DNA from: Thermodesulfobacteriota bacterium
GTDB lineage: Bacteria; Desulfobacterota; Desulfomonilia; UBA1062
DNA: 48,892 nt
Reading direction: 5' to 3'
NCBI GenBank assembly: GCA_025454155.1
Contig: JALOOZ010000001.1
Coordinates: 1-48,892 of the forward strand
This document shows positions 1 through 48,892 of this stretch, piece by piece; the stretch's first letter is position 1, and each line of letters starts with the position of its first letter. The notes under the pieces were generated by a model. The model did no database searches, was not told where the DNA came from, and was given only the letters and a program-made list of their open reading frames with translations. The position numbers and the translations under genes were made by a program.

Positions 1-149
1 CCGCCAAGTGCTACGGCGGCGACATCACGCGCAAGCGCAAGCTGCTGGAAAAGCAGAAGAAGGGCAAGAAGCGGATGAAAATGGTGGGCTCGGTGAGCAT
101 CCCGCAGAGCGCCTTCCTGGCGGTGCTGAAATCCGACACGGATTCGTGA
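1..149 (+). CDS. lepA: Elongation factor 4 (LepA), 3' end only (gene starts upstream of the window)
   Basis: The frame from position 3 reads [43 protein letters not shown], the LepA C-terminal signature. TGA at 147-149 overlaps the ATG of the next gene. Absent from the ORF track. Confidence 0.95.
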
Positions 150-1282
150 TGGCCCAGGAGACCTCGATTCCCGGTCTTTACGTCCACATCCCGTTCTGCG
201 CATCCAGGTGCGGATACTGCGACTTTTTTTCCGTCACGGACATGGGGCTCATGGCCGGCTTCATGCTGGCACTGGTCGGAGAGATCGATGCCTGCCGAGG
301 GGAGTTCCGCGAGTTCGACACCGTCTACCTCGGCGGAGGAACTCCGTCCCTGCTTCCCCTGCAGCAGCTGGAAAGGATCATGGACAGGATTCGGCGTGTC
401 TTCAGGATCCTTCCCGGGGCCGAAATCACCATCGAAATCAACCCTGCCGACTGGAGACGCGATGAGCTGTTTGCGGTACGCGAACTGGGCATCAACCGGA
501 TCTCCATCGGTATCCAGTCGTTCGACGAGAAGGAGCTGGCCCTTCTCGGCCGCCGGCATGGCAGGGAACAGGCACTGCGCACCCTGGAAGACGCCGCTGC
601 GTCTGGGTTCGACAACCTGGGCCTTGACCTGATCTACGGCCTGCCCGGACAGGAGTTCCGTCAGTGGCAGGCCTCCCTCGTGCAGGCCCTGGCCTTCGAA
701 CCCGCCCACGTCTCATGCTATGAACTGGAGCTCAAGCCCCGCACGCCGCTGGGCCGCCGGTATGAGCAGGGCGAATTCCCTGTGCGCACCGAAGCCACCC
801 AGCGAGACTTCTTCATGAAAACATCGGAATTCCTGGAGGGGTCGGGATACATCCACTACGAGGTCTCCAGCTTCGCCAGGGGCATGGGCATGGCATCGCG
901 GCACAACCAGAAATACTGGGACCACACGCCCTACCTGGGCCTCGGTCCATCTGCCCATTCCTTCAGGGACGGGCGGCGCTGGTGGAACCATGAATCCATC
1001 GGAGATTACATCCGTGATCTCGAAAACGGGAAGCGTCCCGTCAGCGGCAGGGAAGAGCTCACCGCCGAACAGCTGGCCCTGGAGGCTCTCTTCCTGGGCC
1101 TCAGGACAAGCAGGGGGATCCACCTCGGGCAGTACCGCAGCCGCTACGGCATCGACCTCATGGCGGAAAAGGGCCCATTACTGAAGGACCTGGGCAGGGC
1201 AGGCCTCATCGATATCGAACGAGACAGCATCCGCCCCACCCGTACCGGCATGGCTGTGGCTGACAGCCTGGCCCTGCTGTAG
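149..1282 (+). CDS. hemW: Radical SAM heme chaperone HemW (HemN-like)
   Basis: YVHIPFCASRCGYCDF (CxxxCxxC), GGGTPS and HNQKYW (HNxxYW) motifs. Follows lepA with a TGATG overlap, so the start is re-called at 149. Confidence 0.9.
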   Translation: MAQETSIPGLYVHIPFCASRCGYCDFFSVTDMGLMAGFMLALVGEIDACRGEFREFDTVYLGGGTPSLLPLQQLERIMDRIRRVFRILPGAEITIEINPADWRRDELFAVRELGINRISIGIQSFDEKELALLGRRHGREQALRTLEDAAASGFDNLGLDLIYGLPGQEFRQWQASLVQALAFEPAHVSCYELELKPRTPLGRRYEQGEFPVRTEATQRDFFMKTSEFLEGSGYIHYEVSSFARGMGMASRHNQKYWDHTPYLGLGPSAHSFRDGRRWWNHESIGDYIRDLENGKRPVSGREELTAEQLALEALFLGLRTSRGIHLGQYRSRYGIDLMAEKGPLLKDLGRAGLIDIERDSIRPTRTGMAVADSLALL

Positions 1283-1338
1283 CATGTCAACATCACCAAT
1301 GAACTTGAAAGACCGGAGGAAATTATTCCATTGATTTT

Positions 1339-1365
1339 ATAACGCTGTTATTATAACAGGGTTAT
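1339..1365. promoter_or_regulatory. Palindromic operator upstream of the TetR gene
   Basis: ATAACGCTGTTA-TTA-TAACAGGGTTAT has 12-bp arms with 1 mismatch and is built from two ATAAC-N3-GTTAT units. It lies in AT-rich DNA 23 bp before the TetR ATG. Confidence 0.7.
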
Positions 1366-1388
1366 CCTAATGGTGGGGGTATTCCCGT

Positions 1389-2039
1389 ATGCCTCGAACA
1401 CCCCGGTCACAACGTGAGATCGATCTCGTAAAAAAGGAAATCCTCGACTCCGCCTTGGAGTTCATCCTAGCGGACGGCTTCCAGAATCTCAGCATGCGCA
1501 AGCTCGCCTCCAGGCTGGGCATGACCGCCACGACCATATACAATTACTTTTCAAACAAGGACGAGATAAACCTCATGATCCGCATGCGCGGCTCCGAGTT
1601 GCTCTACCAGCGATTTCTGAAGTGCTGTGATCAGCACACCGACCCCCTCTTGAAGATGCAAGCCATGATCCGTGCCTATTTCGATTTCGGCATCAGCTAC
1701 CCTAATTACTACGATATCCTGTTCAACCTGCACACTCCCAAATACCTCGACTACATAGGGACTGATCTGGAACCTATTGCTCGAACGGAAAAGGAGTCGT
1801 CTCTGCGGAACTATGAGATCGTTGCCAGGACTCTTGCGGAGGTCATGTGCATCCGGGGCGACGTGAGCCATGATCTTGTGAAAGACAGGACCATCCAGAT
1901 GTGGTGCGAAATCCACGGTACTATCTGCCTCCATAACAGTAACTTGCTGCGTGAAATTGATGACAATCCGGCGGAATTGACAGGTCGCATGATAGACGAC
2001 GTCATCGCTCGCCTCATGAGATTCGGAGACGAGCAGTAG
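1389..2039 (+). CDS. TetR/AcrR family transcriptional regulator
   Basis: N-terminal HTH: ILDSALEFILADGFQNLSMRKLASRLGMTATTIYNYFSNKDEI. Confidence 0.93.
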   Translation: MPRTPRSQREIDLVKKEILDSALEFILADGFQNLSMRKLASRLGMTATTIYNYFSNKDEINLMIRMRGSELLYQRFLKCCDQHTDPLLKMQAMIRAYFDFGISYPNYYDILFNLHTPKYLDYIGTDLEPIARTEKESSLRNYEIVARTLAEVMCIRGDVSHDLVKDRTIQMWCEIHGTICLHNSNLLREIDDNPAELTGRMIDDVIARLMRFGDEQ

Positions 2040-2104
2040 GAAGTCGACTCTGCGCCTCGGGAAATCCGTACCGGTATCATATGCTACCTGAAAGGAGGAC
2101 TGTC

Positions 2105-5100
2105 ATGCAGCAGCATGTGGCCGCACAGCACCAGACACCCGGGGGTGCCGTGCAGAAGAAGAGATCCACGAACTTTCTCGTGAACGTGCTTTTGCACGCC
2201 ATGGCCATGTTTTTCAACAGGCGCAGCTCGCTCAGGAAGTACCTTGCGAGCGACAATGGATGGCTCAATTTCACGGTGGGGATACGGACCGAGGCCGGTT
2301 CGGTCGAGAGCGCCATCTCATTTCAGAACGGGAAGGTCTCCGTCGCCCACCACATACCCGCCAACGCCGACGTCGTGGTGATCCTCGCATCCGACACAGC
2401 GCTCAAGAAGCTCCTCACCGCCCCGACCACCGAGCAAGTCTACATGCTGCTCAAGAGCGAGATGAGGACCGAAGGCAAACAGACATACCTGCTCATGTTC
2501 CTCTTCCTCGTCTCCGTTCTCCTCCACAATCAGCAGATAAAGGGCCTGGAGAAGGAACGTGCCCACTTCAGGAAGAGCGCCTTCAGCGAATGCCCGCAGC
2601 ATCGCCCCGAATTGAGCAGGGAACTGGCCGAACGCAGGGCGCAACGCATGGTGGCGGAGTCAGTGGACCCGGGCGTGAAATTCCTGGGGGATCCCTATCT
2701 GCCGCAGTTCACCCTCGAGGACTTCCCCCGCCTGAAAAAGTTCCTCGACCTCCATTTCGACACCAGGGCACAGGTCTGCATCGAGATGCCCAAACTCCTC
2801 ACCGAGTGGCACAAGAAGAACGGCTTCGACGCCAAGCCAGACGGCACGCCGTGGGTCCCGGAGCTCAGGCGGGGGTACGCCTTCAAGTACATCATGGAAA
2901 ACCGCAGACCTATCATCCGGAAGGACGACCTCGTGGCAGGCACCACGACCTCGAAAGAGGTCGGGGCCTTACCGTATGTCGATGCGGCAGGGACATACCT
3001 CTGGCCGGAGCTCTTCACCGTACCCCACCGGCTACTCTTCCCCTACGACATCACGGAGGAGGAGGCCTGGACCCTCCACCATGAGATCTTCCCCTACTGG
3101 GCGGATAAAAACTTCAGGGAACGCCTCCGCAGCAGGCACAATGACCCACTGGCACTGCGGATCGACGAGCGTTTCGCCGTATATTTCTCCTTCAAATCCT
3201 CCGCCTTCTCACACATCATTCCGGATTTCCCTCGAATCCTTCGTCTGGGAACACACGGCATAATCGAGGAGATCCGGGCCGACATGACACGGGACCCTGG
3301 CGATGCAGGCAGGAATGCTGCACGGGAGGCCATGATCGTCTCCCTCGAGGGGCTTGCAGCCTATTCCAAGAACCTCGCGAGGCAGGCGGCTGATGATGCG
3401 GCATCAGAGGCCGACCTGAAGCGCAGGATCGAGCTGGAGAACCTCTCAGGCGTGTGCACCCGGGTGGTGGAATACCCGGCGCGCACCCTCGACGAGGCGG
3501 TCAATGCAATCTGGATCTCCATGGTGGGCGCCCATATCGAGAACACCAACGCAGGGCTGTCCCTCGGGAGGCTGGACCAGTGGCTCCAGCCGTACTTCGA
3601 GGCCGACATGGCCAAGCTCGAAACAAACCAAGAACGTGAAGCATACATCAAACACGCCATCGAGCTCATCGGTTGCTTCTTCTTCCGCTGCACCGACCAC
3701 CTCCCCTGCATGCCCTACATAGCGACAATCTACTTCGGAGGGAGTTCCTCCGACCAGGCGATCACCCTGGGGGGCGTGAACCCGGATGGCGAGGACGCAG
3801 TGAACGACATGACCTATCTTTTTCTCAAGGTCACGGAGATGCTCTCGCTCCGCGACCCCAACATGAACGCACGCTACCACCCCGGCAAGAACAGCGACAC
3901 CTACCTCAAGCGCCTCTGCGAGGTGAATCTCACCACAGCCGCAACCCCGTCCATGCACAACGACGCAGTCATCATGGAGTCGCTCAGGCAATTCAACTAC
4001 GACGAGCGAGACCTGAACGACTGGGCTGCGGTTGGGTGTGTGGAGCCCACCATCGCCGGCAAGCACACCGGACATACCAACTTCCAGCTGATCAACCTGG
4101 TGGCGGCCCTGGAGATGGCCCTCAACAACGGGACCCACCCCCTCATGCGGTGGAAACTCGGACCCGACACCGGGGTAATCGAGAATGGCGATTTCAAGAG
4201 CTTCGAACAGTTCTATGAGGCCTTTCTCACCCAATTCACTTTTCTGATCGACCAGTCCATACAGCTCAACAACTGGTATGCTGCGGAGCACCAGTACGTG
4301 CGGCCCACACCGTACATCTCCGCCCTCATCGACGGATGCAGCCGCAACGGCCTGGACGCCACGAAGGGCGGCGCAAAATACAACAGCTCCGGCACCGCCA
4401 TCATCGGGCTGGCAGACGTTACCGATTCGCTCATGGTCATCAAGAAGCTGGTCTTCGACGAAAAGAAGGTTCCTTTCGCCCACCTCAAGCGGGCCGTGGA
4501 TACCGATTTTCGGAATGACCCGGCACTCCATGCCATGGTCACCAAGAAGGTGCCCTTCTTCGGCTCCGGCAGCGACGAGGCGGTGGCCATGGCCAACCGC
4601 ATCACCAAGTTCGCCCACGACTACTACACCCCGATTCCGCACTATCGCGGCGGGAAGTACACGGTGGGCTTCTGGTCCATGTCCCAGCATGTCGCCTTCG
4701 GCACGCTTACCGGTGCGCTGCCGTCCGGTAGGCGGGCAGGCCAACCCTTCACCCCCGGCCTAACCCCGGAGCCGAACGCATCGAGAAGCCTCCTGGACAA
4801 TATGCGCGACGTGGCGCGCCTCGATCCGCACAACATCACCAACAACCTGGCCTTTAATGTAAAGATCGTTCCTTCCCCCCATGATACCCGGGAGAAGGCG
4901 GTGCAGGATATGTTCTCCTACGTGAAGACCTACTTCACCCTCGGCGGCATGCAGATGCAGATGAACGTGGTGACCTCTGACACGCTGCGGGACGCCATGG
5001 CCTACCCGGACAGCTACCGCAACCTGCTGGTCCGGATCTCGGGCTACAACGCCTACTTCGTAACCCTTCACAGAGACCTGCAGCTCGAGCTCATCCACCG

Positions 5101-5125
5101 GGCCGAGTACGGCATCGAACGGTGA
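2105..5125 (+). CDS. Glycyl radical enzyme 1 (PFL2/eliminase-like, uncharacterised) with an N-terminal SCP2-like extension
   Basis: Cys loop WAAVGCVEP, Gly loop LLVRISGYNAYF and SLGRLDQWL, plus ~190 extra N-terminal residues. RBS AGGAGG lies before ATG 2105. Confidence 0.9.
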   Translation: MQQHVAAQHQTPGGAVQKKRSTNFLVNVLLHAMAMFFNRRSSLRKYLASDNGWLNFTVGIRTEAGSVESAISFQNGKVSVAHHIPANADVVVILASDTALKKLLTAPTTEQVYMLLKSEMRTEGKQTYLLMFLFLVSVLLHNQQIKGLEKERAHFRKSAFSECPQHRPELSRELAERRAQRMVAESVDPGVKFLGDPYLPQFTLEDFPRLKKFLDLHFDTRAQVCIEMPKLLTEWHKKNGFDAKPDGTPWVPELRRGYAFKYIMENRRPIIRKDDLVAGTTTSKEVGALPYVDAAGTYLWPELFTVPHRLLFPYDITEEEAWTLHHEIFPYWADKNFRERLRSRHNDPLALRIDERFAVYFSFKSSAFSHIIPDFPRILRLGTHGIIEEIRADMTRDPGDAGRNAAREAMIVSLEGLAAYSKNLARQAADDAASEADLKRRIELENLSGVCTRVVEYPARTLDEAVNAIWISMVGAHIENTNAGLSLGRLDQWLQPYFEADMAKLETNQEREAYIKHAIELIGCFFFRCTDHLPCMPYIATIYFGGSSSDQAITLGGVNPDGEDAVNDMTYLFLKVTEMLSLRDPNMNARYHPGKNSDTYLKRLCEVNLTTAATPSMHNDAVIMESLRQFNYDERDLNDWAAVGCVEPTIAGKHTGHTNFQLINLVAALEMALNNGTHPLMRWKLGPDTGVIENGDFKSFEQFYEAFLTQFTFLIDQSIQLNNWYAAEHQYVRPTPYISALIDGCSRNGLDATKGGAKYNSSGTAIIGLADVTDSLMVIKKLVFDEKKVPFAHLKRAVDTDFRNDPALHAMVTKKVPFFGSGSDEAVAMANRITKFAHDYYTPIPHYRGGKYTVGFWSMSQHVAFGTLTGALPSGRRAGQPFTPGLTPEPNASRSLLDNMRDVARLDPHNITNNLAFNVKIVPSPHDTREKAVQDMFSYVKTYFTLGGMQMQMNVVTSDTLRDAMAYPDSYRNLLVRISGYNAYFVTLHRDLQLELIHRAEYGIER

Positions 5126-5144
5126 AGGGGAAATTCGAGGAACC

Positions 5145-6083
5145 ATGAAGAGCACCCCGGAAAAAGTTCAGCGCTCACCTCTCATCCTGGACATCAAGGG
5201 CAACTCCCTGGATGACGGCCCGGGCATCCGAAGCGTGGTCTTTTTCAAAGGCTGTCCTCTTTCATGCGTATGGTGCCATAACCCGGAAAGCAAGGGCTCC
5301 GGAGAGGAAATCTCATATGATGCGAAAGAGTGCATCGGCTGTGATACATGTCTCTCCACCTGTCCCAGGGGGGCCCTGTCGCGCGTGAACTCCCTCTATG
5401 TCGACCGGAACAGGTGCGATCTCTGCTTCGCCTGCACCGGGTTCTGCCCATCAGGTGCCCTGAGCAGGGTGGGCCGGGAGATGAGCATAGAGGAGATCGC
5501 TGCTAAGGTGATCGTGGACAAGCCCTTTTTTGAAACCTCAGGAGGGGGCGTGACACTCTCCGGAGGCGAACCGACCCTCTTCATGGACTTCGTCTCGCAG
5601 CTGCTTTCCCTCCTGAAAACCCACGGGATAGGCACCCTCCTCGAAACATGCGGCCAATTCGATCTCGATCGTTTCATGGACAGGTTGTATCCATATCTCG
5701 ATGCCATCTACTATGACATCAAGCTCATGGACTCGAAGGCTCATGAGCACTACTGCGGTGTGTCCAATGCGCGGATCCTCGACAACTTCACCAGACTGCA
5801 TGCCGCGGCTGCGGCCGACGGCAGGACGCTCCTCCCGCGGATTCCACTTATCCCTGACATCACCGATTCCACGGAAAACATTACCGGAATCGCCGGTTTC
5901 CTTGGTTGCCTCGGCGTCAAGAAAGCCGCGCTGTTGGCCTATAATCCCCTCTGGCACGAGAAGAGCGCCAAGATAGGAGCCGACGACCCCTGTCGCGACA
6001 ACCATCTGATGAGCTCCTGGCCGGAGTGCGAACGCCTGGAGCGCGCCAGGGAGATCTTCATGCAAGCGGGGATTGAGCCATGA
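5145..6083 (+). CDS. Glycyl-radical enzyme activating protein 1 (radical SAM with 2x[4Fe-4S] insert)
   Basis: DGPGIRSVVFFKGCPLSCVWCHNPES; CIGCDTCLSTCP and CDLCFACTGFCP; GGGVTLSGGEP. Confidence 0.95.
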   Translation: MKSTPEKVQRSPLILDIKGNSLDDGPGIRSVVFFKGCPLSCVWCHNPESKGSGEEISYDAKECIGCDTCLSTCPRGALSRVNSLYVDRNRCDLCFACTGFCPSGALSRVGREMSIEEIAAKVIVDKPFFETSGGGVTLSGGEPTLFMDFVSQLLSLLKTHGIGTLLETCGQFDLDRFMDRLYPYLDAIYYDIKLMDSKAHEHYCGVSNARILDNFTRLHAAAAADGRTLLPRIPLIPDITDSTENITGIAGFLGCLGVKKAALLAYNPLWHEKSAKIGADDPCRDNHLMSSWPECERLERAREIFMQAGIEP

Positions 6084-6108
6084 GGGACTGGTCTTGGGAG
6101 GATTCACC

Positions 6109-7356
6109 ATGAAGGGACTCATGTTCAATTACAGCCTCCCCAGGATCGCCCTGAAAAAGGTCGGACTGGGCGGAGATTTCTTCCTGGTCAAATATAGCGA
6201 AACATGGCCGGTTCCGAAGATCTTTCACCCGAACCAGGTTCTGGTGAAAACCCGATTGGCAGGCATCTGCGCATCAGACCTGCATCAGATGACGGTCTCG
6301 ATGTCTCTGTATCCCAGCATCATGGCATCTCCCGTGAACCCCGTTCCCATGGGCCATGAAGTCGTGGGAACCATAGCTGAAGTCGGGTCAGCCGTCAGCG
6401 GGCTCCGGCCGGGGGATCGGGTTGTATATAATCCCGTGGCCCGGTGCTCCTTCTTCGGATTCAGGCCCTGCCCCAGCTGCCTGCAAGGTAACTACCAGCA
6501 CTGCTTCTGCCTTCTAGGCATTGGGGACGGGACCGATCGCGAGCGTGAGTGCGGCGGCAGGAGGAGGTTCGGGGGGTTCGGTGGAGGCGGGTTCAGCGAG
6601 AACCTGCTGGGGTATGAGAAACAATTCCACCTGGTTCCCGATCATGTGCCGGACGATGTGGCGGTGCTCGCCGAGCCCTTCACCATTGCCCTGCATGCGG
6701 TGGCACGTCATATGCCCCGGCATGATGACACCGTTGTCGTGGTGGGTGCGGGGATCATAGGTCTCCTTACCATAAAGGCGCTGAGGGCACTGGGCTCCCG
6801 ATGTCGGATCATCTCGCTGGCACGCTATCCCATGCAGGTGGAAATGGCCATCAAGCTCGGCGCCACCGAGGTCATATCGGAACGCGACATGAAAAAGCTC
6901 TATGACAGGGTTGCCGGAGCGACTGGGGGATCACTCTTTGCCCCGCTTCTCAGCAAGCAGGTGCTCTACGGCAACAAGGGCCCCGACATAATCTACGACA
7001 GCGTGGCCTCGGAATCTTCGGTGGAAGACGACCTCCGCCTTGTCAGGAGCAACGGTAAGGTCGTGCTCACCGGCCTGGATTTCCATATCACCCGAAAGGT
7101 GGACTGGTCGCTGGTGGTATGGAAAGAGATCGAGGTCACCGGAACCCTCTTTTCAGGAAAAGAGCCCATCGAAGAAAATGAGTTGGACGCCTTTGACATG
7201 GCACTAAAGCTCATGGCGAGCGATCCCTGTGGTTTCTCAGGCCTTGTCACCAACACCTTCCCGATTGAAAGATACCGGGAGGCCGTACAGTGCTTCCGTT
7301 CGAAAAAGGCGACCAACGCCATAAAAGTGGTGCTGGATTTCAGGGGGGTAAGTTAA
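6109..7356 (+). CDS. Zinc-dependent alcohol/polyol dehydrogenase (MDR family)
   Basis: GICASD, GHE, a structural Zn Cys cluster (C..CPSC..C) and Rossmann motif VGAGIIG. RBS GGAGG lies before ATG 6109. Confidence 0.88.
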   Translation: MKGLMFNYSLPRIALKKVGLGGDFFLVKYSETWPVPKIFHPNQVLVKTRLAGICASDLHQMTVSMSLYPSIMASPVNPVPMGHEVVGTIAEVGSAVSGLRPGDRVVYNPVARCSFFGFRPCPSCLQGNYQHCFCLLGIGDGTDRERECGGRRRFGGFGGGGFSENLLGYEKQFHLVPDHVPDDVAVLAEPFTIALHAVARHMPRHDDTVVVVGAGIIGLLTIKALRALGSRCRIISLARYPMQVEMAIKLGATEVISERDMKKLYDRVAGATGGSLFAPLLSKQVLYGNKGPDIIYDSVASESSVEDDLRLVRSNGKVVLTGLDFHITRKVDWSLVVWKEIEVTGTLFSGKEPIEENELDAFDMALKLMASDPCGFSGLVTNTFPIERYREAVQCFRSKKATNAIKVVLDFRGVS

Positions 7357-7383
7357 CACATCGCTCCGTCTTAAGGATGTGAT

Positions 7384-8850
7384 TCACCTCCGCCTCCCGC
7401 CGAAGATAGAACCGAGGACACCGCGGATGATCTGCCTGCCGACCTGGCTGCCGATGGCATGGGCAGCGCTCTTGGCCATGGCCGAGAAGAGGTCTGTGCC
7501 CTGGGAATGCCCCTTCGGGGATGCCTGCTTCTCCGCACGTACCTCCTCCTGTTCCTTCTCCGCCTGCTCGGCCCTGACCTTGAGCATCTCAAAGGCCGAT
7601 TCGCGGTCAATGGCCTTTTCGTAGTGGCCGTATATCACCGATCCCCTGATGATCTCCAGCCGCTCCTGGGCGCTCAGCGGGGTCAGCCGGCTGTGAGGGG
7701 GGCAGATGAAGGCCCGCTGCACCACCGTGGGGGCCCCTTTCTCGTCGAGCATCGACACCAGGGCCTCGCCGACCTCCAGCTCGGTTATCACCCTGGCCAC
7801 GTCCAGCCCCTCCCCTGAGCGGAATGTTTCCGCCGCTGCCTTCACGCTCTTCTGGTCTCTGGGAGTGAAGGCCCTCAGGGCATGCTGGACCCTGTTCCCC
7901 AGCTGTCCGAGGACGGTCTCCGGCAGGTCGATGGGATTCTGGGTGATGAAATAGATGCCCACACCCTTGGAGCGGATGAGGCGTACAACCTGCTCGATCT
8001 TCTCCACCAGTGCCTTGGGGGCATCGTCGAAGAGGAGATGTGCCTCATCGAAGAAGAAGACCAGCCTGGGCTTTTCAGGGTCGCCCACCTCCGGGAGCTG
8101 CTCGAAGAGCTCGGAGAGCATCCAGAGCAGAAAGGTGGCGTACAGCTTCGGAGACTGCATAAGCCTGTCGGCGGCGAGGATGTTGATGACCCCCTGCGCC
8201 TTCGTGTCGGCCTGCATGAGATCGTGGAGATTCAGGGCCGGCTCCCCGAAGAACTTTTCGCCGCCCTGATCCTCGAGGGTCAGCAGGCTGCGCTGGATGG
8301 CGCCGATGCTGGCCGATGAGATGTTCCCGTACTGCGTCTTGAACTGTTCCGCCTTATCTCCGACAAACTGGAGCATGGAGCGCAGATCCTTCAGGTCGAG
8401 CAGGAGGAGCCCATTGTCATCGGCGATCCTGAACACGATGGAGAGGACCCCGCTCTGGATCTCGTTGAGCATGAGGATGCGGCCCAGAAGCACCGGGCCC
8501 ATCTCTGAAACTGTGGTGCGGACCGGATGGCCCTGCTCCCCGAAGACGTCCCAGAAGACCACCGGATAACCTTCGAAGCCGAATCCCTCGAGGCCCAGCT
8601 GCCTGATGCGATCGTTGACCTTGGGATTATCACCGCCGGGCAGGGGAAGGCCGGAGAGGTCGCCCTTCACGTCCGCCATGAAGACGGGCACCCCGAAGGC
8701 ACTGAACTGCTCGGCCAGTGTCCTCAGCGTGATCGTCTTTCCGGTGCCAGTTGCACCCGCGATGAGGCCGTGGCGGTTGGCCATTCTCGGGATGATGGCG
8801 ATGTCGGACTGTGCCTTTGCAATGACAAGAGAACTCTGGTGTGCGCCCAT
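7384..8850 (-). CDS. DUF853/YjgR-type HerA-like P-loop ATPase
   Basis: ANRHGLIAGATGTGKT (Walker A), FFFDEAHLLF (Walker B), LIRSKGVG and GRQIIRGVLGSIFGG. RBS AAGGAG lies before ATG 8850. Confidence 0.9.
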   Translation of the reverse strand: MGAHQSSLVIAKAQSDIAIIPRMANRHGLIAGATGTGKTITLRTLAEQFSAFGVPVFMADVKGDLSGLPLPGGDNPKVNDRIRQLGLEGFGFEGYPVVFWDVFGEQGHPVRTTVSEMGPVLLGRILMLNEIQSGVLSIVFRIADDNGLLLLDLKDLRSMLQFVGDKAEQFKTQYGNISSASIGAIQRSLLTLEDQGGEKFFGEPALNLHDLMQADTKAQGVINILAADRLMQSPKLYATFLLWMLSELFEQLPEVGDPEKPRLVFFFDEAHLLFDDAPKALVEKIEQVVRLIRSKGVGIYFITQNPIDLPETVLGQLGNRVQHALRAFTPRDQKSVKAAAETFRSGEGLDVARVITELEVGEALVSMLDEKGAPTVVQRAFICPPHSRLTPLSAQERLEIIRGSVIYGHYEKAIDRESAFEMLKVRAEQAEKEQEEVRAEKQASPKGHSQGTDLFSAMAKSAAHAIGSQVGRQIIRGVLGSIFGGRRR

Positions 8851-8861
8851 GGTCACTCCTT

Positions 8862-9620
8862 TCAGGCGGGTTTTTTGAAGAGCTCCGCATAGAGCAGGGC
8901 CTGGTTGCGGTTCTCCACGCCCAGGGCCTGTTCCAGTCCCCCGATATCCATATTGATGTTGATGGCCTCCTTGGTCATACGCAGCCCTGCGGGGTTCTTG
9001 CCGTTCATGATCCTGGCGATCTGGAGCGCTGTATCCATGAGCGTGTCCCGCTCCACCATGCGGCTGGCGAAACCGAGATCCATGGCCTCCCGGGCGGTCA
9101 TGAAACTGCCGGTGAGCATGAACTCGTAGGCCCGGCCCGCCCCGATCATGCGGGGCAGGAAGTAGCTGCATGCCATGTCCGCACCACCGAAGCCGATGTT
9201 GATGTAGGCAGCTGAAAAACGTGCATCCGTGGTGATGATGCGCACATCGGACGCAAGGGCGAAGCTGAACCCGATACCGGCTGCCGCACCGTGCACCATG
9301 CAGACGATGACCTGCGGGACCTGCCTCATCTTCAGCATCAGCCTGCCCATGCGGCACTGGGCGTGGTAGAACTGGTGGGCATTCATCCTCTCCTGGATCT
9401 GCATGGCCTCCTTCATGTCCAGGCCGGCACAGAACCCCTTGTCCCCGTTCCCTCTGAGCATGACCACCCGGGTGTCCACGTCGTTCTCGCGATTCAGCCA
9501 GAAATGCTCCAGCTCCTCCATCATGTGCTGATTGACCGCATTGTACGTGTCAGGACGGTTGAGCGTCAGGATGCCGATGCCCGGCTCCCGGGGTTCATAG
9601 ACGATGGTATCATAGTGCAT
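8862..9620 (-). CDS. Enoyl-CoA hydratase/isomerase (crotonase) family protein
   Basis: LTLNRPDTYNAVN, FCAGLDM and VHGAAAGIGFSFALASDVR. RBS AGGAGG lies before ATG 9620. Confidence 0.9.
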   Translation of the reverse strand: MHYDTIVYEPREPGIGILTLNRPDTYNAVNQHMMEELEHFWLNRENDVDTRVVMLRGNGDKGFCAGLDMKEAMQIQERMNAHQFYHAQCRMGRLMLKMRQVPQVIVCMVHGAAAGIGFSFALASDVRIITTDARFSAAYINIGFGGADMACSYFLPRMIGAGRAYEFMLTGSFMTAREAMDLGFASRMVERDTLMDTALQIARIMNGKNPAGLRMTKEAININMDIGGLEQALGVENRNQALLYAELFKKPA

Positions 9621-9725
9621 GCAGGCGACCTCCTCTGAAAGACTTCTTACCCCATAGTATACCCACAGGAGGTTTGGAGTAAATACGCAGGCCGACAGAA
9701 GACCTGATCCCTGCACCTTTTCCCC

Positions 9726-9754
9726 TTGCCACTCCCGCGGTTCACGTGTATATT
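9726..9754 (+). promoter_or_regulatory. Putative sigma70 promoter of the fadR-GRE2 operon
   Basis: TTGCCA (9726-9731), a 17-bp spacer, then TATATT (9749-9754). Confidence 0.55.
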
Positions 9755-9758
9755 GTCA

Positions 9759-9776
9759 GCTGGCCATACCACCAGC
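9759..9776. promoter_or_regulatory. Putative FadR/GntR operator
   Basis: GCTGGCCATACCACCAGC contains TGGC-CAT-ACCA, 1 mismatch from the FadR-subfamily consensus TGGT-N3-ACCA, with GCTGG/CCAGC ends. It lies just downstream of the -10 box. Confidence 0.5.
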
Positions 9777-9792
9777 CACCTGCGGAGGTGCC

Positions 9793-10536
9793 ATGAAGGA
9801 CATCCTGAAGCCGCTGAAATCGGACAGCCTGGTCGAGGTGTTCATCTCCCGGTTTGAAGACCTCATCCTCACCGGCAGGATAGCCATCGGCCAGAAACTC
9901 CCCTCGGAGCGCGAACTGGCCCTGCAGCTGGGCGTGAGCAGACCCGTGGTGCACGAGGGCCTCATCGACCTCGCCGCCAAAGGCCTGGTCACCATGAAAC
10001 CGAGGGTCGGCACCGTCGTGAACGACTACCGCAAAGGGGGTTCCCTCGCCATCCTGAACTCCATCATCAATTACCAGCAGGGAGGGCTCGACCGGAACCT
10101 GCTGGACAGTCTCCTCGCCACAAGGCAGCTCGTGGAAACCGAAACCTCCCGTCTCGCAGCAAGGAACCGCACCGAAGAACACATGGAGGAGTTCCACGGC
10201 ATCGTCGATGCCGAGGAGACGGCGAACCCCAGGGACCTGAAGAGAATCACCGGGCTCGACTTCAGCTTCCATCACCTGATGGGCATGGCATCGGGCAACC
10301 TCATCTACCCGCTGCTCATCAATTCGTTCAAGCCGGTTTACATGAACTTCACCACCCTCTTCTTCTCGGATGCGGACATGGTGCCGGAGACGATCGTATT
10401 CCACCGGCGGCTGGTCAAGGCCATTGAAGACAAGGACTCAGACAGGGCAGGAGCCATCATGCACGAGACGCTCACCCACGGCGAGCGTCACCTCAGGAGG
10501 ATCCTCACCCAGGCAGTGAAGGAGGTCAGGCAATGA
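9793..10536 (+). CDS. GntR/FadR family transcriptional regulator
   Basis: GQKLPSERELALQLGVSRPVVHEGL wHTH and an FCD-like C-terminus (DFSFH..ASGN). Its stop overlaps the GRE2 start (ATGA). Confidence 0.92.
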   Translation: MKDILKPLKSDSLVEVFISRFEDLILTGRIAIGQKLPSERELALQLGVSRPVVHEGLIDLAAKGLVTMKPRVGTVVNDYRKGGSLAILNSIINYQQGGLDRNLLDSLLATRQLVETETSRLAARNRTEEHMEEFHGIVDAEETANPRDLKRITGLDFSFHHLMGMASGNLIYPLLINSFKPVYMNFTTLFFSDADMVPETIVFHRRLVKAIEDKDSDRAGAIMHETLTHGERHLRRILTQAVKEVRQ

Positions 10537-13049
10537 GCATGGCAGAAGCGCTCCAGGTAACGAAAAAAATCAAGGAGCCGAAGAACCTCTCCCCCAGGAT
10601 CACGTGGCTCCGCGACTACTATTTCGAAGGGGCGAAACGGGCCTGGAACAACGAGTTCACGGCCTGGACCACAGGCACCGACTGGGACGAGGTCTTCGAC
10701 GAGATGACCTTCTACATCGTGCCAGAGACCTACCCCTTTCTCCAGACCTTCGGTTCGTCCATCAGACAGGCGGCCAGGCCGGTGAAGCTGCACCCGGACT
10801 TCTGGTCCTGGAGCCTGGCGGAGCGCAAGGCATGGTTCGTCAAGGAGGTCATGGTGAACCACGTGCCCCAGGAGCTCCTGCCGGGCGACCTCATCGCCGG
10901 TGCACGATTCAACATCCAGACGTCCATGTGCTGGTCGAAGAAAGAGGCCAGGGAGCGCAGCAGGCTGGTACATGGCAAACATGGAGTGCGCGCCGCCATG
11001 AAGTGGTTCCACGACCACGGCTACGGCAATTCGGGTGCCACCTCGGGCCACCTCATACCGGGCTACGAGCGGGCGCTGAAGATCGGATGGATGGGCATTC
11101 ACGAGGAGCTTGAAAGGCACTACCAGGCATTGGGTCCAAAAGACAGGCAGGGAAGGAAGGGCGCACAGCTCAGGGCCATGATGACAGCCGCCACCATGCC
11201 CCGGGAACTTGCCGCCAGATATGCCGCGCTGTGCGACAAGATGGCGGATGAGGAGAAGGCCTTTGTCCGCAAGGCAGAGCTGAAGCAGATGGCGGCCAAT
11301 CTCAAGCGCGTCCCCTGGGAGCCGGCACGTACCTTCTGGGAGGCCCTGCAGTCCCTCTGGCTCACCCACATGCTCATCATAAGCGACGAGAACTACCCGG
11401 GCCCGGGTGTGTCCTTCGGCCGCATCGATCAGTACCTGCTTCCTTTCTGGCGGCGATCCATCGAAGAGGGCATGGATCCCGAGTTCGGCAAGGAGGTCAT
11501 GAAGTGCTTCTGGGTGCACGCCAACACGGCCTACGACGCCATGGTGCGCATCGGCAACAACGGCATCACTGCAGGCTACGGACAGCTCATCACCCTGTCG
11601 GGCATGGGTGAGGGCGGCAAAGACATGACCAATGAGCTGACGTACGCCATGCTGGAGGTCATCGACGAGATGACTCCCATCCTCGAGCCCAAACCCAACG
11701 TGCGCCTCCACCGGAACAGCCCGGACGCCCTGCTCGACACCGTGGTGGACATGGTCGGGTCCAGCCAGGGCTCGCCCTTCCTCATCAACTTCGACGAACG
11801 GTCCATGGCCGGCATGATGGTGGAGGCGAGGAAGGCGGGGGTGACGCACCTGATCAACGAGGCAAACGTGCACGATTACGCGCCGGTAGGATGCCTGGAA
11901 AACACCATGGTGGGTAACGACCGCTCGGGTACGGTGGACAACAACCTGAATCTGCTCAAGGCCGTTGAGCTTTCCCTGAACGACGGGAAGGACTTCTTCG
12001 ACTTCATCGACCCCATAACCCTCAAGAAGGAGAAGGTGGCCCAGGCAGGTCCAAAGACCGGCGATCCGCGGCATTTCAAAGACTGGGAAGCGTTCTGGAA
12101 GGCCTATGTGGAGCAGACCCGCCACATCGTCGCCTGCTGTGCGGCACTCTACGAGCAGTCGGAATCGATCCGGGCCCGTTTCTGCCCCACGCCGTACCTC
12201 TCGTGCCTGGTCAAGGGCTGCGCCGAGCAGGGGCTCGACGTGACCCAGGGGGGGGCCGAGCTGAGCTTCACCACCCTGGAGGCGGTGACGTTCGCCACCA
12301 CGGTGGACAGCCTGCTGGCGATCAAACACCTGGTGTACGAGAAGAGGGAGTGCACCATGGACGAACTCATCGCTGCGCTGAAGGCCAACTGGGAAGGTCA
12401 CGAAACCCTACAGGCCAAGGCGCGATTCAAGGCCCCCAAGTACGGACAGGACGACGACGCTGCCGACGCCATGGCCTCACAGGTGATGAAGCTGTGGTGC
12501 GAGGAGGCCTGGAAGTACAGAACCGTCTCCACGAACAGGCAGTTCAGGCCCGGCATGCTCAGCTGGAACTACTGGGTGGCCGACGGCTTCATCCTGCCGG
12601 CAAGCCCGGACGGCAGACCCAAGGGCAGGTTCCTCTCCAACGCCATCTGTCCATCCAACGGCGCCGACATCAACGGGCCCACGGCCAACACCAACTCGGT
12701 GGGCAAGGCCCTGGGCGGTGCATCTGCAGACGGCATGGGCGATTACCTGGGCTACCGCAACTGCCTGCCCAACGGCGCCAGCCACACCATCTCCATCAAC
12801 CCCTCGCTCCTCAAGGACCCTGAGCACAAGGAGAAGTTCAAGGCCTTCCTGCGCGGATATGCGGAGAACGGGGGCACCTGCCTGCAGCTGAACATGATCG
12901 ATGCGGATACCCTCAAGGATGCCCAGAGGCGGCCCGAGGACTACCGTTCGCTGCTGGTGCGGATTACGGGCTACAACGCATACTTCACGAGCGTGGGCAG
13001 GGAGCTGCAGAACGAGCTCATTGCCAGGATCAGCCATGATGCGCTGTAG
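10533..13049 (+). CDS. Glycyl radical enzyme 2 (non-PFL, uncharacterised)
   Basis: Cys loop YAPVGCLEN, Gly loop LLVRITGYNAYF, SFGRIDQYL and APKYG. 838 aa. Confidence 0.92.
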   Translation: MSMAEALQVTKKIKEPKNLSPRITWLRDYYFEGAKRAWNNEFTAWTTGTDWDEVFDEMTFYIVPETYPFLQTFGSSIRQAARPVKLHPDFWSWSLAERKAWFVKEVMVNHVPQELLPGDLIAGARFNIQTSMCWSKKEARERSRLVHGKHGVRAAMKWFHDHGYGNSGATSGHLIPGYERALKIGWMGIHEELERHYQALGPKDRQGRKGAQLRAMMTAATMPRELAARYAALCDKMADEEKAFVRKAELKQMAANLKRVPWEPARTFWEALQSLWLTHMLIISDENYPGPGVSFGRIDQYLLPFWRRSIEEGMDPEFGKEVMKCFWVHANTAYDAMVRIGNNGITAGYGQLITLSGMGEGGKDMTNELTYAMLEVIDEMTPILEPKPNVRLHRNSPDALLDTVVDMVGSSQGSPFLINFDERSMAGMMVEARKAGVTHLINEANVHDYAPVGCLENTMVGNDRSGTVDNNLNLLKAVELSLNDGKDFFDFIDPITLKKEKVAQAGPKTGDPRHFKDWEAFWKAYVEQTRHIVACCAALYEQSESIRARFCPTPYLSCLVKGCAEQGLDVTQGGAELSFTTLEAVTFATTVDSLLAIKHLVYEKRECTMDELIAALKANWEGHETLQAKARFKAPKYGQDDDAADAMASQVMKLWCEEAWKYRTVSTNRQFRPGMLSWNYWVADGFILPASPDGRPKGRFLSNAICPSNGADINGPTANTNSVGKALGGASADGMGDYLGYRNCLPNGASHTISINPSLLKDPEHKEKFKAFLRGYAENGGTCLQLNMIDADTLKDAQRRPEDYRSLLVRITGYNAYFTSVGRELQNELIARISHDAL

Positions 13050-13081
13050 GAAGATCGCTCTCAAGGGAGAAGAACCTGACA

Positions 13082-13124
13082 TCCCTGGAATGATCGACTC
13101 CCCAGGAGTTGATCATTCCAGGGA
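13082..13124. repeat. 20-bp-arm inverted repeat (RNA hairpin) between GRE2 and its activase
   Basis: TCCCTGGAATGATCGACTCC-CCA-GGAGTTGATCATTCCAGGGA pairs perfectly except one G.U pair. No U-tract follows. Confidence 0.85.
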
Positions 13125-13205
13125 GGCGCAGAACACACAGTGTCACCGGAGAACGTCTAACGTGAAAGGGAGCCTTTACCCGCCCGGTTCGGCCAGTGAA
13201 AAACG

Positions 13206-14219
13206 ATGAGAACAGAGAACAACAACACCGGCACCATCCTCCGCATCCAGCGCATGTCCACCGAGGACGGGCCGGGCATCAGGAGCACGGTCTTTTTCAA
13301 GGGCTGCCCGTTGTCCTGTGTGTGGTGCCATAACCCGGAGAGCATCTCCCCGAAGTTCCAGGTTCACTGGGTGGGCTCACGGTGCATAGGGTGCCGGAGC
13401 TGCCTCGATGCGTGCCCGGAAAGGGCCCTGACCGCAGGCAAGAAAGGCATCGCCATCGACCGGGAGAGATGCACGGGCTGCCTGAAGTGCACCGATGTAT
13501 GCCCTTCAACGGCCCTGGAGGCCTACGGGCAGGCCTACAGTCTGGATGCCCTCGTGAGCGAGGTGCTCAAGGACCGGGTCTACTTCGATAAGTCCGGCGG
13601 CGGGGTGACTCTTTCCGGCGGAGAGCCCACCATGCAGGCGGACTTCAGCCTGGAGCTGCTGAAGGCCCTGAAGGGCACGGGTGTGCACACGGCCCTCGAC
13701 ACCTGCGGCCAGTGCGGCTGGGACACCCTGGAGTCGCTCCTGCCCCATGCGGACATGGTGCTTTACGACATCAAGGAGATCGACCCGGAGCGGCACCGTG
13801 CCTTTACCGGCGTGACGAACGCAAAGGTGCTCGAGAACCTCCTCAGGCTGGGCGGGTTCATGAGGGATCGTGGCTGCCCCCGGGAGCTCTGGGTGCGCAC
13901 GCCCCTCATCCCGGGATGCACGGCATCCTCCGAAAACCTCCGCGGCATCGGCGCCTTCCTCAAGGGGAACCTGGGTGCCCTGGTGGACAGGTGGGAGCTG
14001 TGCAGCTTCAACAACCTGTGCCTGAACAAGTACGATGGTCTGGGCTTGGACTGGCGCTTCAGGGGGAACGGCCTGCTCGGCAGGGATGAGGCGGAGCACC
14101 TGGCTGTCGTTGCCCGGGGCTCGGGAGTGGATGCGAGGATAGTTCACCTCAGCGGTCCGCTGAGGCTGGAGGCGGCGGAGAAGGCCGCCCTGAGCGTGAT
14201 CAAGGGAGGAAGTGTATGA
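13206..14219 (+). CDS. Glycyl-radical enzyme activating protein 2
   Basis: EDGPGIRSTVFFKGCPLSCVWCHNPES; CIGCRSCLDACP and CTGCLKCTDVCP; GGGVTLSGGEP. Confidence 0.95.
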   Translation: MRTENNNTGTILRIQRMSTEDGPGIRSTVFFKGCPLSCVWCHNPESISPKFQVHWVGSRCIGCRSCLDACPERALTAGKKGIAIDRERCTGCLKCTDVCPSTALEAYGQAYSLDALVSEVLKDRVYFDKSGGGVTLSGGEPTMQADFSLELLKALKGTGVHTALDTCGQCGWDTLESLLPHADMVLYDIKEIDPERHRAFTGVTNAKVLENLLRLGGFMRDRGCPRELWVRTPLIPGCTASSENLRGIGAFLKGNLGALVDRWELCSFNNLCLNKYDGLGLDWRFRGNGLLGRDEAEHLAVVARGSGVDARIVHLSGPLRLEAAEKAALSVIKGGSV

Positions 14220-15079
14220 AAAGGACCTCTGCGAGCTTTGATACTCATGATATGAAGCAGTTCGAGCCCGAGGCCAAGGTGGGTCTCATCGCCACCGTCA
14301 ATCCGGACGGCCTGCCCCACATCACCCTGATCACGGCCCTGCAGGCAAAAACCCCTTCGCAGCTCATCTGGGGCCAGTTTTCAGAGGGGCTCAGCAAGAA
14401 GCACGTGCGCGCCAATCCCAAGACCGGCTTCGCCATCATGACCATGGACCGCAGCCTGTGGCGGGGCAAGGCGGTGTGGACCCACACGGAGACCCACGGC
14501 GAGGACCATGAGATGTTCAACAACAAACCCATGTTCCGCTACAACGCCTATACAGGGCTGCACACCATCCATTACATGGACCTGAAAGAAACCTGGGGCA
14601 GGGAAGGCCTGCCCCTGCTCAGGATCGTCCTGGCCTCGATCCTTACCGGGTTCGCCAAGCCGGCGGCACGCCCGGACACAAGAGTCCGTATATTGAAGCC
14701 CTGGGCCGAGAGCCTGTTCAACAGGCTCGACACGGTCAAGTTCCTTTCCCTCGTGGGCAGCGACGGCTTTCCTGTCATTGTCCCCCTCATCCAGTGCCAG
14801 GCCTCAGGCAGCACGCGGCTCGTTTTCTCGCCCTTCGCATACGGCGAAGACCTCAAGGAACTGAAGCAGGGCATGAGCGTGGCGGTGTTCGGCCTGACCC
14901 TGCAGATGGAGGACGTGCTCGTGCGGGGGGTGTTCGGCGGGTTTGGAAAAGCCCGGGGGATCACGCTCGGACACATGGACATCGACTGGGTGTACAACTC
15001 CATGCCGCCCCTGCACGGCCAGATCTATCCGGAAACTGAACTGAGACCGGTTGCGCATTTTTCAAGGAGTGAAGCATGA
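14216..15079 (+). CDS. Pyridoxamine 5'-phosphate oxidase-like (FMN-binding split barrel) protein with two tandem domains
   Basis: Two similar halves begin KVGLIATVNPDGLPHITLITAL and VKFLSLVGSDGFPVIVPLIQC. ATGA overlap with activase 2. Confidence 0.7.
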   Translation: MKRTSASFDTHDMKQFEPEAKVGLIATVNPDGLPHITLITALQAKTPSQLIWGQFSEGLSKKHVRANPKTGFAIMTMDRSLWRGKAVWTHTETHGEDHEMFNNKPMFRYNAYTGLHTIHYMDLKETWGREGLPLLRIVLASILTGFAKPAARPDTRVRILKPWAESLFNRLDTVKFLSLVGSDGFPVIVPLIQCQASGSTRLVFSPFAYGEDLKELKQGMSVAVFGLTLQMEDVLVRGVFGGFGKARGITLGHMDIDWVYNSMPPLHGQIYPETELRPVAHFSRSEA

Positions 15080-15300
15080 ATCGAAGCAAGGGTGCCGATA
15101 TCGACCGACTATCATACAGGCCCAGGGGTGGATACTTCGAGCCGAAAAGGGACAGTTTCGGGAGGGCTTCGTTCTGCATGCCCGGGGTGTGCTCTCTGGC
15201 CGCCCTCTCCATGGCGGCCGAAGACGAGCATTGGAAGATCTCCAGACTGACACCCAGGCACGAGCGGGATGCTCCTCGAGACAAGGTCATGATCACATGA
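15076..15300 (+). CDS. Small hypothetical ORF (74 aa) or gene remnant
   Basis: ATGA overlap with the upstream gene and an AAGGAG RBS. No recognisable motif. Confidence 0.35.
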   Translation: MNRSKGADIDRLSYRPRGGYFEPKRDSFGRASFCMPGVCSLAALSMAAEDEHWKISRLTPRHERDAPRDKVMIT

Positions 15301-15328
15301 GCGGGATTGCTCCAGGGAGGATTCAGCA

Positions 15329-17710
15329 ATGAGGGCACAGACAGAAAGGATCGAACGCATCCGCGAGGCGCGGCAGACTCCGGAGCGCTTCAGGCGCATA
15401 AAGGAAGCCCTTTTCGCCCAGAAGGTTCACCTGTGCACGGAGCGGGCGATTCTCATCACCGAGTTCTTCAAGGAACACGATAACCCGGACGAGCCCATGG
15501 TGATCCGAAAGGCCAAGGCCCTGCGCTACCTGCTCAGGAGAAAGTCGGTGAAAATCTTCGCGGACGAGCTCATTGCAGGTAACGTGGGCGGTCACCGCAA
15601 ATCATGCATCATCCAGCCCGAGCTTGCCGGAACGGTCATGAGTGAAGAGCTCCTGTGGATGGACAGGAGGAAGACGAATCCCTATCCCATCTCCTGGGCC
15701 GACCGGATGCGACTCCTCTTCAAGGTCAATCTCTACTGGTACTTCCGGAACATGGGCGCGCGTGCATTCAAGTGGTACAGCCCCAGCCTGTCGCGCTTCC
15801 TGCTGGAGCAGCTTTCGGCCACTTACTATCTCATCAACGAGAGCGGCGGCATCGGCCATTTCCTGCCCGGTTACGATAGGATGATCGCACTGGGAATCAG
15901 GGGTTACATGGAGGTCCTGGATGAGCCGAAGAGCGACCTCCAGGCCGCGGCGCTCATTGTCTGTGAAGGCCTCGCCGACTATGCAAACAGGCTCTCAGAG
16001 GAGGCCTCACGCCTCGCCGTCCGTGAAGGAGACCCGGCACGGAAGCAAGAGCTCCGGGAGATCGCCCGCATCTGCGCCAAGGTGCCCCTGGAGCCTGCCG
16101 AGACGCTGCACGAGGCCCTCCAGTCACTGTGGCTCACGCACATGGCGGTTTGTCTGGAGGGATTGAACTCCGCCATATCGTTCGGCCGGATCGACCAGTA
16201 CCTCTACCCCTTCTACAGGGCCGACATCGACTCAGGCCGGCTGACCCGCGAGCAGGCCCTGGATCTGCTGCTGTGCTTCTCGGCCAAGACCACCGAGCAC
16301 ATGTTCCTGCTTTCCAGCAGGGTCAGCGAGTATCACGGGGGCTATCTGGTGGCCCAGGCCGCCACGGTGGGCGGTGTGGACGGCGAGGGCAGGGACGCGG
16401 TGAACGATCTCACCTGGCTGTTCCTCGACGTCATGGAGCTCGCAGGGCTGCGCGATCCGAACTACATGGCCCGGATCAGCACGTCATCTCCGGAGGAGTA
16501 TGTGCGCCGAGCCGTGGAGGTGGCCTGCAAGGGCAACGCGGTGCCCGGCCTGTTCAACGACGAGGCGACCATCGCTGCTCTCATGGCCCACGGCTACCCG
16601 GAGGGTGAGGCACGGGACTACGGCGTGGTCGGCTGTGTGGAACCCACTTTGCCGGGAAGGAGCTTCTGCTCCACCGATGCCGCTCTCTTCAACCTGCCCA
16701 TGTGCCTGGTCCTCGCCCTGAACCGGGGCAGGAAACCTGGCTCCAGACTGCGAATCGGGGCAAGGACGCCCGATCCATCGGGCTTCAGGTCCATGGATGA
16801 TGTCATCGAAGCCTTCAGAATCCAGGTGGACCACATGGTAAGACGTCTGATCAAGGACATCCAGGTCATGGAGAAGGCCAACCGCGACTACCACCCCACT
16901 CCTTTTTCCTCTATGCTGGTGAGGGGGTGCCTGGAGAGCGGCAACGACGTGACCGCGGGAGGTGCCCTGTACAACTCGAGCGGCATCCAGGGCGTGGGCG
17001 TGGCAGACGTGGCCGACTCCCTTGCGGCCATGGACGAGGTGGTGTTCAGGCGCAGGTCGCACAGCCTGAACGAGGTGGTCGAGGCCATGAAGGTGAATTT
17101 CAAGGGGCTTGGGAAGCTCAGGGCCGAGCTGCTCGCCGCCCCCAAGTTCGGCAATGACCACGCACTCCCCGACCGCCATGCAGACCTGGTGGCGCACATC
17201 TTCCACGATGCGCTGGCAAAACACCGCAGCACCCGGGGAGGCCCCTACATCTCAGGGTTCTACTCGTCCACCACCCACGTGGGCTTCGGCCACAGGACCG
17301 GCGCCCTGCCGAGCGGCAGGATGGCGGGCGAGCCCTTTGCGGCAAGCATGGGGTGCTGCAACGGGAGCGACAGGCAGGGTCCCACGGCCCTGCTCAACTC
17401 CGTGGCTGCAGTGGACTCGAAGCTCTCCCCGAACGGCTATGCCCTGAACCTGCGCTTCGATGTGCCGTCGCTGAAGGGGGACCGTGCCGTTGACACCATG
17501 ACCGCGCTGGCAAAGGGCTTCTTCTCCCAGGGCGGCATGGAAATGCAGCTCAACGTGCTCGATCCAGAGGTGCTGGAGGATGCCAGGGCCAACCCGGGCA
17601 GGCACCCTGGCATCGTGGTGCGTGTGGCCGGCTACTGTGCTTACTTCGTCGATCTGCCGGACACGGTGAAGGACGAGATCATCAAACGGACCAGGATCTC
17701 ACTGGAGTAG
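15329..17710 (+). CDS. Glycyl radical enzyme 3 (eliminase-like, uncharacterised; no adjacent dedicated activase)
   Basis: YGVVGCVEP, IVVRVAGYCAYF, GGIGHFLPGY and SFGRIDQYL. RBS GGGAGG. Confidence 0.92.
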   Translation: MRAQTERIERIREARQTPERFRRIKEALFAQKVHLCTERAILITEFFKEHDNPDEPMVIRKAKALRYLLRRKSVKIFADELIAGNVGGHRKSCIIQPELAGTVMSEELLWMDRRKTNPYPISWADRMRLLFKVNLYWYFRNMGARAFKWYSPSLSRFLLEQLSATYYLINESGGIGHFLPGYDRMIALGIRGYMEVLDEPKSDLQAAALIVCEGLADYANRLSEEASRLAVREGDPARKQELREIARICAKVPLEPAETLHEALQSLWLTHMAVCLEGLNSAISFGRIDQYLYPFYRADIDSGRLTREQALDLLLCFSAKTTEHMFLLSSRVSEYHGGYLVAQAATVGGVDGEGRDAVNDLTWLFLDVMELAGLRDPNYMARISTSSPEEYVRRAVEVACKGNAVPGLFNDEATIAALMAHGYPEGEARDYGVVGCVEPTLPGRSFCSTDAALFNLPMCLVLALNRGRKPGSRLRIGARTPDPSGFRSMDDVIEAFRIQVDHMVRRLIKDIQVMEKANRDYHPTPFSSMLVRGCLESGNDVTAGGALYNSSGIQGVGVADVADSLAAMDEVVFRRRSHSLNEVVEAMKVNFKGLGKLRAELLAAPKFGNDHALPDRHADLVAHIFHDALAKHRSTRGGPYISGFYSSTTHVGFGHRTGALPSGRMAGEPFAASMGCCNGSDRQGPTALLNSVAAVDSKLSPNGYALNLRFDVPSLKGDRAVDTMTALAKGFFSQGGMEMQLNVLDPEVLEDARANPGRHPGIVVRVAGYCAYFVDLPDTVKDEIIKRTRISLE

Positions 17711-17726
17711 GTTCCGCACCGACGGT

Positions 17727-18737
17727 TCACCCGAGATGCTCACGGCAGACCGACGAGAAACGCCGGAGATCCTTGTAGTCCATGACCGTGGACATGGGCA
17801 GGTTGGTCTCTTCGATGCCCGCCTCCCTGATGGCTGCCACCGGGTTCAGGCCGCCGATGAGGATGACGCCCATCTTGTTCACGTCCACCGGTGCCTGGCA
17901 GACGGACTCCCCCATCTTGCCCATGGTGATCACCGGTGTCATGCCCACGTCCTTCAGATCCCTGATGACCTCCTCGACTCCGTCCCTGCACACCCCGGCG
18001 ATCTCGGAGAGGTTGGCCAGGATCTTGCCTTCGCCGTGCTGCAGCACTCCCCGAACCGCGGTCATGCGGGCGCTGATGAAGGCCTCAGAGGGGTCAAGGG
18101 AAGTGCCGGAGTAATGGATGAGCTCCACGAACCGCATGGGCTTGTGTTCGCTCATCTGGAGGATGCCGCCGAACTTGGATTCCACCGGTATGCCACGCTT
18201 GAGGAGCATGCCGGTGAGCACGATGCTGCACACCGTTGCAAAGCCGATGCATCCGTCGGGCACGTGCACGTCGCCCAGGAAAGCCCCTTCAGGGGCTACC
18301 GCCACCAGCTCGCTGACGCAGCACCCCTTGTCGAAGGCCGTCTTCATACCCTTGAGGGCATCCCTGAAATGCTGCTGGGGAAAGAACGAGACGTTGATGG
18401 GGACCATGCCCCTGCCCGCACGTGCATCGAAGGTGGTTTTGTAGGAGAGGATCTCCATGCGCGAGATGCAGTAGCCAACCTTTTCGTGGACCCTGGCGTT
18501 CCTGAGCTCCTCGATGCCCTTTGCCGTAATGACCCTGCCGTCGCGGCGGCCCACGAACCTGGTCAGTTCCTTGGTGTCCATGAACTGGAGGTGGTACCGC
18601 ACGGCCCGTTCGCTCAGGCTCACCCCGTAGTCCTTGAGCCTGCGTGCGATGATCCGCGCCCCCACCGAACCCTGCGCCTGGTTCAGGATGCGCAATATCA
18701 GGATGCTCTTCCGTTCCATCTCGTCGTAGGTGAACAT
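17727..18737 (-). CDS. nrpR: Nitrogen regulator NrpR (wHTH plus a single NRD/DUF128 domain)
   Basis: GARIIARRL..SERAVRYHL..D..ELT, GRVITAKGIEEL, FATVCSIVL.G.LLKRGIP, RFVELIHYSGTSLDPSEAFI and GGLNPVAA. An NrpR-type operator sits upstream. Confidence 0.88.
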   Translation of the reverse strand: MFTYDEMERKSILILRILNQAQGSVGARIIARRLKDYGVSLSERAVRYHLQFMDTKELTRFVGRRDGRVITAKGIEELRNARVHEKVGYCISRMEILSYKTTFDARAGRGMVPINVSFFPQQHFRDALKGMKTAFDKGCCVSELVAVAPEGAFLGDVHVPDGCIGFATVCSIVLTGMLLKRGIPVESKFGGILQMSEHKPMRFVELIHYSGTSLDPSEAFISARMTAVRGVLQHGEGKILANLSEIAGVCRDGVEEVIRDLKDVGMTPVITMGKMGESVCQAPVDVNKMGVILIGGLNPVAAIREAGIEETNLPMSTVMDYKDLRRFSSVCREHLG

Positions 18738-18757
18738 GGCTGGACTCCTTGGCCATA

Positions 18758-18771
18758 GGAAACCGATTTCC
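18758..18771. promoter_or_regulatory. NrpR operator GGAA-N6-TTCC
   Basis: GGAAACCGATTTCC lies 20 bp upstream of the nrpR start. A perfect TTGACA lies on the minus strand at 18800-18805. Confidence 0.8.
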
Positions 18772-18869
18772 GATGATGGTTACACGCTTGCACAGGGCCT
18801 GTCAACGGTGATCCCCTGGGGATGCGATTGCTGATTGACATCGATATCCTCAGGGCTTAGGGGAAAACC

Positions 18870-19532
18870 ATGGGGCAGATCAGGGACAATGCAGCCAGGC
18901 TCCTCGCAGGGATCCCCCGGGGCATAACGGTGCTGGCCGCGGCCAAGGCGAGGTATGCATCAGAGATCCTGGAGGTCATCGATGCAGGCATCACCGACAT
19001 CGGCGAGAATTATTTCCAGGAATCGCGCGCCATGATCGAGGCCATCGGCGATAAGGCCACCTGGCACTTCATCGGCCATATCCAGAAAAACAAGGTCAAA
19101 CACATCGTGCCGCTCTTCGACATGATCCAGACCGTGGACAGCCTGGAGCTCGCGGCCATGATCGATCAGCATGCGGCAAAGCACGGCAAGGTCATGCCCG
19201 TGCTCGTCGAGGTGAACAGCGGCCGCGAAGAGAACAAGCACGGCGCCATGCCCGGGGCGGTGGCAGAGCTGATCATGCAGATGGCTGTGCTGCCGAACCT
19301 CCGCGTGAAGGGACTCATGACCATGGGGCCTTTCCTGGACGACTTCGAGGGGCTCAGGCCGTTCTTCCGGCAGACCAGGGCTCTGTTCGAGGAGATCGGT
19401 TCACAGGATATCCCGAACGTACGGATGGAGATCCTCTCCATGGGCATGAGCGACTCCTTTCCCATAGCCATCGAGGAAGGGGCCACCATGGTACGCATCG
19501 GTACCATGATCTTCGGTCAACGGCCATACTGA
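18870..19532 (+). CDS. yggS: PLP homeostasis protein YggS/PROSC
   Basis: GENYFQE, WHFIGHIQKNKVK and LSMGMSDSFPIAIEEGATMVRIGTMIFG. Confidence 0.95.
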   Translation: MGQIRDNAARLLAGIPRGITVLAAAKARYASEILEVIDAGITDIGENYFQESRAMIEAIGDKATWHFIGHIQKNKVKHIVPLFDMIQTVDSLELAAMIDQHAAKHGKVMPVLVEVNSGREENKHGAMPGAVAELIMQMAVLPNLRVKGLMTMGPFLDDFEGLRPFFRQTRALFEEIGSQDIPNVRMEILSMGMSDSFPIAIEEGATMVRIGTMIFGQRPY

Positions 19533-19598
19533 GGATTCAGGGCCTATTCATTCCATCCATGCCCCTAGCACTCTCATATGGATCTGATGCAAGACTCA

Positions 19599-19607
19599 TG
19601 ATATAAT
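19599..19607 (+). promoter_or_regulatory. Extended -10 promoter element upstream of GRE4
   Basis: TG-A-TATAAT (perfect TGnTATAAT) ~85 bp before the GRE4 ATG. Confidence 0.55.
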
Positions 19608-19689
19608 TAGGATAATCGGATTGCGCAGCGGTGGTCCCCGCATCAGGAAATCACGGGCGAAGGAGTTCCACCAGAAGGAGGTTTTTCCC

Positions 19690-22164
19690 ATGGCTGGATT
19701 ACCGCGTTTCTCGGCATCCTTGACATCCGCGGCGGTGGCCCCTGTGGAAGGGTTTACCCCCCCGACTCCCCGCATCGCCGCCATCAGGGCGAAGCTGCTG
19801 TCCACGCCGTACTCGATCTGTCTGGAACGGCCGAAGCTCATGGAGGAATTCTGGAGTTCCAGGGAGGGTCGCCGGAGCGCCAAGCTTGAGCATCCCCTGG
19901 TCCATCGAGCCCTGACCCTGCAGTACATATTCTCTCACCGCAAGCCCCGCATTTACGATGATGAGATCATCATCGGCAACATGACCTCCAAGCGCATTGC
20001 AGCCAACTACTACATCGAGGGCGGATCGATCAACATCCTGGAGGATTTCGCCCGGCTGGGGAAACGGACCATTCCCCTGAAACTGACCATCCAGGAAACC
20101 GCTGGAGTCCTTCACCTCGGGCTCAAGAACGCGTTCAAGAGCGTGGGCGCAAAGGCGCTCCTCAAGCCGGGGCGTCTTTCCTATTTTCTGGATTTCTTCA
20201 GGGCCAAACGCCACTTCGTGACGGAGGAGGCGGGCATCGGCCATCAGGTCGGAAACTACTGGATGGTCGTACATGAGGGTTTGCGCGGCCCGTATGGGGA
20301 GGCCAAACAGAGGCTGGAGGAGGGGAGACTTGCAGACGGATCCCGCCTTGATGCCGATCAGAGGGCCTTCTTCAGCTCAGTGCTGATCACCATAGACGGC
20401 ATCAGAAAGATGGCGGAAAACCTTGCCGCCGAGGCCGAACATCTCGCGCAGATGAAGGGGGAGTCTGAACAGCGAAGGGCCGAACTCCTGGCAGCGGCCG
20501 CCGCCTGCCGACGGGTTCCCTTTGAACCCGCCCGGACCTATCTCGAGGGTTTGCAGGCAACCTGGCTCATCCACATGGCCCTGAACCTGGAGGACTTCGA
20601 ACAGGGGCTCTCCTTCGGCCGGATGGACCAGATCCTGCTGCCCCTCTATCGGAGCGATGTTGAACTGGGCCGGCTGAACACCGGGCAGGCCACGGAGATG
20701 ACGGCCTGTTTCTGCCTGAAGACCTGCGAGACCATGCCGCTCTATTCCCAGCGGGTGGATCAGTTCTTCAGCGGCAACGGGGTCGCCCAGGCCTTTACCC
20801 TGGGGGGCACGGACGAAAAGGGGAATGACCTGACCAACGAGCTTTCCGGCCTTATCCTGGACGCCTATGCCCAGGTCCTGACCCGTGAGCCGGCTGTGCA
20901 TGTCCGCATCCATCCCGCCACACCCGAATGGTTTTTCCAGAAAAGCGTGGAGCTTCTCCAGATGGGCACCAGCAGGCCCTCCTTCTTCGGGGACACGGCC
21001 GTAGTCAGAGCCCTCCAGGAAGCTGGCATGACCAGGGAGCACGCCCGGGACTACGCCGTCATCGGCTGCGTGGAGATGGCAAGCCAGGGACGCACGTACA
21101 ACTCTTCGGACGCCGCGCTCTTCAACCTACCTCTCTGCCTGGAGCTGGCACTCAATGAAGGCAGGCGCTTCCACGGAAAGGCCCGGATCGAGGGCCGCCG
21201 CCGCTTCGGCGCCCCCACACCGCCGGTCTCCACGATGAAAACCTTTGACGACGTACTCGATGCTTTCCGGGCCCAGGTCCGCCACGGGGTCGATGACATG
21301 GTGAAGGTGATCGGATGGCTGGAGGAGGTCTACCGGACAATCCGGCCGACACCGGTGAATTCGATCCTCACCGAGGGCTGCCTCGAGACGGGCAAGGATG
21401 TGACCTGGGGGGGCGGCCTTTATGATTACACCTCCATCCAGGCGGCAGGGCTCGCCGATGCGGGCGACTCCCTCTACGCCCTGAAGAGGATCATCTTTGA
21501 TCAGAAGCGTTTCAGCCTGGACGAGTTTGTCGGGATCCTGCAGGACAACTTCCGCGGCAGGGAGGACCTGAGGGTTGAACTGGCCTCGAAGCTGCCACGG
21601 TACGGCAACGGCGATCCGGACGTGGACCATATGACCCAGCTCGCGGCCGACGCCTTTTCCGACGCCCTTTCAGCCCACAAGAACTCGCGCGGAGGGCGGT
21701 ATGTTCCCGGGTTCTACTCCATGACCTGCCACATCGGCTTCGGCCGCGTGACCGGGGCCCTTCCCAACGGGCGGCCGGCCGGCCGGCGGCTCTCCAACGG
21801 TCTTGCCCCGGTGGATGGGTGCGACCGAATGGGTCCCACGGCCGTTCTGCGTTCAGCAGCCTCCCTGGACAGCAGGAAGTGGATGAACTGCCATGCCTTG
21901 AACCTGAAGTTCGACAGGCAGATAGTCCAGGGCAAGACTGGACGGAAGGCCCTGGTGAGCCTCTTGAAGAATTATTTCGCCCTCGGGGGGATGCAGGTTC
22001 AGGTGAACATACTCGATACCGAGACGCTCAAGGCTGCGAAGAGGGACCCCGCATCATACCCCGGTATCGTGGTCCGTGTGGCCGGTTATTGTGCCTATTT
22101 CAATGACCTCCAGCCCGCCGTGCAGGACGAGATCATCGAGAGGACAGCCCATGGTATCACCTGA
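19690..22164 (+). CDS. Glycyl radical enzyme 4 (eliminase-like, uncharacterised)
   Basis: YAVIGCVEM, IVVRVAGYCAYF, AGIGHQVGNY and SFGRMDQIL. RBS AGGAGG lies before ATG 19690. Confidence 0.92.
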   Translation: MAGLPRFSASLTSAAVAPVEGFTPPTPRIAAIRAKLLSTPYSICLERPKLMEEFWSSREGRRSAKLEHPLVHRALTLQYIFSHRKPRIYDDEIIIGNMTSKRIAANYYIEGGSINILEDFARLGKRTIPLKLTIQETAGVLHLGLKNAFKSVGAKALLKPGRLSYFLDFFRAKRHFVTEEAGIGHQVGNYWMVVHEGLRGPYGEAKQRLEEGRLADGSRLDADQRAFFSSVLITIDGIRKMAENLAAEAEHLAQMKGESEQRRAELLAAAAACRRVPFEPARTYLEGLQATWLIHMALNLEDFEQGLSFGRMDQILLPLYRSDVELGRLNTGQATEMTACFCLKTCETMPLYSQRVDQFFSGNGVAQAFTLGGTDEKGNDLTNELSGLILDAYAQVLTREPAVHVRIHPATPEWFFQKSVELLQMGTSRPSFFGDTAVVRALQEAGMTREHARDYAVIGCVEMASQGRTYNSSDAALFNLPLCLELALNEGRRFHGKARIEGRRRFGAPTPPVSTMKTFDDVLDAFRAQVRHGVDDMVKVIGWLEEVYRTIRPTPVNSILTEGCLETGKDVTWGGGLYDYTSIQAAGLADAGDSLYALKRIIFDQKRFSLDEFVGILQDNFRGREDLRVELASKLPRYGNGDPDVDHMTQLAADAFSDALSAHKNSRGGRYVPGFYSMTCHIGFGRVTGALPNGRPAGRRLSNGLAPVDGCDRMGPTAVLRSAASLDSRKWMNCHALNLKFDRQIVQGKTGRKALVSLLKNYFALGGMQVQVNILDTETLKAAKRDPASYPGIVVRVAGYCAYFNDLQPAVQDEIIERTAHGIT

Positions 22165-23203
22165 GCCTCTCGTCTTCTCCCTGCAGCATTTCTGCCTTCA
22201 CGACGGCCCCGGGATACGGAGCCTGGTCTTTTTCAAAGGGTGCCCCTTGCGGTGTCCCTGGTGCCAGAACGTCGAATCCTGGAAGGCGGGCTCAGAGATT
22301 GCATTCAAACCCGCGCTCTGCATCAACTGCGGTACGTGTGTAAGGAAATGCCCGGAACACGCCCTGGCCGAAGTCGGTACGAGGGATACAACAAGGTGCA
22401 GGGGGTGTTTCACCTGTATCGACAGCTGCCCATCGGGTGCCATGACTCTCTTCGGCGTCCAACGGTCTCCCGAAGATGTTGTGGAGGAGCTGCGCCCCGA
22501 GTTCTCGCTCTTCACGACCTCCGGAGGCGGGGTTACCTTCACCGGCGGGGAACCAACCCTGTATCCGGACTTTTCCGCCAGGCTGGCAAGGTCTCTGCGC
22601 ACCGAAGGCATTCACATCGCCATGGAGACCTGTGGATTCTTCGACCTCAAGAGGCTGCGTCCTCTCCTCCGGGAGCTTCGTCTCGTACTCTTCGACATCA
22701 AGATCTATGACAGAGAGCAGCACCGGCAGATGTGCGGTGCCGACAACACGGTGATCAAAAAGAACCTGAAGGCCCTTGTCGAGGCCGGAAGCGGGCAGGG
22801 GGCGCCTGCTGTCTGGCCGCGCCTTCCACTGGTGCCGGGTCTGACCGACGGGCAGGATAACATCAAAGGCTGGGCCGGCTTTCTTCGTTCACTGGGGATC
22901 TCCTTCCTGACCATTGTACCCTATCACCCCATGGGAGCCAGCAAGCGCCGGTGGCTGGGGCTCCCGGCCGGCCCTGAACTGCGAGTGCCTACAGATGCCG
23001 AGATTCAGACCGCCGGTGGGTTGTTCTCAGCCGAAGGAATCATGACCTATAAGCCCGGCGAGGAACCTTTTCCGGAGGATTCCATCGGTCCGGCACAGGG
23101 ACTGCCCCGCGATCTTCCCGGGGCCGCACATGACCGGCGGGTCGAACACCGGGGCCTGCCTACCGATGGTCACGGGCCAACAGGGCTGAATACCCCTCGA
23201 TGA
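22151..23203 (+). CDS. Glycyl-radical enzyme activating protein 3
   Basis: HDGPGIRSLVFFKGCPLRCPWCQNVES; CINCGTCVRKCP and CRGCFTCIDSCP; GGGVTFTGGEP. The start overlaps the GRE4 end by 14 nt. Confidence 0.93.
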   Translation: MVSPEPLVFSLQHFCLHDGPGIRSLVFFKGCPLRCPWCQNVESWKAGSEIAFKPALCINCGTCVRKCPEHALAEVGTRDTTRCRGCFTCIDSCPSGAMTLFGVQRSPEDVVEELRPEFSLFTTSGGGVTFTGGEPTLYPDFSARLARSLRTEGIHIAMETCGFFDLKRLRPLLRELRLVLFDIKIYDREQHRQMCGADNTVIKKNLKALVEAGSGQGAPAVWPRLPLVPGLTDGQDNIKGWAGFLRSLGISFLTIVPYHPMGASKRRWLGLPAGPELRVPTDAEIQTAGGLFSAEGIMTYKPGEEPFPEDSIGPAQGLPRDLPGAAHDRRVEHRGLPTDGHGPTGLNTPR

Positions 23204-23316
23204 TATCGCCGCTGTTTGTACGCAGGACCCCCACCTGAAGACGGATTCCGTCAAGCGCCGTTTCAGGAGACAGGACCGGCAGCCACAGTCAATACAGCCT
23301 TGCGGTCAGGCCATGC

Positions 23317-24084
23317 ATGCTCTATAAGGGTGCGATGAAGATCACCGAGCAGGCCTGCTTCTACCCGGACGGCTACGTGTACTTCGATCCCGCCACCAGA
23401 GGCTTCCAGAGGGAGGACCTCTGGCTGGACGGCCGCATCCACTGCTGGTACATCCACCCCAAGCCGGACAATGCCCGGCCTCAGCTCATCGTGCACCTCC
23501 ACGGCAATGCCGAGAACATGACGTCTCACGTCACAGGGGTCATGTTCCTGCTGGAGGCGGGTTTTCCCATCCTGGCCTTTGACTACGGCGGGTACGGCCA
23601 GTCCAAGGGCACGCCCACCCTGAAGGGGATCCAGGACGATGCCAGGCTGGTGTTCAGCCACATCCTCGGGAATCCCGGGACCTTCGGAGGCTCGGTCTTC
23701 GGCTTCGGCCAGTCCATGGGGGCTTACACCCTGGCCAGGATACTGCCTGATTTCCCGGGCCTGTCGGGTGCCATCCTGGAGGCCGGCCTGTACTCGTTTC
23801 ATGCCCTGTTCTGCGAGGCCTATCCGGCCATGGAGTGCACCGTGCCCGCCGAGGGTTACTCGGCCCTGGATACGCTGCCTTCCAGCCTGGTGCCCAAGCT
23901 CTTCATCCACGGCACCATCGACGGTGTAGTCCCCTTCTCCCACTCCATCCGGATGCACGAGGTGGCTGCAGGGCCCAAAGACCTCCTCATCCTCGACGGC
24001 GTGGGGCACATCGATGCATTCATATCGCGGCAGTCCTTCGTCTACCGGGAGAAGATCATGGAGTTCATCCGGCAGTACGGCTGA
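23317..24084 (+). CDS. Alpha/beta hydrolase (ABHD/BEM46-like); the start may be ATG 23335
   Basis: HLHGNAEN, DYGGYGQSKG, nucleophile motif GQSMG, IHGTIDGVVP and GVGH. Confidence 0.88.
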   Translation: MLYKGAMKITEQACFYPDGYVYFDPATRGFQREDLWLDGRIHCWYIHPKPDNARPQLIVHLHGNAENMTSHVTGVMFLLEAGFPILAFDYGGYGQSKGTPTLKGIQDDARLVFSHILGNPGTFGGSVFGFGQSMGAYTLARILPDFPGLSGAILEAGLYSFHALFCEAYPAMECTVPAEGYSALDTLPSSLVPKLFIHGTIDGVVPFSHSIRMHEVAAGPKDLLILDGVGHIDAFISRQSFVYREKIMEFIRQYG

Positions 24085-24117
24085 CGTCATCCCTGAGGCC
24101 TCACCGAAAGAAGTCCC

Positions 24118-26757
<2,640 letters not shown>

Positions 26758-26826
26758 TTCTTCCTGCTCCTCCGTTCCCGTATGAATCGCCGGGGCTCTA
26801 TAATGCTCACCCCGACCTTTTTCCTT

Positions 26827-26854
26827 TGTAGGTCTGAAGGGCTTATATTTCAAG
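26827..26854 (-). promoter_or_regulatory. Possible sigma32 (RpoH) promoter of clpB
   Basis: The minus strand reads CTTGAAA-13 bp-GACCTACA. The -35 is good and the -10 is degenerate. Confidence 0.45.
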
Positions 26855-27019
26855 ATCTTTCCCGACACATTATGCCATGGAAACGGGTCCCAGGGATGGC
26901 ACGGTCCCCTGGTGATGTGCAATGCAAGGAGGCCGTTACGGAATCAATTGACAGTGGCTTGGAAATCGGTGACATCATCTTTTCAGGAATGCACGGCGCA
27001 AAGGTCGGGAAATGGTGTC

Positions 27020-28090
27020 ATGACCACGAGGAGATCCGACAAGGGTACTGAGGAAGACAGGAAGACCACCCTGCCCCTGTACCCGATTTCCACAGGCGCC
27101 ACCGGCAGGTCCACGAACCTGGGGCGGCGGCTCATGCAAGGCACCCTGATTCTCTGCGGGATCATCTGGGTCTCGGACATCGCCTACAGAATCGTCAACG
27201 ACGTCTCCTATGTGAACCGCCAGCAGTGCGTCCTGTACAAGATCCTTCCGAAGACCGGCTTTGTTGTGTTCGAATATTTCTTTGAGACCCTCGTCGTCGT
27301 CTGTATCGGGATCTTCATCGCGGTGCTCCTGGGCCGCTGGTTTCTGCGGTTGCAGAAATTCTTCCCCAGCAATCCCGTCACCGCATTCCTCTATGCCTCC
27401 GTTCTCCCGGTTTGCTCCTGCGCGGTGATCCCCCTAATCTCCTCCCTGAAAGGGCGGGCAAGGTTCATGACCACCATGTCGTTCGTCCTTGCAGCCCCCC
27501 TTCTCAGCCCGTACATCCTGGTGCTGTCCTTTTCAGTGCTGGGGTTCACCTATGGCATGCTCAGGATAGCCTCCTCCTTTCTTGTCGTGATGGCCACCAT
27601 AGGCATACTCGGATTGGTTCAGAGAAACGCCACGGGCCTGGAATTCCTGACAGCAGGGACTGGTTGCCAGGAGCCCTGCAGGGGGAAGGAAGACGACATC
27701 TACCTTGAGACCTACGGAATTCTCAAGGGCATGCTTCCGCTCATACTCCTCGGGGCCGCCCTGGGCGTAGGGCTCGAGCTGCTTGGACCGAGGTCCTATC
27801 TGCTGAACAGCCTGGCGGGAAAGGGGGCCTTCGGGGTGCTCGCCTGGATCACGATAGGGGTTCCCCTCTATTTCTGCAATGGTGCAGAGGTCCTCTTTCT
27901 CCGGCCCCTGGTCAGCCACGGATTCCCGCTGGGCACGGCCATCGGGTTCTCGCTGACGTCCACCACGGTCTGCACCACGTCCATCGCCATGCTCATCAAG
28001 ACCATCGGGGCACGGCTTTCCGTGGTGCTGGTCGTATGCGTGTTCACCTTTTCGTGCCTGCTGGCGTTTCTCATAAATGCGCTGTTCTAG
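27020..28090 (+). CDS. Permease, DUF318/ArsP family (start uncertain)
   Basis: Multiple TM segments; LPVCSCAVIPL, FVLAAPLLSP and GVPLYFCNGAE motifs. Confidence 0.75.
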   Translation: MTTRRSDKGTEEDRKTTLPLYPISTGATGRSTNLGRRLMQGTLILCGIIWVSDIAYRIVNDVSYVNRQQCVLYKILPKTGFVVFEYFFETLVVVCIGIFIAVLLGRWFLRLQKFFPSNPVTAFLYASVLPVCSCAVIPLISSLKGRARFMTTMSFVLAAPLLSPYILVLSFSVLGFTYGMLRIASSFLVVMATIGILGLVQRNATGLEFLTAGTGCQEPCRGKEDDIYLETYGILKGMLPLILLGAALGVGLELLGPRSYLLNSLAGKGAFGVLAWITIGVPLYFCNGAEVLFLRPLVSHGFPLGTAIGFSLTSTTVCTTSIAMLIKTIGARLSVVLVVCVFTFSCLLAFLINALF

Positions 28091-28104
28091 CCTCCCCTGC
28101 AGCT

Positions 28105-28965
28105 TCAGAAGGTGTATACAACCGTAAGGGTCGGGCCGGTGGTCCTGTCCCGGGACTCGGTCTTCTCCCACGTCCGCGGGTTCATGGCCTCCAGGTACCA
28201 CTCCTGAAAGCGGTATCCAAGCTGCATGACCAGGTTGTCGATGGGCAGGAGGCTCACGTTCGCCTCACCATTGAAGGAAACTGAGTATTTGGGGTAGATG
28301 TCGAAGGTGACGTCTTCCTGATCCGTCATCTTCAGGTCGATCAGCGCCAGGCCCATACCCCCCTGTATCCCGAAGACCAGCTTCTCGAAAATGGGGTACA
28401 CGACACCGAAGCCGACCGTGGGCATATGCACCCGGGCGTCCAGGGTGTAGTCATAGACCGCCTGTCCCATGTCGGTGTCGTATCTCAAGGTCAGGTCGTA
28501 CTCGACTGTCTGATATTTGTACCCCGCATACACCCTGCAGTATCTGAGGAACGATGCCCTGTCCTGGTACTGGGCCAGCGAGTAGATGGCAGCCAGGTCG
28601 TAATCCATGCGGGTGGTGTCGATGCCGGTTTCGAGCGTCATGGTGTCTGCCTGGCCGTGCCAGTCCTGAGAAAAGTGACTTAAAAACATGGGTGCGAAGC
28701 TGAAGGCCCATGCACCGTCATCCGTCTGGTACCCGAGAACCGGTCCCGCCAGATAACCCGAGCCCTTGTCCACGTCGGATACCAGGGTCACGCCCACCTC
28801 GGCGAACCCCGCACCGATGTCCTTCTCGAACCAGTCGAGGACCGCCGAGTCCCATTGTGCCTGCCAGTATTTGGCCCCGACCAGGAAGGTCCCGGCTCTA
28901 GCTTCCGAAAGAGGTAAACCGAGAATGAATGTCAATGCCACGAGAACCACGCATGTTCGCTTCAT
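28105..28965 (-). CDS. Putative outer-membrane beta-barrel protein
   Basis: Signal peptide (ending ..ARA), alternating amphipathic strands rich in Y/G/W, and C-terminal ..LTVVYTF (BAM-type terminal Phe). Confidence 0.7.
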   Translation of the reverse strand: MKRTCVVLVALTFILGLPLSEARAGTFLVGAKYWQAQWDSAVLDWFEKDIGAGFAEVGVTLVSDVDKGSGYLAGPVLGYQTDDGAWAFSFAPMFLSHFSQDWHGQADTMTLETGIDTTRMDYDLAAIYSLAQYQDRASFLRYCRVYAGYKYQTVEYDLTLRYDTDMGQAVYDYTLDARVHMPTVGFGVVYPIFEKLVFGIQGGMGLALIDLKMTDQEDVTFDIYPKYSVSFNGEANVSLLPIDNLVMQLGYRFQEWYLEAMNPRTWEKTESRDRTTGPTLTVVYTF

Positions 28966-29030
28966 ATCAGGACTCCTCCCCTTACCATCATCTGACTCCC
29001 AGGACGTCGTCGTGTTGCAGCACCGGTCTC

Positions 29031-29849
29031 CTACAGCGTGATGGGAATGGCCATGGCCAGCGTTGCCAGGTTCTTCTTCGCCCTGAGGAAATTCGGATCG
29101 TATTCCAGCGCCTCCGAGAACTTTTCCCTCGCCTCATGCAGAAGGATGATCGCATCCTTGTTCTTGCCGATCCTCTTCAGCTCCTCGGCCCGGGCCATCG
29201 CCATCTCTCCGGAATAGTTCCTCAGCGACGCATCCACGGATTTCGTCTCGACGGAATTCACTATCCTCGCCTTATCCTCTTCATCCAGCATGACTTCCAG
29301 GAAGTCGATGACCTTGACGAAGAGTTTTTTCTCAATCATGAAGAACTTGTCCGTCTCGCCGTTCATGGAGGCCGCTCCCAGCTGGATGCCCTCCTCCACG
29401 GAGAATATCTGCACGGCCATCCTGAGCTCTCCGTTCATCTCCGCGAACGAGCCCGTGAGAATATACTTCGCAGCGGTGAGCCTGCCGAGCTTCACCACGG
29501 TTTCCTTGTCCACGAGGTCCGATTTCTGCAGCTCGTATTCACGTACGATGTCCCTCAGCCGCTCCCTCTCGACGATATTGAAGACCCCCAGGGCCTCGAG
29601 GTCCGTGCTGAGCATGGTTGCAATGCCGTATTCCCAGGGCTGGAACTGGGACGCCTGATCCCTGGCCGTGGTGTTCTTGAAGTTCAGGACGGCCAGGCCG
29701 GCCCTGTCCGGCCGGGGTATGCCCGCGGTGTGATGACCCTGCGGAGCGGTACTGCACCCTGCCGAGAGGAGGGAAAGAACCACTGCCAGAACCGGCATGC
29801 ATGTCCTGCGATACCTCCCCGTGCCTGGTCCAGCAGAGAAGCTAGCCAT
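29031..29849 (-). CDS. CsgG/TolB-N-like lipoprotein with a C-terminal TPR-like helix pair
   Basis: Lipobox LSAGC; LAVLNFKN, FNIVERERLRDIVREYELQ, KLGRLTAAKYILTGS; ALEYDPNF. Confidence 0.75.
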   Translation of the reverse strand: MASFSAGPGTGRYRRTCMPVLAVVLSLLSAGCSTAPQGHHTAGIPRPDRAGLAVLNFKNTTARDQASQFQPWEYGIATMLSTDLEALGVFNIVERERLRDIVREYELQKSDLVDKETVVKLGRLTAAKYILTGSFAEMNGELRMAVQIFSVEEGIQLGAASMNGETDKFFMIEKKLFVKVIDFLEVMLDEEDKARIVNSVETKSVDASLRNYSGEMAMARAEELKRIGKNKDAIILLHEAREKFSEALEYDPNFLRAKKNLATLAMAIPITL

Positions 29850-29866
29850 GGTCCCGCTCCATCGGC

Positions 29867-31069
29867 TCACTGTTGCTGGAAGCTGATTTTCAACCTGTAC
29901 TTGTTGAAGAGGGCAACCTGCCGGAAATCATCGTAGTCGCTCCAGGAAGACCCGCCCGTGTTGCTCTTGGCCCATGCGTCAGACTGGCTGAGGGGATAAC
30001 TGCCAATAGCGATAATGTAGGTGCCGGGATTGATATCCATGGACAGGTAGGGGCTCTGCCCGGTCCGTGTAGAATGCCCTCCCGGCGCGCAGTCGCCATC
30101 ATCATCACATGAAGGATATGAACCTGTGCTGCTGCCGACACAGGTCCCGGCCTGGTTGAACAGATACATGTTCGCCTTGAGCTTGTTGTTGGAAGCGCCG
30201 TCACTGAAAAGGTCCGTGGGGATGGTCACCTTGTTTCCGCACCCCTCCCATGCATCCACATCGATCACAATGCGCCCGGCCTTGGTGATGGACATTACGA
30301 TATGATCAACTTCGGAGCTGCTAACTATTGATCCTGACAAGGGATTATTGAAGGATATGACAGGCTTGGTTCCCCCGCCGGTGTCGTTCACCGTAACAAC
30401 CACCGAGTCACTGCTCGAATCGCCGTTCTGATCCGTCACCCTGAAGACCACGGTATACACCCCTGTGGTCGCGAATGTCACGGCACCGGGATTGAGTACG
30501 GTCTGATTACCAGCACCCCCTCCAAAGTCCCACATGTACACGAAGGGAGTATCCCCGCTGGAGACCGACCCGGAAAAGTTCACAGATTCGCCCCTGAGGA
30601 CAGTGACGGCACTGGGGGATGGTGCAGTGATCGTGGCCGCCGGTATGGTGTTTCCGCCACCCGAGGTTTTCATGCCGCCTGCATGGCAGCCCTCACAGGA
30701 CAGCCCCGGGTTCTCCCCTTTTGTCTCGTGGCAGTTGTGGCACTGGGTCATGATGCAGCCATGCTGTTCCACAGGGTCACAGAGCTTTTCCACATCTGAG
30801 CCGGCCGTATGGCACGACCTGCAGTACCAGTGGGTCTGCCCGGCAATGGTCTGATGATCGTGGCACTTGATGCACATACCGTTGAAACGGGCCGAATGCT
30901 GCTCATGATTGAACTTGACATCCGACCAGGTCACGCAGCTGAACGTGACCACCCTGGAAGATTCCGGGATCACGGCCTGCTCTCCGGGGCGGTTGCTTGA
31001 AACGTCACATTGAATAAGAACAGGCGAGAGGAAGAAAACGAGGACTATGCCGGCGAACGTTCCTTTCAT
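29867..31069 (-). CDS. Exported tetraheme class III (c3-like) cytochrome fused to a PKD domain and a C-terminal beta-sandwich domain
   Basis: FNHEQH plus four CxxCH (CIKCH, CRSCH, CHNCH, CEGCH); PKD motif WDFGGG..GVYTVVFRV. N-terminal signal with a possible lipobox VLIQC. RBS AGGAGG. Confidence 0.8.
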   Translation of the reverse strand: MKGTFAGIVLVFFLSPVLIQCDVSSNRPGEQAVIPESSRVVTFSCVTWSDVKFNHEQHSARFNGMCIKCHDHQTIAGQTHWYCRSCHTAGSDVEKLCDPVEQHGCIMTQCHNCHETKGENPGLSCEGCHAGGMKTSGGGNTIPAATITAPSPSAVTVLRGESVNFSGSVSSGDTPFVYMWDFGGGAGNQTVLNPGAVTFATTGVYTVVFRVTDQNGDSSSDSVVVTVNDTGGGTKPVISFNNPLSGSIVSSSEVDHIVMSITKAGRIVIDVDAWEGCGNKVTIPTDLFSDGASNNKLKANMYLFNQAGTCVGSSTGSYPSCDDDGDCAPGGHSTRTGQSPYLSMDINPGTYIIAIGSYPLSQSDAWAKSNTGGSSWSDYDDFRQVALFNKYRLKISFQQQ

Positions 31070-31281
31070 GACTCCCTCCTGATGGGCCACGTATTCTGGC
31101 GATGAGGCCTGTGAACATGGCTCGTTGATACATAAAAAGAAACATCCAGTACATTCAAAGGCGCGCTGCGGTCTTTCCCGCTGCAATCAAGCACTTTAGA
31201 AATACAATGATATTCAAGGACCATCAATGATAATTATGACGGAAAACCGTTGAGGCAGGGCATCGAATACCCATGACGTTC

Positions 31282-31311
31282 AAAAGGGGAGGCCTCGAAC
31301 AGCCCCCCCTT
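31282..31311 (-). terminator. Rho-independent terminator after the hsp20 cluster
   Basis: The minus strand reads AAGGGGGGGC-TGTTCGAG-GCCTCCCCTTTT, a GC stem followed by a T-run. Confidence 0.6.
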
Positions 31312-31342
31312 CGATCGCCACAGTCCCTGTAAGAAACCGCAC

Positions 31343-31846
31343 TCAGTCGGCCTTGATCCTGATCTTTTTCTGCGACTGCTTCTCCCTCTCAAGCTTGGGC
31401 AGGGTGATGGTGAGGATGCCTTTCTTGAAGGACGCCTCGGCCTTCTCGGTGTTCACCTCCTTGGGGATGGGGAGCACCCTGGTGAAGGTCCCGTAGGAGC
31501 GCTCCATATAGTAGGCCTCCTTGTCCTTCTGCTCGGTCTCTCCCTTCTTCTCACCCTTGATGGTCAGGGAATCCTTGCTCAGGCTGATCTCGATGTCCTT
31601 CTCGTCCATGCCGGGCAGTTCGGCGCTCACGGTGATGGACTTTTCGTCCTCGGTCATGTTCACCTGTGGATTGAAGGCACCCAGCGACCCCATCTCTTCG
31701 GTCCATGGCCGCAGCCCGGCACCCTTGAAAAAGTCATCGAACAGCCTGTTCATCTCCCGCTGGAACACATCCAGGGGATGCGCCTCATACTCACGGTCGG
31801 CAGGCAGATTCCTGCGCGTCCAACGGAACGGTGTCAGGTATTTCAT
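31343..31846 (-). CDS. Small heat shock protein Hsp20
   Basis: AELPGMDEKDI, ERSYGTFTR and FKKGILTITLPK. Confidence 0.95.
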   Translation of the reverse strand: MKYLTPFRWTRRNLPADREYEAHPLDVFQREMNRLFDDFFKGAGLRPWTEEMGSLGAFNPQVNMTEDEKSITVSAELPGMDEKDIEISLSKDSLTIKGEKKGETEQKDKEAYYMERSYGTFTRVLPIPKEVNTEKAEASFKKGILTITLPKLEREKQSQKKIRIKAD

Positions 31847-31878
31847 GGTTTTCCCCTCCTTTGTGCTTCTCTCTGTCC

Positions 31879-32283
31879 TTATCCTGCCTTGATCGGTATG
31901 CTCCTGGTCTTGACCGCCTCTGCCTTGGGCAGCACGATGCTGAGCACGCCGTTTTTCATCTTTGCCTCGATCCTGTCCCTCTCGAACGCCTCGTTCAGCG
32001 TGAAGGCCCGGTGGTAGTCGCCGATGCCGTACTCCGAGTAGGTCGTACTGTGCTTGTCGAAGGACACCTCGCCGACCTGCGCTTCGATGGTGAGCACATC
32101 GTTTTCCAGGGAGATGTTCACCCCCTTGTCATCGGCGCCGGGCATGTCCGCATAGATGTACAGGTTGTTGGCATCTTCGAGGATGTCCACTGCCGGTGTG
32201 AAGACGACCCGGTCCTTGGTCCTCTCGGCGACCGAGGTATCCGGGACCTGGGTCTTTTCCAAATTTTTTTTCGTCTCTGCCAT
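31879..32283 (-). CDS. Small heat shock protein Hsp20
   Basis: PAVDILED, ADMPG and MKNGVLSIVLPK. Confidence 0.93.
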   Translation of the reverse strand: MAETKKNLEKTQVPDTSVAERTKDRVVFTPAVDILEDANNLYIYADMPGADDKGVNISLENDVLTIEAQVGEVSFDKHSTTYSEYGIGDYHRAFTLNEAFERDRIEAKMKNGVLSIVLPKAEAVKTRSIPIKAG

Positions 32284-32301
32284 GATCACTCACCTCCTGT
32301 A

Positions 32302-32748
32302 TTAATTTCCAGGCGTCACGCTTATCTTCCTTGGCTTGTCAGCCTCTGCCCGGGGAAGCACGATCCTGAGCACGCCGTTGACATACTCGGCCTGGACCTT
32401 TCCGGCATCGACATTGAAGGGCAGCTGCACGGTCCTGAAGAAGTCACCTGATCCGCGTTCCCGGCGGTGCCATGTCTCACCCTCCTTGACCTCGTGGGGC
32501 TTCCTCGTGCCCTTGATGGACAGCGTATCGCCAGTGACCGTGAGCTCGACATCCGCGGGGTCAATACCCGGGATCTCAGAGGTTATGATCACATCCTCGT
32601 CGCCGGAATGGATGTTCAACGGCGGGAAGTTCGCCACACGCCGCGGTTTTGGCAGGGGGAAGATGCTGCTGACCTCCTGCTGCATGCGATCTATCTCCCT
32701 CCATGGGTCCCATCTCCAACTCGGTCTTGCTATGGTAATCATATCCAT
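32302..32748 (-). CDS. Small heat shock protein Hsp20
   Basis: FPPLNI, EIPGID, RRERGSGDFFR and YVNGVLRIVLPR. Confidence 0.93.
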   Translation of the reverse strand: MDMITIARPSWRWDPWREIDRMQQEVSSIFPLPKPRRVANFPPLNIHSGDEDVIITSEIPGIDPADVELTVTGDTLSIKGTRKPHEVKEGETWHRRERGSGDFFRTVQLPFNVDAGKVQAEYVNGVLRIVLPRAEADKPRKISVTPGN

Positions 32749-32787
32749 TTCCCTCCTGACATAGGTTGGATGCTTTTTTCACACGTT

Positions 32788-32817
32788 TATTAGGGACACT
32801 TTTTAAGATTTCAAGGG
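32788..32817 (-). promoter_or_regulatory. Sigma32 (RpoH)-type promoter of the hsp20 operon
   Basis: The minus strand reads CCCTTGAAA-13 bp-CCCTAATA, close to the consensus CTTGAA-N13/14-CCCCATNT. Confidence 0.65.
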
Positions 32818-33113
32818 GGGGTAGAACAGTGCATGAAAGAAACATTATTTCATCAATCAATGAATGATACCATGATATTACATGTTGCGCTTCATGCTCC
32901 CGAACTGGGATTTTCAGCAGGCCCATGAAATGAGTCAAGGGCATCCCGTTCCTGAGTGAACAGCCATTCGCCGTGAATAGTTGCTTAAAAATCAGACTGT
33001 TTTAAATATCGAATCCGCAGCACCTTTGCCAGAACACGAAAAACGCTCTGTACAGCGCCCCTTTTTGATGTTACATAACCACGAATCCCGAAGAGAAGAG
33101 TATCAGAAAGGCC

Positions 33114-33326
33114 ATGGCAGCAAAGGGAAAGATAACCATAGATCAAGGGTTGTGCAAGAGTTGTGAGCTGTGCATTACCGTTTGTCCTGAAAAGGCAATC
33201 CGCATAGCAGAAACCTTCAACCACCGCGGCTACCATCCTGCGGAGTTCGTGCTCGAGACCTGCAGGGGGTGCTCGCTGTGCGCCGTGATGTGCCCCGAGG
33301 TCGCCATCGAGGTGGAGCGTGGATAA
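33114..33326 (+). CDS. 2-oxoacid:ferredoxin oxidoreductase delta subunit (2x[4Fe-4S])
   Basis: CKSCELCITVCP and CRGCSLCAVMCPEVAI. First gene of a Vor-type operon. Confidence 0.9.
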   Translation: MAAKGKITIDQGLCKSCELCITVCPEKAIRIAETFNHRGYHPAEFVLETCRGCSLCAVMCPEVAIEVERG

Positions 33327-34389
33327 GCCCGAAAAGACCATGATGAAGGGCACCGACGCCATCGGTGAGGCAGCGATACAGGCCGGGTGCCGGTGCTACT
33401 TCGGCTACCCCATCACCCCGCAGAACGAGATCCCCGAATACATGTCCAGACGCATGGACGAGGTGGGCGGCGTCTTCCTGCAGGGAGAGAGCGAGATCGC
33501 ATCCATCAACATGGTGCTGGGTGCAGCGGCTGCAGGGGTGCGGGCCATGACGAGCTCCTCGTCCCCGGGCATCAGCCTCAAGCAGGAAGGGCTCTCCTTC
33601 CTCGCCTCCCTGGAGCTCCCGGCGGTCATCGTCAACATCAACCGGGGCGGACCTGGCCTGGGCAACATCGCTCCCAGCCAGGGCGACTACTACCAGGCCA
33701 CCCGGGGCGGCGGGCACGGCGACTACCGCATGCCGGTCTATGCCCCTGCGTCGGTCCAGGAGCTCTACGACATCACCATGAAGTCCTTCGACATCGCCGA
33801 CCTGTACCGCACACCGGTCATGATCCTGGGCGACGGCATGATGGGCCAGATCGTGGAGCCCATCGTCATGCATGCCAGGCCCGAGGTGGATCTCCCGCCC
33901 AAGGATTATATCCTGGACGGCGCCGAGGGGAGGCCGTCACGCATCGTCAAGTCCCTGATCCTGGACGTGCGCCTCATGGAGGAGCACAACTGGAAGCTCA
34001 AGCGGAAATATGACCTCATGAGAAACGAGCTCCCCATGCACGAGGAGTTCATGACCGAGGACGCCAAGATGGTCGTGGTCGCCTACGGCACGGCCGCCAG
34101 GATCGCCAAGGGCGCGGTGAATCGCGTCAGGAGCAATGGCCTGAAGGTGGGGCTCATACGGCCCATCACCCTGTGGCCGTTCCCGGACGAGGCCATTGCG
34201 GGCATCACCAAGAGGGCAAAGGTGATCCTGGTCTTCGAGATGAGCACCGGCCAGATGATCGACGACGTGCGCCTCGCCACCCAGGGAAAGGTGGAGTGCG
34301 AGTTCTACGGCAGGCCGGGCGGGGTTGTCGCTGCACCTCAGGAGATCGCCAGGATCATCGAGCGGCACTGGCTGCAGAAGGAGCTGTGA
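33319..34389 (+). CDS. vorB: 2-oxoacid:ferredoxin oxidoreductase alpha-type subunit (VorB-like)
   Basis: YFGYPITPQNE, QGESEIASINM, TSSSSPGISLKQE and RGGPGLGNIAPSQGDY. Confidence 0.85.
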   Translation: MDKPEKTMMKGTDAIGEAAIQAGCRCYFGYPITPQNEIPEYMSRRMDEVGGVFLQGESEIASINMVLGAAAAGVRAMTSSSSPGISLKQEGLSFLASLELPAVIVNINRGGPGLGNIAPSQGDYYQATRGGGHGDYRMPVYAPASVQELYDITMKSFDIADLYRTPVMILGDGMMGQIVEPIVMHARPEVDLPPKDYILDGAEGRPSRIVKSLILDVRLMEEHNWKLKRKYDLMRNELPMHEEFMTEDAKMVVVAYGTAARIAKGAVNRVRSNGLKVGLIRPITLWPFPDEAIAGITKRAKVILVFEMSTGQMIDDVRLATQGKVECEFYGRPGGVVAAPQEIARIIERHWLQKEL

Positions 34390-35132
34390 TGAAAAAGGTG
34401 TTCACCAGACCTGAATGCCTGAAGCGAACCCCCTTCCACTACTGCCCGGGGTGCGGGCACTCCATCATCCACCGGCTCGTGGCCGAGCTCATCGACGAGA
34501 TGGGGCTGCGGGGCAAGGCCATCTGCGTCCCACCGGCAGGCTGTGCAGTGCTGGCATACAACTACTTCGACATCGATGTGTGCGAGTCGGCCCACGGCAG
34601 GGGCTGTGCCATCGCCACCGGATTCAAGCGGGCCCTGCCCGACCGCTTCGTGTTCACCTACCAGGGCGACGGCGACATGGCGGCCATAGGCACGGCCGAG
34701 ACAATCCATGCAGCCAACCGGGGCGAGGTCATCACTTCCATCTTCGTGAACAACGCGGTGTACGGCATGACCGGCGGGCAGATGGCCCCCACCACCATGC
34801 TCGGCCAGAAGACCACCACCTCACCCTTTGGAAGACGTTCCAAGGTGGAGGGTTTTCCTCTGCGGATCACGAACCTCATCGCCCAGCTCGACGGGGCAGC
34901 CTATGTGACGCGGACCTCGGTGGCCACGCCGGCCAAGGTCATGGCCACCAAGAAGGCGATAAAGAAGGCCTTCGAGATCCAGCTGCAAGGTCTCGGGTAT
35001 ACCCTGGTCGAGATCCTGTCCCCCTGCCCCACCAACTGGAAAATGACCCCGGTGGAATCCTTCAAGTACCTGGAAGAGCGCATGGAGAAGGAATACCCGC
35101 TGGGGGTTTTCAAGGACATTACGAAGGACTAA
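34389..35132 (+). CDS. 2-oxoacid:ferredoxin oxidoreductase beta (TPP-binding) subunit
   Basis: HYCPGCGH, YQGDGDMAAIG, NNAVYGMTGGQMAPTT and LSPCPTNW. Confidence 0.92.
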   Translation: MKKVFTRPECLKRTPFHYCPGCGHSIIHRLVAELIDEMGLRGKAICVPPAGCAVLAYNYFDIDVCESAHGRGCAIATGFKRALPDRFVFTYQGDGDMAAIGTAETIHAANRGEVITSIFVNNAVYGMTGGQMAPTTMLGQKTTTSPFGRRSKVEGFPLRITNLIAQLDGAAYVTRTSVATPAKVMATKKAIKKAFEIQLQGLGYTLVEILSPCPTNWKMTPVESFKYLEERMEKEYPLGVFKDITKD

Positions 35133-35143
35133 GGAACGCTGAT

Positions 35144-35689
35144 ATGCTTCAGAAGACCATCATGAGCGGCATAGGCGGGCAGGGCATCCTGTTCTCCGGC
35201 CTGTGCCTCGCCTGGACGGCCATGCTCGAGGGTCACCAGGTGACCTATCTCCCGTCCTACGGCGCAGAGATGCGCGGCGGAGTCACCTCGTGCACCATCG
35301 CCATCTCGGACGAGGAGATCGCATCACCTGTGGCATCGTCGCCCGACTATCTGGTCATCATGGACAATGAATCGCTCCTGCGTCTCCAGAACCTGGGTGC
35401 ATCGGGGGGAGAGATCTTCATCAACACCAGCATCGTCACCGACCGGCCCGGCCGCGGAGACATCGAACTCGTGGAGATCCCGGTGACAGACATCGCACGC
35501 TCCACCGTGGGCGAGCAGTATGCCAACATGATCATGCTGGGCGCCTTCGTGAACAGGACCCACCAGGTGAAATTCTCCTCCATGGTCGACAATATGGACA
35601 TCATCCTTGGCAAGGGAAAGGCCAAGTTCAGGGACAAGAACATCGAGGCCCTCAAGATCGGGTATGAATATTTTCTGAAGGAGAAGTAG
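35144..35689 (+). CDS. 2-oxoacid:ferredoxin oxidoreductase gamma subunit
   Basis: SGIGGQGIL, PSYGAEMRGG and ANMIMLGA. Confidence 0.92.
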   Translation: MLQKTIMSGIGGQGILFSGLCLAWTAMLEGHQVTYLPSYGAEMRGGVTSCTIAISDEEIASPVASSPDYLVIMDNESLLRLQNLGASGGEIFINTSIVTDRPGRGDIELVEIPVTDIARSTVGEQYANMIMLGAFVNRTHQVKFSSMVDNMDIILGKGKAKFRDKNIEALKIGYEYFLKEK

Positions 35690-35692
35690 GCC

Positions 35693-36121
35693 ATGCCTGT
35701 CAAACAGTTTCGGCTCCAGTCAGCGAACGTTTCCGGAAAGCTCTCGTACCTCTCTGACGTTCTGGCCAAGCACGGCGTGAATATCCGGGCCATCTCGGTG
35801 GGCCTCGAATCCCAGGAAGTATCCTCCATCTGTGTCGTGGTGGACGACCCGAAGAAGGCAAAGAATGCCTTTGCCGCAGAGAATGTCGAGTATCAGGAGA
35901 CCGAGGTGCTGGCCGTGGAGATGCCCGATCATCCCGGCGGCATGAATGCGGTGCTCAAGCCCCTGCGCGACGCTAAGATCAACGCCATCACCATGTACCC
36001 CTACATCGGCAGGGCCAACAACCCCATCATCATCATGGAGGTGGACAACCTCAAGGTGGCCACCGACGTGCTCAAGCGCAACTGGGTCAAGCTCTGGGAC
36101 AAGGACCTGTACCGGCTCTAG
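35693..36121 (+). CDS. ACT-domain pair protein
   Basis: GKL..LAKHGVNIRAI, VVDDPKKA and VLAVEMPDHPGGM. Confidence 0.85.
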   Translation: MPVKQFRLQSANVSGKLSYLSDVLAKHGVNIRAISVGLESQEVSSICVVVDDPKKAKNAFAAENVEYQETEVLAVEMPDHPGGMNAVLKPLRDAKINAITMYPYIGRANNPIIIMEVDNLKVATDVLKRNWVKLWDKDLYRL

Positions 36122-36182
36122 ACAGGGACATCAACAGACCAGGAATGCATCCACCCGTTATGGCGGAGTCGGCCCCCCTTTC

Positions 36183-36857
36183 TCACCCCACTTCCCGGCG
36201 CTGCCTTCCGGCAAGCTCTCTCATGGCGATGACGCCCACCTTCACAATGGTGTCATAGGCATCCCATGCCGACATGACTATACCGAACCCTGCAGGCAGG
36301 AGGCGTGCCTTCCGCCTGAAGGGGAGGACCCTCCGGAAGATGGCCTTGACCCACCTGTTCACCCCTTTGCTCACATACTTCTGAGGCAGGAGCCTTGTCA
36401 TGAAGCCCTTGGCGACCTGCCCCGAATCACGTTCGGACCCTGGTGGCCTGAGGCCATAGGCCTCCCCGAGGATGAGGATGGAGATTTCTTCCATTTCGCG
36501 GTGGTCTTCCGGATCAAGTCCATAAAGGACGCTCAACGTGAGGATCAGCGTGACACCCTGGTCCAGGGTGAAGAAGTCCTCCACGCTGATGAGTACCCAG
36601 GAGATGATGGTGCCGATGCCCGGCACCGCTGACGGCAGGTTGATGAAGGCGTTGCGGATCGCCTGGCCCTGCGCCAGGTCCTCGATGAGATCCTGAACGG
36701 CGATCTGCCTTCCAACGGCATGCAGCTCGTCCCGCACCTGTCCGGCCAGGACCCGCGCACGTCTCACGTTGCCCCGGAGAAGACTCCTGATGAGGCTGCG
36801 GAACCGTTCGCTGATGGCACCCACGATATCTGTTCCGGCGGGGATCTTCTCACTCAT
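36183..36857 (-). CDS. Hypothetical protein (EcsC-like)
   Basis: 224 aa ORF with LPSAVPGIGT, YGLDP and LPAGFGIVMSAW motifs reminiscent of EcsC. Confidence 0.55.
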   Translation of the reverse strand: MSEKIPAGTDIVGAISERFRSLIRSLLRGNVRRARVLAGQVRDELHAVGRQIAVQDLIEDLAQGQAIRNAFINLPSAVPGIGTIISWVLISVEDFFTLDQGVTLILTLSVLYGLDPEDHREMEEISILILGEAYGLRPPGSERDSGQVAKGFMTRLLPQKYVSKGVNRWVKAIFRRVLPFRRKARLLPAGFGIVMSAWDAYDTIVKVGVIAMRELAGRQRREVG

Positions 36858-37053
36858 ACGGTGCGCCTGTTGGAGCTGTTTTTCTATAAGTCATATACAA
36901 TATCAACCTGTTATGGTATGTACCGGGATATACAATGGTTTGTAAAGGGGTCATTATTGACAACCTGGCAATTTTCCCATACATGTTCATTTTCTTTCTG
37001 GGCAAAGACGCATCCCCCCGATGCACGATATATCATACAAGGAGGAAATACCC

Positions 37054-38235
37054 ATGGGTATTCAGTCCATCAAGGACCTGGACCTGAACCGGAAAAGGGT
37101 TTTGATCAGAGTGGACTTCAACGTGCCGCTCGACGAGAACAGCGCCATCACCGATGACGCCCGCATCAAGGCTGCCCTGCCGACGATCCAGCATGCAATC
37201 AGCAAGGGAGGGAAGGTCATCCTCATGTCGCACCTGGGCAGGCCCAAGAAGGCGGACAAGAAATTGAGCCTGATCCCCGTGGCCAGGAGGCTTTCCGAGC
37301 TGCTCGGAACCAGCGTGAACATGGCGCCGGACTGCGTCGGTGAAAAGGTTAAGGCCATGGTGGATAGGCTATCCCCCGGCGATGTCCTCCTGCTGGAGAA
37401 TCTGCGGTTTCACCCGGAAGAAGAGAAGAACAACCCCGAGTTCGCCAAGGAACTTGCATCGCTGGGCGACGTGTACGTGGACGACGCCTTTGCCACGGCC
37501 CACCGGGCCCATGCTTCCACCGCCGGCTTGTGCGCCTACATGAAGGAGTCGGCGGCGGGCTTCCTGCTCATGAAAGAGGTGGAGTACATCAACAAGGCCC
37601 TGAAGAATCCTTCCCGGCCCTTTGCGGCGGTAATGGGGGGGGCCAAGGTCTCTGACAAGCTGGAGCTCGTGGAAAACCTCCTGGACAAGGCGGACAAGAT
37701 CATCATCGGAGGGGGCATGGCCTTCACCTTCGTGAAGGCGCTGGGTCAGGGGATCGGCAAGTCCCTGGTGGAGGAGGATCTCCTCGACACGGCCCGTTCC
37801 ATCATGGAGAAGGCCAAGGCCAAGGGGGTGAAGCTCTACCTGCCCGTTGACTGCGTGTGCTCGACAGGGCCCAAGGACGGAATGCGGGCCACGCTCAAAA
37901 CCATTCAGGAAATTCCTTCGGATCTCATGGGCCTCGACATAGGTCCCGCGAGTTCTCAGCTGTTCTCCATCGCGCTGGGAGACTGCGGCACCATTGTATG
38001 GAATGGCCCCATGGGGGTCTTCGAGGTGAAGGAATTCGCAGGAGGGACCCTGGCCGTGGCCAAGGCCGTGGCTTCATCCCAGGGCTTGACCATCGTGGGC
38101 GGTGGTGATACAGATGCTGCACTCCATAAAACCGGGCTCACAGACAAGGTGAGCTTCGTGTCAACGGCGGGAGGCGCCTTCCTCGAGATGCTCGGCGGCA
38201 GGGTTCTTCCCGGTGTTGCGGTGCTGGAGAAGTAG
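37054..38235 (+). CDS. pgk: Phosphoglycerate kinase
   Basis: RVDFNVPL, SHLGRP, LLENLRF, GGAKVSDK and WNGPMGVFE. Confidence 0.98.
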   Translation: MGIQSIKDLDLNRKRVLIRVDFNVPLDENSAITDDARIKAALPTIQHAISKGGKVILMSHLGRPKKADKKLSLIPVARRLSELLGTSVNMAPDCVGEKVKAMVDRLSPGDVLLLENLRFHPEEEKNNPEFAKELASLGDVYVDDAFATAHRAHASTAGLCAYMKESAAGFLLMKEVEYINKALKNPSRPFAAVMGGAKVSDKLELVENLLDKADKIIIGGGMAFTFVKALGQGIGKSLVEEDLLDTARSIMEKAKAKGVKLYLPVDCVCSTGPKDGMRATLKTIQEIPSDLMGLDIGPASSQLFSIALGDCGTIVWNGPMGVFEVKEFAGGTLAVAKAVASSQGLTIVGGGDTDAALHKTGLTDKVSFVSTAGGAFLEMLGGRVLPGVAVLEK

Positions 38236-38244
38236 GCGGGAACC

Positions 38245-39000
<756 letters not shown>

Positions 39001-39004
39001 GAAC

Positions 39005-39388
39005 ATGATGTACAATCTCATACTGGTCATTCACATTCTCGTATGCATCGGCCTCATCATCGCGGTTCTCCTGCAGGCCGGCAAAGGCGCGGACATCGGT
39101 GCCGTCTTCGGTGGGGCAGGAAGCCAGGCACTTTTCGGCAGCACGGGTCCGGTGGACTTCATAAAGAAGGCCACGCTCGTCATGGTCGTAGTGTTCATGC
39201 TCACCTCCCTGACATTGGGGTTCTTCAACCTCGAAAGGCCCACCAAGAGCATCATGTCATCCGCACCCGCACCGGCCCAGACAGTCCCTGGAGCACCAGC
39301 AGGCCAGGGCGCTCCACCGGTTACCGCAGCGCCTTCCGCGCCCGCGGTTCCCGTACAGCCGGCCGCTCCTGTGACCCCCGCGCAATAA
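39005..39388 (+). CDS. secG: Preprotein translocase subunit SecG
   Basis: VLLQAGKGADIGAVFGGAGSQALFGS. Follows tpiA. Confidence 0.95.
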   Translation: MMYNLILVIHILVCIGLIIAVLLQAGKGADIGAVFGGAGSQALFGSTGPVDFIKKATLVMVVVFMLTSLTLGFFNLERPTKSIMSSAPAPAQTVPGAPAGQGAPPVTAAPSAPAVPVQPAAPVTPAQ

Positions 39389-39584
39389 ACAGTCAGGGGA
39401 ACGGCGCAGAGGGGGATCTTCTGCCTCCCGGAGACGATCACCTTCACGTGATAAAAGGTGATGTTGACCGGTTCCGGGAGATCACCTGTTGCTCTCCATT
39501 CCCTTGACCTGAAGTTTGACAGTACACCCGCGTTAATGGTAGCTCTAGGTCCTGAAAATTGATCCTATCAGCAGGAGAAGAATC

Positions 39585-40874
39585 ATGTACTGGGACAGGA
39601 AAGACGAATGCATCTCCCGTGACGAACTCGGTGAGCTCCAGCTCAAGCGGCTGAAGAAGACCCTGCAGAGGGCGGCAGCGTCCCCCTTCTACCGGGATCG
39701 GGGCATCAAGGACATTCAAATATCCGGCCTTTCAGACATCCGCAAGCTCCCCTTCACCACCAAGGACGACCTGCGGGATGCGTATCCCTACGGCATGGTG
39801 AGCTGCCCCCTGGACAAGGTGGTCAGGCTCCACTCATCTTCGGGCACCACCGGTACCCCAACGGTGGTCTACCACTCCATCAAGGACATCGACAAATGGA
39901 CCGAGCTGGTGGCCCGTTGCCTGTACATGATAGGGATGAGAGAGAGCGATGTCTTCCAGAACATGATCGGCTACGGGCTGTTTACCGGGGGTCTCGGCCT
40001 GCACTACGGGGCCGAGCGCCTCGGGTGCCTCACCATCCCCACCGGGCCGGGCAACACCAAACGGCAGCTCAAGTTCATGAAGGACTTCGCCACGAGCGCC
40101 ATCCACGTGATCCCGAGCTATGCCCTGCACCTTGCCGACGAGGTGGAATCCCTCGGAATCGATCCAAGGAATGAATTCCCCCGCCTGAAGTATGCCCTCC
40201 TGGGTGCGGAGCCCCACACGGAGGAGACGAGGAGGAAGGTGGAAGACTTCTTCGGCATCGCCGCCTTCAACTCCTACGGCCTGTCCGAGATGAACGGACC
40301 GGGCGTGGCCTTCGAGTGTCCGGCCAGGGACGGCATGCACATCTGGGAAGACGCCTTCCTCGTGGAGATCATCGATCCCGAGACACACCAGCATGTTGCA
40401 CCCGGCGAAAAGGGCGAGCTCGTGCTCACCACGCTGCAGCGGGAGGCAATGCCCATCCTGCGATACCGCACCAAGGACCTCACCTCGCTTGTCTCCGGAC
40501 CCTGCTCCTGCGGCAGGACCCATCACCGGATCACCAGGATCACCGGCCGCAGCGACGACATGCTCATCCTGAAAGGCGTCAACATCTTCCCCATGCAGAT
40601 CGAGGCCGTGCTCATCGGAATCCCCGGCGTGGGGAGGAACTACCAGATCACCCTGGAATCAAAGGGGCACAACGACCATATGATCGTGAAGGTGGAGATC
40701 GACTCGAGTCTTTCCATCAACGACTACAAATCGCTGGATACTCTCAGGAAGAGGATCGGCAGGGAGCTCAGGGACGAGATCCTCATCACGCCAGACGTGG
40801 TGTTGTGCGAACCGGGCGGGATCCCGGTGGCCCAGGGCAAGGCGGTACGGGTGGTGGACAACCGAACTCTGTGA
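39585..40874 (+). CDS. paaK: Phenylacetate-CoA ligase family protein
   Basis: LPFTTKDDLR, HSSSGTTG, GYGLFTGGLGLHYGAE, YGLSE and GRSDDMLILKGVNIFP. Confidence 0.9.
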   Translation: MYWDRKDECISRDELGELQLKRLKKTLQRAAASPFYRDRGIKDIQISGLSDIRKLPFTTKDDLRDAYPYGMVSCPLDKVVRLHSSSGTTGTPTVVYHSIKDIDKWTELVARCLYMIGMRESDVFQNMIGYGLFTGGLGLHYGAERLGCLTIPTGPGNTKRQLKFMKDFATSAIHVIPSYALHLADEVESLGIDPRNEFPRLKYALLGAEPHTEETRRKVEDFFGIAAFNSYGLSEMNGPGVAFECPARDGMHIWEDAFLVEIIDPETHQHVAPGEKGELVLTTLQREAMPILRYRTKDLTSLVSGPCSCGRTHHRITRITGRSDDMLILKGVNIFPMQIEAVLIGIPGVGRNYQITLESKGHNDHMIVKVEIDSSLSINDYKSLDTLRKRIGRELRDEILITPDVVLCEPGGIPVAQGKAVRVVDNRTL

Positions 40875-41007
40875 CGGTCCTGCATGGCAGGGAGAGAAGC
40901 CCAGAAATGCACCCCTCCATACGATTCTGACGGCAGCATGACAGGGATCTTCAGAGGGTGGTTCTGCATGCCGCCCGGGAAGGCGGCGGGAGGGACTGTT
41001 CAAGTGT

Positions 41008-41208
41008 TCAGCCGGTCTTGTCCCCCTTGTTCTTGTCCTCCAGGTCGCCTTTGGGGGTCTTGTCGCCCGAGTCTGTCACCGCGGACTTGAAGTTCTTGAT
41101 CCCCTTGCCCAGAGCGCTTCCCACCTCGGGGAGCTTTCCTGCACCGAATATCACGAGTACGATCACCAGAATGACGATCAGTTCTGTCATGCCGAGTCCG
41201 CCAAACAT
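41008..41208 (-). CDS. tatA: Twin-arginine translocase subunit TatA
   Basis: [41 protein letters not shown]. Confidence 0.95.
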
Positions 41209-41337
41209 TGTCCTGTCCTCCTTCTGTCGGTAAGGTAAAGCCTTATCACATCGTCAGGCCCAAGGCAACTCCCACGGGCTTAAAGCAGGGTTCATTCCGG
41301 TTGTGCTCGAAAAAGGATTCCAGTACAGTACCTCCCT

Positions 41338-43095
41338 ATGCCTGAATCGTTCTCGCACAGATGCCTGTACATCGACTTGGGAACCCGGGACGTGCGCAGG
41401 GAACAGCTCGAGACGGATATCTCCCTGGCCTTCCTCGGCGGCAGGGGCATCGGGACTTACTTCCTCGGCATGTCGCCAACACTTGAAGCCGTTGACGCAT
41501 GCAGTCCCCTCATCTTCGCCGCAGGTCCGCTGACCGGTACCAGGATCCCCTCGTCCGGCCGCATGGTGATATCGGCCTTCTCGCCGCTCACGAACACGGT
41601 GTGCAGCTGCTCGGTGGGGGGCGGGCTCGCCCTGCAGATGATACAGGCGGGAATCGACATCATCCATGTTACGGGCAGGGCCGACCGTCAGAGCGTCATC
41701 CTGATCCTGGACGGCACGGTCACCATCGAGGAGGTCCCCATGCCGGAGGATCTCCCCTTGTCAGCTGTCTTCGAGGGGCTGAAGCCCCCGGGCGGCTCGG
41801 TAGCTGCCATAGGCGAGGCGGCCTTCAAGGGATGCCTGTATGCCTCCATCATGGTGGACTCATCCTTTGCCTCGGGAAGGGGGGGGCTGGGACTGGTCAT
41901 GGCTTCCAAGAACCTCCGTGCCCTGTCGGTCAGGGGCTCAGGCCGGGCAAACCGGCCTGTCCCGGACAGGAAAGCCGAAGAGACCTCCCGCAGGGACATC
42001 CTCAGACTTTTCGACGCATCGCCGTTCATCATGGGCCGCTCCGGCATCGGAACCTACGGCACCCCGTCGCTGGTCGACCTCATGGCCTCGCGCCGCATGA
42101 TGCCCACGGCCAACTTCCGCAGGACCTTCTTCGAGGGTTACCGGGCCTTTTCCGGCACCACCATCAGGGAACAGCTCCGGCCAAGTCGCTATGCCTGCCA
42201 CGGCTGCCCCATCGCGTGCAAGCAGCGGTCAGGTGGAGAGATACCCGAATACGAGACGCTCTCGCACTTCGGGGCCCTCAACGAGAACGACGACCTCTCG
42301 GCCATCATCGAGGCAAACCACATCTGCAACAACGCCGGCATGGACACCATCAGCGCCGCGTCCACCATCGCCTGTCTGGCGGAGATCAGGGAGGAGCGTT
42401 ACACCGGCGGTGTGCTGGTGGACAAGGTGCGGTTGATCCTTGGAACTGACCGTGAGGCCGAGCTGCTCCGGCAGGGTTCCGCACGGCTGGCGGTCGAGCT
42501 GGGGTCTCCGGAGAAATCCATGAGCGTCAAAAGCCTGGAGCTCCCGGCCTATGATCCCCGGGGCGCATACGGCATGGCATTGGCCTACGGGACCTCCACC
42601 AGGGGGGGGTGCCACCTGCGGGCCTACCCCATCGCCCACGAGATCCTCCGCAAGCCGGTGGCAACAGACCGCTTCTCCTTTGCAGGCAAGGCCCGCATCA
42701 TCAAGCTCGCCGAGGACCTGGGCGCGGTCATCGACTCCATCGGCGCCTGCAAGTTCGCCTTCCTGGGGGCCTCATTGGAGGAATATGCCCGGGGCTTTTC
42801 CGCCGTGACCGGACTTCCGCATGACACCCAGGCTCTCATGCGCTCCGGTGACACCATCTACACCCTCGAGCGCTACATCAATACCCTGCGGGGCTTTTCC
42901 AGGAATGACGACTTGCTGCCGGAGCGCTTTTTCCGGGAGCCCGGTACACCCGGGCCGGGCATCGACATACCCCCGCTCGCCAAAGACGCCTATGAGGAGG
43001 CCCTCGACAGATACTACCGGATCCGCGGCTGCAACCCGGACGGGACCCTCACGGACATCCGTCTGAAAGGGCTGGAGATATGCTCGATCAGATAG
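41338..43095 (+). CDS. Aldehyde:ferredoxin oxidoreductase (W/Mo AOR family)
   Basis: LGGRGIG, SPLT, GRGGLGLVMASKNL, CHGCPIAC, PEYET, GMDTIS, YDPRG and RGGCHL. Confidence 0.9.
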   Translation: MPESFSHRCLYIDLGTRDVRREQLETDISLAFLGGRGIGTYFLGMSPTLEAVDACSPLIFAAGPLTGTRIPSSGRMVISAFSPLTNTVCSCSVGGGLALQMIQAGIDIIHVTGRADRQSVILILDGTVTIEEVPMPEDLPLSAVFEGLKPPGGSVAAIGEAAFKGCLYASIMVDSSFASGRGGLGLVMASKNLRALSVRGSGRANRPVPDRKAEETSRRDILRLFDASPFIMGRSGIGTYGTPSLVDLMASRRMMPTANFRRTFFEGYRAFSGTTIREQLRPSRYACHGCPIACKQRSGGEIPEYETLSHFGALNENDDLSAIIEANHICNNAGMDTISAASTIACLAEIREERYTGGVLVDKVRLILGTDREAELLRQGSARLAVELGSPEKSMSVKSLELPAYDPRGAYGMALAYGTSTRGGCHLRAYPIAHEILRKPVATDRFSFAGKARIIKLAEDLGAVIDSIGACKFAFLGASLEEYARGFSAVTGLPHDTQALMRSGDTIYTLERYINTLRGFSRNDDLLPERFFREPGTPGPGIDIPPLAKDAYEEALDRYYRIRGCNPDGTLTDIRLKGLEICSIR

Positions 43096-44210
43096 ACTCC
43101 TTCCTTAGGAAGCTCCTGGCCCACGGCCTCGTCTCCAACCCCGCAGAGGCCCAGCTCTACGCCCTGGACGACGAGATCTATACCAACCGGGACACGGTCC
43201 CCGACGAAGTCATCTCGCTGTTCGATGCACTGAACATCAGCAGCCTCATCATCGCGAGGCCAGAGCCGCTTCGGTGGGCCATCATATCCGAGCTGCTCCG
43301 TTCGCAGGCCGACATCATCTCCCCCTCCGACTCGGAAAGCCTCACCTTCATCCACGACATCCCTGTGGTGCGCTCGTTCCAGGCGGGCAGGGTTGCCTGG
43401 GCCTTGAGCAGACGCAAGGGCTGCATCGTCGAGGGGCTCGGGATCATCACGACCGGGGCCGTATCCCTGGAGCAGGCCTTCATAGCGTTCAGCTCCATCT
43501 GTTTCGCCACCTTTGTCAAGTATTTCAGCGATGTGCTGAACGGCCTCACCGGACATGCACCAAGGCCGTCTGCCGAAGAGATCGCTGCCTGCAGGGGATA
43601 TCTCTCGAGTATCTCCCTGAAGGCGGAGGGAATCAACCTTTCCCCGCAGACCCCGATGGGCGAGATGGGGATCATCTCCGCCATGGATGCCGCAGGAAAG
43701 GCCATGGTGTCAGCGGGGCTGGTGGACTCTTTTTTCGGCAACATATCCCTGAAAGAGGGCCTCCTTATCTACATATCCCAGACAGGGTCCTCCCTGGACG
43801 AGCTCCAGGGCCGCATCGACTGCACGACCATGGACGGCTCCTCTACCTGCGAAATCACCTCTTCCTCGGAACTCTGTGCCCACGTGAGGATCTACGAACT
43901 CACCGGCACCCGGGTCATCATACACGGCCACCCGAGATTCTCGGTGATCATGTCCATGATGGGCGGCCCTTTGGACTTCGATCAGAAGAGGCATGTGGGA
44001 GGTGTCCCGGTTGTGGCCGGCGAAGTGGGGGCAGGGGCAAGGGGTCTCATGCACACGCTGCCGGAGGCCATGATGGCAGGCCATGCTGCCATCGTCGCCG
44101 GCCACGGCACCTTCGCCTGCTCGGACACCTCTTTTCGTGAGGCCTTCGAGAGGCTCGCAGCCGTTGAGCAGATGTGCCTGGGCATGTACAGGACCGCCCT
44201 CAAGGCCTGA
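43080..44210 (+). CDS. Class II aldolase/adducin family protein
   Basis: GLVDSFFGNIS, SSELCAH, IIHGHP and GHG metal-binding motifs in the C-terminal half. Confidence 0.82.
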   Translation: MLDQIDSFLRKLLAHGLVSNPAEAQLYALDDEIYTNRDTVPDEVISLFDALNISSLIIARPEPLRWAIISELLRSQADIISPSDSESLTFIHDIPVVRSFQAGRVAWALSRRKGCIVEGLGIITTGAVSLEQAFIAFSSICFATFVKYFSDVLNGLTGHAPRPSAEEIAACRGYLSSISLKAEGINLSPQTPMGEMGIISAMDAAGKAMVSAGLVDSFFGNISLKEGLLIYISQTGSSLDELQGRIDCTTMDGSSTCEITSSSELCAHVRIYELTGTRVIIHGHPRFSVIMSMMGGPLDFDQKRHVGGVPVVAGEVGAGARGLMHTLPEAMMAGHAAIVAGHGTFACSDTSFREAFERLAAVEQMCLGMYRTALKA

Positions 44211-44369
44211 AAGATCGCGTCTATTTTCCCGGGAAGGACAGGGGCCTCCCATGGACAAGCCACCACCCGGAGCAGGGGGGATGGGCTGGCGAATCCTCGA
44301 TCTGCATCTATGTGTTGACATCTCCATGAAAATACCGGACAAAAAAGACGGTTCAAAGGGGGATGGGCT

Positions 44370-44702
44370 ATGAGAAAGATCCTTGTTCTCTGCATCGGCG
44401 CTCTTCTCATCGGGACTGCGGCATCCGCCAAGGAGTATGCCATCATCAGGAACACCATGTTCGGCGGACAAAAGATCGAGGTGTACAAGAGCCTGAATGA
44501 TGCCCTCGACAATTACTCGGGCCAGGGCAAGATCTATGAAATCACCCTCACACCGGTACCCCTCAAGCGGGTGGAAAGCAAGAAAAGGATAGAGGTATCC
44601 GAGTTCAGGTGGACGGTGGATGAAAAGTACGAAAAGCCTGAAAAGGGACCCAAGCCCGAGAAGGTGGAGAAGGCCGACAAGAACGCCGCACAGAAGAAAT
44701 AG
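44370..44702 (+). CDS. Hypothetical exported protein
   Basis: Signal peptide MRKILVLCIGALLIGTAASA and a Lys/Glu-rich tail. Confidence 0.7.
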   Translation: MRKILVLCIGALLIGTAASAKEYAIIRNTMFGGQKIEVYKSLNDALDNYSGQGKIYEITLTPVPLKRVESKKRIEVSEFRWTVDEKYEKPEKGPKPEKVEKADKNAAQKK

Positions 44703-44821
44703 TCTGTCGGATTCATTCCGTTGGACACCCTTTCCATGATACCGATTGACCGTGACGTGCAGTTTGGCTAACCTATGACGAATGACAGACAACTACCTCT
44801 GAGAATGAAAGGAGGATAGCC

Positions 44822-45097
44822 ATGGACGAGTACGAAGCCCAAGCAAGGAAGATCCAGTTACAGAGAAAACACAGTATGCACGAGGAGACTCTGGCCAGGG
44901 TCATTCAGGATCTCGAAGAAAATCTCGCACGTCACGATAAATACACCGGTCCTGAGAGCATCTTTGCCCATGTGAAGGCAAATGCAGCAGCACTCCTCTT
45001 CCTCTGCCAGGAACGCAAACGAGACCGTGACAAGCGCAAGGGAGACTATAGCAAGCCCGTCCAGGAGCTGCCACCCTCGGGCAGTGACATCGTTTAG
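44822..45097 (+). CDS. Hypothetical protein (91 aa)
   Basis: Strong RBS AAGGAGG, followed downstream by a hairpin. Confidence 0.65.
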   Translation: MDEYEAQARKIQLQRKHSMHEETLARVIQDLEENLARHDKYTGPESIFAHVKANAAALLFLCQERKRDRDKRKGDYSKPVQELPPSGSDIV

Positions 45098-45121
45098 AAG
45101 CTGTTTTCCATGATCTCTCCC

Positions 45122-45152
45122 CCACCGATCCAGGGATGTCCTGGATCGGTGG
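45122..45152 (+). terminator. 13-bp perfect hairpin (probable terminator or stabiliser)
   Basis: CCACCGATCCAGG-GATGT-CCTGGATCGGTGG lies 24 bp after the stop at 45097, with a weak U-tract. Confidence 0.55.
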
Positions 45153-45357
45153 TGATTCATTGATTCCGGTTTCAAAATTGTTATTTGGTTTCAGCCTTTT
45201 GGGCGCCAGCACACCCCGTTATACCTTGTAGTTAATTGATATTGTTATTGTTTTCCTGAACTTGCATTTTCCGTCCACCTGTAGTAAAGGCAGTAACCAA
45301 TGCATTGTTCACCTGATACCCATTTGTTCAGGGCATTCTGCGGGGAGGCTCCATCCC

Positions 45358-46740
45358 ATGTTCAAAGACAATACTCCGTCTTTTGTACGGTTCTTTATCG
45401 TGATTTCCACGGCTGTTCTCCTGGGGCTGTTCATCTTGCCCCCGAGCGGTTCCTCCAGCACCGGGGCGACATCTGCTTCCACAGGCCCCCGCCTGGTGAA
45501 GGAGCGGTTGTCCCAGCGGCAGGAACCTGACGATCCAGTCGCGCCCACCAGGAAGATCGTCGTCATACGGAAGGGAGACCACTTCTCCGGCATCCTGGAA
45601 AAGGCGGGCATATCGAAAGGGGATGCCTTGTACATCGCGAGAAAGGCCGGCAAGGTCTACAGGCTCGGCAGGATGCTCCCTGGAAGCGAGCTGGAACTCT
45701 ATTTCACCCCTGACGGCAAGGGCCTCCAGGAAGTGGACTACAAGGTAAACAACCGCACCCGCCTCGTGCTGTACAACGGCAAGGTCATCCACCGTGAAAC
45801 ACGTGCAACCCTGAAGGCATCCCGGTCTTCCATACATACATCCGCTGCAGTGACAAAGAAGCTCCCTGTCCCAAGCACCCATCGCAAAGGCACACGGATC
45901 GGATCCAGGGGTCAAGGGGGTGGGGAGACGGTCTCATCTCCGTCAGCCGGTCAGCAGACCGACAGGATCTCTCCCGCCGGAACGGAGGCGGCAGTCACCC
46001 CGAAGATACCCAGCAGCATGCGCCTGGTGACTTTGTACGCCCCAGGTGCCTGCCGGGATACGGTGCATCCTTATCAGATGTCATATGGCCTCCTGGCCCA
46101 AGGAAAGGTCCCTTCTCCGGTTACAGCACCCTGGGATACGAAGTCGTTGTCGGGTGAATTCTCCAGGCCTGGGGAAAGGACCCATCGGTTCGCTGCGTCC
46201 CATGCCAAGCACCGGGTGAAAGCCGTCACTCGTGAAGACAAGTTCAAGAAGAAATCCAGGATAGCACAGAGGGCAGCAAAAAGGAGGCACCTTGACGACG
46301 GCTTCCTCAAGGCGCCCCTGGCATACCGGTACATATCTTCCGGCTTCACCAGCAGAAGGATACATCCCATAACGAACAACGCCCAGCCCCATTACGGCAT
46401 CGATTATGCCGCCCCGAGGGGAACCCCGGTGCATGCCATCGGATCGGGGCAGGTGATCTTCATGGGGTGGGACGGAGGTTTCGGCAAGACCATCCGCATC
46501 CGGCACAGGAACGGGTATATCTCGCACTATGGCCATCTGTCACGGTACACCCGGGGCGTCAGGGTCGGCAAACGGATAAACCGCGGAGAGATCATAGGCA
46601 ATGTCGGGATGACAGGGCTCGCCACGGGGCCCCACCTTGATTTCCGGATAACCCACCGGGGAAGCTTCATCAATCCCGCCGGTCTCGAGCAGCACCTCAA
46701 GAGGCTTTCCTCCCAAACGACCCGCAGGACGCGGGGTTGA
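45358..46740 (+). CDS. M23 family peptidoglycan endopeptidase (MepM/OapA-like)
   Basis: N-terminal TM segment, OapA/LysM-like IRKGDHFSGILEKAG, HYGIDYAAPRGTPV, YGHLS and GPHLDF. Confidence 0.88.
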   Translation: MFKDNTPSFVRFFIVISTAVLLGLFILPPSGSSSTGATSASTGPRLVKERLSQRQEPDDPVAPTRKIVVIRKGDHFSGILEKAGISKGDALYIARKAGKVYRLGRMLPGSELELYFTPDGKGLQEVDYKVNNRTRLVLYNGKVIHRETRATLKASRSSIHTSAAVTKKLPVPSTHRKGTRIGSRGQGGGETVSSPSAGQQTDRISPAGTEAAVTPKIPSSMRLVTLYAPGACRDTVHPYQMSYGLLAQGKVPSPVTAPWDTKSLSGEFSRPGERTHRFAASHAKHRVKAVTREDKFKKKSRIAQRAAKRRHLDDGFLKAPLAYRYISSGFTSRRIHPITNNAQPHYGIDYAAPRGTPVHAIGSGQVIFMGWDGGFGKTIRIRHRNGYISHYGHLSRYTRGVRVGKRINRGEIIGNVGMTGLATGPHLDFRITHRGSFINPAGLEQHLKRLSSQTTRRTRG

Positions 46741-47897
46741 CAGAGGGGGAGATTAGGTCTACCAACCGGGCCATGAGGTCAGGAACATCCCGGGTCAGCC
46801 CCCGGGCGCTCTGCATGCTGGCTTTCCTGCTGGCAGCTTATCCTCCCGAACTGCAGGCAGATGACCCGTCAAGGGAAGTACCTGTCTGTTCACAAAGGCT
46901 GCTTGCAGTAGGCGACATCATGCTCTCCGGCAGCGCCAGGCCAGTTTTCAGGGTGAAGGGTTACGCCTACGCCTTCCAGGACAGGGCCTTGGCGAGGCTC
47001 ACCTCCAGGGCCGACGTGGCGTTCGGCAACCTGGAATATCCCATCACACGTTCCGGATCCCCCATAAAGGACAAGAAATACACCTTCCGGGGTTCCCTTG
47101 AATCCCTCAAGGCCGTCAAGGGTGCGGGCTTCGACATGCTGTCCCTGGCGAACAACCACATCATGGACTATGGGGTGAAGGGACTGATGGACACCCTCAT
47201 GCAGTGCAGAAAGAACAGGCTTGTCCATGCAGGAGCCGGGACAGACCTGACAACGGCCAGCAGACCAGGGATAGTGGTCAGGAACGGGGTCAGATACGGC
47301 CTCCTGGCATATTCCATGACCTTTCCTGAGGACTTCTGGGCAACAAAGGACAGGCCGGGCACAGCCCATCCCGACATAACCCGGATGGATCTGGACATAC
47401 GGGCCGTCCGTCCGGCCGTGGATATCCTGATCGTGAGCTTCCACTGGGGCGAAGAGCTCATGCGCGAACCCAAGCAGTACCAGGTCGGATTCGCCCGGTA
47501 CGCCATCAGGAGCGGGGCCGACGTCGTGGTCGGCCACCACCCCCACGTACCCCAAGCCATCGAGATCTACCGCGGCAGACCCATCTTCTACAGCCTAGGC
47601 AACTACGCCTTCGGAAGCATCAGCAGCGCCTCCACCGTAAGCATCGCAGCCGAAACCATTTTCCAGAGGTACAATCCTGTGCAGGTGAACATCTACCCTC
47701 TGAACGTGTCCAACAAGGAGGTCGGCTTCCAGCCGAGGCTTGCCAAAGGGAATACCGCGGAAAAGATCATCGCTCACCTCCGGGAAATCTCCCTGCCTTT
47801 CGGTACTCCCATCAGTTTCAGGAAAGGAATCGGGACCATCACCATAGCACCGGAAGACGACCGGGCCACCCCCGCGGATAGGCCTGCCGGTTCATAA
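46737..47897 (+). CDS. CapA/PGA_cap metallophosphoesterase family protein (start may be ATG 46773)
   Basis: AVGDIML, GNLE, LANNHIMDYG, FHWGEE, GHHPHV and YSLGNY. Confidence 0.9.
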   Translation: MTEGEIRSTNRAMRSGTSRVSPRALCMLAFLLAAYPPELQADDPSREVPVCSQRLLAVGDIMLSGSARPVFRVKGYAYAFQDRALARLTSRADVAFGNLEYPITRSGSPIKDKKYTFRGSLESLKAVKGAGFDMLSLANNHIMDYGVKGLMDTLMQCRKNRLVHAGAGTDLTTASRPGIVVRNGVRYGLLAYSMTFPEDFWATKDRPGTAHPDITRMDLDIRAVRPAVDILIVSFHWGEELMREPKQYQVGFARYAIRSGADVVVGHHPHVPQAIEIYRGRPIFYSLGNYAFGSISSASTVSIAAETIFQRYNPVQVNIYPLNVSNKEVGFQPRLAKGNTAEKIIAHLREISLPFGTPISFRKGIGTITIAPEDDRATPADRPAGS

Positions 47898-47934
47898 TAT
47901 GGTCAAAGGCTCATGCCTTGCGCGCAACAAGGCC

Positions 47935-48678
47935 TCACTCCAGGTCCCTCCTCGATCTCAGGACTGCATATCCTTTGAACAGCACATACCCCGCCCAGGC
48001 ACAGGCCGCTAACATGACCAGAAACCCGAGCCATACCGCACCATGGGCAAGGGCATGGTCGTATTCGAGCAGTCCGAGGGTGCCCAGGATGTTCTCCCAG
48101 TCGTGGATGCCCGGGACATCCCTGCCCGTCACTCCGCCCAGCAGGGTCAGTTCCAGGGCCCGTGCATCGTTGATATAGGGGGCCATGTCGATGAAGTTCT
48201 CCCCGAACCACCACAGGGCCACGGAAGCACCGAAGGGATCTCTGGTCTTGAAGAGCAGTACGCCGGCACACAACAGGGGCATGATGAGCTGGAAAATGCT
48301 CCCCCCGAGCACGGTCATGAACTCGCCGAACGGCCTGAAGAAGATATGCCCTGCCTCGTGGAACGGCAGGTTCACAAAATGAAGGATCGTATTACCCGCC
48401 TCCCCGATGGGTGTGAAAAAAAGCTTGCATCCCCAGGCCACAAGTACCGCCAGGAGCATTACCTTCATGCCCAGGGTGACGGGGTCCGTGTCGGGTTTCA
48501 CGGAAAAGAGCAGTCCGCTGAGCGTTTCCTCGGGGAAAGAATCCATCGACGTATCATCCTTTCCCGGGTGGCCGTGATAAAAACCAGCCTTGTGGCTGAC
48601 CTTGGCAAAGATCACCCCGCACAGAAGGCATTCTCCATACCCGTCGGGCTGTTCATGGGCACACTTGGGGCAGATCAT
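47935..48678 (-). CDS. Zinc-ribbon membrane protein with HExxH (M50B-like peptidase)
   Basis: CPKC..CLLC ribbon, LPFHEAGH, multiple TM segments and HDW. Confidence 0.7.
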   Translation of the reverse strand: MICPKCAHEQPDGYGECLLCGVIFAKVSHKAGFYHGHPGKDDTSMDSFPEETLSGLLFSVKPDTDPVTLGMKVMLLAVLVAWGCKLFFTPIGEAGNTILHFVNLPFHEAGHIFFRPFGEFMTVLGGSIFQLIMPLLCAGVLLFKTRDPFGASVALWWFGENFIDMAPYINDARALELTLLGGVTGRDVPGIHDWENILGTLGLLEYDHALAHGAVWLGFLVMLAACAWAGYVLFKGYAVLRSRRDLE

Positions 48679-48892
48679 GGGTTCGCCGCCTCTATGAGCT
48701 GAGGGTGTCTGGTGGTCTGCCTCATGGTGACCATGTTGTCCCTTTCGGCACTTGGGTCTGATCATATGAAACAGGAACGAAAGAGGCATCTTCCCGCGCC
48801 ATTCATTCTATCGTCTGGACGTCAATGTCATTCCTGCGTATGATTATCTCCACGCCACGGCAGGCGTATGCTCGAACCGACTGAAGAGGGGG

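Follow-up and report, generated by a model that had tools for sequence, protein, structure and literature searches.

Introduction

All glycyl radical enzymes (GREs) that act as eliminases or isomerases keep a CXE motif, the Glu of which is bonded to the substrate hydroxyl, and His164 of glycerol dehydratase (GD) is the proton donor to the leaving hydroxyl, as described in sections 5.6 and 5.7 of a 2026 review (PMC13450708). Section 7 of that review presents uncharacterised GRE clades as the known state of the field, and its part on A. fulgidus PFL2 reports a debate on whether this protein is a dehydratase or an alkylsuccinate synthase (PMC13450708).

The locus described here lies in a window of 48,892 nucleotides, the whole stretch of DNA that was analysed, from a Thermodesulfobacteriota bacterium (contig JALOOZ010000001.1). 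A first-pass annotation had viewed it as one island of paralogous radical lyases acting on related substrates. We consider it probable that the region instead comprises three separate GRE modules side by side in a GRE-rich sediment bacterium, probably of Syntrophales type: module A (TetR, SCP2-GRE1, activase and Zn-ADH), module B (GntR/FadR, GRE2, activase and split-barrel protein, followed by GRE3) and module C (GRE4 and activase).

Results

Four full-length PFL-like GRE genes lie on the same strand at 2081-22164 of the window, adjoined by three activases with two-ferredoxin inserts and flanked by the housekeeping genes HemN and ClpB (Table 1). The Cys loops of GRE1-4 (GCVEP, GCLEN, GCVEP and GCVEM) and their intact Gly loops (RISGY, RITGY, RVAGY and RVAGY) were read from the translations and, together with the Pfam matches, agree exactly with the four non-PFL GREs with C-x-E loops of the first-pass annotation. 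Its three activases with 2x[4Fe-4S] inserts were likewise recovered, all of them above the NCBIfam TIGR02494 cut-off of 174.35 bits and each with two CxxCxxCxxxC motifs C-terminal of the CxxxCxxC site. Pfam also bore out its two dedicated regulators, TetR and GntR/FadR, the count of which has to be raised by a third, NrpR, and its accessory MDR dehydrogenase, crotonase, split-barrel protein and hydrolase, the last of which lies just outside the region as then delimited.

Table 1. Genes of the GRE region and its neighbours, in window positions.
Feature	Position	Strand	Remarks
TetR-family regulator	1389..2039	+	Module A, gene 1; Pfam TetR_N E 1.1e-11, TetR_C_33
GRE1, 1014 aa	2081..5125	+	Pfam PFL-like E 1.9e-155, Gly_radical E 5.2e-21
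Activase AE1	5145..6083	+	Radical SAM, two ferredoxin-type cluster motifs; TIGR02494 265.3 bits
MDR zinc-dependent alcohol dehydrogenase (Zn-ADH), 427 aa	6073..7356	+	Module A, final gene; Pfam ADH_N, ADH_zinc_N
HerA_C-type P-loop ATPase	~7384..8892	-	Pfam HerA_C E 5.5e-223; neighbour, judged outside the GRE modules
Crotonase / enoyl-CoA hydratase family protein	8862..9716	-	Pfam ECH_1 E 2.3e-42; neighbour, divergent from the GntR gene
GntR/FadR-type regulator	9793..10536	+	Module B, gene 1; Pfam GntR, FCD, FadR_C
GRE2, 838 aa	10533..13049	+	Pfam PFL-like E 4.1e-121, Gly_radical E 1.7e-20
Activase AE2	13206..14219	+	TIGR02494 311.7 bits
Tandem split-barrel (PNPOx / FMN-binding-like) protein, 287 aa	14216..15079	+	Pfam PNPOx_N 29.0 bits, cut-off 28.1
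GRE3, 793 aa	15329..17710	+	Pfam PFL-like E 8e-172, Gly_radical E 4.4e-21
NrpR-family regulator	17727..18737	-	Pfam NRD1_2 E 1.3e-78, HTH_12
YggS-family PLP-binding protein	18870..19532	+	TIGR00044 175.6 bits, cut-off 106.25
GRE4, 847 aa	19621..22164	+	Pfam PFL-like E 6.4e-145, Gly_radical E 8e-25
Activase AE3	22076..23203	+	TIGR02494 268.2 bits
Alpha/beta hydrolase, 255 aa	23317..24084	+	Pfam Hydrolase_4 E 1.6e-12

An assembly chimera at the GRE region is unlikely because near-identical contigs of four further public metagenome runs span 1000-20999 and bridge most gene junctions. The genome contains six PFL-like matches in total, and in a simulation that placed six genes at random in 2.76 Mb, the rate at which four or more shared a 22-kb stretch was 2.65e-5. 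The clustering of the four GREs thus exceeds chance, which leaves room for some shared selection or regulation.

All four GREs scored below the subfamily cut-off of TIGR01774 (452.5, 398.4, 597.7 and 607.2 bits for GRE1-4 against 678.2). Their best NCBIfam equivalogs were HypD for GRE1 (372 bits, cut-off 1100), HpsG for GRE2 (371.4, cut-off 1000), CutC for GRE3 (475.3, cut-off 1050) and HpfG for GRE4 (463.1, cut-off 1000), and the top PDB matches were PD for GRE1 (363 bits) and A. fulgidus PFL2 (2F3O) for GRE2, GRE3 and GRE4 (292, 495 and 452 bits). Judged by these cut-offs and scores, none of the four would be orthologous to a characterised GRE, as the first-pass annotation had maintained. 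Each belongs to its own large uncharacterised family, present in several phyla, and pairwise identity among the four is 29-39%. As had also been noted, no Fe-S small subunits were found for the GREs; 15079-15329, the sole gap able to hold a Cys-rich small ORF, contains none.

The catalytic set was taken from one MAFFT alignment of 21, 21, 15 and 5 members of families 1-4, in which Cys, Glu, Gly and the position of GD His164 are invariant across all four families. The mapping of residues in GRE1 and GRE3, and of the His in GRE2, is backed by direct HMMER alignments; that of GRE4 and of most GRE2 positions has the single MAFFT alignment as its basis. In the numbering of GD, which beyond Cys433, Glu435 and His164 we take to be as given here, H281 is replaced by A, P, S and Q in families 1-4, S282 by G, G, A and G, and Y339 by D(N), G, V(A) and A, while the position of D447 holds N, V, D and D and that of Y640 holds W, L, Y and Y. 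The full GD set is kept by none of the four GREs; their sets differ from those of GD and PD, and the set of GRE2 is also unlike that of the sulfonate lyases.

In module A, residues ~28-170 of GRE1 are predicted to adopt an SCP2 fold (Pfam E 0.014; AF2 model pLDDT 80.1), and the leading Foldseek matches were UbiJ-SCP2 (E 5e-7), sterol carrier proteins and the SCP2 domains of alkylsulfatases. This N-terminal region is conserved in the 33 homologues aligned and, as a new point, the modelled SCP2 lipid-carrier fold appears to be a conserved feature of GRE1-family proteins. Among 80 loci of GRE1 orthologues, an activase orthologue lies directly 3' in 58-60, a TetR-like ORF 5' in 30, and an MDR or SDR dehydrogenase nearby in 24.

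In module B, the GntR/FadR gene overlaps the start of GRE2 by 4 bases; tblastn placed such a regulator 5' of GRE2 orthologues in 8 of 15 contexts, and clustering did so in 7 of 18 loci. GRE2 has a divergent N-terminal stretch of 168 residues; the 120 family matches listed show 71-98% identity and have lengths of 786-877 aa, for the most part 836-842 aa. An AE2-type activase adjoins GRE2-clade genes at 14 of 18 loci, and the split-barrel protein lies 3' at all 18. The latter is encoded by 48 of the 50 genomes that have a GRE2-clade gene and by 1 of the 351 that lack one. A second new point is this near-constant pairing of GRE2-clade genes with a tandem split-barrel protein of ~280 aa. Its AF2 model (pLDDT 88.6, pTM 0.86) has two barrel halves, and the Foldseek matches were single split-barrel proteins (HupZ, FMN-binding proteins and F420 reductases) spanning approximately half of it.

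GRE3 lies 3' of module B without an activase of its own and probably uses AE2. It adjoins a GRE2-type module in four genomes (G000, G115, G321 and G054, the last with a sister module), and a GRE2-clade gene is present in 14 of the 15 genomes that have a GRE3 orthologue, which gives partial support to a link of GRE3 with the GRE2 module, narrower than the whole island. NrpR is also near GRE3 in G321, and no neighbour was common to more than 4 of 13 GRE3 loci.

In module C, the start of GRE4 is likely Met24 at 19690, giving 824 aa; its orthologues align from residues 23-46, and most of the family matches listed are 812-827 aa. AE3 likely starts at 22151. An activase adjoins GRE4 orthologues at two of four loci, beside which tblastn found no match to the YggS gene, probably a housekeeping gene, or to the alpha/beta hydrolase, which is not a conserved partner. 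The neighbourhoods of GRE3 and GRE4 gave no functional clue. A GRE2-clade gene is present in each of the four genomes that have a GRE4 orthologue; that GRE2, GRE3 and GRE4 recur together at genome level could reflect nothing more than GRE-rich genomes, and genomes that are related do not count as independent.

Discussion

That the four GREs form one co-evolved island of paralogous lyases, acting on related substrates in a single pathway, is in our view improbable. Such a unit would be consistent with the non-random density of PFL-like genes, their common strand, the shared Cys/Glu/His set, and the recurrence of GRE2-clade genes in genomes with GRE3 or GRE4 orthologues. However, the GREs share low pairwise identity, belong to families with separate distributions and strongly different pocket residues, and are accompanied by three separate regulators, each of a different family. 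The modules are scattered over different contigs in the relatives G043, G321 and G180, and the same-genus genome G115, which has the order HemN, HerA, ECH, GntR, GRE2, AE2, split-barrel and GRE3, carries 95 bp in place of module A at this site. Five same-family genomes contain 2, 0, 4, ~10 and 1 PFL-like genes, on different contigs, and the comparison of neighbourhoods that had been recommended revealed no single conserved unit. The crotonase and the hydrolase, which had been assigned to the GREs as accessories, are conserved with none of them; the crotonase stands beside the GRE2 module in G115 alone (1 of 15 orthologous contexts), the only genome in which the HerA_C ATPase is also syntenic.

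Within the three modules, the Cys, the Glu and the equivalent of GD His164 kept in all four families suggest that the GREs are radical eliminases or isomerases of hydroxylated substrates, a reading based on motif conservation. The remaining pocket residues differ from family to family and from every characterised GRE, from which we infer that the substrates are new; they are probably hydrophobic, and the pocket of GRE2 is strongly so in the alignment.

It is very improbable that one or more of the GREs, above all GRE3, GRE4 or GRE2, are unusual X-succinate synthases that activate hydrocarbons by adding them to fumarate without the usual small subunits. The review cited above lists 2F3O, the top PDB match of GRE2-4, as a proposed MASS (PMC13450708), and the description of the limonenylsuccinate synthase operon includes a PNPOx-like protein, LssP, of unknown role (PMC12583861). 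GRE1- and GRE4-family members occur in the alkane/alkene degrader Desulfatibacillum aliphaticivorans. GRE1-family members are also found in MAGs with the labels Smithella and Desulfosudis oleivorans, and both GRE1 and GRE2 have hydrophobic pockets. Nevertheless, of all non-PFL classes the BSS and MASS structures had the lowest scores (163-220 bits versus 290-495 for eliminases), beta/gamma subunit genes were not found and have no intergenic room, the typical succinyl-CoA-transferase or mutase genes were not seen in the window, and the invariant Glu and His are those for a substrate hydroxyl and leaving group. Aryl- or alkyl-acetate decarboxylases such as HPAD, IAD and PAD are hardly credible: the C-x-E loop, which we take to be present in 4-hydroxyphenylacetate decarboxylase (HPAD) too, is on its own no proof of elimination, and genes typical for the fermentation of aromatic amino acids (a PaaK-like ligase, an aldehyde:ferredoxin oxidoreductase and a 2-oxoacid:ferredoxin oxidoreductase) lie at 33-43 kb, but they are separated from the GREs by over 10 kb and by ClpB, no HPAD-type small subunit was found, the PDB match to HPAD was 102-167 bits, and the NCBIfam IAD and HPAD models gave 169-344 bits against cut-offs of 1100-1150, under the eliminase models for every GRE.

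As radical eliminases or isomerases, the GREs would each receive a radical on their glycine from an activase and SAM and hand it to the Cys, the thiyl radical of which would abstract a hydrogen from the carbinol carbon of the substrate. The Glu would deprotonate the hydroxyl on that carbon, the His would protonate an adjacent leaving group, most likely the oxygen of a hydroxyl or an ether, and the resulting carbonyl radical would regain the hydrogen. The net reaction would be a radical 1,2-elimination or ring-opening isomerisation to an aldehyde or ketone. In module A, the probable role of the SCP2 domain of GRE1 is to recruit a hydroxylated substrate that is hydrophobic and lipid-like, and the Zn-ADH may handle the resulting carbonyl or alcohol. 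The split-barrel protein of module B may be a dedicated partner of GRE2, serving either as an electron donor or as a flavin-dependent enzyme that catalyses the following step. With four different oxygen-sensitive radical enzymes side by side, of which two have unusual additions in the form of a lipid-carrier domain and a flavin-type partner protein, this region offers good targets for new anaerobic chemistry.

Gene Organization and Soundness of the Assembly

Genes in the window were mapped by an ORF listing combined with Pfam and NCBIfam scans. They are summarized in the following table together with the modules to which the glycyl radical enzymes (GRE1 to GRE4) and the neighboring activases (AE1 to AE3) were assigned.

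Features mapped in the window and their assignment to modules A, B, and C
Feature	Position	Strand	Module
HemN-like gene	2-1282	+	
TetR	1389-2039	+	A
GRE1	2081-5125	+	A
AE1 activase	5145-6083	+	A
MDR zinc dehydrogenase	6073-7356	+	A
HerA_C-type ATPase	~7384-8892	-	
Crotonase	8862-9716	-	
GntR/FadR regulator	9793-10536	+	B
GRE2	10533-13049	+	B
AE2 activase	13206-14219	+	B
PNPOx-like protein (tandem split-barrel)	14216-15079	+	B
GRE3	15329-17710	+	B
NrpR regulator	17727-18737	-	
YggS-family protein	18870-19532	+	
GRE4	19621-22164	+	C
AE3 activase	22076-23203	+	C
Alpha/beta hydrolase	23317-24084	+	
ClpB	24118-26922	-	

The source genome comprises 2.76 Mb in 249 contigs and is 86% complete, with the window being one entire contig. 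Four of its six PFL-like matches lie inside the window, and a simulation in which six genes were placed at random gave a chance of approximately 2.65e-5 for four within 22 kb. A chimeric assembly of the window is unlikely. Contigs from four further public metagenome runs, sampled from wetland, freshwater sediment, and soil, were near-identical over 1000-20999, and the pieces listed bridged the junctions HemN/TetR, AE1/MDR, crotonase/GntR/GRE2, split-barrel/GRE3, GRE3/NrpR, NrpR/YggS, and YggS/GRE4, with no bridge among them for GRE1/AE1 and MDR/HerA; in one run, depth was even at approximately 5 across the 30 bins, each of which was covered. GC content was even over the window (0.55-0.64), which contained no tRNA genes. 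Every run containing at least half of the window's sampled words had wetland, sediment, soil, or biofilm as its sample type, and none of the 21 runs listed was derived from RNA. Within the HerA_C gene, the summed contig depth over 7670-8336 reached 45 and 148 in two of the four runs versus approximately 2-7 elsewhere, which probably reflects related genes of other organisms because many contigs there were just 90-95% alike.

A scan of 4500-24400 returned 5 promoter-like sites (3.9 expected) and 14 terminator-like sites (11.6 expected), neither of which was above chance; the sole site worth mentioning is a promoter-like one at 9726-9754 upstream of the GntR gene, which scored 10-of-12. Beyond ClpB, the plus strand carries a 2-oxoacid:ferredoxin oxidoreductase pair, a PaaK-like AMP-forming ligase, and an aldehyde:ferredoxin oxidoreductase (33319-35689, 39585-40874, 41338-43095), the last of which, at least 18 kb away, could oxidize aldehydes from GRE dehydratases. 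Elsewhere in the genome, a full-length fifth GRE (C153:12459-15014, +) scored 690.1 against the TIGR01774 cut-off of 678.2 and below every equivalog cut-off; its neighbors are two SDR-type genes and a CoA-transferase-like gene. Of a further GRE, the N-terminal part is present, cut off where the contig ends and accompanied by an activase of its own (C24:1-1152, -, and 1418-2614, -).

GRE Superfamily Membership and Active Sites

By Pfam, all four proteins combine a PFL-like ten-stranded barrel domain (PF02901, E 1e-121 to 1e-172) with a C-terminal glycyl radical domain (PF01228, E 1e-20 to 1e-25). Their translations contain, in order, the Gly loops RISGY, RITGY, RVAGY, and RVAGY and the Cys loops GCVEP, GCLEN, GCVEP, and GCVEM, the latter carrying the C-x-E motif of the eliminase/isomerase class; the Gly and Cys were invariant across 21, 21, 15, and 5 aligned members of the respective families. 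The three activases all scored above the TIGR02494 cut-off, and in each of them the radical-SAM site is followed by two ferredoxin-type Cys motifs. GRE3 has no activase of its own. The first-pass annotation, made from the sequence without database searches, had described four non-PFL GREs with these Cys loops and intact Gly loops and three activases with a double cluster insert, and both descriptions were confirmed, with small corrections to the annotation.

Active sites were compared by aligning GRE1 to GRE4 with 20, 20, 14, and 4 family members, respectively, the columns being anchored on a direct HMMER alignment of GRE3 with glycerol dehydratase (GD). A direct alignment of GRE1 with GD and propanediol dehydratase (PD) gave the same residue mapping. 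Besides His164, the GD active-site set compared in the following table comprises His281, Ser282, Tyr339, Asp447, and Tyr640.

Residues of the four GRE families at GD active-site columns
GD residue	GRE1 family	GRE2 family	GRE3 family	GRE4 family
Cys433, Glu435, radical Gly, His164	kept	kept	kept	kept
His281	A	P	S	Q
Ser282	G	G	A	G
Tyr339	D/N	G	V/A	A
Asp447	N	V	D	D
Tyr640	W	L	Y	Y

The pocket of GRE2 stands out for its hydrophobic residues (P, G, G, V, L, W, Y). According to the passages of the 2026 review that deal with these residues, from which the numbering of GD His164, Cys433, and Glu435 was also taken, CXE is kept in every GRE eliminase and isomerase with its Glu acting on the substrate hydroxyl, and His164 of GD protonates the leaving hydroxyl (PMC13450708, including sections 5.6 and 5.7). 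Since CXE and this His are kept in all four families, we infer that GRE1 to GRE4 have new pockets and act either as eliminases with an oxygen leaving group or as ring-opening isomerases.

Relation to Characterized Enzymes

Placement relative to characterized GREs was based on curated HMM cut-offs, PDB sequence scores, and residue-level alignments. GRE1 to GRE4 scored 452.5, 398.4, 597.7, and 607.2 bits against the PFL2/GD subfamily (TIGR01774), all below the cut-off of 678.2, and 169-475 bits against the equivalogs for HypD, CutC, HpsG, HpfG, PflD (PRK09983), indoleacetate decarboxylase, and HPAD, the cut-offs of which are 1000-1150. The best PDB sequence match was propanediol dehydratase for GRE1 (363 bits) and Archaeoglobus fulgidus PFL2 for GRE2, GRE3, and GRE4 (292, 495, and 452 bits), with lower scores for the other characterized structures, namely, GD, CutC, HypD, HpyG (8ID1), HpzG (8IOF), PflD, YbiW, HplG, IslA, IseG, HpsG, BSS, MASS, and HPAD; on the same scale, GRE2 scored 1984 bits against itself and approximately 1330-1760 bits against its orthologues. 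The names of characterized structures, such as 8ID1 and 8IOF, follow the relevant part of the review (PMC13450708). The earlier proposal that none of the four has a characterized orthologue was borne out on all three lines of evidence.

GD and PD (PDB 1R8W/1R9D, 5I2A) share with GRE1 to GRE4 the GRE fold, the Gly loop, the C-x-E loop, the His aligned with GD His164, and an activase with a two-cluster insert, and an alcohol dehydrogenase adjoins the GRE in diol-dehydratase operons as it does in module A. However, these structures are distant (just 360-455 bits for GRE1, GRE3, and GRE4), and GRE1 differs in having an additional SCP2 domain. GD/PD identity was rejected on the active-site columns: His281, Ser282, and Tyr339 are changed in the four families, and Asp447 and Tyr640 in the GRE1 and GRE2 families. 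Genes for a microcompartment were not observed. Choline trimethylamine-lyase (CutC), the second PDB match of GRE3 (477 bits) and GRE4 (411 bits), has the CxE loop in common with them, but GRE1 to GRE4 scored just 318-475 bits against its model TIGR04394 (cut-off 1050) and, in a direct alignment, CutC has an Asp, presumably Asp216, where GRE3 has the His that the other three families also carry. A. fulgidus PFL2 (PDB 2F3O), which is the nearest solved relative of GRE2, GRE3, and GRE4 and shares CxE and the His, gives no functional assignment because it is distant and its own function is unsettled between GD and MASS, as stated in the corresponding passage of the review (PMC13450708).

Isethionate sulfite-lyase (IslA/IseG), a C-S eliminase like HpsG, is the second PDB match of GRE2 (289 bits) and also has the CxE loop. 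The sulfonate anchoring triad that the review assigns, in the part concerned, to IslA, IseG, and HpsG is Arg189/Gln193/Arg678 (PMC13450708). In IslA, these residues align with Ala169, His173, and Pro673 of GRE2, with Gln193 being at the His164 column; Ala169 and His173 were placed by gapless counting back, just before the printed alignment. The triad, which was checked for GRE2 only, is absent on this mapping, indicating that GRE2 is not a sulfonate lyase.

An X-succinate synthase is unlikely: ORFs for beta/gamma Fe-S subunits were not found, as the first-pass annotation had noted, with intergenic gaps of 19-250 bp and no Cys-rich ORF in the largest. Pyruvate formate-lyase proper may be dismissed for all four proteins on their C-V/L-E loops without Cys-Cys and TIGR01255 scores of 89-141 bits versus 994.2. 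Papers on benzene activation (PMC13101534) and Atribacteria (PMC6776118) concern other systems with no bearing on the window GREs, and one on limonene (PMC12583861) likewise concerns another system, only its remark on LssP being relevant.

Three Modules Rather Than a Single Island

The first-pass annotation had interpreted the four GREs as an island of paralogous lyases acting on a family of related substrates, and the reading as a single co-functional island was not upheld. Pairwise identity among GRE1 to GRE4 is 29-39%. In a genome of the same genus (G115, 98% complete), the gene order is HemN, HerA, crotonase, GntR, GRE2, AE2, split-barrel, and GRE3, and HemN and HerA are separated by 95 bp where the window has the 6.1-kb TetR-GRE1-AE1-MDR segment, so that module A is absent at this site. 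The empty site (L111:13601-13696 versus window 1282-7384) consists of a 95-bp spacer that contains a GC-rich hairpin (GGTGCCCCGG...CCGGGGCACC), and no direct repeats were seen at the borders of module A in the alignment with it. G115 has two PFL-like genes, a second genome of the genus none, and three other genomes of the taxonomic family 4, approximately 10, and 1, on different contigs; therefore, four in a row were seen only in the source among the six family genomes examined.

The GRE families themselves are widespread yet unstudied, and, thus, the genes are not unique. GRE4 orthologues (at least 63% identity) were found in just 4 of 400 other genomes of the phylum sample, an activase adjoins in two of these four loci, and there was no conserved partner other than the activase, the YggS gene and hydrolase not being conserved. 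In a large protein collection, over 100 cluster representatives of the GRE4 family share at least 62% identity with it; they come from Syntrophales, Desulfomonilia, Chloroflexi, Bacillota, and Desulfatibacillum.

The N-Terminal Domain of GRE1

The GRE1 family comprised 1439 proteins at E <= 0.001 among 8000 scored candidates and occurs in at least 145 species-level genomes from several phyla, with labels including Desulfobacterales, Syntrophales/Smithella, Spirochaetota/Leptospirales, Actinomycetota, Chloroflexota, and Myxococcota. Its best 120 members are 61-88% identical, all but one are 962-1045 residues long, and they bear generic names only. In 80 fetched loci, an activase follows GRE1 in 58-60, a TetR gene precedes it in 30, a dehydrogenase is nearby in 24 (SDR 19, MDR 7), and no other neighbor recurred in more than 15; these counts are lower bounds because more than 1.5 kb of sequence was present downstream and upstream in just 57 and 65 of the 80 loci, respectively. 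The context of Actinomycetota loci (L039, L046, L056, L067, and L042) differs from that of Desulfobacterota loci, with a class-III aminotransferase, a DUF6206 protein, a PfkB-type kinase, and a ferredoxin-domain protein nearby.

GRE1 has an extra N-terminal stretch of 215 residues that is conserved across the family. The Pfam SCP2 profile (PF02036) matched it at 16.2 bits (E 0.014), below the gathering score of 21.3, and its structural model (pLDDT 80.1) was predicted to have the alpha/beta SCP2 fold. Foldseek returned 35 PDB matches to this model at E <= 0.001; those listed were SCP2 proteins or domains, the best being 6H6P (UbiJ-SCP2, E 5e-7), with sterol carrier proteins and alkylsulfatase SCP2 domains among the others (E 5e-7 to 1e-3, TM 0.55-0.71 on the target). 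The predicted fold is, thus, that of the C-terminal domain of alkylsulfatase SdsA1/Pisa1, UbiJ, and the SCP2-like domain of MFE-2, in which SCP2 domains bind hydrophobic tails. GRE1 differs from these in that the domain is fused to a glycyl radical enzyme and sequence likeness is marginal. Searches of open-access full text found no link between SCP2 or sterol carriers and GREs, and a term search of the 2026 review returned no mention of such a fusion (PMC13450708); as far as these searches reach, the SCP2-GRE fusion is undescribed.

GRE2, GRE3, and the Split-Barrel Protein

The best 120 members of the GRE2 family share 71-98% identity, and almost all of them have 836-842 residues. An orthologue (at least 67% identity) was present in 26 of the 401 sampled phylum genomes, including the source, and a sister form (45-54% identity) in another 24. 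A split-barrel protein gene lies downstream of the GRE2-clade gene in all 18 loci (14 with an orthologue and 4 with the sister form), with an activase in 14. Across the sample, the split-barrel protein was found in 49 of the 401 genomes, namely, in 48 of 50 with a GRE2-clade gene and 1 of 351 without, although related genomes are not independent and the counts by genus are 29 and 30 of 254. The lone match in a genome without a GRE2-clade gene was a 47-residue fragment, and one of the two apparent misses (G187) has a divergent copy, which was seen in the locus survey. As far as the searches reach, this strict pairing is undescribed.

The split-barrel protein (287 aa; pLDDT 88.6, pTM 0.86) was modeled as two split beta-barrels in one chain, and PF01243 (PNPOx_N) matched it at 29.0 bits, above the cut-off of 28.1. 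Its Foldseek matches (E ~3e-7 to HupZ and FMN-binding proteins, and also F420 reductases) are single-barrel proteins covering approximately half of it. Its family, which has no name beyond "PNPOx domain", is small: of 1.84 billion representatives, 355 matched at E <= 0.001. A predicted complex of GRE2 residues 130-838 with this protein scored 0.21 against a mark of 0.32, which weighs neither for nor against an association. Accessory-subunit GREs (BSS beta/gamma, HPAD gamma, and MASS beta/gamma/delta) resemble the GRE2 clade in having a constant extra protein; however, known GRE subunits, as listed in that part of the review, are small Fe-S or rubredoxin-like proteins (PMC13450708), whereas the candidate partner of GRE2 is a 280-aa tandem split-barrel with a flavin-binding-type fold and no Cys clusters. 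Searches of open-access full text for GREs partnered by a pyridoxamine-oxidase, split-barrel, or FMN-binding protein turned up nothing relevant, and nor did the term search of the review. The limonenylsuccinate synthase operon, as described in one section of the limonene paper, includes a gene for LssP, a PNPOx-like protein that is expressed and has no known role (PMC12583861, section 4.1), and GRE operons may recurrently include such PNPOx-like accessory proteins.

Residues 1-168 of GRE2 (window 10533-11036) are outside the Pfam PFL-like match, which begins at profile position 155, and have no Pfam match even at E 10, although the family conserves them fully (100% coverage). A PAS-domain hybrid histidine kinase of approximately 686 aa adjoins the GRE2 module in 7 of the 18 loci (including L119 and L121-L126) and may replace the GntR regulator there.

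A GRE3 orthologue (at least 59% identity) occurs in 15 of 400 other genomes. In 13 GRE3 loci, no partner was conserved, with no neighbor common to more than four, and an activase was nearby only where GRE3 adjoins a GRE2-type module (G054). Reliance of GRE3 on AE2 fits the presence of a GRE2-clade gene in 14 of the 15 genomes, a co-occurrence that may also reflect GRE-rich genomes. In one genome (G321), the GRE3 orthologue is split into frames of 547 and 312 aa (L114, on C46, 4479-6032 and the adjoining frame) covering PFL-like positions 4-527 and 525-647, which represents a frameshift, pseudogene, or sequencing error. The NrpR-family regulator between GRE3 and YggS has a 68%-identical copy near this orthologue (L114:1110-2117); NrpR is best known as an archaeal nitrogen repressor.

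Possible Roles and Significance

The fused SCP2 carrier domain would feed substrate into the GRE1 barrel, and the tandem split-barrel flavoprotein would work together with the GRE2 radical enzyme. A possible example of SCP2-GRE chemistry is the radical dehydration of long-chain diols or glyceryl ethers, which would amount to the oxygen-free breakage of ether lipids. Taken jointly, the propositions that SCP2-GREs are the first GREs for lipids or water-insoluble hydroxylated compounds, that GRE2 is an obligate two-protein system, and that GRE3 borrows AE2 form a tentative reading, which we consider rather unlikely to hold in full.

GREs perform chemistry that is otherwise difficult without oxygen. 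Whole GRE clades are still without a function, as noted in the part of the 2026 review that treats them (PMC13450708), and four such clades in one window, each with a likely activase, represent a ready cloning set. Two handles are available, namely, a lipid-carrier domain fused to a GRE and a GRE clade that is almost never without its split-barrel protein. If the substrates are lipids or hydrophobic alcohols, these enzymes would reveal a so far unknown way in which carbon is turned over anaerobically in wetlands and sediments.
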